50,358 nucleotides of DNA from Candidatus Saccharimonadia bacterium (GTDB lineage: Bacteria; Patescibacteriota; Saccharimonadia; CAILAD01; BJGX01). Shown piece after piece: positions 1-50,358 of the stretch. The stretch is from positions 1 to 50,358 of the forward strand of contig JBCLLP010000002.1 of the NCBI GenBank assembly GCA_039738615.1. Reading direction: 5' to 3'. Both the position numbers and the translations under genes were made by a program. The notes below the pieces were generated by a model. That model searched no databases. It worked only from the letters and a program-made list of their open reading frames with translations, and was not told the origin of the DNA. Position 1 is the first letter of the stretch. Each line of letters opens with the position of its first letter.

Positions 1-87
1 ACTGGCATTGGCATATCTTGGGTGGGTGGCGTAAAAGAGGCGGATGTAGCTTGACTAGCTGAAGAATCTGGCAGTAGCTTTAAGGGC

Positions 88-1743
88 TTGAGTCCATTTA
101 AGACCGAAAAAACACCATCTTTTATTGTTAGCCCAGATAAGAACATATGGCATGACTTTAGCTCTGGCAAGGGTGGGGATGTAATTACATTTGTAATGGA
201 GATGGAAGGACTGAGTTTTCCGGAGGCTCTCGAGATGCTTGCTAAGCGGGCTGGGATAAAACTCAAGCCACGCAAAATAGGCGATGGGTATAATACTAAT
301 ATCAAAAACAAGCTCTATGATGCCAGTGAATCGGCAATGGCTTATTATCATCGGGTTTTATCTAAAGACACGCTGGCGAAGGACTATTTTATGGTCACCA
401 GAGGCTTAAGCGAGAAGACAATTAAGGACTATAAGCTTGGCTACTCCCAAGATAGCTGGGATTCCTTGACCAATTACCTAGTTAAAAAAGGTTTTAGCCA
501 TCAAGAATTAGTAACTGCTGGCCTGGCAGCAAAAAGCCCTAGGGGTAGTGGAGTATATGATTTATTTAGGGGTAGGGTAATGTTCCCTGTCTTTGATGCT
601 CAGGGTAGAGTAGTGGGATTTAGTGCCAGGTTATTGGTGGAGCAAAAAGCCGCCAAGTATATTAATACTCCTCAAACACCGATATACAATAAGAGCTCAG
701 CAATATATGGGCTAACTCAAGCTAAAGAATCCATTAGGCAACAAGACGGGGTAGTAATTGTGGAGGGCAATATGGATGTTCTAGCTCTGGCCAATGCTGG
801 CCATACTAATGTAGTGGCTTGTAGCGGCACGGCATTGAGTGAAACACAGATTCGCCAGCTTAGCCGTCTTACTAAGAATATCACTCTTTGCTTTGATAGC
901 GATGAGGCTGGTATAAATGCTACCCTGAGAGCTATAGATTTATCGGGCAATAGTGAAGTCAAGGTGGATATTATTAGCCTTAAGGGAGCTAAGGATCCCG
1001 ACGAATTTTTGAAGTCTAATCCTCTTGGCTGGCAAAAGGCTCTAAAATTGGCCCAATATGCTCCAGACTACTTAATGGCTATGGGTAAGTCTAAATACAA
1101 TATCCTCTCTGCGTCAGGCAAGAAGCAATTTGTTGGTTTTATATTACCTATGCTCAAAAACCTCTCAGATGAAATTGAAATCCAACACTATATCAAAAAA
1201 ATTGCTCAAATGGTTGATGTTGATGAGCTAAGTATAAAAAAATTAATTAAATTCACTGCTCCAGCTATGCCCTTGCCAGAAGATACTACCGCCCAGGATG
1301 ATTCGCTAAATCAGCCCAAACGCCAGCTAACTCGTAGCGAAAAGCTTGAGCAACAGCTACTTGAGCTATGCCTAGCATACCCCATAACTACCCCCGCACT
1401 TGATGATTTAGAGCTCTCTAGTGTTAGCAATTTGCACCATAGTATATTCAAATTACTCAAAACGAATGGGCCCCTTAAGTCGCTAGACTCCATGAAGGTA
1501 TTGCCCAAGGAGGAGAATTATGTTAAAATTCTTGCATTACGAGGTGAACAACAATACGCCAATTTATCGGCGCACGATATAAGGCTCGAAGCCTTCACCC
1601 AGGTAGCTCGAATTCACGATACAAATAGGCAACTTTTAAAACGACAATTAGCCAGGCAGCTTTCCGAAGCTGAGTCGGCTGGCGACTCTAAAAAATCCAA
1701 ACAGCTATTAAGAGAGTATCAACTACTATTAAACGAGGATTAA
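88..1743 (+). CDS. dnaG: DNA primase DnaG (5' end uncertain, close to window edge)
   Basis: The translation has the primase zinc-ribbon-region consensus ([13 protein letters not shown]...[17 protein letters not shown]) and a TOPRIM block ([13 protein letters not shown]...LCFDSDEAG). It sits immediately upstream of rpoD, the classic dnaG-rpoD order. An in-frame TGA at 52-54 makes the TTG at 88 the first possible start. Confidence 0.85.
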
Positions 1744-1750
1744 TCAACTT

Positions 1751-3013
1751 ATGCCTAAAAAAGTTCAGCCCAAAGCCGTAGCTAAACCTAAAGTCAAATC
1801 TATTACAAAACCTAAACCCAAGCCACAGCCTAGAGCTCAAGCTAAGCCCAAGCCACAGATCAAGCCAAAGCCTAAGCCTAAAGCTAAGCCTAAGCCTAAA
1901 GCTAAGCTTAAAGCTAAAGCGCAACCAGACCAAATAGCTGAGCCCGCTATCTTTAGTGCGGAAGTAGAGAAGTTAATAACAAAAGGGCAGCAACAGGGAT
2001 TTGTAACCCAGCAAGAAATCCAAGCAGTTATTCCAGAAGCCGAAGACAATGTTGATTTGCTAGATGATTTTTATTCAAGGTTAATAGATAAAGGCATTGA
2101 TGTTACTGACCAAAAAGACAAGCTCTGGGAAACAGAGCCCGAGGAAGATATCGAGACTGCTACTGATACAGATAATATGAAGGATATTGCCGATGATTCT
2201 GTGAGGCTTTATCTGCGAGAAATAGGCAAGATACCACTCATTACTGGAGACGAAGAAGTAGCCCTAGCTAAGAGAATTGAAAAAGGTGATAAAGCGGCCA
2301 AAGATGATTTAGCAGAAGCTAATTATCGGCTAGTGGTTAGTATCGCCAAAAAATACATCGGCAGGGGGTTAGATTTGTTAGATTTAATTCAGGAAGGCAA
2401 TACCGGGCTTTTGCGAGCTGTAGAAAAGTTTGATTATCACAAGGGATTCAAATTCAGTACATATGCTACTTGGTGGATTCGCCAAGCCATTACCCGTGCT
2501 ATTGCCGATCAAGCCAGAGTCATCCGAATACCTGTGCATATGGTAGAGACTATCAATAAGCTCGTTCGTACTCAGCGCCGACTGACCCAAGAACTAGGAC
2601 GTGAGCCTTTACCAGAAGAGCTTGCCGCAGAGCTAGAAATTGATATTGATAAAGTTAATCATATTTTAAAAATATCCCAGGACACTACTAGCCTAGATGC
2701 ATCAGTGGGTGAGGATGAGGATTCTAGCCTAGGTGATTTTATACAAGATGAAGATACCGTTAGCCCAGAAGATGCTGCAACCTATGAGCTACTTAAGGAA
2801 CATATTGACGATACCCTAGAGCTACTTACTCCCAGAGAGCAAAAAATATTGAGAATGCGCTTTGGCTTAGAGACAGGCCGTAGCCATACACTTGAAGAAG
2901 TTGGGCAAGAATTTGGGGTAACAAGGGAGAGAATTAGGCAGATTGAGGCCAAGGCTCTTACTAAGCTCCGTAAGCATAAAGATAGTAAAAAGCTCAGAGA
3001 CTATATTAGCTAG
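1751..3013 (+). CDS. rpoD: Primary sigma-70 factor RpoD/SigA with a basic Lys/Pro-rich N-terminal extension
   Basis: Region 2 ([41 protein letters not shown]), region 3, and the region 4 HTH ([24 protein letters not shown]) are all clearly present. Confidence 0.95.
1781..1924 (+). repeat. In-frame degenerate AAGCCT/AAAGCT repeat tract encoding (K/A/P)n inside rpoD
   Basis: The DNA reads ...aagcctaagcctaaagctaagcctaagcctaaagctaagcttaaagctaaagc... The protein reads [48 protein letters not shown]. Confidence 0.8.
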
Positions 3014-3052
3014 ATAGTAATTACAAAGGCTAATTAATTCTACGCTGTTGGT

Positions 3053-3370
3053 TTAGTCTTGAGCCTCTCGGGCCTTAATTTCAGTCAAAGCTTTTCGAGC
3101 TCCCTCGATCCCTTGGGCGTTAATTTGAGCCTGTATTTCATTCCTACTTCTTAAATCCACAGAGTCACTGGCACGCTTGGTTCTATCATCTTGCAACCTA
3201 GCTTGATCACTGGCATATTTATCACCCCGTCTTTTTATGACTATCAGCTCATCGGCTAGCTCTAAAGGGTCTTTAGGCGAGATAGCTGATTCGGTGCTTT
3301 TTGGCCCTTCACCTATTCCGGGCAGGGGTTGATTATTAATACTCATTGGTATAATTAAAGCATACATCAT
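3053..3370 (-). CDS. Hypothetical small protein (start uncertain; alternative ATG at 3346)
   Basis: An open frame of 105 codons, convergent with rpoD, fills an otherwise empty gap. The C-terminal half is charged and coil-like. I recognise no family. Confidence 0.3.
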   Translation of the reverse strand: MMYALIIPMSINNQPLPGIGEGPKSTESAISPKDPLELADELIVIKRRGDKYASDQARLQDDRTKRASDSVDLRSRNEIQAQINAQGIEGARKALTEIKAREAQD

Positions 3371-3423
3371 AGCCGGCTGACTAGTAGTAGATTATTACTA
3401 ATATTACCCGGCAAGATAAGGTG

Positions 3424-3429
3424 TATAAT
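3424..3429 (+). promoter_or_regulatory. -10 box TATAAT, 6 nt before the polA ATG (leaderless-type)
   Basis: gtgTATAATttagatATG; there is no Shine-Dalgarno between the box and the ATG. Confidence 0.45.
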
Positions 3430-3435
3430 TTAGAT

Positions 3436-6201
3436 ATGCCAAAACGCAAAAAATTAGTAATATTTGATGGCCATGCTCTAGTCCATCGGGGCTATCATGC
3501 TATACCATATCTTACTACTAAAGATGGTACTCCTACCAATGCAGTGTATGGATTCACTATGATGATGCTTTTGGCTTTGCGTGAGCTCAAGCCTGACTAT
3601 GTGGTAGTGGCCTGGGATGCGCCCGGCAAGACATTTCGGCATAATCGCTACAATCAGTATAAGGCCACCCGCAAAAAAGCTGATCAAGAGCTATACGATC
3701 AGTTGCCTATCACCAAGGATGTGGTAGCTGCCTTCAATATTCCCTTACTAGAACAGCCAGGTTTTGAGGCCGATGATATTATTGGATCACTATCCACGCA
3801 GTATCAAGATAGAGTAGATGTGGTGATAGTCACGGGCGATATGGATGAGCTTCAACTGGTCACCAACGCCACCACGGTATTTACAATGCGCAAAGGCTTT
3901 AGTGATACATTTGTATATGATTCTCAGGCAGTTATAGATAAATACGGTGTGAGCCCAGAGGAGTTTATTGTGTATAAAGCGCTCAGGGGCGATACTAGTG
4001 ATAATATTCCTGGTGTATCTGGCATAGGCGATAAAACTGCCACCGAACTAGTTAGTAGCTACCATAGCCTGGATAGTATTTATAATAACTTGAACAAGCT
4101 CAAGCCCGCAGTCGCTAAAAAGCTTTCGTCAGGCAAAGCTGAAGCCTACTTGAGCTTAGAACTCTCTACCATTAAGTGTGATATGACGCTAGATTTTGAC
4201 CTAAAAGATGCCGCTATGCATGACTATGATCGCAAAAATGTCTATGACTTATTCCATAAGCTAGAATTTAGGAGTTTGCTAGCAAAACTCCCGGCCGAGA
4301 AGCCTACCCATTTAGCTCAGACTAGTGCTTTTGACAACCCCCAACAAGCCATCGTATATAATAGGGATCACCTTAAAAAAGTGGACTACCGGCTTGTTAC
4401 TAAGCTTAGTGAGCTCAAGGAATTGGCTAGCCAGCTTGCGCACCAAAAAGCATTTGCTTTTGATACTGAGACAGATAGTATAGACCAAGTTGATGCTAAT
4501 TTGGTGGGTGCTTCATTCAGCTATAAAGAAGGTCAGGCGTATTATGTACCACTCCGCCATAGTCCCAAAACCGAAATAGATTGCGATAAGTTCTATGAAA
4601 TTATTGGGCCTCTACTAGCAGACCCTAGGATAGGCAAGGTAGGGCATAATATCAAGTATGACTATGTGGTAATGCGCTCACACGATGATTTTAAGATTAG
4701 ACAAATAGTCTTTGATACTATGGTAGCAGCTTTCCTTATTAACCCTATCGGTAGGACGCAAAGTCTGAGCCAGCTTGCTTATAACGAGCTAGGGATATCT
4801 ATGATTGGCATAGAGGAGCTGATAGGCAAAAAAGGCAAAGATCAGATAACCTTTGACAAGGTTCCCATTGAGGAAGCCTGCCAATATGCTAGTGAGGACG
4901 CTGATATTACTTGGCGACTCTACAATAAGCTCAGGCCCCAGCTTGATAGTATAGGTAGGCTGGGGGAGCTGGCTAGTGAGATGGAATGGCCACTAATATC
5001 TGTACTCGGCGATATGGAGTTTGAGGGGGTAGAGCTAGATAGTGGATTCCTTGGCGAGCTCTCCATTAAGTATGCCAGCCAGATTAATAAATTAAAAAAA
5101 TCAATTTGGAGCTCAGCAGGCAGTGAATTTAACATTAACTCACCCGCACAATTGCAGGTAGTGTTGTTTGATAAGCTCAACATAGATTCTACTGGACTCA
5201 AAAAAACCAAGACTGGCATAAGTACCGCTGCTAGTGAGCTAGAAAAGCTACGAGGCAAGCATAAGATTGTAGATATGATGTTTGAGTACCGTGAGCTCAC
5301 TAAGCTCACTTCTACATATGTTGATGCCCTACCCAAGCTAGTTAAGCCAGACCATAGGATACACACTAGCTACAATCAAACTATTGCTCAGACAGGTAGA
5401 TTAAGTTCTACCAACCCAAATTTACAAAATATCCCAGTGCGCACCACCACTGGCCGTGAGATACGCAATGCTTTTATTGCACCCCAGGGTAAGACATTTG
5501 TATCGGCGGATTATAGCCAGATAGAGCTAAGGCTAGCAGCCGAGCTAGCCCACGACAAGCCGATGATAGAGGTCTTTAAGAGTGGGGTAGATATTCATAC
5601 ATTGACTGCCAGTGAGATGTTTGGGGTAACCGATAGTGAAGTTACCAAAGAAATGCGCTATGGAGCCAAAACGATTAATTTTGGTGTGCTATATGGTATG
5701 AACCCCCACGGTTTATCTGTTGCCACTGGCTTTGATTATGATAAGGCCAAGGAATTTATTGATAGGTATTTCTCACTTCACAAGGGAGTCGCAGAATATA
5801 TCGCTAGGATTAAAAAAATGGCTCACGACGAAGGTTATACCGAAACCCTATTTGGACGCAGACGTCCTTGCCCAGATGTAAGTTCGAATAATTTTGTGGT
5901 GCGAGCAGCAGCTGAGCGAGCCGCTGTAAATATGCCCCTGCAGGGTACTGCCGCCGATATGATGAAGCTAGCTATGGTAGCGGCCGCACATAAAATAGAC
6001 ATACTCAACAAGGGTAAAACTCTAGCCAGCAAGGCCAAGCTAATATTACAAATACACGACGAATTGATTGTGGAGTGTATGAGCCAAGATGCCACCAAAG
6101 TAGCAGGAATCATTAAGACCGAGATGGAAAATGTACATAATTTTAAGGTTCCTATCGTAGTTGAGGTGAGACAAGGAGATAGCTGGGGGAGCCTCAAATA
6201 A
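3436..6201 (+). CDS. polA: DNA polymerase I (5'-3' exonuclease, 3'-5' exonuclease and polymerase domains)
   Basis: 5' nuclease N-terminus (LVIFDGHALVHRGYHA). Exo motifs AFDTETDS, NIKYDYVVM and YASEDADITWRLY. Polymerase motifs SADYSQIELRLAA, RYGAKTINFGVLYG and LQIHDELIVE. I prefer the ATG at 3436 over the GTG at 3421, which lies inside the -10 box. Confidence 0.95.
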   Translation: MPKRKKLVIFDGHALVHRGYHAIPYLTTKDGTPTNAVYGFTMMMLLALRELKPDYVVVAWDAPGKTFRHNRYNQYKATRKKADQELYDQLPITKDVVAAFNIPLLEQPGFEADDIIGSLSTQYQDRVDVVIVTGDMDELQLVTNATTVFTMRKGFSDTFVYDSQAVIDKYGVSPEEFIVYKALRGDTSDNIPGVSGIGDKTATELVSSYHSLDSIYNNLNKLKPAVAKKLSSGKAEAYLSLELSTIKCDMTLDFDLKDAAMHDYDRKNVYDLFHKLEFRSLLAKLPAEKPTHLAQTSAFDNPQQAIVYNRDHLKKVDYRLVTKLSELKELASQLAHQKAFAFDTETDSIDQVDANLVGASFSYKEGQAYYVPLRHSPKTEIDCDKFYEIIGPLLADPRIGKVGHNIKYDYVVMRSHDDFKIRQIVFDTMVAAFLINPIGRTQSLSQLAYNELGISMIGIEELIGKKGKDQITFDKVPIEEACQYASEDADITWRLYNKLRPQLDSIGRLGELASEMEWPLISVLGDMEFEGVELDSGFLGELSIKYASQINKLKKSIWSSAGSEFNINSPAQLQVVLFDKLNIDSTGLKKTKTGISTAASELEKLRGKHKIVDMMFEYRELTKLTSTYVDALPKLVKPDHRIHTSYNQTIAQTGRLSSTNPNLQNIPVRTTTGREIRNAFIAPQGKTFVSADYSQIELRLAAELAHDKPMIEVFKSGVDIHTLTASEMFGVTDSEVTKEMRYGAKTINFGVLYGMNPHGLSVATGFDYDKAKEFIDRYFSLHKGVAEYIARIKKMAHDEGYTETLFGRRRPCPDVSSNNFVVRAAAERAAVNMPLQGTAADMMKLAMVAAAHKIDILNKGKTLASKAKLILQIHDELIVECMSQDATKVAGIIKTEMENVHNFKVPIVVEVRQGDSWGSLK

Positions 6202-6204
6202 AAG

Positions 6205-6230
6205 AACCTAGCTAATGGTAGCTAGGTTTT
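6205..6230 (+). terminator. Rho-independent terminator after polA
   Basis: aacctagcta-atgg-tagctaggtt followed by tt. This is a perfect 10-bp stem whose outer A-T pairs run into a T tract. Confidence 0.7.
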
Positions 6231-6448
6231 GAGTCACGATTAACCGTGAGTATGGTGTTCTTAGGCAGTAGCTTGGTATAGCTTAGGACTACATCGCCAT
6301 TAATACCTATCAGGCCATTGGTTATCTCGTGGCGATCATAGTGTCGTCCCCCTTTTTGCTCCCTAGTGAGTGTCGATGTTCATTTTGTAATTTACAGGAT
6401 AAGTTATTCCAGCATAAAAATAATAACAAATCAATAGTATTTATCAGG

Positions 6449-6454
6449 TATAAT
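6449..6454 (+). promoter_or_regulatory. -10 box TATAAT, 6 nt before the mutM ATG (leaderless-type)
   Basis: caggTATAATacagctATG. Confidence 0.45.
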
Positions 6455-6460
6455 ACAGCT

Positions 6461-7336
6461 ATGCCAGAACTACCAGAAGTAGAAACAGTCCGTATCGGTT
6501 TACAGGAATTTTTGCCAACTCAAATAGTAGAGTCTATTAGCTGTGATTGGCCTAAAAGCCTATCTGTCAGCCAAAAGGTTATAAATAGCTATCTATTAAA
6601 CGCCGAAATCCAATCAGTTAATCGCCGCGGTAAGGTCATTATTATGCCACTTAGTAGTGGCTATAGTATGCTAATTCACCTTAAGATGACCGGCCAGCTA
6701 GTATATAAGCCCAATAAAGGGCCCGGCTTTGGTGGGGGACATCCTACTGATAGCTTACTAAATAAACTCCCTGATAAATCCACCAGAGTTATTATTAAGC
6801 TAACTAGTGGGACATTGTTTTTTAATGATCAACGCAAATTTGGTTGGGTCAAGCTAGAACCAAGCAAGGGGCTCTACCAGAATAATACTTTCTTGCGTAA
6901 GCTCGGCCCTGAGCCACTAGAGGATAGTTATACTTTTGAGCACTTTAGGCTTGCTCTCCAAAAGCACCCCAAGGCTGGTATTAAAGCATTATTATTAGAC
7001 CAGAGCGTACTTGCTGGCGTGGGCAATATCTATGCCGATGAGTCACTTTATGAGGCTAGGATACATCCCTTAAGCAAATCTGGTGATATAAGTAATATTA
7101 AACTCAAAAGACTTTATAGGGCTATGCGGAGGGTTATGAGCTTAAGTATTAGCCAGGGTGGTAGTAGCGATCGCAATTATGTTGATGCCAAGGGCAACAA
7201 GGGTAGTTATTTAAAGTTTGCGCAGGTTTTTAGGCGAGAGGGCAAGGAGTGTCATAATTGCCAGCACAATATTATTAAGATTAGGGTCGCTGGTAGGGGG
7301 ACGCATATCTGCTCGCATTGCCAAGCTCCAGCCTAA
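6461..7336 (+). CDS. mutM: Formamidopyrimidine-DNA glycosylase (Fpg/MutM)
   Basis: Canonical N-terminus MPELPEVE, an H2TH region, and a C-terminal zinc finger CHNCQ...CSHCQ. The 44 codons upstream in the ORF track look like a spurious extension. Confidence 0.9.
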   Translation: MPELPEVETVRIGLQEFLPTQIVESISCDWPKSLSVSQKVINSYLLNAEIQSVNRRGKVIIMPLSSGYSMLIHLKMTGQLVYKPNKGPGFGGGHPTDSLLNKLPDKSTRVIIKLTSGTLFFNDQRKFGWVKLEPSKGLYQNNTFLRKLGPEPLEDSYTFEHFRLALQKHPKAGIKALLLDQSVLAGVGNIYADESLYEARIHPLSKSGDISNIKLKRLYRAMRRVMSLSISQGGSSDRNYVDAKGNKGSYLKFAQVFRREGKECHNCQHNIIKIRVAGRGTHICSHCQAPA

Positions 7337-7342
7337 ATAAAA

Positions 7343-7375
7343 CCCCCACCTAAACAATAATTGTCTAGGTGGGGG
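7343..7375. terminator. Hairpin between convergent genes; the T tract is on the minus strand
   Basis: cccccaccta...taggtggggg is a 10-bp perfect stem. The minus strand continues ttttattt, so it terminates the 7381-7818 gene, and probably mutM as well. Confidence 0.65.
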
Positions 7376-7380
7376 CTTGG

Positions 7381-7818
7381 CTAGTCAGTAAAAGTACAGC
7401 TTTCATTTCTTTTGGTAGGGTGCTCTAGGGCATAATTTAAACTCGCTAGTGATACAATGCGTGTTCCTAGTAGCTTGTCATTGCTACCACATCTGTAGCA
7501 ATTAACTAATGAGTAGAGTTGCCAGCGAGTTTTTAGTAGGCCCTTTCTTTTCACCAGGACGCAGTCAATTACTCTCTGGCCGTTATCCCAGAGTTGAATA
7601 ATATCCCGATATTCGCTATTGCGGTGTTTTTTCTCTACCAGCTTGAATTGGCAGCCCAGCATAGTGGCTTTGTCTTGGGCAACTCGGAGTAGGATTTTTA
7701 CCATTTTAGCCCTAGTACGAGCATATGATTTCTCGTCTTGAGCGTTACGGCGAATGTAACTTTTAGTTGGAATTGGTGTCTGTAAAGACGCAGCTTTGGC
7801 GCGTTGTTTGAGGTCCAT
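7381..7818 (-). CDS. Hypothetical protein, 145 aa, no family recognised
   Basis: Good SD (AAAAGGAAtgatATG), a hairpin terminator directly after the stop, and non-overlapping placement. Confidence 0.5.
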   Translation of the reverse strand: MDLKQRAKAASLQTPIPTKSYIRRNAQDEKSYARTRAKMVKILLRVAQDKATMLGCQFKLVEKKHRNSEYRDIIQLWDNGQRVIDCVLVKRKGLLKTRWQLYSLVNCYRCGSNDKLLGTRIVSLASLNYALEHPTKRNESCTFTD

Positions 7819-7953
7819 ATCATTCCTTTTGGTAGGTACTATATTTAGCGCTTAATTATGGTATATATCATCTGTGATGTCAAGCATTAATATCTCTAGG
7901 GGGTGTCATAATTACTAGCTTGAAGTATACTAATCCTTAAAGAAGGAATAATA

Positions 7954-8865
7954 ATGGTTTTATACCTCTACGGTAGTAACACCTATGCTATCACCCACCA
8001 GCTTAAAAGAATGAAGTCTAAGTATTATGCCATGGCAGGGCCAGAGGGTGATTTTAGTAGGGTAGACTTACAAGACAAGGGGATTGGCTCACTGATCAGT
8101 AATTTGGCTACTGTGCCAATGTTTGTAAGCACTAGGCTCGTGGTGGTAGATGGCATTAGCACCATCAAGCCCACGCCCAGCCAAATAAATACTATCTTAG
8201 ACCAAACGCCAGAGAGTACAATTTTAGTGCTCATTGATCCTAACCCCGATAAGCGAACAAGTGTATTTAAGATATTGAGCAAAATAAGTGGAGCCACTGG
8301 GTATCAGGATATTCCACGATACAAGCTAGCAGCCTGGGTAAAGGCTGAGGCTCGTAGGCTTGGAGCCGAGATAGATACTAACACTATCGAGTACTTATTA
8401 GACCATGTTGGGCTAGATCAATGGACCCTACATAATGAGCTAACCAAGTTGGGTAGTTATAATAGTGTTATTACTAAGGCGTCTATTGACGATGTATCCA
8501 CAGCCAGCTTTGATAATACAGCTTTTGACTTGGCAGAGTCGCTAGTCAAGCACGATACCAATAGAGCCATAAGGCTATATCAGCAGCTGTCAAAACAGGG
8601 GCATGCCGATCAAATGATACTAGGGGCAATCACATACCAGTTTAGGACGCTTATGATAGTAATTCTTAATGATTCCAGGCTTACTAATGCTTATCATATG
8701 TCTTCATACCCCTTACAAAAAGCCCGTGGTATATCTGGTAAGCTGGATATAGATGACATCAAATCAGCCTTTAGGTACATCGCTAGAGCTGATATGGCTA
8801 CCAAGACTGGTGAGCTTGGATCGTCTGAGGCAATGATGGGCCTGATATATAGCCTAGCATCCTAG
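7954..8865 (+). CDS. holA: DNA polymerase III delta subunit (HolA)
   Basis: The N-terminus (YLYGSNTYAI...), the size of about 300 aa, the overall pattern, and the conserved holA/rpsT neighbourhood. SD aagaAGGAataataATG. Confidence 0.75.
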   Translation: MVLYLYGSNTYAITHQLKRMKSKYYAMAGPEGDFSRVDLQDKGIGSLISNLATVPMFVSTRLVVVDGISTIKPTPSQINTILDQTPESTILVLIDPNPDKRTSVFKILSKISGATGYQDIPRYKLAAWVKAEARRLGAEIDTNTIEYLLDHVGLDQWTLHNELTKLGSYNSVITKASIDDVSTASFDNTAFDLAESLVKHDTNRAIRLYQQLSKQGHADQMILGAITYQFRTLMIVILNDSRLTNAYHMSSYPLQKARGISGKLDIDDIKSAFRYIARADMATKTGELGSSEAMMGLIYSLAS

Positions 8866-8891
8866 GGCGAGAGTAATTACCAGACAGAACT

Positions 8892-8915
8892 AAAAAAGCT
8901 ACCTTTCGGGAGCTT
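8892..8915 (-). terminator. Probable rpsT terminator (imperfect hairpin plus T tract on the minus strand)
   Basis: aaaaaagctacc-tttc-gggagctt; the minus strand reads the hairpin and then tttttt. Confidence 0.5.
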
Positions 8916-8923
8916 CTAGATTG

Positions 8924-9331
8924 TTACTTGGAGGTTTTTTTACTTGGAGCTTTTTTAGCAACTGCCTTTTTGCTTGATGGCTTCTTTATTGGAGGTTTCT
9001 TGGCAGCTGTCTTTTTAGTGGTTAGTTTCTTAGCACCAGGCTTACCTGGATTCTCTGTGCCGTAGGGCTTTAATGATATAGCATTATAAGCAGTAGTAAG
9101 ACGGCTTTTTTTACGGGCTGCAGTGTGCTTGTTTATCACACCTTTGCGTACGGCTATGTCAATTTCTTTAATAGCAGCTATGAGCTCGGTATTACTTTTA
9201 ACTTTGCCAGTAGCTAGTTCGTCGCGAACGAGCTTAAATTTTGCTCTTAAACTAGCTTTAATACCAACATTGTAGGCTTTGCGCTTCTTGTCTTGGCGAA
9301 CTCTCTTAATGGCTGATTTGATTATTGGCAT
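8924..9331 (-). CDS. rpsT: 30S ribosomal protein S20 with a Lys-rich C-terminal tail
   Basis: MPIIKSAIKRVRQDKKRKAYN... is the canonical S20 N-terminus. The tail reads KKLTTKKTAAKKPPIKKPSSKKAVAKKAPSKKTSK. Confidence 0.9.
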   Translation of the reverse strand: MPIIKSAIKRVRQDKKRKAYNVGIKASLRAKFKLVRDELATGKVKSNTELIAAIKEIDIAVRKGVINKHTAARKKSRLTTAYNAISLKPYGTENPGKPGAKKLTTKKTAAKKPPIKKPSSKKAVAKKAPSKKTSK

Positions 9332-9516
9332 TTGGTGGATGTCCTTACTTTAACTAAAATACAATAGCGCTAAGTGTATCTTATAACCCGTGCTTTGTAA
9401 AGAGTCAGTAGGTGAGTACCTATAGCAGTCCCAAAACAAATTGACCGTTTTTAGCCGCACCATATTGGTCGTTATTGGATTATTTCATTATCAAACTATA
9501 ATAAATTAATAATAAT

Positions 9517-9541
9517 AGGGCCAGGCATAGTGCCTGGCCCT
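9517..9541 (-). terminator. Terminator after the GNAT gene
   Basis: agggccaggca-tag-tgcctggccct is an 11-bp stem. The minus strand continues with an AT/T-rich stretch. Confidence 0.7.
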
Positions 9542-9552
9542 ATAGAGTGAAG

Positions 9553-10230
9553 TTACAAAAATGTCACTTCACGCCGGGCTTGATTAAGTGCCAAAATGGC
9601 ACGCTCACGAGCCTTTAGGAACTTCTTAGGAGGCGTGTTATCCCCCCAAAACTCGTCCCATTTGACTTGACTGGGATTTACCCATGTCAGTAGGTGCAGA
9701 TGTTGCCACTGACCATTAGCGAAGTTTGCTGAGTATTTTGTGCCTGTCCTGGCATACCCCACACGCTCTAGGGCCTTAAGGCTAGCTACATTGGGGTAGG
9801 CCACATCCGAGTCGATGGCCTTGATGCCAAGAACCTGCTGGGCATAATAGCACCTAGCACGATGGCAATCACTAGCAATGCCCCTACCCCAAGCAGTACG
9901 GTTATAAATAACCATACTAGATAAGCTACGATTATCTTTGATATCATGAAGCCTAGTTGTGCCAATACAAACGCCAATTTGGTCGTTCTTGTCTTGGGTG
10001 GCACAGATTGCCCAGGTTACTGAGCTAGCATCCTGGGCAGCTTTTGTGAGCCATTCCTTTTCCATGGCTGGTGTTAGTGAGCTATTGATCCTTAAGTATT
10101 GGCAAATTTCATAGGATGAAATGCTATTGGCTAGCGTTGTTTCTTCACCATCACGGTAGGGGCGCAGTACGATCCAAAGCTCCTCTCCGTCTTTTGCGGT
10201 AGTCTTTATCTGCATCGGGAATCCAAACAC
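9553..10230 (-). CDS. GNAT-family N-acetyltransferase (RimJ/RimL-like)
   Basis: Acetyl-CoA-binding-type core (...VIYNRTAWGRGIASD...NVASLKALERVGYARTG). GTG start at 10230 with SD GAGGGG 6 nt upstream. The alternative ATG at 10215 has no SD. Confidence 0.75.
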   Translation of the reverse strand: MFGFPMQIKTTAKDGEELWIVLRPYRDGEETTLANSISSYEICQYLRINSSLTPAMEKEWLTKAAQDASSVTWAICATQDKNDQIGVCIGTTRLHDIKDNRSLSSMVIYNRTAWGRGIASDCHRARCYYAQQVLGIKAIDSDVAYPNVASLKALERVGYARTGTKYSANFANGQWQHLHLLTWVNPSQVKWDEFWGDNTPPKKFLKARERAILALNQARREVTFL

Positions 10231-10274
10231 TCGTTACCCCTCATCACTATTAGGTACAAATCTCGTATTTCGAG

Positions 10275-10361
10275 ATCTGGTAAGCCTCCTTATTATTGCG
10301 GATAATTAGCTGGCCGATAATTGTTTCAAAAAACCCCTCCGTGATGGGAGGCTTACCAGAT
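10275..10361 (-). promoter_or_regulatory. Structured element: 15-bp perfect inverted repeat with an internal short hairpin plus T tract (candidate leader/attenuator or small RNA)
   Basis: atctggtaagcctcc (10275-10289) and ggaggcttaccagat (10347-10361) are perfect complements 57 nt apart. On the minus strand, CCTCC-CATCAC-GGAGG-GGTTTTTT forms an alternative terminator-like hairpin using the same arm. Confidence 0.35.
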
Positions 10362-10541
10362 ACCATAATTTTGTTAAGATTAGATCATACGGTAAGCCCT
10401 AGCAAATGGACGCCAAGCACTAAAAAAATCTAGCATCGTGACGATATTTGATAGGTAATAGCTTATTCGTTTCACAATTATATCATCCACTATTATGGTT
10501 ATATTTGCAAATACCTACGCTTCGCAGCTTCATATAAAGCA

Positions 10542-10570
10542 TTGACAAAAGTGCTTATGACGTGTATAAT
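10542..10570 (+). promoter_or_regulatory. Sigma-70 promoter TTGACA-N17-TATAAT
   Basis: TTGACAaaagtgcttatgacgtgTATAAT, 27 nt upstream of the ATG at 10598. Confidence 0.6.
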
Positions 10571-10597
10571 AGCCAAATTATCTAAAGTATATATATT

Positions 10598-11617
10598 ATG
10601 CAAACAGAGTTAACACCCAAGCAGCAGGCTAGCGAATTAATTAAGCAAGCCCAAAATATCCTTATAATCACTGGCCGCCAACCTAGCAATGATCAGCTAT
10701 CGGCTGCTATTGCCACGCAACGAGTTATAAATAAGCTCCAAAAGCAGGCCAGTATAGTCATTACCGATGCTCTGCCAGAGGCAGCCAAGCTTTATGACAC
10801 GCAGTTTATAAACCGCGATATACAGGGCGTGCGTGATTTTATTATAAGTGTTGATATGCACTCGGTAGTAGTAGATAAGCTCAAATATAATGTTGAAGGC
10901 GAGCGACTTGATGTAACTATAACCCCCCTCAATGGCAACCTTGATAGTAAGGATGTAACTTTCAAACAAGGCGCTTTTAGATTTGATTTGGTAATCACTC
11001 TTGGTGTGCCTCAATTTGATAAGCTTGATAAGATAGTAGAGCAAGACCCAACTATATTTGATGGCCTACACCTTATTAATATTGATTACCATCGCATTAA
11101 TCAGGATTATGGCAGTGTTAATTACATTGATGCAAATGCCAGCTCAGTTTGCGAAATGCTAGTATCACTTTTTGAATCATTAGAGCAGGGCATAGTAGAT
11201 GAATCAATTGCCACCGCCCTATATACCGGCATTACTACTGCGACCCATAATTTTACTATTCCCGCCACGACTGCTAAGGCCATGACCGTAGCTGCTCAGA
11301 TGCTTGCAGCTGGCGCTAAAATGCAAGAGATAGTCAAGGTAATGCAAGCTAGTAATAATCAACCCAGCACTACCACCCAACCAGCAAGTAAGCCTTATAA
11401 TAACCCTAGCCCTCAGGCTAGTGCTAAACCAACAGCCAGTATTAGCAATACTCCTTTGGCTGCAATAAAGGCTCCCGACGAGTCAGCCCCGACTACCATT
11501 AAGGAAGCTCTAGAAGAAGCTCAAAAGCAAATTATGAGTCAGCCGGAACAATCACAACAAGGCTCAAAAAAAAACCTCAATCCTGGGCTAAAGGACAGTT
11601 CCAAGCCCCAGAGCTAA
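10598..11617 (+). CDS. DHH-family (NrnA-like) protein with degenerate catalytic motifs and a low-complexity C-terminal tail
   Basis: It aligns by eye to NrnA: motif I RQPSNDQLSA (DxD becomes SxD), motif II SVDMH, motif III IDYHRIN (DHH becomes DYH), motif IV GITTATHNF (GDTG lost). It occupies the conserved position upstream of truB-rpsO-pnp. The last ~95 aa are Q/P/S-rich. Confidence 0.6.
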   Translation: MQTELTPKQQASELIKQAQNILIITGRQPSNDQLSAAIATQRVINKLQKQASIVITDALPEAAKLYDTQFINRDIQGVRDFIISVDMHSVVVDKLKYNVEGERLDVTITPLNGNLDSKDVTFKQGAFRFDLVITLGVPQFDKLDKIVEQDPTIFDGLHLINIDYHRINQDYGSVNYIDANASSVCEMLVSLFESLEQGIVDESIATALYTGITTATHNFTIPATTAKAMTVAAQMLAAGAKMQEIVKVMQASNNQPSTTTQPASKPYNNPSPQASAKPTASISNTPLAAIKAPDESAPTTIKEALEEAQKQIMSQPEQSQQGSKKNLNPGLKDSSKPQS

Positions 11618-11723
11618 GCGCCGGACCTTTCCAGGGAAGACTAGGTCCTAGCACAGCCAAATAAATCTGGCTTTAGGCATCCTAGAAATTAGCCAAAAGT
11701 ATTTATCAAGTTATATAATTGGT

Positions 11724-11729
11724 TACAAT
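11724..11729 (+). promoter_or_regulatory. -10-like TACAAT, 7 nt before the truB ATG (leaderless-type)
   Basis: ggtTACAATaggtattATG. Confidence 0.35.
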
Positions 11730-11736
11730 AGGTATT

Positions 11737-12375
11737 ATGGATATTAAAAAAGACGGGTTGTACCTCATAAATAAGCCCCGCGGGCGTAGTTCTTTTAGTA
11801 TTGTTGCCCAGGTCCGTAGAGTTAGTGGAATTAGCAAAGTTGGACACGCTGGTACGCTCGACCCCGAGGCTCAGGGATTACTAATTGTATTGGTGGGTAA
11901 GGATTTTACGCGTCAGGCCGAGCAATATAGCAAACTTGATAAAACATACCAATTCCAAATAAAGCTTGGCGAATTCTCTACTACTGACGATCAGGAAGGT
12001 GAGAAGACTTTAGTATCCAAGATTGAGCCCACTAAGGCCCAAATTAAATCATTAATAGTGTCTATGACTGGGCAAATCACCCAAACCCCACCAGTCTATT
12101 CGGCTATCAAAATATCTGGGCAGAGAGCCTATAAACTAGCCCGCAAAGGTCAAAAGATAGATATGCCTACCCGAGAAGTTACCATTAGTAGCTTTAAGCT
12201 CCTAGACTATAGCTATCCGTTGATTTTGCTAGAGGTTGATGTTAGCTCTGGGACTTATATTCGCTCCCTAGCCAGGAGTATTGGCAATTCACTGGCAACT
12301 GGCGCATATTGCACACAAATAGTGCGCACACGAATAGGGCAATTTAGCCTTGCTGATGCCAAGGATATTGATTAA
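11737..12375 (+). CDS. truB: tRNA pseudouridine-55 synthase TruB
   Basis: GLYLINKPRGRSS and the catalytic motif GHAGTLDPEAQGLLIVLVG. I prefer the ATG at 11737 over the TTG at 11719. Confidence 0.9.
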   Translation: MDIKKDGLYLINKPRGRSSFSIVAQVRRVSGISKVGHAGTLDPEAQGLLIVLVGKDFTRQAEQYSKLDKTYQFQIKLGEFSTTDDQEGEKTLVSKIEPTKAQIKSLIVSMTGQITQTPPVYSAIKISGQRAYKLARKGQKIDMPTREVTISSFKLLDYSYPLILLEVDVSSGTYIRSLARSIGNSLATGAYCTQIVRTRIGQFSLADAKDID

Positions 12376-12405
12376 TCATCTCAATTCTGCTATTATACTT
12401 GGAGT

Positions 12406-12672
12406 ATGATTCAAAAAACTATAAAAGCTAAAGTAATGAAGGATAATGGCTTGCATGCTAAAGATACCGGTTCTGCCGAAGTTCAGGTTGCCTTATTTAC
12501 TGAAAACATCAAGCAGTTAACAGGCCACCTCAAGACTCACAAGAAGGACAACCACTCCAGACGAGGACTTTTGGCAATGGTTAGTAAGCGTCGCCGTCTG
12601 CTTGATTACCTTAGCAAAAAAGACCACCAGCGCTATGAAGCACTCGTGAAAAGTCTTCAGCTTCGCCGATAG
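12406..12672 (+). CDS. rpsO: 30S ribosomal protein S15
   Basis: ...[49 protein letters not shown]... SD GGAG upstream. Confidence 0.95.
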
Positions 12673-12753
12673 TTGTATGGACTCGTTCCTTATAATTTAA
12701 TAATAATATTTAAGTATGGGATTTTAAGATAGTTTGTATTAGTTACGGAACGG

Positions 12754-12777
12754 ATTGATCATTAGAGCTTGATCAAT
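12754..12777 (+). promoter_or_regulatory. 8-bp hairpin in the rpsO-pnp intergenic leader
   Basis: attgatca-ttagagct-tgatcaat. Its position matches the pnp autoregulatory leader known in other bacteria. Confidence 0.3.
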
Positions 12778-12836
12778 TAATTCTGAAACTAACATAACTC
12801 CGAATTTGCTGAAACATTTAAGAAAGGTATAATAAT

Positions 12837-14972
12837 ATGGATATAATTCATCCTTTTGGAGGTAAGACCTCCACATTTGAAACAGATTTTGCTGGCAAGA
12901 AACTATCAATAGTTACCGGTAATATGGCATTTAGAGCCGACGGTGCTGTAACGGTTCGTTATGGTGACACAATGGTTTTAGCTACTGCCGTGGTAGAGGC
13001 TAAACCTCGTCCCGAGACAGATTTTTTTCCGTTACTCATTGATTTTGAGGAGCGTTGGTATGCGTCTGGCAAGATATCTGGCAGTAGGTATGTTAAGCGA
13101 GAAGGCCGGCCTTCAGACAAGTCAGTATTAACATCACGGCTTATAGATCGACCGATACGCCCACTATTTCCTAGGGGCTATCGTAATGATGTTCAGGTAG
13201 TCGTAACAGTCCTAAGTACCGATTTAGAGCACCAGCCTGATATTATTGCTATTATTGCCGCCTCTACGGCATTACTACTGGCTGGCGCACCCTTTGAGGG
13301 TCCTGTTGCAGCCGCTAGGATAGGCCAAGTTGCCGGCAAGCTAGTAGTGAACCCCACCACCTCGGAGCAGGCCGATAGTAATCTTAACCTTACTGTAGCT
13401 GGCACCAAAGACGCCATTATGATGGTTGAGTCAATGGCTCAAGAAGTACCCGAGGAAGTTATTTTGGCTGGTTTTAAGCTGGCTGTGGAGTCTTGGCAAC
13501 CAGTGATAGAGCTTCAGAATAAAATGGTTAAGGATTTGGATATTAAGCCAAAGGAGTTTGAGCTATTCACTCCAAGCCAAGAAGTCCAGGATATTATATA
13601 TGAGTACCTTAAGGATCGCCTGGGCGATAGAGTTCGACACGCCGATAAGACCAAACGTCACGAGGCAATAGAAGAGCTACATGCCGAGGTTTTGGCAGAG
13701 TTTGGGCTTTTACCAGATGAGGTTAGTGATGATGGCAAACAGCGCTATGGCCATCCAGACATTGAGTTAGCTTTTGAAAAGATTATAGATAAGGAAATAA
13801 GACGAGCAATCCTAGACGAATCTACACGCCCCGATAATCGCGCCACCACAGAGATACGCCCACTCAGTATGCAAGTAGGTATGATACCCAGAACTCATGG
13901 TAGTGGGCTATTTACTCGTGGAGCCACGCAGGCCCTAACGCTTACAACCCTAGCTCCAGCGGGGGCTGCTTTAATGGTTGAATCTATGGATGAGGATACC
14001 GAAAAGTTCTATATGCACCACTATAATTTCCCACCCTATTCTACCGGCGAGGCCCGACCGATGCGCTCTACTGGCCGTCGCGAGATAGGCCACGGATATT
14101 TAGCGGAGCGAGCATTATTGCCTGTTATTCCTGCTAAAGAAGATTTTCCATACACCATAAGAGTGGTTTCAGAGATGCTTAGCAGTGCTGGTTCTACCTC
14201 TATGGCAGCGACATGTGGTAGTACTTTGAGCCTAATGGATGCTGGCGTACCACTTATACGCCCAGTTAGCGGAATTGCTATGGGGCTAATGGTCAATCAC
14301 GATAAGCCTAGCGAATATGTGATACTTACCGATATCCAGGATGCCGAAGATTTTGCTGGAGATATGGACTTTAAGGTGGCTGGAACTTCCGAGGGCATTA
14401 CAGCCTTACAGATGGATATTAAGCTCAAGGGCTTATCACTAGAGATATTAAAAGCCGCACTTGAACAAAGCAAGCTAGGACGCAGCCAAATACTAGCAAG
14501 TATGCTCAAGGTTATAGCCAGTCCTCGCGCTGATCTTAGCCCATACGCACCACGCATTACTAAGCTTCAAATTAACCCTGACAAGATTCGAGAGGTTATA
14601 GGCAGGGGCGGTGAGACTATCCAGCGCATTACTGCCGAGACAGGTGTGGATATTGATATTGAAGATTCAGGGCTTATAATGATATCAAGTTCTGATGCAT
14701 CAGCAGCACTGGTCGCCAAGGAGATGATAGAGGCCATAGTAATGGAGCCAGAGGTAGGGAAGACCTATAATGGTACAGTTATTAAGGTTATGGACTTTGG
14801 TGCATTTGTAGAGATATTGCCCGGCAAAGAAGGAATGGTTCATATTAGCCAAATTCGCAAAGAACGAGTAGAGGATATCCGCAAAGAGCTTAGCGAGGGT
14901 GATGAAGTTAAGGTTAAATTAACCGAGATAGACGATAGGGGTAGGCTAAACCTTTCTATGAAGGATGTATAA
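12837..14972 (+). CDS. pnp: Polyribonucleotide nucleotidyltransferase (PNPase)
   Basis: Two RNase PH domains, a KH domain (IREVIGRGGETIQRI) and an S1 domain (GTVIKVMDFGAFVEILPGKEGMVHISQI). 711 aa. Confidence 0.95.
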   Translation: MDIIHPFGGKTSTFETDFAGKKLSIVTGNMAFRADGAVTVRYGDTMVLATAVVEAKPRPETDFFPLLIDFEERWYASGKISGSRYVKREGRPSDKSVLTSRLIDRPIRPLFPRGYRNDVQVVVTVLSTDLEHQPDIIAIIAASTALLLAGAPFEGPVAAARIGQVAGKLVVNPTTSEQADSNLNLTVAGTKDAIMMVESMAQEVPEEVILAGFKLAVESWQPVIELQNKMVKDLDIKPKEFELFTPSQEVQDIIYEYLKDRLGDRVRHADKTKRHEAIEELHAEVLAEFGLLPDEVSDDGKQRYGHPDIELAFEKIIDKEIRRAILDESTRPDNRATTEIRPLSMQVGMIPRTHGSGLFTRGATQALTLTTLAPAGAALMVESMDEDTEKFYMHHYNFPPYSTGEARPMRSTGRREIGHGYLAERALLPVIPAKEDFPYTIRVVSEMLSSAGSTSMAATCGSTLSLMDAGVPLIRPVSGIAMGLMVNHDKPSEYVILTDIQDAEDFAGDMDFKVAGTSEGITALQMDIKLKGLSLEILKAALEQSKLGRSQILASMLKVIASPRADLSPYAPRITKLQINPDKIREVIGRGGETIQRITAETGVDIDIEDSGLIMISSSDASAALVAKEMIEAIVMEPEVGKTYNGTVIKVMDFGAFVEILPGKEGMVHISQIRKERVEDIRKELSEGDEVKVKLTEIDDRGRLNLSMKDV

Positions 14973-15041
14973 GATAAGCCAACTAATTGTCAGTCCAGAA
15001 TCTGCTATTGCTTTTCTAGCATGGCAGGACTGGGGGGATAA

Positions 15042-15641
15042 ATGAAATTTAAGCAAAGACAAGCTAGCTTGGATGCTATCGCTAAATCAATTACTGATAG
15101 AGAGATAGATATCAAAATAGCCAAGACATGCCTAAACCCCGTACCTGGCGAAGGTAACCCCAACGCCAAACTAATATTTATAGGAGAAGCGCCAGGAGCC
15201 GATGAAGACAAGCACGGGCGGCCATTTATCGGTGCCAGCGGTAAGTTTTTAGCAGAGATGCTTAACTCAATTGGTATGGAACGCCAGCAAGTGTATATAA
15301 CCAATATAGTTAAGTTTCGCCCACCTGATAACCGCGATCCTAGGCCTAGCGAAATCAAGGCATGCCTACCAGTGCTAATTAATCAGATAAATGTAATTAA
15401 GCCTAGCTTAATTGTGCTTTTAGGAAGACATGCTATGAATGTGTTCTTCCCAAAGCTTAAGATTAGTGAAGCTCACGGAGAGTACATTACTTCGAGTGTT
15501 AAGCTGGCTAATAGCTCAATAATATCGAGTACATTTTTGCCTCTATATCACCCAGCCGCCGCCCTTTATAATGGCTCAATGCGCAAGACTCTGCTGCGGG
15601 ATTTTGCTACAATTCCCCAAATACTAGAATTAATCAATTAA
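15042..15641 (+). CDS. Uracil-DNA glycosylase, family 4
   Basis: GEGNPNAKLIFIGEAPGADEDKHGRPFIGASGKFL and the C-terminal LYHPAAALY motif. SD GGGGGGA. Confidence 0.85.
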   Translation: MKFKQRQASLDAIAKSITDREIDIKIAKTCLNPVPGEGNPNAKLIFIGEAPGADEDKHGRPFIGASGKFLAEMLNSIGMERQQVYITNIVKFRPPDNRDPRPSEIKACLPVLINQINVIKPSLIVLLGRHAMNVFFPKLKISEAHGEYITSSVKLANSSIISSTFLPLYHPAAALYNGSMRKTLLRDFATIPQILELIN

Positions 15642-15664
15642 TAATTAAAAAATAAGAAAGGATA

Positions 15665-15670
15665 TATTAT
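15665..15670 (+). promoter_or_regulatory. -10-like TATTAT, 6 nt before the RNase J ATG (leaderless-type)
   Basis: gatataTTATaaagatATG (TATTAT at 15665-15670). Confidence 0.3.
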
Positions 15671-15676
15671 AAAGAT

Positions 15677-17794
15677 ATGTCAAAAGATGATTTAAAAAGC
15701 CGTCCATTAACGGTTAACGATTTAGGGCTTAGTCAGCCTCAAGGCTCAAAGACTAACAATAACTATAGGGCTACTACGCCTCCCACCAGGCCAGCAGCCC
15801 AAAATACTAATAATGGCCCCAGCCCAAGCCCAAACCCAAACTCAAGCCCCAGCCCAAACCCAAACTCAAACCCAAACTCAAACCCAAACCCAAACCCAAA
15901 CCCAAACCCCAGCCTCCAACAGCCCCGAGGAAATGGTGCAGGCCATAGAGCTAATCGCAATAATGCCAATAATAAAGATAAGCGACTTCGTGGCAACGGC
16001 GGAAATAACAAAAGACGCTTTGATAGCCGTCCTACCAAGTACGCCGTAGGGAGCTTTAATCAATTCGGCAAACCAGCAGCTAAAAAGTCAGTAGGTTTAG
16101 CCAAGATTGACGCCGGCAAGCTCAAAATAATCCCACTCGGTGGATTAAACCAAATTGGTAAAAACATTATGGCATTAGAGTATGAGGACGATATTATCAT
16201 TATGGACATGGGATTTTCGTTTCCTAACGAAGACCAGCCCGGAATAGATCTCGTTGTACCAGATGTAACTTACCTAGAAGAGCGTAAGCACAAGATTCGT
16301 GGCATCGTTATAACTCATGCTCACGAGGATCATGTGGGTGGTATTCCATTTTTACTACCCAAGGTACCGGCTCCTATTTATGCCCCGCTTTTTACGGTTA
16401 AATTCATTGAACGCAAGCTCGAGGAATACCACCTAGATTTCAAGCCAGAAATACACACCATCAACCAAGACAACCACGACAAAATTCAGCTTGGTGTATT
16501 CTCTGTAGAGTTTATAAGGGTTACTCACTCTATCCCAGATGCTTGTGCGTTGGCTATTCACACCCCTGTGGGTACCATTATCAATACTGGCGATTGGCGA
16601 TTCGAGGAAGACCCCATAGATGGCAAGCCTTCAGATAAGACTCGCCTTAAGGAAATTGGCGATGAGGGTGTGCTAATGCTTATGTGCGATTCCACTAATT
16701 GCGAGCAGGTAGGTCGTACGCCAACCGAGCGTGAGATTGTTGCAACCATCGATGAAATACTAGTCCGCAATTACAATAAGCGTGCCATTATAGCATCGTT
16801 TTCTAGTCAGATTACGCGTATGCAAATTATTATAGATGCCGTAGCTAAGTCGCACCGTAAGCTGGTAGTAGTAGGGCGAAGTATGCTTAATAACCTCGAG
16901 CTAGCAGTAAAGCTTGGATATATTAAGATTCCACCTGGTCTGTTAGTGAAGGCCCAGGAAATGAAAAAATACCCCGATAATGAGCTAGTAATACTTACCA
17001 CTGGCTCACAGGGTGAGGAGTTTTCTGCCCTGCAGCGTATGGGTAATGGCGAGCATAAGGACGTAAAGCTCAAAAAAGGTGATGTAATAATCCTTTCATC
17101 ATCTATTATCCCAGGCAACGAAAAGACTGTTTGGGGTATGGTTGATAATTTGTTTCGCTGGGGTACTTATGTATATCAGTCAGCCACTAGAGAGATTGAT
17201 GATTTGGGTATATTCCATATATCAGGGCATGCTAATGTTGATGAAGTTAAAGAGATGTTGGAGCTAGTAAGGCCAAAGTATTACTTGCCAATCCATGGCG
17301 AGCTGCATCATATGGTACATAATGCCAAGATTGCCACCGATATGGGCTATGGCGAAAAGAACGTTTTTGTTGTTGAAAACGGCCAGACTATTGATGTAAC
17401 TAAGGAAGGCGCTAAGCTTGGCTCTAAGGTCCAGTCTGGAGATGTTCTCATAGATGGCGCTGGTATTGGCGATGTTCAGGAAATTGTCCTTAAAGACCGC
17501 CTAGCTATGAGTAGTGATGGGGTGTTTATGGTCATTGCCACCATCAATAAAAAGACCGGCCAGCTAGCTACTAGTCCAGATGTTATAAGCCGTGGGTTTA
17601 TCTATGTCAAAGACAATGCCGAGTTGCTCAATAACTCCCGCAAGATTGTCAAAAACATCTTTGCTAGTAAGAGTCCAGGCGTACCAGCAAACTCACCAAT
17701 CTTTAAGGCCCGCATGCGTGATGAGCTCAGTAACTATCTATATAAAGTTACCAAGCGTAATCCAATTGTGCTGCCAGTAATTATTGAGGTCTAA
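15677..17794 (+). CDS. rnj: Ribonuclease J with a ~150-aa disordered N-terminal extension
   Basis: Metallo-beta-lactamase/beta-CASP core (GIVITHAHEDHVGGIPFLL, ...HISGHA...) preceded by an N/P/S/G/R-rich region. Confidence 0.9.
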   Translation: MSKDDLKSRPLTVNDLGLSQPQGSKTNNNYRATTPPTRPAAQNTNNGPSPSPNPNSSPSPNPNSNPNSNPNPNPNPNPSLQQPRGNGAGHRANRNNANNKDKRLRGNGGNNKRRFDSRPTKYAVGSFNQFGKPAAKKSVGLAKIDAGKLKIIPLGGLNQIGKNIMALEYEDDIIIMDMGFSFPNEDQPGIDLVVPDVTYLEERKHKIRGIVITHAHEDHVGGIPFLLPKVPAPIYAPLFTVKFIERKLEEYHLDFKPEIHTINQDNHDKIQLGVFSVEFIRVTHSIPDACALAIHTPVGTIINTGDWRFEEDPIDGKPSDKTRLKEIGDEGVLMLMCDSTNCEQVGRTPTEREIVATIDEILVRNYNKRAIIASFSSQITRMQIIIDAVAKSHRKLVVVGRSMLNNLELAVKLGYIKIPPGLLVKAQEMKKYPDNELVILTTGSQGEEFSALQRMGNGEHKDVKLKKGDVIILSSSIIPGNEKTVWGMVDNLFRWGTYVYQSATREIDDLGIFHISGHANVDEVKEMLELVRPKYYLPIHGELHHMVHNAKIATDMGYGEKNVFVVENGQTIDVTKEGAKLGSKVQSGDVLIDGAGIGDVQEIVLKDRLAMSSDGVFMVIATINKKTGQLATSPDVISRGFIYVKDNAELLNNSRKIVKNIFASKSPGVPANSPIFKARMRDELSNYLYKVTKRNPIVLPVIIEV
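15815..15910 (+). repeat. In-frame hexanucleotide (AACCCA / AACTCA / AGCCCA) tandem tract inside rnj
   Basis: ...ccaaacccaaactcaaacccaaactcaaacccaaacccaaacccaaacccaaacccc..., encoding PSPSPNPNSSPSPNPNSNPNSNPNPNPNPNPS. Confidence 0.85.
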
Positions 17795-17882
17795 AATCTC
17801 ATAAAGCGATAGTTAGGTATTGTTGATTTGGTGCGTGTTGATTATTCACACATCGTCTTGCATCTTTTATAGCTTTGCTGTA

Positions 17883-18062
17883 TTACTTCTTTGGTCGTGT
17901 ACTGTGGGCGTAGATTAGATTGACTACCACAAATGGCGTAAACATCACTATACTAATAACACTCCACGTTATCTCGGCTTGTGTCTGGCTGGTCAGAGCT
18001 ATTATGTTAAGTCCCAATAGCCCTACCAAAATATAGTTTAATACTAATACTGCTGTTCTCAT
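17883..18062 (-). CDS. Small two-TM membrane protein, paralog B (59 aa from MRTAV...)
   Basis: MRTAVLVLNYILVGLLGLNIIALTSQ...FTPFVVVNLIYAHSTRPKK is a clear paralog of the adjacent ORF. Its start is 1 nt after the upstream stop. Confidence 0.5.
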   Translation of the reverse strand: MRTAVLVLNYILVGLLGLNIIALTSQTQAEITWSVISIVMFTPFVVVNLIYAHSTRPKK

Positions 18063-18063
18063 C

Positions 18064-18246
18064 TTAATCCTTTTTTGGTCGCATACTATGTGCATACACT
18101 AGATTTACTACTACTATTGGTGTTAGGATTACTAACAACATAACACCGCCCTGTACCTCTGTGAACTCTGGTCCTGTCATAATGATTAACATCAACCCAA
18201 GTAACCCTACTAAAATATAATTCAACACCAATGTCACTTTTCTCAT
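18064..18246 (-). CDS. Small two-TM membrane protein, paralog A (60 aa)
   Basis: MRKVTLVLNYILVGLLGLMLIIMTGPEF...LTPIVVVNLVYAHSMRPKKD: two hydrophobic helices and a basic C-terminus. Confidence 0.5.
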   Translation of the reverse strand: MRKVTLVLNYILVGLLGLMLIIMTGPEFTEVQGGVMLLVILTPIVVVNLVYAHSMRPKKD

Positions 18247-18359
18247 TTTGCTCTCCTTAATTCTTTAATTCGTTTAATTTGTTTCATAATCTCTTTAGCT
18301 TTTTTGTTATCCTTTGGATTGCTAACTCCTCGTCGTTTTTTAACTTCTTTTTCTTCCAT
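18243..18359 (-). CDS. Candidate 38-aa highly basic peptide (below the ORF-track cut-off)
   Basis: My own translation: MEEKEVKKRRGVSNPKDNKKAKEIMKQIKRIKELRRAK. SD GTGAGGAtttATG. The stop overlaps the start of paralog A as ATGA. Confidence 0.3.
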   Translation of the reverse strand: MEEKEVKKRRGVSNPKDNKKAKEIMKQIKRIKELRRAK

Positions 18360-18458
18360 AAATCCTCACTAATTATGGTTTTAGCATACTCCTAATCTTA
18401 TATATAGCCAAGCTAAGCTGGAAAGTGGTGAACCTGAGACAGCTTATTGCTTGTTAAA

Positions 18459-19268
18459 TTAGTTACCAAAGTAAATATAGCCGCTAAATTGGGCTGCCGG
18501 CAATTGAACGTTCTCATGTAAGTGGTAGGATTTACCGTAATTCCAGTTGTATGAACTCAGGGTCATACTATTACCATCTATGGCCTCAACCCAAGCCGTG
18601 AAGCCGAGCGGGCCAAGAGTTGAAACAGCTACCGAGTGTACCTTTGGTGTTGTGCCAGTCGGTATGTTTTCATTTTCAGCAAGAACTAACCAGTTTTTAG
18701 CATGACCAATTAATCCCGCCGGCCAGATAGGGCCCCATTTTGACATATTTCCAAAGGTCTCACTGACTTTCCACGCCGTGTAACTGACGCTTTGGCACTT
18801 GTCCATACCCCACATATCCATACCATTACAATGTTGTTTCCAGTCAGCCGGATAGGTGTCATTGTAAGCAGGTTTAACCGGCTCTTGCTGGCTTGGGTTA
18901 TTGGCAGTATCCGCAGAAGTAGCCATTGAGGAACTAGCGGATTGTTTTTGTGCCGGTTTTTGTTGATTGTAGTTTTGGCTATCCTGTGCTGAAACATGTT
19001 GTTGATTATCTGTTGTCTGTGTCGGTTCAGCAGCATTTGCTTCTTGGACTTGCTCTGATTGTGTGCTGTCGCTTGTTTTTGATGGCAGCATTGCGGCCGT
19101 AGCCGAGACAGTAGTTACGCATAAAAGAATTACGCAGGCGGAAGCAGCTATTCTAACTGGTGTGCTTCGCTCTAGTTTTGTCCAGATGTACCAGAGCAAA
19201 AAAAGCGGAAGCAAAACCACCGCCAGCGGCTTTTTATAGTGCGCCTTAAATACTGATCTAATTTTCAT
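18459..19268 (-). CDS. Membrane-anchored CHAP-like (NlpC/P60-superfamily) cell-wall hydrolase-like protein
   Basis: N-terminal TM segments, a Q/S/T-rich linker, and a C-terminal CHAP-like pattern (DKCQSVSYTAWKV...GHAKNW...PKVHSVAV...GFTAWVEAIDGNSMTLSSYNW). SD GGAGAG. Confidence 0.55.
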   Translation of the reverse strand: MKIRSVFKAHYKKPLAVVLLPLFLLWYIWTKLERSTPVRIAASACVILLCVTTVSATAAMLPSKTSDSTQSEQVQEANAAEPTQTTDNQQHVSAQDSQNYNQQKPAQKQSASSSMATSADTANNPSQQEPVKPAYNDTYPADWKQHCNGMDMWGMDKCQSVSYTAWKVSETFGNMSKWGPIWPAGLIGHAKNWLVLAENENIPTGTTPKVHSVAVSTLGPLGFTAWVEAIDGNSMTLSSYNWNYGKSYHLHENVQLPAAQFSGYIYFGN

Positions 19269-19492
19269 TTTTTACTTACTCTCCGCGATGCATTTGGTCA
19301 TACACCTTATTATACTACTTTTCAAACGGGTTATAAACATTGATCTAGGGTGTCTCCCTGGAAAGTGTTATAATATCTTGTAATCTGTTATGTTTGACAA
19401 GCGTTGTATTTATTACATAAATATGCTATAATACTTATGTATATAATTATTAAATACCTAAAATACCCTAGCATCAGCTAACTTAATAAGGA

Positions 19493-19498
19493 TATAAT
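19493..19498 (+). promoter_or_regulatory. -10 box TATAAT, 7 nt before the ftsK ATG (leaderless-type)
   Basis: ggaTATAATagcctatATG. Confidence 0.4.
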
Positions 19499-19505
19499 AG
19501 CCTAT

Positions 19506-21626
19506 ATGGCCAAACGCAAACGCAGTAAAACTTATAATAAAAAAGCTAAGAAGGCTTTGAGGCAGGAGGAGGCTGGCTTAAAGCGGTCTGTACTCAAGGA
19601 AATCCTAGCAATCGTACTGATTACTATTGGCGTGTTTATTGTTCTTGCGTTTGTAGGAGTGGCTGGTGATTTAGGCCAATGGGTACTGGGTGCGATTGGG
19701 TTCTTGATAGGCCGTAGTGTGCTAGGAGTACCATTGGCATTATTTGCTGTTGCTTTTATGCTTTTTGCACAAGAAAAGTACCCATTACGCACCTATAACA
19801 TCGTGGGAATTATAAGTTTCTTTATATGTCTTAGTACTATCTTGCAGGCCACGCTAGCCCCCAATGCACCATTAGTTATTAGCACTATCGGAAGCTATGG
19901 CGGGGTGGTTGGCTATGGAGTATATGCACTAGTTTCGCCCGTACTTACTCGCTGGGTAATGGTGTTTATATTCTCGATGTTAATGGTCATATCTGTTATC
20001 GTAGCGCTTAATGCTCGTCTAAAAAGTATTATCAGCAAGCTATTATCCCCAATACGCAAAAACAAATTAGAAGATGATGACGCCGAAAACAGTGGATTTA
20101 AGATAAACAATCTTCCTATTAGAGGGCATATAGGTAAGGACGGTCTTGAGCCCAAGCCCGAGCCAGAGGCAATTGTGGTCGAGTCCGACAAGGACTGGAA
20201 GTACCCACCACATAGCTTGGTGGAGGCTATGACCACCCAGGGCGATCCCGGCAATCCCAAGGTGAGAAGCGACATTATTAAAGGAGTTTTTGGTAGTTTT
20301 GGCTATGAGGTTATTATGAAAAACCTAGATATCGGCCCCACGGTATCGCAGTATAGTCTGGTGCCACCAGCTGGCGTTAAATTATCTAAATTCAAGGAGC
20401 TTGATAATAATCTCGCGCTAGCGCTTGAGGCCAAGCAAATTAGTATTGAAGCACCAATTCCTGGTAAATCTTTAGTAGGCGTTCAGGTACCTAATGTAAC
20501 GCCTGCTTTGGTGCGACTTAGGGATATCCTAGAGTCAGAAGAAGCCAAAGCCGAAAAGTCTAAGCTATCATTTGTGCTTGGTAGAGACGTAGGAGGCAAA
20601 ATTGTCTTAAACGACCTGGCATCATCCCCCCATTTGCTGATTGCTGGAGCCACTAATTCTGGTAAGAGTGTCATGATAAACACCTTGCTACTAAGCCTAC
20701 TCTACCGTAATAGCCCAAGCGAGCTCAAGCTAATACTAATTGATCCTAAGGGTGGCGTAGAGCTACGCCCCTATGATTCCATACCCCACTTACTTGCCCC
20801 ACCAATTAATGAGCCTGTTCAGGCCATCTCGGCGCTCCAATGGGCTTCTGCTGAGGTAGAGCGTCGCCAGAAGAAAATTGGTGAAATTGGTGTTAAGAAT
20901 ATAGCTGAATACAATAAGCACAAGGGTATAGATAAGATGCCATATATCGTCATAGTCATCGATGAGCTAGCTAATTTAGTGCTAGATGCACCAAAAGATA
21001 TAGAAAGATTGATTTCAAGGCTTGCTGCTATAGCTCGAGCCTCTGGTATCCATTTGGTCCTAGCCACCCAAAGGCCTAGCGTTAATGTGGTTACGGGTAC
21101 CATTAAGGCCAATATTCCGACTCGTATCGCACTTACTACCACACAGCGGGTAGATTCACAGACAATTATAGATGCACCGGGCGCCGAGAAGCTACTAGGC
21201 AAGGGCGATATGATTTTGATGAGCCCATCATTTATTAAGCCACTTCGCTTGCAGGGAGCTTTTGTGAGTAACGATGAGGTTAAGGGCGTGGTGAATTTCT
21301 TAAAAGCTCAGCGAGAGCCTCAATATAATGAAGAAGTCCTAGCCCAAGCAGTCAGGATAAAAGGCTTCGCCTCATCGCTACCGTCAGGCGATGGCTATGA
21401 CGACGACGAGCTCTATCCTCGTGCCTTAGAGCTAGTTATTCAGCAGAATAAGGCCTCGACTAGCTTGCTACAATTACATCTCAAAATTGGCTACCCTAGG
21501 GCTGCTAGCATAATGCTTTTATTAGAGCAGAGAGGTGTTATTACCTCAGCTGATGGTGCAAAACCCCGTAAAGTATTGGTAGATAGTATCGAGCAGGGTA
21601 GTGGGGGCGATAGTGAGTCCGAATGA
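19506..21626 (+). CDS. ftsK: DNA translocase FtsK/SpoIIIE
   Basis: N-terminal TM helices, Walker A (IAGATNSGKSV), Walker B (YIVIVIDELANL), and a C-terminal gamma winged-helix domain (ASTSLLQLHLKIGYPRAASIMLLLEQRGVI). Confidence 0.9.
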   Translation: MAKRKRSKTYNKKAKKALRQEEAGLKRSVLKEILAIVLITIGVFIVLAFVGVAGDLGQWVLGAIGFLIGRSVLGVPLALFAVAFMLFAQEKYPLRTYNIVGIISFFICLSTILQATLAPNAPLVISTIGSYGGVVGYGVYALVSPVLTRWVMVFIFSMLMVISVIVALNARLKSIISKLLSPIRKNKLEDDDAENSGFKINNLPIRGHIGKDGLEPKPEPEAIVVESDKDWKYPPHSLVEAMTTQGDPGNPKVRSDIIKGVFGSFGYEVIMKNLDIGPTVSQYSLVPPAGVKLSKFKELDNNLALALEAKQISIEAPIPGKSLVGVQVPNVTPALVRLRDILESEEAKAEKSKLSFVLGRDVGGKIVLNDLASSPHLLIAGATNSGKSVMINTLLLSLLYRNSPSELKLILIDPKGGVELRPYDSIPHLLAPPINEPVQAISALQWASAEVERRQKKIGEIGVKNIAEYNKHKGIDKMPYIVIVIDELANLVLDAPKDIERLISRLAAIARASGIHLVLATQRPSVNVVTGTIKANIPTRIALTTTQRVDSQTIIDAPGAEKLLGKGDMILMSPSFIKPLRLQGAFVSNDEVKGVVNFLKAQREPQYNEEVLAQAVRIKGFASSLPSGDGYDDDELYPRALELVIQQNKASTSLLQLHLKIGYPRAASIMLLLEQRGVITSADGAKPRKVLVDSIEQGSGGDSESE

Positions 21627-22638
21627 ACACCCCTCTCGCCCATTAAAAAAAGCCCGCACTCCATCTACTAGCTTGCGATTGGGCCTGCTAATGCGCAAGC
21701 GTCGCAGGGAGCTAGAGCTAAGCCTAGAGGACATCGAGCGAGTCACGTATATCCGCCGTAAGTATTTAAGGCTCATTGAGGCAGGTGATTATGTGTCTCT
21801 CCCAGACGATGTCTATAGCAGAGGATATGTCAAAAATTACGCTGATCAGCTTGGCTTTGATAGCAAAAAAATACTTAAGATATACACTGATGAAAGACAT
21901 AACGATAGCCTTCATACTACCAAGCCTATCACTAGCCGGGCTAGCGCTGGGTTGATGCCAATAGGCTCGCCGACCTACACTATCACCCCCCGAAAAATAT
22001 TCGTATTACTCACTAGCTTATTTGTATTTATAATGGTTGGTTATATTGGCTGGCAATTCTCCCAGCTTTCTGTTCCGCCAGTCATTAACCTTGTCAATCA
22101 GCCCCAGAGCATAGTTAACTCAAGCTTTGTAATAGTCAGTGGGGAAGTAGATAGTGGATCCGATGTGTTTATTAACAACTCACCAATTCTAACCTCAACC
22201 GATGGGTCGTTTAGCGACCGAGTGATGCTGGTAGATGGCTCCAACCAAATCATAATCACCGCCCGCAATAAATTCGGCAAGGAATCTTCTAAAACAATAG
22301 TGGTAGAAACCAAGCTAGATACACCTCGCTCGGCACTACCAACTAATGTCGCCCCAGCTAGCTTTGATGGAGTTGAGGTGCAGGTGAGTATTGGACCGCA
22401 AGCTACTTACTTAGTGGTCAAAGCCGATGGCAAGGAAGTCTTTAAGGGCACTATGCTACCAGGATCCAAGCAACTCTTCAGCGCCAAGGAAAGTATTAAA
22501 CTTACTACAGGTAATGCTGGGAGTACAGCTGTTGTTATTACCAACGCTGTTCTAGCCAATAAGGATATTGGTAGCTTGGGTTCGGAAGGTGAGCCAAAAC
22601 AGGATATAATATTTAATAAGGATACCAATATCAAATGA
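21601..22638 (+). CDS. RodZ-like protein (XRE-type HTH + TM + C-terminal domain)
   Basis: LGLLMRKRRRELELSLEDIERVTYIRRKYLRLIEAGDYVSLPDDVYSRGYVKNYADQLG fits the RodZ N-domain pattern, with one TM (IFVLLTSLFVFIMVGYIGW). The start is uncertain: GTG at 21601 or 21613 (overlapping the ftsK end), or ATG at 21691. Confidence 0.65.
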   Translation: MGAIVSPNEHPSRPLKKARTPSTSLRLGLLMRKRRRELELSLEDIERVTYIRRKYLRLIEAGDYVSLPDDVYSRGYVKNYADQLGFDSKKILKIYTDERHNDSLHTTKPITSRASAGLMPIGSPTYTITPRKIFVLLTSLFVFIMVGYIGWQFSQLSVPPVINLVNQPQSIVNSSFVIVSGEVDSGSDVFINNSPILTSTDGSFSDRVMLVDGSNQIIITARNKFGKESSKTIVVETKLDTPRSALPTNVAPASFDGVEVQVSIGPQATYLVVKADGKEVFKGTMLPGSKQLFSAKESIKLTTGNAGSTAVVITNAVLANKDIGSLGSEGEPKQDIIFNKDTNIK

Positions 22639-23132
22639 GTAAAACATTTTCCTTTGATGCAGTCAGTGAGTTTGACCAGTCCGAAATGAACAATGCAGTT
22701 GATCAAACCGCGCGAGAAATTCAGACTCGCTACGACTTTCAGGGCACTGGGTCTAAGATTAACTACGATAAGGACAAGCAGAGTATAGAGCTAGAAGCCA
22801 ATTCCGAGCTCAAGCTCACTACCATTATAGATGTTCTTGAGTCCAAGTTTATTAAGCGAGGGCTCAATTTAAAGCACCTAGACAAATCGGCTGAGATAGT
22901 TCCATCGGGTATGATATATAAAAAGTCTTTGGCGCTAGTTCAGGGACTAGATCAAGACAAAGCCAAAAAAATAACAAAGCTGGTTCGCGATACATACCCC
23001 AAGGTTAAGACTCAAATTCAAGGTCAAGAGGTGCGTATTACATCAGCTTCCAAGGATGACCTCCAGCAAGTTATGCAACTATTAAAGGGAGCTGATTTAG
23101 ACATGCCCCTTAACTTTACCAATTTTAGGTAA
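22635..23132 (+). CDS. yajQ: YajQ-family nucleotide-binding protein (UPF0234/DUF520)
   Basis: FSFDAVSEFDQSEMNNAVDQTAREIQTRYDFQGT... matches the YajQ pattern. 165 aa, with an ATGA overlap with the upstream gene. Confidence 0.8.
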   Translation: MSKTFSFDAVSEFDQSEMNNAVDQTAREIQTRYDFQGTGSKINYDKDKQSIELEANSELKLTTIIDVLESKFIKRGLNLKHLDKSAEIVPSGMIYKKSLALVQGLDQDKAKKITKLVRDTYPKVKTQIQGQEVRITSASKDDLQQVMQLLKGADLDMPLNFTNFR

Positions 23133-23190
23133 TTTAAGCTGGGGCTTTCATTAGTTTCAGATGTCTGATTAAATAAGTATAAATAAAGTG

Positions 23191-23220
23191 TTGACATGTT
23201 CGCTGTCTGTTCGGTAGAAT
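23191..23220 (+). promoter_or_regulatory. recA promoter TTGACA-N18-TAGAAT, with GTTC/GAAC repeats around it
   Basis: TTGACAtgttcgctgtctgttcggTAGAAT. SD GGGAGG at 23243-23248. Confidence 0.6.
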
Positions 23221-23252
23221 AACGATAGAACAATAACCGAACGGGAGGTAAC

Positions 23253-24326
23253 ATGACAACAGGCACAATAATTAAGAAGGAGAAGAAAGTGGCAAAAGTA
23301 CCAAGCGCTATTAATCCCAAAGCAAACTCATCGGCTAACGAAAAGAGCGCCAGGCTCAAGGCAGTTGAGCTAGCCGTAGAACAAATTGAAAGGCAGTTTG
23401 GTCAAGGCTCAATTATGAAGCTAGGGGAGGGTATGAAGGTTACCATCGAAACAATTCCCACGGGTAGCCTGTCGCTAGATTTAGCATTGGGCGGAGGGTT
23501 GCCACAGGGTAGAATTATAGAAATCTATGGGCCAGAGTCAAGCGGTAAAACGACCCTTGCCTTACACGCCGTAGCTGAAGTCCAAAAGCGAGGGGGGCTA
23601 GCTGCATTTATTGATGCCGAGCACGCCCTTGATCCAGAATATAGCGCCAGGATAGGCATTAATCTCGATGAATTACTAATCTCTCAGCCAGACACGGGTG
23701 AGCAGGCTCTAGAGATTTGTGAAACTCTAGTACGCAGCAGTGCAGTTGATATTATAGTTATAGATTCTGTTGCCGCACTTGTGCCAAGAGCCGAGATAGA
23801 AGGAGATATGGGAGATAGCCATATGGGCTTGCAAGCCCGTCTTATGAGTCAAGCCTTGCGTAAGTTGGCGGGTGTAATTGCTAAGTCTAAGACCACCGTT
23901 ATATTCATCAATCAACTTCGTATGAAGATAGGTGTGATGTTTGGTAATCCAGAAACCACCTCTGGTGGTCAGGCGCTTAAGTACTATGCATCGGTTAGGC
24001 TAGATATTCGCCGTAACGAAGCCCTTAAGGATGGTGATAATATCATTGGTAATCATGTTAAGGTCAAGGTTGTAAAGAACAAGGTCGCAGCTCCGTTTAA
24101 GGTTGCTGAGTTTGACATTATGTATGACGAAGGCATTAGTAGGGAAGGAGATATGATAGATTTGGCAGTCAAGGAAGAGCTGATAGTCAAATCTGGTGCA
24201 TGGTATGCGTATAAGGAAGAGAAAATCGGTCAGGGGCGTGAAGCTGCCAAGCAGTTCCTTAAGGATAATCCTAAGATAATGGCTGAACTAGATAAGACCA
24301 TCAGGGCTCGCCACTTTAGTAGCTAG
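23253..24326 (+). CDS. recA: Recombinase RecA
   Basis: [45 protein letters not shown], and [22 protein letters not shown]. Confidence 0.97.
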
Positions 24327-24335
24327 GTGCTAGCA

Positions 24336-24953
24336 ATGCCTGTCATCACAGACATCACAGCTCAAAAAAAACGCCAGGGTTACTACAATATATTTATTGA
24401 CGGTAAGTATGCACTAGCTCTCAGTGAGGCTGATATAGCTATATTCCAAATACACCGTCGCCAGCACATAGATGCTAGCTACCTCCAAATTCTACGCCAG
24501 GCTCACACCACCTCCAAATGCTATAATTCCGCTATTGGTTATCTGGCGTATCGGCCAAGAAGTATTAAAGAGGTTACGGACTACCTCATAATTAGGAAGG
24601 GGTATGGCACCCAAGACGCCAATACTATTATAGCGAAGCTCACGGTACAGGGCTACCTAGACGATGTTGAGTTTGCGCGGGCCTGGGTTCATAGCAGATT
24701 ATTGCTTAACCCCAAATCCGTATTGGTGTTGCGTATGGAGCTAGCCAAAAAGGGCATACACCAAGATACCATTACATCTACACTGGCCGATATACCTGGT
24801 ACTGATTGGCTCACTAATCTAACAGAGTTAATAACTCGCAAGCAAAGACAACCCAAGTATCAGAATAAGCAAAAACTCACCAAGTATTTGGCTCGACAAG
24901 GTTATAATTACGGACTTATTAAGGAAGCCCTAGAGCTTACGGACTCTTCTTAA
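24336..24953 (+). CDS. recX: RecA regulator RecX
   Basis: It lies directly downstream of recA. The N-terminal ITDITAQKKRQGYYNIFIDGKYALALSE pattern and repeated three-helix modules fit RecX. The start is ATG at 24336 or GTG at 24327. Confidence 0.8.
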   Translation: MPVITDITAQKKRQGYYNIFIDGKYALALSEADIAIFQIHRRQHIDASYLQILRQAHTTSKCYNSAIGYLAYRPRSIKEVTDYLIIRKGYGTQDANTIIAKLTVQGYLDDVEFARAWVHSRLLLNPKSVLVLRMELAKKGIHQDTITSTLADIPGTDWLTNLTELITRKQRQPKYQNKQKLTKYLARQGYNYGLIKEALELTDSS

Positions 24954-25046
24954 GTACGAACCTAAACACTACCGCAGCCAATACTATCCACACTACCAAT
25001 ACTAACAAATCTTTACCTCCGTTTTTATTATTATAGTTTTGTATTG

Positions 25047-25562
25047 CTAGGCTGGCAATCCTTTTGTAGCCGTTTGCTTTGTTTTTATGGTGGCGTCCTT
25101 GACTACCACTAGGTCTTTTTTGATTTCTAGGATATCTGTTCTATCTATTATTAAGCGTTCGTTTAGTAGTCGTTTTATATATCTTGCGCGAATGTGGATT
25201 TTATGAATATAGAAGTCTTGGGGGTTTATTTCTAATTCTTTTGTACTTCCTATCCTTTGCCCAGACGCGCTAACTACCTTACTCCCCATCAAATCAAACA
25301 TGGATATTATGAGTTCTTGGTGGCGCACAAGCTCATCTTGCTCGGATAGCTTGCTTTCGCTGTCTATAATTACTTTTCCTCCAAGTGAGCGGATATCGTT
25401 CGTTAGGAGGTAGGCGGTGCTATTATCGTTAGTTTTAACGCATAGTAATTCCATTCTCAATCCTTTAATAGTCACTAGCCAGCCCGCAATGGTTCCTATA
25501 ATCGTTCCAGAATGGACACTATATATACTTCGGCCTATTAGTGATGTAGCATATATTTTCAT
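25047..25562 (-). CDS. Probable PRC-barrel domain protein (two copies of the motif)
   Basis: LIGRSIYSVHSGTIIGTIAGWLV and LMGSKVVSASGQRIGSTKELEINP resemble PRC-barrel/YlmC-type motifs. This is by-eye assignment only. Confidence 0.45.
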   Translation of the reverse strand: MKIYATSLIGRSIYSVHSGTIIGTIAGWLVTIKGLRMELLCVKTNDNSTAYLLTNDIRSLGGKVIIDSESKLSEQDELVRHQELIISMFDLMGSKVVSASGQRIGSTKELEINPQDFYIHKIHIRARYIKRLLNERLIIDRTDILEIKKDLVVVKDATIKTKQTATKGLPA

Positions 25563-25665
25563 ATACTTATAGATTATAAACGCTATTGTGTTTTTTAGCA
25601 GTTCTTATCTTGACCAATCTGTAATTTAGGGTTAAAATAACCAAGTCAAATCAAATAACCTTTTT

Positions 25666-25708
25666 GCTCCGACAATCATATCGGAGCCGAATTCGCTAGG
25701 GTAGCGAA
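25666..25708 (+). promoter_or_regulatory. Structured rpsF 5' leader (two hairpins flanking a CCG)
   Basis: gctccga-caatcata-tcggagc (25666-25687), then CCGaa, then ttcgct-agggt-agcgaa (25692-25708). It lies downstream of TTGACC-N17-TAAAAT and upstream of SD GAGAGGAG. Confidence 0.35.
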
Positions 25709-25734
25709 AGGGCCAAAAGAGAGGAGTACTAAAT

Positions 25735-26106
25735 ATGCGAAATTACGAAGTCGCAGTAGTGTTACACCCAGATCTTGAAGTAGATGTGCAGGGATCACTT
25801 GATAAAATAGAAGCAATCCTTACCAAAAATGGTGGTAAGATTACCAAGAAGGACAATTGGGGCAAGCGAAAGCTAGCCTATAAAATTAAAAAACAGGATT
25901 GGGGTATTTATGTTTTTTATAATATTACCGTAGATGCCACCAAAATTGGCTTAATTAACCAAGCTTTGCGAATTACCGAACAAGTAATGCGTTATCTTAT
26001 TGTGTCTGTGGAAAATATTCGCTACATTAATCAGCCAAATCGTACTGCTAAGCCTAAGGTCAGCATTAAGACTAGCACTACCGATACTAATAGCGAGGAG
26101 AAATAA
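25735..26106 (+). CDS. rpsF: 30S ribosomal protein S6
   Basis: MRNYEVAVVLHPDLE...WGKRKLAYKIKK, in the rpsF-ssb-rpsR operon order. Confidence 0.93.
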   Translation: MRNYEVAVVLHPDLEVDVQGSLDKIEAILTKNGGKITKKDNWGKRKLAYKIKKQDWGIYVFYNITVDATKIGLINQALRITEQVMRYLIVSVENIRYINQPNRTAKPKVSIKTSTTDTNSEEK

Positions 26107-26108
26107 TT

Positions 26109-26591
26109 ATGGCTAAAGATTTTAACCAAGCAATAGTAATGGGTAATCTCACCAGAGATCCCGAAATGCGCACCACGCCAAGTGGTCAGAATGTAACTTC
26201 ATTTAGTGTGGCTACTAATCGTAGCTGGCTGGATCAAAGTGGCGAAAAGAAAGATTCTGTGGAGTACCACAATATCGTTGCCTGGGGTAAGCTTGCCGAG
26301 TTGGTTAATAGCTACCTTAAGAAAGGTCGCAAGGTATTAGTATCTGGCCGCTTGCAAACTCGTAGCTGGGAAGGGGACGATGGAGCCAAGCGTCAACGAA
26401 CCGAGATAGTTGCAAGTGACATTAATTTTATTGGCGGGCAAGCTGATGGTGGTAAGGATTACTCAGCTGACAGCTCTAACTCTGCCGGTAGCAAGCCAAC
26501 CCCACCCGTCAAACCAACCAAAAAAGGCGACGCCCCTTCGGTAGATGATATGGGCGAGGGCGATATTAACCTAGACGACATACCGTTCTAA
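26109..26591 (+). CDS. ssb: Single-stranded DNA-binding protein
   Basis: OB-fold N-domain (NQAIVMGNLTRDPEMRTTPSGQNVTSFSVATNR...YHNIVAWGKLAE) and an acidic tail ending DDIPF. Confidence 0.95.
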   Translation: MAKDFNQAIVMGNLTRDPEMRTTPSGQNVTSFSVATNRSWLDQSGEKKDSVEYHNIVAWGKLAELVNSYLKKGRKVLVSGRLQTRSWEGDDGAKRQRTEIVASDINFIGGQADGGKDYSADSSNSAGSKPTPPVKPTKKGDAPSVDDMGEGDINLDDIPF

Positions 26592-26609
26592 CCAAAGAAG
26601 GAAATAATT

Positions 26610-26828
26610 ATGGCAGACTTTTATAGGGCCAAACAGAACAAACTATATTCCGAAGAAATAGAATACATTGACTATAAGGACGTTAAGCTTTTACAGCGCT
26701 ATCTTAATGGCGTAGGCAAGATTGATTCCCGCAAAAAAACAGGCGCAAGTATGAAGCATCAGCGTATGCTGACAGTTGCCCTCAAGCGCGCACGGCACCT
26801 AGCTCTATTACCATTTGTAGTTAAATAG
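26610..26828 (+). CDS. rpsR: 30S ribosomal protein S18
   Basis: [50 protein letters not shown]. Confidence 0.93.
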
Positions 26829-26835
26829 CCTCACT

Positions 26836-27396
26836 ATGTACGGCGTTACAGATCTCCGCAAAGACACCCTCATAGACCTTGATGGCTCACCATACAAGGT
26901 TTTAGAGTATGCCCAAAAGCAACTAGGTAGGGGTGGTAGCATTGTCAATACCAAACTCAAAAACCTAATTACAGGGCAGGTCATAGATAAGACTTTTAAA
27001 AATGTTGAAAAAGTTAAGCCAGCCGACATAGGTCGCCAAAGTGTGCAGTATTTGTACTCGGGCGGTGGCAAGATGAGTGTTATGAATCAAGATAGCTATG
27101 AAACTATCGAGCTAGATTTGGATTTAGATGACAATATACCCAAGTATTTGCTGGAGGGCTCGACCATTGACGCCCAAGTATATAATGACAATATCATAGG
27201 TTTTGAATGGCCTAAAAATGTCATATTAAAAGTCATCAGCGCTCCAGGTAGTGATAGAGGTAATAGTGCTAGCGCTACCACCAAAGAGGTAGAGCTTGAG
27301 ACAGGGCTTAAAATACAAGCCCCCCAATTTATTAAAGAAGGCGATGCACTCAGGGTTGATACTCGCAGGGCTAGCTACATTGAACGCGCCAAGTAA
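26836..27396 (+). CDS. efp: Elongation factor P
   Basis: DLRKDTLIDLDGSPYKVLEYAQKQLGRGGSIVNTKLKNLITGQ..., 186 aa with three-domain length. Confidence 0.92.
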   Translation: MYGVTDLRKDTLIDLDGSPYKVLEYAQKQLGRGGSIVNTKLKNLITGQVIDKTFKNVEKVKPADIGRQSVQYLYSGGGKMSVMNQDSYETIELDLDLDDNIPKYLLEGSTIDAQVYNDNIIGFEWPKNVILKVISAPGSDRGNSASATTKEVELETGLKIQAPQFIKEGDALRVDTRRASYIERAK

Positions 27397-27398
27397 GT

Positions 27399-28472
27399 TT
27401 AGGCGTGCCTAAAAATGGCAATATCGCCATCCTTGAACTCATAATCCTTGCCCTCTAGCCGAGTCTTACCGGCTTCCCCAGCTCCTGCCCACCCATTGCC
27501 TGCCACAAAATCATCAAAGCCTACTACCTCGGCTTTTATAAAGCCCTTTTCAAAATCACCATGAATTACCCCAGCAGCCTGGGGGGCAAGAGTACCCTTG
27601 CGGATTGTCCAGGCACGAGTCTCTTGCTCACCACAAGTAAAGTAACTTATAAAGCCGAGGGTTTCATAGCCTAGCCGAATTAGTGTATCTAGCCCCGATT
27701 CTTCTTGCCCTAAAGATGCTAATAGTTCATTAGCCTCACTAGCTTCAAGGTCCATCAGCTGGGATTCCATCTCGGCACTTAAAAATACACTAGGGTAGGG
27801 TGCCACTAGCTCGGCTAGCTGGCTTTTAATGTCGGTATTGCCTAGGTCATTTTCGTCTATATTAAACACATATATAAAGTCCTTGGCGGTCAGTAGCTGG
27901 AGGTCTTTAATGGCATCTAGGCCTATATCTTTATTGCTAGCCACGAGCTCGGTATTATCAAGTACCGTCTCGGCCTTTTTGAGCTCATCAAAATACGGCT
28001 TGAGCATGGGGTTGGTTTTAATCTCTTTATCGGCTTTTGTGAGGCGAGCTTGAACTGTTGCTAGGTCTGCCAAGCAAAGCTCCATGCGGATAATATCTAT
28101 ATCACGCTTAGGGTCAATGTTGCCCTCGATGTGTATGATGTTATCGTTTTCAAATGCTCGTACCACTTGGATTATTACATTGTTTTCTCGGATATGGCTG
28201 AGGAACTTATTGCCTAGTCCTGCACCTTCGGAGGCGCCCTTAACGATGCCTGCGATATCCACAAAGGTACAGCTAGCGGGGATAGTCTTGGCACTCTTAC
28301 TAATGTTAGCCAGCTTACTTACTCGTTCATCAGGTACATTAATCACACCTACATTTGGCTCTATGGTGGCAAAGGGGTAGTTGGCCGCTAATACTCGGTT
28401 CTTGGTAAGGGCATTAAAAAGCGTTGATTTGCCCACATTGGGCAGGCCCACAATTCCTATAGATAGACTCAT
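27399..28472 (-). CDS. ychF: Ribosome-binding ATPase YchF (Obg-like)
   Basis: IGIVGLPNVGKSTLFNALT, a central coiled-coil insert, and a C-terminal TGS-like domain (RAWTIRKGTLAPQAAGVIHGDFEKGFI). Confidence 0.95.
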   Translation of the reverse strand: MSLSIGIVGLPNVGKSTLFNALTKNRVLAANYPFATIEPNVGVINVPDERVSKLANISKSAKTIPASCTFVDIAGIVKGASEGAGLGNKFLSHIRENNVIIQVVRAFENDNIIHIEGNIDPKRDIDIIRMELCLADLATVQARLTKADKEIKTNPMLKPYFDELKKAETVLDNTELVASNKDIGLDAIKDLQLLTAKDFIYVFNIDENDLGNTDIKSQLAELVAPYPSVFLSAEMESQLMDLEASEANELLASLGQEESGLDTLIRLGYETLGFISYFTCGEQETRAWTIRKGTLAPQAAGVIHGDFEKGFIKAEVVGFDDFVAGNGWAGAGEAGKTRLEGKDYEFKDGDIAIFRHA

Positions 28473-28613
28473 ATTTTAATATCCTGACATTCGCCCTAAT
28501 TATAGCATTTTTATAAGCTAAAGAGCTACTGGTATTCTTACGCAGAAGCATATGTACTATAATTATAAAAGCGTATGGGGTATAATAAAATTTATATTAA
28601 GAGAGGGTAGAAA

Positions 28614-29654
28614 GTGGATAATCATAATCACACCAATCGTTCGGATGCTAGCCATATCACAAGTACGGCCAGGACTATTGATACCAATTCACCCCAGAAG
28701 CCACTCATGCCTAAGCGAGGCAAGCAGGGGCTTAAGATATTCGTAGTTGTACTATTGCTAGCAGGGCTAGTGGCTGGCGGGGTGTATTTATTTACACAAC
28801 GAAAGTCTAATCAGAAGAACACACTCTCTAATAAGAGTGTGTACGATGAAGCCATCAAATCTTACAATAGCTTCCCCGGTGTAAGTAATCTTTCTACTGA
28901 GGATAGAGCAAAGCTAGATGCCGAAATACAGCCCCAGTACTTGGCCGGGTATGTTACGGGCTTTGGCCCTAATGCAAATGAGATAAGTACCGCCCCAGGT
29001 GTTATTGGCAATACTGCTGCCCCAGCTACCATAAGTGCCTATATACAAAGCATAATCAACAATAAGACTCAGCTCGCCAAGACTACTGGCTACTACCAAG
29101 GCTATGTATTTTATTTTTGGTATGACGACGCCCCCACCGCAAGCACGGTGGAGCAAGTGCCGAATACGATCCAGCCAGCCGTAGTGCCGAATACGATTCA
29201 GCCAGCCGTAGTAATAGCAGATAAGCAGTATGCCAGCCAAAAGGCCAAAGAGTACCAGCAGAAGTTGGCTAATGGTAGTATTACTCCTCAAAAAGCGGCC
29301 GATGAGCTTTTGCTAGATAGGCGACTGGCATTATTCGATCAGTCTAATAATTCGGGATATTTTGCTACCGCCCTGCCGCTCGGTGCTAGCGGTAGTTTGA
29401 TTCATGAAATAGCCAAGCTCGCAGGCGAAACCAACCCTGGGCAAGGTGACTCTACTAATAATATGCTCAGTAATGCCAGAGGGCCTGGGCTTACAGCATT
29501 AGCCACCATCAACGCAGTGCCTGGGGGGCCGGCTAGTGGCATTAAAAAAGAAGTAGGATTTATGATGGCGTATCTAGATCTAGTGCTGAAGGGGCAGGGT
29601 TCGATAGATAGATACCAATCGGAGCTAAATATAGCCAAGGCTAAACTCCAATGA
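28614..29654 (+). CDS. Hypothetical membrane-anchored protein (copy 1)
   Basis: GTG start with SD GAGAGGG 6 nt upstream, one TM (IFVVVLLLAGLVAGGVYLF), an internal VPNTIQPAV x2 repeat, and an ATGA overlap with the next gene. I recognise no family. Confidence 0.6.
   Translation: MDNHNHTNRSDASHITSTARTIDTNSPQKPLMPKRGKQGLKIFVVVLLLAGLVAGGVYLFTQRKSNQKNTLSNKSVYDEAIKSYNSFPGVSNLSTEDRAKLDAEIQPQYLAGYVTGFGPNANEISTAPGVIGNTAAPATISAYIQSIINNKTQLAKTTGYYQGYVFYFWYDDAPTASTVEQVPNTIQPAVVPNTIQPAVVIADKQYASQKAKEYQQKLANGSITPQKAADELLLDRRLALFDQSNNSGYFATALPLGASGSLIHEIAKLAGETNPGQGDSTNNMLSNARGPGLTALATINAVPGGPASGIKKEVGFMMAYLDLVLKGQGSIDRYQSELNIAKAKLQ
29157..29210 (+). repeat. 27-bp tandem duplication (2 units, 1 mismatch) inside the 346-aa gene
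   Basis: gtgccgaatacgatccagccagccgta / gtgccgaatacgattcagccagccgta. Confidence 0.9.
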
Positions 29655-31984
29655 TGAAGTACCGAAGCCTAAAAGCCCTCTTAGTGGCAGGCCTTAGTAT
29701 AGCTGTGTTTTTTGTTTTTAGCGGCCAGGCCCTGGCCTATACACCGAACGATTTATCGGTTTTTACAGGCTTTAGAGGTCTTGGCTCCACTACTTCCACA
29801 CCAGTAGATGTAGGTGGCTCGGCTGAGGTAGTGCCTGTACCTGGTTTGATACCCTTACAGGCCGCCCCGTATTATGGTAATCATTTCGATAACGATCATA
29901 ATAATTCGCCAGATGCCAATTCAGTCATGTGGGGTACTAGTGGTAATTTTTATAATCTCGCCTCGTGGTACAAGCCTCCGTTCATATGGTGCGGCGCGGC
30001 CGGAGGCTGGCCTTATGGCCTAACGATCAAGGTTTCGGCACTATTCCAGCATGGCACCTGGCTAAATGGAGCCAATAAATTAACAGTAGGGGGGGTAGTA
30101 AAGAATGGTTACTGGGTAGGTGAATGGTGGAGGCAGGCCAACGACGGCTCAGGCTGGGTGGGACATAAAACAGCCTTCTCTGGCCCTAGCACCCAGATTT
30201 TAGCACTCAATCCAGGCCTTATGGTTGTCATATTTACCTTTATCGAAACCCCTCCCCCACCAACCTACGCTGGTACTATTCAAATCGAAAAGCACCTAGT
30301 ACCTGGGGATAATTATCCATCGCCAGGCAGTCCGCCCTATAACGCTAAGGTCGGCATAACAAATAATATCAACAGCTGGAACCCACAGAGCACTAGCAAT
30401 CCTTATAGTCATCCTGGAATATGGGTAGACCCCCAAGATCCGTACTCTAATTCCCAGCGGGCTGGTACTACAGGAAGCTATAACACCTGGGTGGATGTAC
30501 CGGCTGGTTATGAGGTTGACACATACACGGTAGCTGGCTCACCCAGTCCACAGGACCACAGGACTATGATCTGCACAGGGGCTAATAATACTGGTAGATG
30601 CAAGGTAAATGCCATTAGAGTCAGCAATAATGCCACTACCACCGTTAAGTTTAATTTAAGGCAAGCCTCCAAAGGTTTAGTTGTTTGCCGAAAGGGTGTT
30701 GACTCCTCTGGTACTGCTAATGGCCGTTTCTATTGGGAAGGCTATGGCATAGACGCCAGTAACCAAGCCAATGCCCCAGTTGTTAAGCTCTATCAAGGCT
30801 CTACATTACTCCAGACTATAGCTGGTAATCGGCAACTCCCCAATAATACTACCTATACCAGTAATAATACTACCTATCCGGGGATGCTAGCCACCACTAA
30901 TTATGATTTCATGGTAGATCTAGATAGTGTTTTCCATGATGGCAGGACGCGTAGCATTACCCCCAAGCTAGTTACCGCTGTAGGAACTGACCTAACACTT
31001 CCTAATGTCAGTATTGGGGGGAGTACGGACGTCTGTGGTGGGGGCACACCTACTTTTGCTTGGGCTTGGCCGTGGCTTCGGACTAGCCGGGGAGATGTAA
31101 TTGCTAGCGGGCAAATAAACGGTCAAGTTACTAGCCCTGATGGTACTACTTACCTCGGAGCTAGGCCTGCTACTGCCACCAATAAAGAAGCCGAGTTTCT
31201 GATAATTTCTGCCGTGGGTAATGGCGGGCCATTTTGTAGCACCTATAATTATATCCTTACCAATATTACTGCTACTACTGCCGAGGGCTGTGGTAATGGC
31301 GCAGGCTATAGCATCCTCAACAGCTACCCACTAAATAGTGGCGGCAATGATGTAATTGTTGAGGGAGTTAAGAAGGCCTATGACACATTTAGCAAAGCCG
31401 ATCCTATTTGCTCGGCGGATAAAACTACTGCTGAGTTGGCTACTATAACTGTACTACCCGGCTGTGGGGATGGCGTCGTGTATAAGCTTACTGGTGGAAA
31501 CACCCTTAGCAATTCCATCAATGTAACTAAAGGTCGGGTCACTATCTATGTTGAAGGAGATCTTTACATTAATGCCAATATTATTTATAGTCCTGCTGGC
31601 ATCACAAATATTAAAGATTACCCCAACCTAGCGATAGTGGTTAGGGGTAATGTCAATATTGCTAGTAGTGTAGCTAATATTTCGGCCCTAATATATGCCT
31701 CTGGCAAAATTGACACTTGTGCCACAGCCTCAGCCCCTAGCCCCACCCAAAATTGTTTTACTAGGCTCAGTGTAGATGGCTCACTAATAGCCAAGAGTGG
31801 TATAAGATTTGGAAGGTCGTATTATGATAGCAACATGTTGGGCGAGCGCCTCTCAGCCGAATACATTGCTCTTACGCCCCAAACCTTCGTATACCCAGCC
31901 CCCGGCATAGATCGTCAGTCTGCTTTTAGTCAGCAAGAGGGCTCATATACCCTTGATCCCGGGGAATACAACCCTAGATTCTAG
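29651..31984 (+). CDS. Large secreted protein of unknown function (copy 1), adhesin-like
   Basis: Sec signal peptide (KALLVAGLSIAVFFVFSGQALA|YT). G/N/T/W-rich, with a PPPP linker then GTIQIEK...TTTVKFNL (Ig-like/CnaB-like by eye). The C-terminal part looks like a beta-helix (VTIYVEGDLYINANIIYS...LAIVVRGNVNIASSVANISALIYASG). Confidence 0.7.
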   Translation: MMKYRSLKALLVAGLSIAVFFVFSGQALAYTPNDLSVFTGFRGLGSTTSTPVDVGGSAEVVPVPGLIPLQAAPYYGNHFDNDHNNSPDANSVMWGTSGNFYNLASWYKPPFIWCGAAGGWPYGLTIKVSALFQHGTWLNGANKLTVGGVVKNGYWVGEWWRQANDGSGWVGHKTAFSGPSTQILALNPGLMVVIFTFIETPPPPTYAGTIQIEKHLVPGDNYPSPGSPPYNAKVGITNNINSWNPQSTSNPYSHPGIWVDPQDPYSNSQRAGTTGSYNTWVDVPAGYEVDTYTVAGSPSPQDHRTMICTGANNTGRCKVNAIRVSNNATTTVKFNLRQASKGLVVCRKGVDSSGTANGRFYWEGYGIDASNQANAPVVKLYQGSTLLQTIAGNRQLPNNTTYTSNNTTYPGMLATTNYDFMVDLDSVFHDGRTRSITPKLVTAVGTDLTLPNVSIGGSTDVCGGGTPTFAWAWPWLRTSRGDVIASGQINGQVTSPDGTTYLGARPATATNKEAEFLIISAVGNGGPFCSTYNYILTNITATTAEGCGNGAGYSILNSYPLNSGGNDVIVEGVKKAYDTFSKADPICSADKTTAELATITVLPGCGDGVVYKLTGGNTLSNSINVTKGRVTIYVEGDLYINANIIYSPAGITNIKDYPNLAIVVRGNVNIASSVANISALIYASGKIDTCATASAPSPTQNCFTRLSVDGSLIAKSGIRFGRSYYDSNMLGERLSAEYIALTPQTFVYPAPGIDRQSAFSQQEGSYTLDPGEYNPRF

Positions 31985-32109
31985 GGGCTAAACCTGCCGA
32001 TAAAAGAAATAGTAGAACACTATAATGATGCAGTTTACCTGCTAAATTATAATATAAATACCAGCATTGCATCACAGTTTGATAGTAGCTATAAATAGCC
32101 TTTTACTTT

Positions 32110-32129
32110 GTAGCACTAAGTAGCACTAA
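32110..32129 (+). repeat. Perfect 10-bp tandem direct repeat upstream of pilM
   Basis: gtagcactaa gtagcactaa, ~55 nt upstream of the pilM ATG. Confidence 0.7.
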
Positions 32130-32182
32130 AATTCTTATGCGAAATGTTAATATAATGATTAGTCTTATGCTAAAATTAGGTT

Positions 32183-33229
32183 ATGGAATCGTTTAATCAA
32201 GAACAGAATTATTTCGGTCTTGATTTGGGAAACAGCAGTATTAAGGTTGCTCAGGTTAGAGAACTTCGAGGTCGCCCAACTCTAATTACCTATGGGGATA
32301 TTGATATGCCCGAAAACCTTCTATCTAGTGATTCACCAATCGATCAAGATAGGGTAGCAGAATATGTAAGAAAGCTGGCTAGCGACGCTAATGTTACTAG
32401 CAAAAATGTAATAGCAGCTTTGCCCTCGGTGGCATCATATACTGCAATTATTAAAACCCCCAAGCTACCCCTAAAGGAACTAGGGGAGAGTATTAAGTAC
32501 CAAGCAGACAAATATATACCTATGTCACTTGATGACGTAAAGCTTGACTGGGCAGTTATAGGAGAGGACCCCAACTCAGACCAGCTTGATATACTACTAG
32601 TGGCGGCACCTAATAACATTGCCAATAAGTATCTTAATATTATCCAAAAAGCTGGCTTTGAACTGCTTAGCCTTGAAATTAATGCTCTAGCGTTGGCTAG
32701 ATCACTAACTCAGCCAGCCCAGGCCAAGACGACAGTTATGGTTGTAGATATAGGCACTATGGCCAGTGATATTGCGATTTTTACGGGTGAAGTACCGCAG
32801 ATAGTTCGGTCTGTAGGCGTAGGATCCAAGGCTATACGAAGGGTTATATCTCAAAACCTAGGCCTAGATATGACGCAAGCTGATCAGTTTATGAAAAAGT
32901 TTGGTTTGCAGGAAGATAAAATTGAGGGGCAGGTATTTAAGACCATTAAGCCCGTGATAGACCATATAGTCGAGGAAATCAAAAAGTCCATAGCTTTCTA
33001 TACTGAGCGTAATCCCGAGTCAAAGACCGAAAAACTAATTCTTACTGGTGGCACATCGGCATTACCCAATTTAGCCGTCTATATTGCCAATTCTACCCAG
33101 CTCACGGTAGAGATAGGCAACCCCTGGGTAAATATTAGCTATCCCTCAAACCTACAGGAGAGTATATCTATACTTAGCTTAAATTACGCAACAGCATTAG
33201 GCCTAGCACTTAGGAACTTTAGCAAATGA
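32183..33229 (+). CDS. pilM: Type IV pilus assembly protein PilM (actin-like ATPase fold)
   Basis: FGLDLGNSSIKVAQV..., ...VVDIGTMASDIAIF..., ILTGGTSALPNL, and its position before pilN. Confidence 0.85.
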   Translation: MESFNQEQNYFGLDLGNSSIKVAQVRELRGRPTLITYGDIDMPENLLSSDSPIDQDRVAEYVRKLASDANVTSKNVIAALPSVASYTAIIKTPKLPLKELGESIKYQADKYIPMSLDDVKLDWAVIGEDPNSDQLDILLVAAPNNIANKYLNIIQKAGFELLSLEINALALARSLTQPAQAKTTVMVVDIGTMASDIAIFTGEVPQIVRSVGVGSKAIRRVISQNLGLDMTQADQFMKKFGLQEDKIEGQVFKTIKPVIDHIVEEIKKSIAFYTERNPESKTEKLILTGGTSALPNLAVYIANSTQLTVEIGNPWVNISYPSNLQESISILSLNYATALGLALRNFSK

Positions 33230-33828
33230 GTATCCTAATTAATTTATTACCAGAAGCCCGGCTAGCTAAGCTCAGGAATCAATCCAGGAAAAGATTTTAT
33301 ACTACTATAGCTATAGTAAGTACAGGAAGTGTAGCTACAGTCGTAATTACATTTTTACTATTTTTGGGTTTTTTGAATGCAACTTATCTAATCAATGAGT
33401 CCAGGCTTAACGATCTAAATCAAGAAATATCAAAAAACAAGGACCTAGAACAAAAAGCGGCAACTCTGCAAGCTAACCTTCAGGAATTTACTATTTTGAA
33501 TCAAAAAAGGACATACCCCACCAGAATTTATAAGAATTTATATGAAGCAACACCAGACAATGTAAAAATAACTAGCATACAAGTTAATGTAGATGGCAAG
33601 ATTACAATTTCGGGCACCACTAATTCTTTTGCTGATGTAGGTAGGTATAAAGAGATACTATTAAGCTATAATGTTAACTATAAACTCCAGCCAAATCTTG
33701 ACCGCTCAGCAATTTTTACATCTGTCGAGATTAAATCTGCCTCGCCAAATATAGCTACAGGTACAGTGACCTTTTCATTAGATGTAACTGTAGATCAAAA
33801 GGTACTTGCTAAACAGGTAGGAAAATAA
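33226..33828 (+). CDS. pilN: PilN-like pilus assembly protein
   Basis: N-terminal INLLP motif (MSILINLLPEARL), a single TM, then a coiled coil. ATGA overlap with pilM. Confidence 0.75.
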   Translation: MSILINLLPEARLAKLRNQSRKRFYTTIAIVSTGSVATVVITFLLFLGFLNATYLINESRLNDLNQEISKNKDLEQKAATLQANLQEFTILNQKRTYPTRIYKNLYEATPDNVKITSIQVNVDGKITISGTTNSFADVGRYKEILLSYNVNYKLQPNLDRSAIFTSVEIKSASPNIATGTVTFSLDVTVDQKVLAKQVGK

Positions 33829-33829
33829 T

Positions 33830-34519
33830 ATGACAGATTTAGACCCCAACATTAAACCCAAGGCTAACCCCACTAAGAAGCACCCTGTGGTGCCGATGAC
33901 TGAGGTTTCTATGGAGCAAGATAAATCAACCCGAAATTATCTAATTACCGTAATTTTGATAATTTTTATAGTTGTTCTGGCGGGTGGCATAGCTATATAT
34001 TGGCTGTGGGGAGCCTTTAGCCTTCAAACCTATAAAAATAAGGCGCAGGATCAAACTATAGGGCTATTAGAGCAAAAAAAGAAGGATTTAGTTCAACTTA
34101 AGCCTAACTACGATAAATTAATATTACCTGGCTTTGAGGGAAAGTCTACCCAAGATCAAATACTCATTGCTGTACCTACCAATGATGCTTTTGCAGAGCT
34201 ACTTGCTATGGTTGAGCGTATGGGTAATGAGTCAAATGTAAAGATAACTAGCATCACCAGGGGGGGCGTACCTACTATAGCTACTAAAGCTAATGCTGGA
34301 GGGGTTAGTTCTTATAGCATTACCATAGCTATGGAAGGCACACGGGGAACAGTACAAGATTTCCTTGCCAAAACAGAGGATTCGGCTAGGGTGCTAGATT
34401 TTATTAGTATTAGCTACGGCGATGACATGAGGGACCAAAAAATTACTGCAGATACTTCATTTATGGTATATTTCCAAGGCCCTGCCAATATTAGCCCAAC
34501 TACAAAGGAACTGCAATGA
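33830..34519 (+). CDS. PilO-like pilus assembly protein
   Basis: Single TM, a coiled coil and a C-terminal alpha/beta region, in the PilO position. The assignment rests on architecture and context. Confidence 0.5.
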   Translation: MTDLDPNIKPKANPTKKHPVVPMTEVSMEQDKSTRNYLITVILIIFIVVLAGGIAIYWLWGAFSLQTYKNKAQDQTIGLLEQKKKDLVQLKPNYDKLILPGFEGKSTQDQILIAVPTNDAFAELLAMVERMGNESNVKITSITRGGVPTIATKANAGGVSSYSITIAMEGTRGTVQDFLAKTEDSARVLDFISISYGDDMRDQKITADTSFMVYFQGPANISPTTKELQ

Positions 34520-34797
34520 ATAAAAAAACAATAACCACTATTATCATATCTGTAGCAATTTTTGTATTAGCGGTCGCGCTTTTATATAGATACTTAATCC
34601 CTCCATCTAAGGGTAGCGGTGTACAGGTCACAATCCCACATCCTGTCAATCCTAATTTCAATCAAGAAGAAATTGATACCCTCAAGAAAACTAAGTTTTA
34701 TGATGTCAATATAAAGCCAACTACCTATAATACTATTAATAGTAAATCCACTATCGCCCTATCAGCAAGAGAGATTTCTGCGCAAATCAGGAGTTAG
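34516..34797 (+). CDS. Small single-TM protein in the pil operon
   Basis: ATGA overlap with the upstream gene and an N-terminal TM (TIIISVAIFVLAVALLY). No family recognised. Confidence 0.45.
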   Translation: MNKKTITTIIISVAIFVLAVALLYRYLIPPSKGSGVQVTIPHPVNPNFNQEEIDTLKKTKFYDVNIKPTTYNTINSKSTIALSAREISAQIRS

Positions 34798-34799
34798 CT

Positions 34800-36599
34800 A
34801 TGATATTATCGGCCGATACAGAACGCAAAATTGAACAGATAATTGCTCAGCAGGGAATACTTACAGCTGATAATTTAGAGCTTGCCAAGCTTGATGCCCT
34901 AAAGCAAAATGTAAGCCTACTTCAGCTATTGGTAAGCCGAGGTACTCTTAAAGAAGACGATGCTACTAAGCTTATGGCAATGAGCTCTAATATTCCTTAT
35001 GTAGATTTAACAAAGATATCTATTCCTAGCTCAACACTAGCTATCATCCCCCGCGATATAGCTGAATCATTTATGTCTGTTGCTTTTGGCTTAGTAGATG
35101 GCAAGCTTAATGTGGCTAGCCTGGACCCTCAAAACCTTCAAGCAGTTGATTTTTTATCCCGTAAAACAGGCTATACCATTAACGCCTATATGGCATCTAA
35201 GAGCCAAATAGAAAAATGGATATCAAGCTACACCTCTAATTTAGCAGAAGATGTAGAGCAAGCCTTGGGTGTTGACGAAGAAAAAACCGAAGAAAAGCAT
35301 AACTTTATCATAGATTTTAATAAGCCTAAAAAGAATAACCCAAAAAGTATTGAAACGATTATTCAAGACGCCCCCATAACTAAAGCCCTCAACACCATAT
35401 TTGAATACGCAATCGGCTCTAAAGCCTCCGATATACATATTGAGCCACAAGAAAAATCAGTCAAAATTAGATTTAGGGTAGATGGCTTACTGCGGGAAGT
35501 TATGAGCTTACCTAAAGTCACTGAGGCGGCTTTAGTATCTAGGATTAAGATTTTATCTAATCTAAAAATAGATGAGCACCGTATACCTCAAGATGGGCAG
35601 GCGCAGTACCGCACATCTGGCAAGGAAGTAGATATGCGTATTACTATTGCTCCCATATCCTATGGCGAACAAATTGTAATTAGGCTTCTGGATAAGTCCG
35701 AGGGCATATTTGACATTGATGCCTTGGGTTTCAGGGGTAGGTCGGCTAGACTCCTTAAGAAAGCCATTACTAAGCCCTATGGAATGATACTTTCTACTGG
35801 CCCAACAGGCTCGGGTAAGTCCACCACCCTCTATGCTATTATCCAGAGCATTAAAAACAGTCAAATCAACATAGTAACACTAGAGGACCCTGTAGAGTAC
35901 CAGATGCCTGGTATTAATCAAATGCAAGTTAATAATGCCGTGGGCCTGACTTTTGCTAATGGACTTCGTTCGATACTACGCCAAGACCCTAATGTGATAA
36001 TGGTTGGTGAGATTCGTGATCACGAAACTGCCGATTTGGCTGTGCAGTCTTCTCTTACGGGTCACTTAGTACTCTCCACTTTACACACCAACTCTGCGGC
36101 TGGGGTATTGCCCAGACTCTTAGATATGGGCATAGAGCCCTTCCTAATTGCCTCTACGATCAATGTAGTTATGGGTCAAAGGTTAGTCCGTAAGGTTTGT
36201 GAAAAATGTCGGAAGCCATTTCAGTCTAGCGAAGCTGCAACTATAATGATAAATAAGCAAATAGGGCATTTACTGCCTCAAACAGAACAAGAAATAAAAA
36301 AAGTTTCAGATGACTTTGGCTTTGATAGCTTGCCAATCTTTAGTCAAAAAGCTTATACTTTGTATGAGGGGGAAGGATGTAGTGATTGCACCGATGGCTA
36401 TAAGGGTAGAGTCGGCATATACGAGATATTTGAGCTTAATAAACAAATAGAACAATTACTATTAAAACAAGCCACATCTAGTATTATTCAGCATCAGGCA
36501 CAGCAGGACGGTATGCTCACCATGCAGCAAGATGGCTTGATGAAAGTGCTTATAGGTATTACTACTATTAAAGAAGTAGCAAGGGTATCGGCGGATTAA
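34800..36599 (+). CDS. pilB: Type IV pilus extension ATPase PilB (GspE family)
   Basis: N-terminal GspE_N-like domain, Walker A (STGPTGSGKSTTLY), Asp box, Walker B (IMVGEIRD), His box (GHLVLSTLHTN), and a tetra-Cys motif (CEKC...CSDC). Confidence 0.92.
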   Translation: MILSADTERKIEQIIAQQGILTADNLELAKLDALKQNVSLLQLLVSRGTLKEDDATKLMAMSSNIPYVDLTKISIPSSTLAIIPRDIAESFMSVAFGLVDGKLNVASLDPQNLQAVDFLSRKTGYTINAYMASKSQIEKWISSYTSNLAEDVEQALGVDEEKTEEKHNFIIDFNKPKKNNPKSIETIIQDAPITKALNTIFEYAIGSKASDIHIEPQEKSVKIRFRVDGLLREVMSLPKVTEAALVSRIKILSNLKIDEHRIPQDGQAQYRTSGKEVDMRITIAPISYGEQIVIRLLDKSEGIFDIDALGFRGRSARLLKKAITKPYGMILSTGPTGSGKSTTLYAIIQSIKNSQINIVTLEDPVEYQMPGINQMQVNNAVGLTFANGLRSILRQDPNVIMVGEIRDHETADLAVQSSLTGHLVLSTLHTNSAAGVLPRLLDMGIEPFLIASTINVVMGQRLVRKVCEKCRKPFQSSEAATIMINKQIGHLLPQTEQEIKKVSDDFGFDSLPIFSQKAYTLYEGEGCSDCTDGYKGRVGIYEIFELNKQIEQLLLKQATSSIIQHQAQQDGMLTMQQDGLMKVLIGITTIKEVARVSAD

Positions 36600-36603
36600 C
36601 AAT

Positions 36604-37686
36604 ATGGAACCAACCAACCAACCAACTACCATTAAAATAGAACCATTGCTAGAGGAAATGCTCAGGCGGGACGCGTCGGACCTTCATTTACAGGTTGGCT
36701 TGCCAGCAATGTTGCGGATAGATGGATCACTAACCAAGGTTGAAAAACCCCTAGAGCTTAAGCCAGCCGACATCGAAGCCTTGGTGGAGAGCATTTTAGA
36801 TGAGCAGCAAAAGCAATTATTAACAACCAACCTAGAGCTAGACTTTTCTTTTGCTTATGGAGATTTGGCTAGGTTTAGAGTCAACGCTTTCCACGAGAAG
36901 GGTAACTTGGCAGTTGCCTTGCGGCTTATCCCCACCAAAATACGCAACATCAAGGAGTTAGGATTACCCAAAATCATAAACTCATTTACAGATTATCCTA
37001 GAGGTTTAGTGCTAGTCACCGGGCCCACAGGCTCTGGCAAATCCACTACTCAGGCGGCTATGGTAGATAAGATAAACACCGAAAAGGCCCTACACATCAT
37101 TACCATTGAAGATCCCATAGAGTATCAGCACTATCACAAGCAATCCATTATAGTACAGCGTGAAGTGCATTTTGATACACTTAGCTTTGGTTCAGGCTTG
37201 CGTTCGGCCTTGCGCGAGGATCCTGATGTAATACTGATAGGTGAGATGCGCGATTTAGAAACAATCGCCACCGCCGTTACCCTGGCAGAGACTGGCCACC
37301 TAGTTATGGCTACCCTACACACTAATTCAGCCTCACAATCCATTGATCGTATGATAGATGTGTTCCCACCTCACCAGCAACAACAAATCCGTATTCAGCT
37401 TAGTAATGTCTTGCAGGCTATTGTTAGCCAGCGCCTGATACCTATGGTTGGTGGTGGTAGAGTGGTAGCAACCGAGATATTAGTGGTTAATTCTGCAGTA
37501 CGCAATATTATTCGTGAATCCAAAACTCACCAGATAGATGCTGTTATTCAGACCAGTGCTGAAGCTGGAATGCAGACTATGGATACTACCCTAGTTAGGC
37601 TAGTGCATGCTGGCAAAATCAGCTTTGAGATTGCCAGAGGATATGCGCTAAATCTAGAAGAGTTTGAGAGATTGATGCAGAGGTAG
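36604..37686 (+). CDS. pilT: Twitching-motility retraction ATPase PilT
   Basis: ASDLHLQVGLPAMLRIDG, VTGPTGSGKSTT, ILIGEMRDLETI, GHLVMATLHTN, and the AIRNLIRE-like motif (AVRNIIRESK). 360 aa. Confidence 0.92.
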   Translation: MEPTNQPTTIKIEPLLEEMLRRDASDLHLQVGLPAMLRIDGSLTKVEKPLELKPADIEALVESILDEQQKQLLTTNLELDFSFAYGDLARFRVNAFHEKGNLAVALRLIPTKIRNIKELGLPKIINSFTDYPRGLVLVTGPTGSGKSTTQAAMVDKINTEKALHIITIEDPIEYQHYHKQSIIVQREVHFDTLSFGSGLRSALREDPDVILIGEMRDLETIATAVTLAETGHLVMATLHTNSASQSIDRMIDVFPPHQQQQIRIQLSNVLQAIVSQRLIPMVGGGRVVATEILVVNSAVRNIIRESKTHQIDAVIQTSAEAGMQTMDTTLVRLVHAGKISFEIARGYALNLEEFERLMQR

Positions 37687-37693
37687 AACCAAG

Positions 37694-38950
37694 ATGATAG
37701 ATTATATATACACCGCCAAGGAAAATGATTCTGGAGAAGTGCGTAAGGGTAGGATTAGTGCTAATAATAAAAACGCCGCAGCCGCTATTCTTATAGAAAA
37801 GTCTATGTACCCAATTAAAATCCAAGATGCCGCAGATGCCGAGCCTCTATGGAAGAAGAATTTGCTGGGTACAGGTATCAAATCCAAAGTTAAGTCGGTA
37901 TTTACGCGCCAGCTATCTACGCTAGTTAAGGCTGGGTTGCCAATAACCCAAGCCCTAGATACTGCTATTGATCAGGTAGATAGTGTTAAATTCAAATCCA
38001 TCTTACTTAAGATAGCTGCTAGTGTTCAGGGTGGATCCAGCCTAGCTAAATCTTTTGGTGAATACCCAGCTTACTTTAATCGTATCTTTATTAGTCTGGT
38101 AGATGCTGGCGAGCAGTCAGGCACACTAGATGAATCCTTACAGCGTTTGGCAGACCAGCAGGAGAAAGAGCAGCAGGTATTAAGGCAGGTGAAGGGAGCA
38201 CTGATATATCCCCTTATAGTGCTGGTTGTAATAATTCTTGTAATTGTATTTATGCTCGTTACGGTGCTACCACAGGTAGCTATTTTGTATAAGGAGCTTG
38301 GCCAAACGCTTCCTCTATTTACACAAATTCTTCTAGCCATAAGTAATGCAGCTGCGAATTATTGGTATATTGTTTTACTACTATTGTTAGCTATTGGCTT
38401 TGGTATAAGAGCTTATAGCCAGACTACTCCAGGGCGAAAAGCCATAGATAGATTGAAGATGAAGCTACCCGTTTTTGGGCTACTATTTAAGAAAGTTTAT
38501 GCTGCTAGGTTCACTCGCACCTTGAGCTCGCTAGTCAATAGTGGCGTGCCTTTGCTGCAGGCTATCACAATATCTGGCGAGTCTGTTGATAATGTGGTGG
38601 TTAAGGCAATTATCTTTGATGCTGGAGAAAAGGTCAGGGTAGGCGAATCACTATCATCGGCATTGGCCGGACACGATGAGATTATTAAGCTAGTACCACA
38701 AATGATAGCGGTAGGTGAGGAGTCTGGAACCTTGGGCACGATGCTAGAGAAAGTTGCTACATTTTTTGAGGAAGAAGTGGACCAAGCTGTCAAGAACTTA
38801 TCGGCAATGATAGAGCCATTTATGATTATATTTTTGGGAGTTACGGTAATGTTTATCGTTGTAGCCGTGCTATACCCTATATATGGTTTGGTAAATGTCG
38901 TAGGGGAGCACCCTGGAGGGGTGGGAGCCGGAACAAATATTGACAAATAA
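37694..38950 (+). CDS. pilC: Pilus platform protein PilC (GspF family)
   Basis: Two GspF-type repeats (FTRQLSTLVKAGLPITQAL / FTRTLSSLVNSGVPLLQAI) and three TM segments. Confidence 0.9.
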   Translation: MIDYIYTAKENDSGEVRKGRISANNKNAAAAILIEKSMYPIKIQDAADAEPLWKKNLLGTGIKSKVKSVFTRQLSTLVKAGLPITQALDTAIDQVDSVKFKSILLKIAASVQGGSSLAKSFGEYPAYFNRIFISLVDAGEQSGTLDESLQRLADQQEKEQQVLRQVKGALIYPLIVLVVIILVIVFMLVTVLPQVAILYKELGQTLPLFTQILLAISNAAANYWYIVLLLLLAIGFGIRAYSQTTPGRKAIDRLKMKLPVFGLLFKKVYAARFTRTLSSLVNSGVPLLQAITISGESVDNVVVKAIIFDAGEKVRVGESLSSALAGHDEIIKLVPQMIAVGEESGTLGTMLEKVATFFEEEVDQAVKNLSAMIEPFMIIFLGVTVMFIVVAVLYPIYGLVNVVGEHPGGVGAGTNIDK

Positions 38951-39038
38951 CCATTGACTACTATATTAGTAGTGTAGTATCTTAGAGCATAAGGGGAATA
39001 ATACAATAGTAATTATAAATAATAAATTAAGGAGAAGA

Positions 39039-39509
39039 ATGAAGAATAGAATTAATAAGGGCTTTACAATAATAGAAGTTATAATAGTACTAGTGATAGC
39101 TGCGATTATTATGCTGTTGGTGTTTTTGGTAGTACCACAATTGCAGCGAACAGCGCGTAATACAAGAACGCAGGGTGATGCTAGGAGAGTACTAGCTGCT
39201 GCAGAGACTTTTGCAGCTAATAATGCCGGGACTTATCCCAGCTGTAGTGTTGCTGGGCCATACAATACTGCTTGCGCAACTTTAATGGCTGTTACGGGCA
39301 ATGTACTCGCACCTAATGGTGTCAGCTATGCTGTTACTATCACCGCCGGCGTCATACCAGCCCTTAACGGTATGGTGATACTAGGTGGTGCCACCGGTTC
39401 TTGTCCTACCACTAGTAGTACTCCTGCTACTGGTTCTAGATTTGTCGTTGCTGTGGCCCAAGAAACCGCTGATGCTACTACTCAAACTTCATTCTGTTTG
39501 AGTAGTTAG
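39039..39509 (+). CDS. pilA: Major type IV pilin
   Basis: Class III signal MKNRINKG|FTIIEVIIVLVIAAIIML with Glu at +5. Strong SD AAGGAGA, C-terminal Cys pairs, and a terminator downstream. Confidence 0.85.
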   Translation: MKNRINKGFTIIEVIIVLVIAAIIMLLVFLVVPQLQRTARNTRTQGDARRVLAAAETFAANNAGTYPSCSVAGPYNTACATLMAVTGNVLAPNGVSYAVTITAGVIPALNGMVILGGATGSCPTTSSTPATGSRFVVAVAQETADATTQTSFCLSS

Positions 39510-39567
39510 CTACGAGCTTTATCTTTAGTCCTCCGCCCTATCCCCAGTAGCTACCGGCTAGGTATTA

Positions 39568-39592
39568 AAAGCCCCTCATCCAAGGGCTTTTT
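39568..39592 (+). terminator. Probable terminator after pilA
   Basis: aaaagccc-ctcatccaa-gggcttttt is a short GC core plus a T tract. Confidence 0.45.
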
Positions 39593-39613
39593 GGGTTATA
39601 GCCACTTTGGGTT

Positions 39614-39619
39614 TAATAT
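39614..39619 (+). promoter_or_regulatory. -10-like TAATAT, 6 nt before the pilD ATG (leaderless-type)
   Basis: gtTTAATATaaaactATG. Confidence 0.3.
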
Positions 39620-39625
39620 AAAACT

Positions 39626-40411
39626 ATGGAAATAACAATAATGACTATAATGTTTGGATTCTGGGGCCTAGTGCTGGGTAGCTTTATTAACGCTTGGGTA
39701 TGGCGCACCCACAAGGGCTTATCGGTGGCCAAGGGGCGCTCCAAATGCCCCAGCTGTAAGCACCCACTAGCTTGGTATGATCTAGTACCAGTTATGAGCT
39801 ATATTGTGCTGCGTGGTAAGTGTCGGTACTGTGCAGGGCCTATTAGCATTGCTTATCCGCTGGTAGAGGTAAGCACGGGGCTGTTATTTGGGCTATTATA
39901 CTGGTGCTTGGTACCGATAGGGCTCTACGGCTGGGCTCAATTTATCATTCTGCTTATTGCTAGCGTGCTACTGGTGGCTAGCTTCGTATACGATGGCTTA
40001 TATATGGAACTACCCGAAAAATATATGCTACCCGCTATAACACTCGGAATGTTATCGCTAGGGTTAAAGGCTTTGCAGGGTGGCTGGGATAGTCTTATAC
40101 CCCAGTTGGCAATGCTGGCGGTGATCGTGCTGGCCTACACCGGGCTATGGTACTTTAGCCGTGGTAAGTGGCTAGGGGCAGGGGATATTCGCTTGGTGGC
40201 TATTATGGGGCTGTTCTTGGAGCCTAAAGCACTTGTGGTGGGGCTATTTGCCTCTTATATTCTAGGCGCTGTATATGGGCTCTATGTACTTAGCAGATCA
40301 CCTATCAAGCGGGGTGTTAAGGTGCCTTTTGGGCCGTTTTTGATAATTGGATTTTATATTGGCCTGCTATATGGGCTAGCCTTGGCCAACTGGTATTTAG
40401 GATATTTATAA
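39626..40411 (+). CDS. pilD: Prepilin peptidase / N-methyltransferase PilD (A24 family)
   Basis: CPSCKHPLAWYDLVPV...GKCRYCAGPIS zinc motif, a polytopic membrane protein, and catalytic Asp regions (...YDGLYMELP..., LGAGDIRL). Confidence 0.9.
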   Translation: MEITIMTIMFGFWGLVLGSFINAWVWRTHKGLSVAKGRSKCPSCKHPLAWYDLVPVMSYIVLRGKCRYCAGPISIAYPLVEVSTGLLFGLLYWCLVPIGLYGWAQFIILLIASVLLVASFVYDGLYMELPEKYMLPAITLGMLSLGLKALQGGWDSLIPQLAMLAVIVLAYTGLWYFSRGKWLGAGDIRLVAIMGLFLEPKALVVGLFASYILGAVYGLYVLSRSPIKRGVKVPFGPFLIIGFYIGLLYGLALANWYLGYL

Positions 40412-40429
40412 AACCCCTAGTATAAGTGT

Positions 40430-40435
40430 TATAAT
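40430..40435 (+). promoter_or_regulatory. Extended -10 (TGtTATAAT), 7 nt before the minor-pilin ATG (leaderless-type)
   Basis: agTGtTATAATataatctATG. Confidence 0.4.
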
Positions 40436-40442
40436 ATAATCT

Positions 40443-41135
40443 ATGCTAAGAGGCATCAAGAACACTAGGCCCGGCCTGGCTATAATAGAAGTCATAATGG
40501 TAATGGTTATATCAGGCTTACTGTTTATTATTGCTATTGGTGTATTTAATAGCCGTAAGGGCATTGAGGCCAGTGATTCACCCCGGCAGGTAATGAGCGA
40601 GATTGCCAGAGTCCGTACCGATGCCCAGCAGGGTCTGGGGGCTACTCCTCCTCATGATACTAGCAATCTATTGGGTAAGGAAATATTTGGAGTGGCAATA
40701 CAATTTAATGGCACCAAGATGACTGTCTATAAGCTTGCTCAATCACGCACTACCCCATACTCCATCTCGGCTTATGAATCTTATGACATAGCTATGCCAT
40801 ACCAGCTCAAGTGGGATAATAACCCTAGCTATAATCTTAATAACTATGGCCCTAGCTATAATAATACTAACATATCTACTATACCAGGCTATGCTATGGG
40901 CGATCTAGTTACTCTAGTCTTTAAAAACAGGACTGGCCAGAGCTACGCCTTTACGGCACCTGGTAGTGGGATTGGTGGGGCAAGCAGTATTGCTAACTAT
41001 ACTATTATTGACAGACAGGGCAATCTCAAAATGGCTTTTTATTTGGGTAGTGCTCCTGTATCGGCAACCAAGCAGTACTATGTTAATTTTGATTTAGCCA
41101 CTCCCAACAACCAATCCCTCAAGGTGGTCAAATGA
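40443..41135 (+). CDS. Minor (pseudo)pilin
   Basis: Prepilin-type N-terminus TRPG|LAIIEVIMVMVISGLL with Glu +5. Confidence 0.7.
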   Translation: MLRGIKNTRPGLAIIEVIMVMVISGLLFIIAIGVFNSRKGIEASDSPRQVMSEIARVRTDAQQGLGATPPHDTSNLLGKEIFGVAIQFNGTKMTVYKLAQSRTTPYSISAYESYDIAMPYQLKWDNNPSYNLNNYGPSYNNTNISTIPGYAMGDLVTLVFKNRTGQSYAFTAPGSGIGGASSIANYTIIDRQGNLKMAFYLGSAPVSATKQYYVNFDLATPNNQSLKVVK

Positions 41136-41680
41136 GTATTACCAGACGGGGAGACACACTGATAGAGGTAATGTTTGCTTTTGCAATCCTTAGTGCAATT
41201 ATAGCAGTGTCGTTCTCGGGGGCTATGAATAGCTACAAAGCATCTCTATCGGCCCAGAACGAAACTCAAGCTAGCTTTGTGGCGCAATACCAGGCAGATG
41301 CACTTAAGGCCTATCGTGATTCGCTGGAGTGGAACTACGCTGAAGCTCCATCATTTTTAACTGGGTATAGCACATCCTCCCCACCCCTCCCAGCTATGGG
41401 TAGCTACATTACTACTACCCCCCCTACTCCGTTTTGTATGCAATATCAACCTTCCGGTGCATCCTGGAAAGTTATAAAAGCCGACCTCCCCGCCGCCGAC
41501 TGCAATCTTTTAGTCCAGACTCTCGCCCCCCAGCTTGGCAGCTCGGCTACCCTCGCCATTACCCTTACTGGTGATGCTACTAATGGAGTGTATGCTAGCA
41601 TTAAGGTTACTTGGCGTCCCCGTAATTCCCTCATCGATCAAAATGTTACCAATACTATATTATTAACCAAAGACCGATGA
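41132..41680 (+). CDS. Minor (pseudo)pilin
   Basis: Prepilin-type N-terminus ITRRG|DTLIEVMFAFAILSAI with Glu +5. ATGA overlap with the upstream gene. Confidence 0.7.
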   Translation: MSITRRGDTLIEVMFAFAILSAIIAVSFSGAMNSYKASLSAQNETQASFVAQYQADALKAYRDSLEWNYAEAPSFLTGYSTSSPPLPAMGSYITTTPPTPFCMQYQPSGASWKVIKADLPAADCNLLVQTLAPQLGSSATLAITLTGDATNGVYASIKVTWRPRNSLIDQNVTNTILLTKDR

Positions 41681-42306
41681 AGCTAAGAACCCACCACCAG
41701 CCCGGCTTTACCTTTGTAGAACTTCTGCTGGCAATAGTTATTATGGGAGTTATGCTTGCTATTGCTATGACTACAGTTGTGGGTATGATGCGCTTTTATG
41801 TATTTGCCAGCCATGTCAGACAGAATCAAGAAAACGGCCGTAATGTGCTAGATAGTATTGCCCGCGATATTCGCTATGGGAAGCTAATACTTCCCAGCGC
41901 TTCCGCCCCCAACAACTCTAATGTTGTATGCTCGTATAATCCTACCACTAAGACACTTATAAAATATGAGCAGTCTGGTACTACTATTGTAAAGAATGAG
42001 TACACTTATCCAGGTTCTGCTACCCCCGGCACATGCGCCACGGGCACATCAGATAATCTCACGCTCTCCACAAACTCCCCCCAGACTATCAGCCTAGACA
42101 ATATGTATATTCTCGCAGGAACCGCCGGCTTTAGGGTAACTCGCACCATTGGCTCAAGCCCATCTGCATATACAGATGTTGTGGCGGTAATTATTAAGTT
42201 TAGCTTCATCACAGGCACCCTTGATACTACTGTAGGTTGTGCCGCTAACAATATTTACTGCGGGGAGCTAGAGCTCATTACCGTTGTAAACATAAGAGGT
42301 AAATAA
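41677..42306 (+). CDS. Minor (pseudo)pilin
   Basis: Prepilin-type N-terminus HHQPG|FTFVELLLAIVIMGVML with Glu +5. ATGA overlap. Confidence 0.7.
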   Translation: MKLRTHHQPGFTFVELLLAIVIMGVMLAIAMTTVVGMMRFYVFASHVRQNQENGRNVLDSIARDIRYGKLILPSASAPNNSNVVCSYNPTTKTLIKYEQSGTTIVKNEYTYPGSATPGTCATGTSDNLTLSTNSPQTISLDNMYILAGTAGFRVTRTIGSSPSAYTDVVAVIIKFSFITGTLDTTVGCAANNIYCGELELITVVNIRGK

Positions 42307-42332
42307 AATGTTTTTAATACTTGGAAAGGTGG

Positions 42333-42338
42333 TATAAT
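42333..42338 (+). promoter_or_regulatory. -10 box TATAAT, 6 nt before the ATG at 42345 (leaderless-type)
   Basis: ggtggTATAATaaaattATG. Confidence 0.4.
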
Positions 42339-42344
42339 AAAATT

Positions 42345-43472
42345 ATGAAAATTCTTATGGGTAGAGTCATTAGTAAAAAACAAGCTGGCGTAACTTCACT
42401 GCTATTGGTGTTGGCCATAGGGCTAATCTTAACAATTATGGTAGCTGGTATATCTGCCCTTAGTATTAGGGAGCAGCAGCAAGCTCGCAAAACCGACCTA
42501 AGCTCTAGGGCCTTACAGGCTGCCGAGGCAGGAGTAAAGCTGGCCGTGGCGAAGCTTAGCGTTACCCCTACATATTCTAAGCCAGGCTGTTCTACTGTTA
42601 CTGGTGATACGACCTTTAGTGTTGATGACTCCCTCGGCGTTAACGCTAGCATTACTTGTGCTACCGTTACTAGCGCTTTTACTGGTGCCTATGAAGGCTA
42701 TTTATCGCAGGATAGAGCCATACAGGTGTTTGCTGGGCCATCTTATCCAGGTCCAGGTGGTGCTCCTGCTGGACCACCGCCTAGCTATCTTAACCTTCAG
42801 TGGCACACTCTCCAGGACGGAGTATTACCATCACCTACTACCAGCATTTTGTACCCCACAGTCACTGACCCTGACTATATTGCCGCTGCTAGCATTGAGA
42901 TGACCGTAATATATTGGCCTGGAACAGGAACAATAGGTACAGGTAGTATCAAATCAGCCACAATATTCTTCGTGCCTGGCACAATTGATAAAGGGTTTTC
43001 AGCTATGGGTGGGAGAACAACGCCAGTTGATAATAAATGCACAGGCACTACTTACAAGTGTGCCACCACTAAAGCCATAGTTAGTAGCGTAGTCCAAAAT
43101 GGATTTGATTTGAGAGGGGCGCTGGGCTTAACAACTGATGCTACTTATAACTCATATAATATGGTAATACGAATTAAGCCACGGTATAGCGACACCCATT
43201 TTAGTTTGAGCTTTTTTAATAGTGTAGGCGTGGTTGTACCTATACAAAGTACTAGTGCCCAAATAGATGTGACTGCTAAGGTAGATAACTTGTATCGGCG
43301 CGTAAAGGCCGAAAAGCTAATTTACTCGGTTGCTATAGAAAATGTACTTGACTCAGTCGTGTATACAGGCAAGGGAGATAATGATGCTACTAATTATAAT
43401 ATTTGTAAGCAAATGATTATAAATGCTAGCGACAAAGTTTTGGTGCCTACTTCGCCAGTGTGTGCCTTTTAG
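42345..43472 (+). CDS. PilX/GspK-like large minor pilin (no Glu +5)
   Basis: KKQAG|VTSLLLVLAIGLILTIMVAGISALSIREQQQARK matches the PilX N-terminal pattern. I prefer the ATG at 42345 over the TTG at 42321. Confidence 0.6.
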   Translation: MKILMGRVISKKQAGVTSLLLVLAIGLILTIMVAGISALSIREQQQARKTDLSSRALQAAEAGVKLAVAKLSVTPTYSKPGCSTVTGDTTFSVDDSLGVNASITCATVTSAFTGAYEGYLSQDRAIQVFAGPSYPGPGGAPAGPPPSYLNLQWHTLQDGVLPSPTTSILYPTVTDPDYIAAASIEMTVIYWPGTGTIGTGSIKSATIFFVPGTIDKGFSAMGGRTTPVDNKCTGTTYKCATTKAIVSSVVQNGFDLRGALGLTTDATYNSYNMVIRIKPRYSDTHFSLSFFNSVGVVVPIQSTSAQIDVTAKVDNLYRRVKAEKLIYSVAIENVLDSVVYTGKGDNDATNYNICKQMIINASDKVLVPTSPVCAF

Positions 43473-43517
43473 TTTTGTATGGGGTATAATAAAATTTATA
43501 TTAAGAGAGGGTAGAAA

Positions 43518-44558
43518 GTGGATAATCATAATCACACCAATCGTTCGGATGCTAGCCATATCACAAGTACGGCCAGGACTATTGATACCAATTCACCCCA
43601 GAAGCCACTCATGCCTAAGCGAGGCAAGCAGGGGCTTAAGATATTCGTAGTTGTACTATTGCTAGCAGGGCTAGTGGCTGGCGGGGTGTATTTATTTACA
43701 CAACGAAAGTCTAATCAGAAGAACACACTCTCTAATAAGAGTGTGTACGATGAAGCCATCAAATCTTACAATAGCTTCCCCGGTGTAAGTAATCTTTCTA
43801 CTGAGGATAGAGCAAAGCTAGATGCCGAAATACAGCCCCAGTACTTGGCCGGGTATGTTACGGGCTTTGGCCCTAATGCAAATGAGATAAGTACCGCCCC
43901 AGGTGTTATTGGCAATACTGCTGCCCCAGCTACCATAAGTGCCTATATACAAAGCATAATCAACAATAAGACTCAGCTCGCCAAGACTACTGGCTACTAC
44001 CAAGGCTATGTATTTTATTTTTGGTATGACGACGCCCCCACCGCAAGCACGGTGGAGCAAGTGCCGAATACGATCCAGCCAGCCGTAGTGCCGAATACGA
44101 TTCAGCCAGCCGTAGTAATAGCAGATAAGCAGTATGCCAGCCAAAAGGCCAAAGAGTACCAGCAGAAGTTGGCTAATGGTAGTATTACTCCTCAAAAAGC
44201 GGCCGATGAGCTTTTGCTAGATAGGCGACTGGCATTATTCGATCAGTCTAATAATTCGGGATATTTTGCTACCGCCCTGCCGCTCGGTGCTAGCGGTAGT
44301 TTGATTCATGAAATAGCCAAGCTCGCAGGCGAAACCAACCCTGGGCAAGGTGACTCTACTAATAATATGCTCAGTAATGCCAGAGGGCCTGGGCTTACAG
44401 CATTAGCCACCATCAACGCAGTGCCTGGGGGGCCGGCTAGTGGCATTAAAAAAGAAGTAGGATTTATGATGGCGTATCTAGATCTAGTGCTGAAGGGGCA
44501 GGGTTCGATAGATAGATACCAATCGGAGCTAAATATAGCCAAGGCTAAACTCCAATGA
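43518..44558 (+). CDS. Hypothetical membrane-anchored protein (copy 2, identical to 28614-29654)
   Basis: The ORF-track translation is identical, 346/346. Confidence 0.6.
   Translation: MDNHNHTNRSDASHITSTARTIDTNSPQKPLMPKRGKQGLKIFVVVLLLAGLVAGGVYLFTQRKSNQKNTLSNKSVYDEAIKSYNSFPGVSNLSTEDRAKLDAEIQPQYLAGYVTGFGPNANEISTAPGVIGNTAAPATISAYIQSIINNKTQLAKTTGYYQGYVFYFWYDDAPTASTVEQVPNTIQPAVVPNTIQPAVVIADKQYASQKAKEYQQKLANGSITPQKAADELLLDRRLALFDQSNNSGYFATALPLGASGSLIHEIAKLAGETNPGQGDSTNNMLSNARGPGLTALATINAVPGGPASGIKKEVGFMMAYLDLVLKGQGSIDRYQSELNIAKAKLQ
44061..44114 (+). repeat. 27-bp tandem duplication (copy in R2)
   Basis: Same two units as 29157-29210. Confidence 0.9.
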
Positions 44559-46888
44559 TGAAGTACCGAAGCCTAAAAGCCCTCTTAGTGGCAGGCCTTA
44601 GTATAGCTGTGTTTTTTGTTTTTAGCGGCCAGGCCCTGGCCTATACACCGAACGATTTATCGGTTTTTACAGGCTTTAGAGGTCTTGGCTCCACTACTTC
44701 CACACCAGTAGATGTAGGTGGCTCGGCTGAGGTAGTGCCTGTACCTGGTTTGATACCCTTACAGGCCGCCCCGTATTATGGTAATCATTTCGATAACGAT
44801 CATAATAATTCGCCAGATGCCAATTCAGTCATGTGGGGTACTAGTGGTAATTTTTATAATCTCGCCTCGTGGTACAAGCCTCCGTTCATATGGTGCGGCG
44901 CGGCCGGAGGCTGGCCTTATGGCCTAACGATCAAGGTTTCGGCACTATTCCAGCATGGCACCTGGCTAAATGGAGCCAATAAATTAACAGTAGGGGGGGT
45001 AGTAAAGAATGGTTACTGGGTAGGTGAATGGTGGAGGCAGGCCAACGACGGCTCAGGCTGGGTGGGACATAAAACAGCCTTCTCTGGCCCTAGCACCCAG
45101 ATTTTAGCACTCAATCCAGGCCTTATGGTTGTCATATTTACCTTTATCGAAACCCCTCCCCCACCAACCTACGCTGGTACTATTCAAATCGAAAAGCACC
45201 TAGTACCTGGGGATAATTATCCATCGCCAGGCAGTCCGCCCTATAACGCTAAGGTCGGCATAACAAATAATATCAACAGCTGGAACCCACAGAGCACTAG
45301 CAATCCTTATAGTCATCCTGGAATATGGGTAGACCCCCAAGATCCGTACTCTAATTCCCAGCGGGCTGGTACTACAGGAAGCTATAACACCTGGGTGGAT
45401 GTACCGGCTGGTTATGAGGTTGACACATACACGGTAGCTGGCTCACCCAGTCCACAGGACCACAGGACTATGATCTGCACAGGGGCTAATAATACTGGTA
45501 GATGCAAGGTAAATGCCATTAGAGTCAGCAATAATGCCACTACCACCGTTAAGTTTAATTTAAGGCAAGCCTCCAAAGGTTTAGTTGTTTGCCGAAAGGG
45601 TGTTGACTCCTCTGGTACTGCTAATGGCCGTTTCTATTGGGAAGGCTATGGCATAGACGCCAGTAACCAAGCCAATGCCCCAGTTGTTAAGCTCTATCAA
45701 GGCTCTACATTACTCCAGACTATAGCTGGTAATCGGCAACTCCCCAATAATACTACCTATACCAGTAATAATACTACCTATCCGGGGATGCTAGCCACCA
45801 CTAATTATGATTTCATGGTAGATCTAGATAGTGTTTTCCATGATGGCAGGACGCGTAGCATTACCCCCAAGCTAGTTACCGCTGTAGGAACTGACCTAAC
45901 ACTTCCTAATGTCAGTATTGGGGGGAGTACGGACGTCTGTGGTGGGGGCACACCTACTTTTGCTTGGGCTTGGCCGTGGCTTCGGACTAGCCGGGGAGAT
46001 GTAATTGCTAGCGGGCAAATAAACGGTCAAGTTACTAGCCCTGATGGTACTACTTACCTCGGAGCTAGGCCTGCTACTGCCACCAATAAAGAAGCCGAGT
46101 TTCTGATAATTTCTGCCGTGGGTAATGGCGGGCCATTTTGTAGCACCTATAATTATATCCTTACCAATATTACTGCTACTACTGCCGAGGGCTGTGGTAA
46201 TGGCGCAGGCTATAGCATCCTCAACAGCTACCCACTAAATAGTGGCGGCAATGATGTAATTGTTGAGGGAGTTAAGAAGGCCTATGACACATTTAGCAAA
46301 GCCGATCCTATTTGCTCGGCGGATAAAACTACTGCTGAGTTGGCTACTATAACTGTACTACCCGGCTGTGGGGATGGCGTCGTGTATAAGCTTACTGGTG
46401 GAAACACCCTTAGCAATTCCATCAATGTAACTAAAGGTCGGGTCACTATCTATGTTGAAGGAGATCTTTACATTAATGCCAATATTATTTATAGTCCTGC
46501 TGGCATCACAAATATTAAAGATTACCCCAACCTAGCGATAGTGGTTAGGGGTAATGTCAATATTGCTAGTAGTGTAGCTAATATTTCGGCCCTAATATAT
46601 GCCTCTGGCAAAATTGACACTTGTGCCACAGCCTCAGCCCCTAGCCCCACCCAAAATTGTTTTACTAGGCTCAGTGTAGATGGCTCACTAATAGCCAAGA
46701 GTGGTATAAGATTTGGAAGGTCGTATTATGATAGCAACATGTTGGGCGAGCGCCTCTCAGCCGAACATATTGCTCTTACGCCCCAAACCTTCGTATACCC
46801 AGCCCCCGGTATAGATCGTCAGTCTGCTTTTAGTCAGCAAGAGGGCTCATATACCCTTGATCCCGGGGAATACAACCCTAGATTCTAG
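44555..46888 (+). CDS. Large secreted protein of unknown function (copy 2; one substitution, Y to H, near the C-terminus)
   Basis: 776/777 identical to copy 1 (SAEYIALTPQ versus SAEHIALTPQ). Confidence 0.7.
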   Translation: MMKYRSLKALLVAGLSIAVFFVFSGQALAYTPNDLSVFTGFRGLGSTTSTPVDVGGSAEVVPVPGLIPLQAAPYYGNHFDNDHNNSPDANSVMWGTSGNFYNLASWYKPPFIWCGAAGGWPYGLTIKVSALFQHGTWLNGANKLTVGGVVKNGYWVGEWWRQANDGSGWVGHKTAFSGPSTQILALNPGLMVVIFTFIETPPPPTYAGTIQIEKHLVPGDNYPSPGSPPYNAKVGITNNINSWNPQSTSNPYSHPGIWVDPQDPYSNSQRAGTTGSYNTWVDVPAGYEVDTYTVAGSPSPQDHRTMICTGANNTGRCKVNAIRVSNNATTTVKFNLRQASKGLVVCRKGVDSSGTANGRFYWEGYGIDASNQANAPVVKLYQGSTLLQTIAGNRQLPNNTTYTSNNTTYPGMLATTNYDFMVDLDSVFHDGRTRSITPKLVTAVGTDLTLPNVSIGGSTDVCGGGTPTFAWAWPWLRTSRGDVIASGQINGQVTSPDGTTYLGARPATATNKEAEFLIISAVGNGGPFCSTYNYILTNITATTAEGCGNGAGYSILNSYPLNSGGNDVIVEGVKKAYDTFSKADPICSADKTTAELATITVLPGCGDGVVYKLTGGNTLSNSINVTKGRVTIYVEGDLYINANIIYSPAGITNIKDYPNLAIVVRGNVNIASSVANISALIYASGKIDTCATASAPSPTQNCFTRLSVDGSLIAKSGIRFGRSYYDSNMLGERLSAEHIALTPQTFVYPAPGIDRQSAFSQQEGSYTLDPGEYNPRF

Positions 46889-46935
46889 GGGCCTTCAAAT
46901 ATAAATAAGCCACATTGGCAATTATATAAGGATAT

Positions 46936-47844
46936 TTATTTATTATTAGAATGGAATTGCTTATGTATTTCTTTAAGCTGGGGATCGGTAACGTGGGTGT
47001 ATATTTGGGTGGTAGCTATATTGGTGTGCCCTAGTAAGCTCTGGACACTACGCAAATCAGCGCCATTGCCTAGTAAGTCGGTAGCAAAACTATGGCGCAG
47101 GGTGTGTGGTGTTACATGCTTGGTGATGCCGGCTTTCTTGCTGTATCGCCCCACGATACGCTGGATGGTTCGGGCAGTGAGCTGGCTAATACTAGTACTA
47201 TCCTGGTCTTTGGGATTGGTGGCCCGAGCAAAGAGCGCATCGTAGCTATCGGCACGCACACCAAGGTAGGCAATTATAGCCTGCTTGGCTGAATCACTTA
47301 TGTATACAGGGCGGTCTTTTTGACCCTTCCCGCGAATACTAAATTCACCTTTGTCTAGATTGATGCTATCGCGATTAAGCCTCACTAGCTCGGATACGCG
47401 TAGTCCAGTAGAAAACAACAGCTCAAGTATGGCGCGATCCCTTAGCCCAACTATATTGCTAGCATCTGTGGCATTAAATAATTCCTGTACTTCTTGGGTG
47501 GTTAGAAAGCTAACTTGGGGGCGGTTGCTGGTAGCGAGCTCTATCTTGTCTGGGGCAAGGGAGCTGATATCACGGCGCGCTATATACCGTAAAAACGACC
47601 TAAGCGCTATGAGGTGATAATTCTGGGTGGTTTTAGATACCTTTCGGCCGTCACTGCCTGTGTAGCGATTAAGCCACCGACGCCACTTGCTAACTTCGTT
47701 AATATCTATCTTGCCAACCTTGATATCACCCGCAAACTCATAGAATCTATTAAGGTATAGCGAGTAGTTCTCGATTGTTTTAAGGCTTCGGCCTCGTTCA
47801 ATCTCCATATATTCTAAAAAGTCTGCTAAATAATCCGAAAACAT
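46936..47844 (-). CDS. XerC/XerD-family tyrosine recombinase
   Basis: N-terminal SAM-like domain (FLEYMEIERGRSLKTIENYSLYL) and catalytic region (...GLRVSEL..., HTLRHSFATDLLGNGADLRSVQSLLGHTNIATTQIYTHV). Confidence 0.88.
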   Translation of the reverse strand: MFSDYLADFLEYMEIERGRSLKTIENYSLYLNRFYEFAGDIKVGKIDINEVSKWRRWLNRYTGSDGRKVSKTTQNYHLIALRSFLRYIARRDISSLAPDKIELATSNRPQVSFLTTQEVQELFNATDASNIVGLRDRAILELLFSTGLRVSELVRLNRDSINLDKGEFSIRGKGQKDRPVYISDSAKQAIIAYLGVRADSYDALFARATNPKDQDSTSISQLTARTIQRIVGRYSKKAGITKHVTPHTLRHSFATDLLGNGADLRSVQSLLGHTNIATTQIYTHVTDPQLKEIHKQFHSNNK

Positions 47845-47850
47845 AGCTTT

Positions 47851-47879
47851 AGCGTAAGCCTTATTGGCTATCTGGTCAA
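47851..47879 (-). promoter_or_regulatory. Promoter TTGACC-N17-TACGCT, 6 nt before the recombinase ATG (leaderless-type)
   Basis: The minus strand reads cTTGACCagatagccaataaggctTACGCTaaagctATG. Confidence 0.45.
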
Positions 47880-47931
47880 GCTAGGCCTAGGGTTTGAGAA
47901 TAAAGCGTTATAGGAGTAGAATAGCATATTA

Positions 47932-49791
47932 ATGCTAACTTCTACTGTCAAACCAACCAAATACGATGTAATAGTAATAGGTGCCGGCCACGCTGGCTGT
48001 GAAGCTGCCATAGCTTCGGCTAGGCTTGGAGCCAAGACACTACTCATATCTACCAGTCTAGCCAAGGTCTCGGCCCTGCCCTGTAATCCGTCGATAGGCG
48101 GTCCAGGCAAGGGGCATTTGGTACGCGAAATAGACGCACTGGGGGGAGTAATGGCTAAAATAACCGATGCCAGTGCTATCCAAATTAAAGTGCTCAATAC
48201 GGGCAAAGGCCCAGCTGTAAGGGCTTATAGGGCGCAAGTAGATATGGATTTGTATAATCAAAATATGATTAAGTATCTAGCTAAGTGTAAAAACCTTAGT
48301 TTTTTAGAAGATGAAGCTATGGGAGTTAAGGTGGTTGATGGCCATATAACTGCTGTAACCACCAAGCATCATAGCACTATTATTACTTTTACAGTGGTGG
48401 TATGTAGTGGAACTTTTCTAAATGGTGAGATAGTAGTAGGCGATGATGTGGTTCGTAAGGGAGGAAGAATAGATGAGGATTCGTCTGTTGGGCTGAGTGA
48501 CTCACTGATAGGTCTTGGCCTGGAGCGCGGACGGCTTAAGACTGGCACTCCACCCAGAATAAGCCGAGCGAGTATTGACTATAGTAAAGTTAGTGTTGCC
48601 ACCGGCAGTGCTGGGGCTATTAGCTTCGCCCACCCCGATCGGCAAATATTGGATTCTACCCAGCAAGTGCCTTGCTATTTGACCTACACTACGCCAGAAA
48701 CCCACAAGGTAGTTATGGCTAACCTAACTCAATCACCGGTGTTTTCGGGTAAGATTACCGAACGCGCACCACGAAGCTGTCCTAGCCTAGATCGTAAGAT
48801 AGCTAACTTCCCAGATCGCGATAGGCATCCGATATTTATAGAGCCAGTAGGTAGGCTTGATGGGCCTTTTGGTGATTGGATGTATATTCAGGGTGGCTCG
48901 CTGGCTTTTCCCGAGCACTTACAAAAGAAGATAATTAGGACCATACCAGGACTAGAAAACGCTCAATTTATAAGATACGGTTATGCTGTGGTGTATGACT
49001 ATTTCTTGCCCCACCAGCTTAAACTAAGCCTTGAGACCAAAAAAGTAGCTGGCTTGTATTTGGCAGGGCAGATGAACGGCACCACGGGCTATGAGGAGGC
49101 TGCCGCCCAAGGCCTGATAGCTGGCATTAATGCTGCCCGCCAAGCTCTAGGCAAGAAGGCCTTTACTATTGACAGGGGTGAGGCTTATATAGGGGTGCTT
49201 ATTGAGGATTTAGTAACCAAAGTGCATGTAGAGCCATATCGCATATTTACTAGTCGAGCCGAATATCGGCTACTATTACGCAATGACAATGCGGATTTGC
49301 GTTTAGGTGCTAAGGGCTACAAGCTAGGCTTACTAAGTAAGGCTCAGTATGATCGAGTAGTACAAAAGCAAAAGAATATTAGTAAGGCCATAGCTGAGCT
49401 TCAAGGCAGCCGCCATAGGGTAGGGGGGCGGACTATCTCGGGCTATAGCTATCTAGCTCGCCCAGAGAATAGCATAGCGTCTTTGGATTCCGAGCTTGGC
49501 AAGAAGATACCCAGTGATATTGCTTTGCAAGTATCATCGGAGGTCAAATACGGTGGTTATTTTGCCACCCAAAAGCGAGCCGTACAAAGACTCAAGGATC
49601 GCCAAGCACAAGTATTGCCAGCAAAAATGGACTATCAACTTTTGCCAGGGCTACGCAATGAAGCTCGTGTTCGACTGCTTGAAGTACAGCCCACTAATAT
49701 AGCTCAAGCCAGCCTCATCCAGGGCGTTACGCCAGCCGACCTAACTATAATTCTAATTGCTGCCCATAAGCTTACTCAGGCTAGCAGATAA
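47932..49791 (+). CDS. mnmG: tRNA uridine 5-carboxymethylaminomethyl modification enzyme MnmG (GidA)
   Basis: FAD-binding N-terminus [28 protein letters not shown], ...[22 protein letters not shown]..., [23 protein letters not shown]. Confidence 0.95.
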
Positions 49792-49793
49792 TC

Positions 49794-49802
49794 TGGTATA
49801 AT
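49794..49802 (+). promoter_or_regulatory. Extended -10 (TGgTATAAT), 7 nt before the ATG at 49810 (leaderless-type)
   Basis: tcTGgTATAATagctggtATG. Confidence 0.45.
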
Positions 49803-49809
49803 AGCTGGT

Positions 49810-50358
49810 ATGTTTGATATTGATAGTATTCTAAAATCACTAGGATACGCTGGTGTGTTTGGAATAATCTTTGCCGAATCAGGCCTGCTAGTTGGGTTTT
49901 TCTTACCCGGTGACAGCTTGCTTTTTACAGCTGGTTTGCTTGCCTCGCGGGGCTATTTTAATATCGTTATTTTATGTTTGGGGAGCTTTGTGGCAGCCGT
50001 TATAGGCGATAATGTAGGCTATCATTTTGGTAAAAAAGTAGGGCCCAAGGTATTCACCAAACATGAGTCGCTAATATTTAGTAAGACAAATGTAGCAAGG
50101 TCGCAGGCTTTTTATAATAAGCACGGTGGTAAGGCGATTATACTGGCACGGTTTTTCCCTGTAGTTCGTACCTTTGCTCCAGTTCTGGCTGGTGTTGGAA
50201 ATATGGAGTATAAGAAGTTTTTTATTTATAATGTGATAGGCGGTGTGCTGTGGGCGGTGGGCATAACACTACTTGGTTATTTTGTAGGCAATATCATTCC
50301 AGATGCTGATAAATATTTATTGCCTGCCATCATACTTATTATAATTCTATCTGTTATT
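49810..50358 (+). CDS. DedA/VTT-family membrane protein (3' end truncated by the window edge)
   Basis: My own translation stays open from the ATG at 49810 to the window end (183 codons): MFDIDSILKSLGYAGVFGIIFAESGLLVGFFLPGDSLLFTAGLLA...GKKVG...ILARFFPVVRTFAPVLAGVG. It is missing from the ORF track because no stop is reached. Confidence 0.85.
   Translation, partial: MFDIDSILKSLGYAGVFGIIFAESGLLVGFFLPGDSLLFTAGLLASRGYFNIVILCLGSFVAAVIGDNVGYHFGKKVGPKVFTKHESLIFSKTNVARSQAFYNKHGGKAIILARFFPVVRTFAPVLAGVGNMEYKKFFIYNVIGGVLWAVGITLLGYFVGNIIPDADKYLLPAIILIIILSVI

Follow-up and report, generated by a model that had tools for sequence, protein, structure and literature searches.

Long direct repeats, e.g., copies of 3.4 kb that lie 14.9 kb apart, are a classic case in which RecA can delete the unit in between or amplify it in tandem. 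In Neisseria, pilus-linked, variable and multi-copy genes are represented by the adhesin paralogs pilC1/pilC2 and by pilE/pilS with their gene conversion. RecA-dependent gene conversion also homogenises duplicated bacterial genes such as tufA/tufB in Salmonella and the rRNA operons (PMC5485169, PMC8022953, PMC6053082). The type IV pilus (T4P) locus described here, found in a window of 50,358 nucleotides (the whole stretch of DNA that was analysed) from a Candidatus Saccharimonadia bacterium, is bracketed by two direct copies of a cassette with two genes, A and B, and resembles each of these systems in part. As in the concerted evolution of tufA/tufB, the dispersed copies are far more alike (99.9%) than orthologs in related genomes (≤82% at the nucleotide level), the identity is confined to the homologous unit, and recA is present. 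Unlike tufA/tufB and the rRNA operons, the genes are fast-evolving, lineage-restricted surface-protein genes whose core is unrelated in the relatives; moreover, the homogenisation resembles an occasional whole-cassette replacement rather than long-term maintenance, the copies of the relatives staying divergent. In common with Neisseria, recombination via conserved segments flanking variable ones would reshuffle exposed parts, but silent promoterless cassettes and a G4 or sRNA initiator are absent, both copies are full length with a promoter, nothing points to high-frequency programmed variation, and gene B has no PilC/PilY1 domain. The long repeats bracket a deletable or amplifiable unit as in IS- or rrn-flanked enterobacterial segments, but they are neither IS nor rrn, and no rearranged products have been observed.

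The repeated cassette and the genes around it

A preliminary description of this DNA had proposed 3.4-kb near-identical direct repeats around a 13-gene pil cluster. The features are as follows (coordinates in the window, strand).

23253–24953, +: recA-recX; homologous recombination function intact
27399–28472, −: ychF, left synteny anchor (family matches and synteny in relatives)
28573–31988, +: R1, cassette copy in the ancestral ychF/pilM slot; 3 mismatches to R2; slot filled in relatives
28581–28613, +: 5′ control segment with TATAAT, short leader and SD GAGAGGG, before the GTG start; R2 equivalent 43485–43517
28614–29654, +: gene A, 346 aa, overlapping gene B; second copy 43518–44558
28750–30250, +: hypervariable core (A ectodomain and ~200 N-terminal aa of B), from identity profiles against contigs L001 and L002 and domain-wise identities; R2 equivalent 43650–45150
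29651–31984, +: gene B, 777 aa, overlapping gene A; second copy 44555–46888 (Y738H)
31862–31906, +: the only R1/R2 differences, all ≤127 bp from the 3′ end
32183–43472, +: type IV pilus cluster, 13 genes, pilM to PilX-like; synteny conserved in relatives
43477–46892, +: R2, cassette copy in the derived PilX-like/xer slot; slot filled in L001 and L028, empty in L029, L030 and L031
46936–47844, −: Xer-type tyrosine recombinase, right anchor; also adjoins empty R2 slots

Aligned directly at an offset of 14904, R1 and R2 are direct repeats of 3416 bp each, which differ by three mismatches (31862 T/C, 31864 C/T, 31906 C/T) and no indels, and of which the interior 3289 bp are exactly identical as assembled. 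The identity begins at GTATGGGGTATAAT, 8 nt upstream of the TATAAT common to the cassettes, and stops at CTAGGGGC, 4 nt past the stop codon of gene B; the four flanks are mutually unrelated. On translation, A is identical at 346/346 positions and B at 776/777, the sole change being Y738H. The coordinates, gene content, unrelated flanks and translation identities claimed earlier have thus been borne out, as have the 13-gene cluster between the copies, which the ORF content confirms, and the intact recA, which is full length (23253–24326) and followed by recX. A scan of the window has revealed no other repeat families of ≥40 nt and no inverted repeats of ≥40 nt. A composite transposon or IS-flanked segment has been considered and rejected on the latter result and on the lack of Pfam, NCBIfam or PHROG transposase matches in A or B; neither a transposase nor an integrase domain has been found in the cassette with Pfam, NCBIfam, PHROG and PADLOC.

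Each repeat consists of one promoter and two overlapping genes. The TATAAT is located at 28581–28586 in R1 and 43485–43490 in R2, and an SD-like GAGAGGG with a GTG start is present in both. This control segment has been found nearly identical across all cassette types and both slots (the window, the two cassettes of L002, L032, L001, L028), and a generic sigma-70 scan has not called it, as a −35 match is absent. Gene A encodes a single-pass membrane protein: its conserved N-tail is cytoplasmic, a single TM helix follows, and an ectodomain lies beyond it. Gene B starts with a Sec signal peptide and a variable N-domain, continues with a beta-rich part and closes with a conserved C-terminal domain whose last residues are ...EYNPRF; its product is a large secreted protein, probably adhesin-like. 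Both families are tiny and restricted to Saccharibacteria, with only 39 cluster representatives for A among 1.84 billion proteins and six clusters for B among 5.8 billion. Neither gene has significant matches in Pfam, NCBIfam, PHROG or PADLOC (for B, Pfam and NCBIfam at E 1e-3 or better); exact-protein look-ups with both B variants have returned no record, and a further homology search with the B alignment no new sequences. Against PDB sequences, the profile of the B C-terminal domain has given no match, and that of the A family nothing beyond TM-helix noise. For B, an AF2 model built from 7 sequences is of low confidence (pLDDT 46), and its sole weak fold matches, Ig-like sortase pilins at E 0.03 or worse, have been treated as uninformative. 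A PilY1/PilC tip adhesin has been considered for gene B and rejected, as neither a Neisseria_PilC beta-propeller nor any other Pfam/NCBIfam match has been obtained.

Between the repeats, the ORFs are pilM, pilN, a gene in the PilO position, a 93-aa ORF, pilB, pilT, pilC, a pilin gene and pilD, followed at the cluster end by three minor-pilin-like genes (two with the N_methyl motif) and a 383-aa gene that is called PilX-like after the names of its homologs.

Cassettes in related genomes

An A/B cassette lies between ychF and pilM in about a dozen related contigs, often in tandem. It has been located at ychF/pilM or directly upstream of pilM in L003/L004, L006, L008, L009, L011, L012, L013, L021, L022, L025, L026 and L032, and ychF is followed by a cassette with the contig ending before pilM in L002, L010, L024 and L033; tandem copies occur in L002, L008, L012 and L025, and the upstream flank of R1 is collinear with L002, L032 and L033. 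In roughly half of the related MAG contigs, the break falls inside the A/B cassette.

All relatives examined, those with an empty xer-side slot included, have the pil cluster in one and the same ychF...xer-gidA synteny, and the second cassette slot is variably filled. GCA_039738655.1 carries a cassette at both ends of the pil locus, as in the window, but its copies are strongly diverged: contig L032 reads ychF, a fused A′B′ of 1132 aa and pilM, and in contig L001 the PilX-like gene is followed by a short A (181 aa), a B (826 aa) and xer. Of these two cassettes, only the conserved ends can be aligned, 128 bp at 75% identity and about 1 kb at 78%, and the core is unrelated. In L028 (GCA_039738595.1), a short-A cassette follows the PilX-like gene, so that the xer-side slot is filled as well, and the slot is empty in L029, L030 and L031. 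The diverged copies in GCA_039738655.1 indicate that the cassette-pil-cassette layout is older than the genome of the window and that only the identity is recent. The "recent segmental duplication" of the preliminary description is consequently right as to the duplication of a promoter and two-gene unit and too simple as to the layout, which is old (GCA_039738655.1, GCA_039738595.1).

The conserved synteny also bears on the proposal that a circular molecule with cassette and pil genes had entered by Campbell-type integration, or that the repeats serve a programmed excision or amplification switch. The topology is formally that of an R+pil circle integrated into a resident R, recA is intact, and a tyrosine recombinase gene adjoins R2. 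Either event is nevertheless highly improbable, as the pil cluster holds the same chromosomal position in all relatives, whether or not the second cassette is present, and xer stands beside empty slots too and is thus not cassette-associated. Plasmid and phage similarity searches with the cassette have given no match, mobility genes are absent from the unit, and Rfam and tRNA scans of the window have found nothing, hence no tRNA-type integration site. The ychF-cassette-xer deletion product has been seen in no relative, and the pilT/pilD-containing T4P locus is essential in the cultured Saccharibacteria N. lyticus TM7x (locus one) and S. epibionticum (PMC11623550, PMC10633639). By analogy, the bracketed genes are probably essential, so that their deletion would likely be counter-selected, and the suggested pili ON/OFF deletion switch is unlikely because the equivalent locus is essential; loss of the pil genes would most likely be a dead end rather than a phase. 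What remains of that suggestion is that the repeats are in principle a RecA substrate for deletion or amplification, recA being intact. An integrated mobile element has been rejected as well: the pil genes are present in empty-slot relatives, xer occurs at empty slots, and the 13 bracketed genes, which are pilus genes or ORFs without family matches, hold no mobility functions.

The cassette family varies in copy number and position among the relatives, and its members are mosaics. Conserved ends of about 130 bp at the 5′ side (promoter, RBS, A N-tail) and about 1–1.7 kb at the 3′ side (B C-terminal domain) enclose the hypervariable core. Compared with the cassettes of L001, L002 and L032, the window's cassette reaches ≤82% nucleotide identity at the conserved ends, and the core is unrelated or about 40–58% identical. 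The tandem B genes of L008 have 922 bp in common at 98.9% and differ elsewhere, and the two cassettes of L002 have 149 bp in common at 96%. For the window's B, the nearest relatives differ from domain to domain; its middle is closer to the xer-side B of L001 (72%) than to the ychF-side B of L032 or L002 (37–63%), which suggests that the history of donor and recipient may involve more than one event.

Origin of the near-identical copies

We favour a history in which an old two-slot layout has lately been altered by homologous recombination, the xer-side slot being overwritten by the ychF-side cassette type. The second slot (PilX-like/xer) would have been created in an ancestor common to the window and at least two other sequenced genomes, probably from a duplicated ychF-side cassette with some downstream flank, and in the window it would recently have been overwritten by the canonical, long-A cassette of the ychF side. 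Homologous recombination with the conserved ends as anchors, i.e., RecA-dependent gene conversion, is the likely route, and the outcome would be two 99.9% identical copies bracketing the pil genes. Transformation may have been involved, since Saccharibacteria are naturally competent. The A-B-A layout is most likely a by-product of paralog turnover and not a pilus-switching device.

Several observations argue for such a replacement. R1 and R2 are 99.9% identical, far more alike than the cassettes of relatives (≤82% nt), and the flanking DNA of the window is only 82–93% identical to that of the relatives. Diverged copies occupy the same paralogous positions in a related genome (GCA_039738655.1; L028 for the xer side), and full-length RecA and RecX are encoded. 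The derived left junction TTTAGTTTT is common to the window, L001 and L028, and the empty site of L029 reads TTTAGAACACA. R2 of the window carries the R1-type promoter variant (GTATGGGGTATAAT) and a long A, as do the ychF-side cassettes of L002, L003, L008 and L032, and the xer-side cassettes of L001 and L028 have ACACAC(G/T)G(T/G)TATAAT and short A genes. On the other side, the housekeeping genes give no clean branching order for the window, L001, L028 and L029, so that the xer-side slot may have been gained once or both gained and lost, and the middle of the window's B is nearer to the xer-side B of L001.

The junctions themselves bring up the alternative that, in this lineage, the R1 cassette was lately duplicated de novo into the PilX-like/xer intergenic region, by an event separate from the origin of the xer-side cassettes in L001 and L028; a tandem duplication of the 14.9-kb unit with later loss of the second pil copy would be one such route. 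Duplications are recurrent in the cassette family, and the window's junctions are unlike those of L001 and L028: the left one is without TATAACACAC, and the right one lacks TAGAACACATT and the segment of about 75 bp, homologous to the downstream (pilM-upstream) flank of R1, that the xer-side copy of L001 carries. At the left edge, the identity reaches 8 nt (GTATGGGG) beyond what can still be recognised as homologous when R1-type cassettes are compared with those of the L001/L028 type. For the overwriting of an older slot, these 8 nt and the missing 75-bp flank mean that a pre-conversion state of R2 has to be postulated. A duplication de novo is still quite unlikely, as the derived TTTAGTTTT junction is shared with L001 and L028 and absent from the empty site, and the same slot has been used in three genomes. 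Furthermore, apart from these 8 nt on the left, the identity, which runs from the promoter to 4 nt beyond the stop codon, ends about where the cassette does in function and homology; conversion between homologs would predict this, whereas after an illegitimate event it would be chance.

The exact identity of the interior 3289 bp would also follow from an assembly artefact, in which the assembler wrote one repeat node twice and the real xer-side cassette may share only the ends and have a different core; in a variant, the two junction pairs stem from different strains in the sample. A de Bruijn graph of short reads would contain the arrangement ychF-R-pil-R-xer as a simple loop, and the contigs of the closest relatives have SPAdes-style names (Node_.._length_.._cov_..), which makes short-read assembly plausible here. 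The frequent contig breaks (about half) mark the cassette as hard to assemble, and the sole differences form a chain that reaches no farther than 127 bp from unique flank, where a k-mer graph can phase variants. That the three SNPs cluster within 127 bp of the 3′ end (P about 5e-5 under a random distribution) has accordingly been given less weight as a sign of a conversion-tract end, because a k-mer assembler would retain only variants linked to the unique flank; aligned with L001 and L002, the three are uninformative on the direction of conversion. An artefact is nonetheless unlikely, as all four junction types have been seen independently in other assemblies, and the R1-type promoter variant lies within a few bases of the unique R2 flank, so that at least the 5′ edge of R2 is truly R1-like. 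The 127 bp next to the 5′ junction are free of differences too, which fits real near-identity, and, as weak evidence, no second B-like protein (orphan core) from the contig's source is found in the protein database.

A possible role of the cassette

The repeated unit is probably a promoter and two-gene surface-protein cassette that belongs to the T4P locus of this Saccharimonadia lineage. Tentatively, it may represent a new host-recognition module of environmental Saccharibacteria, coupled to the pilus locus, with the B N-domain as a variable binding domain and the A ectodomain as a co-varying partner or foldase, in which the conserved handles would allow whole cores to be exchanged. The cores would be swapped among at least two chromosomal slots and, by natural transformation, between cells; the window would then capture a fresh cassette replacement, and the second slot would be a reservoir or expression site for alternative specificities. 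The functions suggested for A and B draw on weak signals. Known pairs of this kind are the extracytoplasmic foldases PrsA/SurA/PpiD with their clients and the phage tail-fibre and chaperone modules. As in foldase and client pairs, a membrane-anchored, helical and alpha/beta A stands directly upstream of a large secreted B, A co-varies with the variable domain of B, and some genomes have A and B fused as a single ORF. The model of A (pLDDT 82) has PrsA (6vj2) as its top four Foldseek matches, at E about 0.3 and TM ≤0.22, and the variant A′ of L002 matches SurA_N_3 at E 1e-4 (22.7 bits, below the cut-off of 27.2) and Rotamase_2 at E 0.03, matches that are absent from the window's own gene A. Gene A is thus possibly a PrsA/SurA-like foldase, but unlike PrsA and SurA its similarity stays below significance, with SurA_N_3 below cut-off and in the variant only, and a catalytic parvulin motif has not been demonstrated.

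If the repeat is real, the locus is a clean case, within an ultra-small CPR genome, of cassette replacement or concerted evolution, in which homologous recombination actively reshapes surface-protein genes beside an essential pilus machine; it gives no evidence for a new kind of genetic switch. The uncharacterised, hypervariable two-gene module is a candidate for the factor that sets host or surface specificity among uncultured freshwater Saccharibacteria, and its locus is one at which MAG assemblies are prone to errors and contigs to breaks. In this clade, the T4P locus always opens with the A/B module.

The repeat and its genomic setting

The type IV pilus (T4P) locus of the window is bracketed by two direct repeats, R1 and R2, which agree over 3416 bp when aligned at a constant 14904-bp offset, with mismatches only at 31862, 31864 and 31906 and 0 indels. 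All four immediate flanks consist of unrelated sequence, the junctions of R2 reading TTTTAGTTTT / GTATGGGG and CTAGGGGC / CTTCAAAT, and no second family of repeats 40 nt or longer has been found within the window.

Features of the repeats and their surroundings
28573-31988: R1, in the slot between ychF and pilM
43477-46892: R2, in the slot between the PilX-like gene and xer
28581-28586: TATAAT element of R1
43485-43490: TATAAT element of R2
left flank of the repeats, minus strand: ychF
right flank of the repeats, minus strand: Xer-type recombinase gene (xer), then mnmG/gidA
upstream of the repeats: recA-recX, intact

Each copy carries a cassette composed of a TATAAT element, an SD-like GAGAGGG, a GTG start and two overlapping ORFs of 346 aa (A, a membrane protein) and 777 aa (B, a secreted protein), whose translations are identical at 346/346 and 776/777 positions, the sole change being Y738H in B. 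The 13 ORFs enclosed by the repeats comprise pilM, pilN, a gene in the PilO position, a 93-aa ORF, pilB, pilT, pilC, the pilin gene, pilD and a further four, namely three minor-pilin-like genes (two with an N_methyl motif) and a 383-aa PilX-like gene. The preliminary description is correct as to extent, gene content, flanks and recA. The GC content of the cassettes (29000-32000, 44000-46000) is 0.47-0.49, compared with 0.37-0.46 in the pil cluster and a window average of ~0.43, which may simply be an effect of the Gly/Ala/Pro/Thr-rich secreted protein. Between RNase J and ftsK, where the GC content is low, there is a 269-aa ORF with no Pfam match (18459-19268, minus strand).

Occupancy of the two slots in relatives

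The proteins of the window have been mapped onto 33 fetched loci of relatives (L001-L033), among which L001 and L032 belong to GCA_039738655.1 and L028 to GCA_039738595.1. On the ychF side, an A/B cassette lies directly upstream of pilM in L003/L004, L006, L008, L009, L011, L012, L013, L021, L022, L025, L026 and L032, filling the ychF-pilM gap wherever the contig reaches ychF, and in L002, L010, L024 and L033 ychF is followed by a cassette and the contig ends before pilM. Accordingly, the cassette upstream of pilM is a regular first unit of the T4P locus, and R1 occupies the ancestral position; the DNA upstream of R1 is collinear with that of L002, L032 and L033. The number of cassettes varies, with two in tandem in L002, a B-A-B order in L008 and two B-like genes in L012 and L025. 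The B C-domain also has remoter homologs in Saccharibacteria associated with animals (L014-L019), and no pil genes have been found within 10 kb of them.

The xer-side slot is filled in L001, where the PilX-like gene is followed by a short A of 181 aa, a B of 826 aa and xer, and in L028, where a short A of 177 aa and then B at the contig end follow the PilX-like gene; it is empty in L029 (same genome as L002), L030 (same contig as L003) and L031, in which the convergent xer comes directly after the PilX-like gene. On L032, the ychF contig of GCA_039738655.1, ychF is followed by a fused A'B' ORF of 1132 aa and then by pilM to pilC, so that the gene orders of L032 and L001 together reveal the cassette-pil-cassette layout of the window in this genome as well. 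Its two cassettes can be aligned only over 128 bp at 75% (5' end) and ~1 kb at 78% (3' end), the core between them being unrelated. The second slot predates the genome of the window. Its derived left junction TTTAGTTTT is common to the window, L001 and L028, the empty site reading TTTAGAACACA; in L029 (~5600-5640) this empty site holds a perfect hairpin with a 17-bp stem (TAGAACACATTCCAGGG / CCCTGGAATGTGTTCTA), located between the PilX-like gene and xer, which converge; this hairpin has been lost from the window. In L001, TAGAACACA stands on both sides of the cassette insertion (4690-4720, 7840-7850), and the ~75 bp after the cassette are homologous to the downstream flank of R1, upstream of pilM, in the window and L032, which shows that the xer-side cassette has been copied from a ychF-side cassette, 3' flank included. 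The slot may have originated when the entire unit of cassette and pil genes was duplicated in tandem and the redundant pil copy was then lost.

Between xer and gidA, L001 contains 132-bp perfect direct repeats (8862-8993, 9543-9674) around an IS200/IS605-type Y1 transposase gene (9001-9612), an insertion that the window lacks. In freshwater relatives, direct and inverted repeats of ~200-260 bp with 77-86% identity are scattered over the intergenic regions near pilD (L003 19617-19839, 20868-21061, 21253-21478; L022 12172-12428, 13392-13653), which may represent a MITE-like element. The major pilin of the window (39039-39509) is 37% identical to that of L001 (296-790) and the adjoining pilD 88%, and the assembly of GCA_039738655.1 breaks between pilC and the pilin gene; hypervariability within the pilus locus thus has its second site in the pilin.

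Recent identity of R1 and R2

The genes flanking the repeats are only 82-93% identical to those of relatives at the nucleotide level, whereas R1 and R2 differ by 0.09%, and their identity is therefore recent. R2 of the window resembles the ychF-side cassettes and not those on the xer side in L001 and L028: its promoter-proximal variant is GTATGGGGTATAAT in place of ACACAC(G/T)G(T/G)TATAAT, its A has the long form of 346 aa in place of 177-181 aa, and its B has the canonical N-domain. In the simplest reading, which we regard as fairly probable, an R1-type cassette would recently have replaced the former occupant of R2 by gene conversion, either intragenomic or from taken-up DNA, with the conserved cassette ends serving as homology. 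Judged from identity profiles, which display a conserved 5' handle, a ~1.5-kb hypervariable core (28750-30250 in R1, the A ectodomain plus the B N-domain) and a conserved 3' stretch of 1.7 kb, the architecture of the family suits such a replacement. The tandem B genes of L008 have 922 bp in common at 98.9% and differ in the rest, the cassettes of L002 have 149 bp in common at 96%, and the nearest relatives of the window's B change along the protein, from L003/L008 in the N-domain (50-52%) to the xer-side B of L001 in the middle (72%) and L032 at the C-end (86%). Partial homogenisation and mosaicism similar to the case of the window are apparent from these alignments elsewhere in the family. 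Housekeeping genes do not resolve the order in which the four close genomes branched.

Alternatively, one repeat node may have been written twice during assembly, which we consider unlikely. A k-mer graph represents ychF-R-pil-R-xer as a simple loop, and passing through one repeat node twice is enough to write it out; isolated interior SNPs would then disappear, and the sole variants to remain would be those linked to the unique flanks. Since the three differences are situated 83, 125 and 127 bp away from the 3' flank, they fit a real repeat as well as an artefact; their clustering, though striking at (127/3416)^3 ~5e-5, has accordingly been dropped as a mark of a conversion-tract end, because flank-chained variants survive an assembly artefact too. 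The SPAdes-style contig names of the nearest relatives favour an artefact. Of the independent MAG contigs with a B homolog, about half (L002, L008, L009, L010, L011, L013, L024, L028, L033) begin or terminate within the cassette. These breaks suggest repeats or strain heterogeneity at this place in many genomes and show the locus to be evidently difficult to assemble. Against a pure artefact, each of the four junction types recurs in assemblies obtained independently, the unique flank of R2 is directly adjoined by the R1-type promoter variant, and there are zero differences near the 5' junction. The repeat is real in sequence and probably so in the genome.

An independent recent duplication into the same intergenic region between the PilX-like gene and xer appears quite improbable, although the left identity edge lies 8 nt past the homology recognisable between R1-type and L001/L028-type cassettes, and R2 of the window is without the 75-bp flank, which both speak for it. 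The preliminary description raised Campbell-type integration of a circle carrying cassette and pil genes, and a potential pilus ON/OFF switch; such an integration and a programmed switch are both very improbable. The pil cluster has been found chromosomal and syntenic in all relatives examined, xer adjoins empty slots too, the unit is without mobility genes, and plasmid and phage similarity searches have returned no relatives of it. RecA could in mechanistic terms delete or amplify the DNA between the repeats, but no product has been found in any relative. The locus has the composition of 'locus one' of TM7x (pilB, pilT, pilC, pilMNO, pilD and five pilins), which makes the essential thick pilus and whose pilins could not be deleted (PMC11623550), and most T4P genes of S. 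epibionticum are class I essential (PMC10633639). By analogy, an obligate epibiont would in all likelihood not survive the deletion, and the loss would not constitute an OFF phase. R1 and R2 do not form a mobile element, and the analysis has given no evidence of switching of the pilus.

The pilus linkage and the variable core between conserved handles give the cassettes a loose likeness to the pilus gene families of Neisseria, from which they differ in having neither silent cassettes nor evidence of programmed high-frequency variation. The repeat behaves like tufA/tufB and the rRNA operons, classical cases of concerted evolution by gene conversion (PMC5485169, PMC8022953, PMC6053082), and a literature search has returned no report of gene conversion or of the A/B cassette in Saccharibacteria. 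The event itself is of an ordinary kind, paralog homogenisation; the homogenised pilus-linked surface-protein module is uncharacterised and potentially interesting.

Proteins A and B

No family match to A or B has been found in Pfam, NCBIfam, PHROG or PADLOC, and profile searches against PDB sequences have given no match. Six homolog clusters of B have been found among 5.8 billion proteins and 39 cluster representatives of A among 1.84 billion, all identifiable sources being Saccharibacteria/Saccharimonadia MAGs, which assigns the window to a CPR/TM7 bacterium. B consists of a Sec-type signal peptide, an N-domain of ~200 aa, a beta-rich middle and a conserved C-terminal domain of ~300 aa, which ends in E(Y/F)xPR(F/Y)-COOH in every homolog, including the distant ones of animal-associated Saccharibacteria away from pil genes; this C-terminus may be a sorting or anchoring signal. 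The P-R-F-stop codons of the window form the palindrome CCCTAGATTCTAGGG (31972-31986 and 46876-46890). The AF2 model of B is poor (pLDDT 46), and its weak fold matches to Ig-like Gram-positive pilins have been given no weight.

A comprises a conserved cytoplasmic tail of 35-40 residues (VDNHNHTNRSDASHITSTARTI...), one TM helix and an ectodomain, and its AF2 model is confident (pLDDT 82, from 31 homologs). The best four PDB fold matches of this model are the foldase PrsA, all non-significant (E ~0.3); a variant A from a relative matches SurA_N_3 and Rotamase_2, both sub-threshold, and the same signals are weak in the A-part of the fused A-B ORF. As a lead only, the model and these matches point to a putative PrsA/SurA-like extracytoplasmic foldase or partner. 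The A ectodomain co-varies with the B N-domain, and both genes are fused into a single ORF in L032 (6450-9848, minus strand, 1132 aa) and L002 (3945-6395), a Rosetta-stone hint which, together with the co-variation, suggests that A and B act together.
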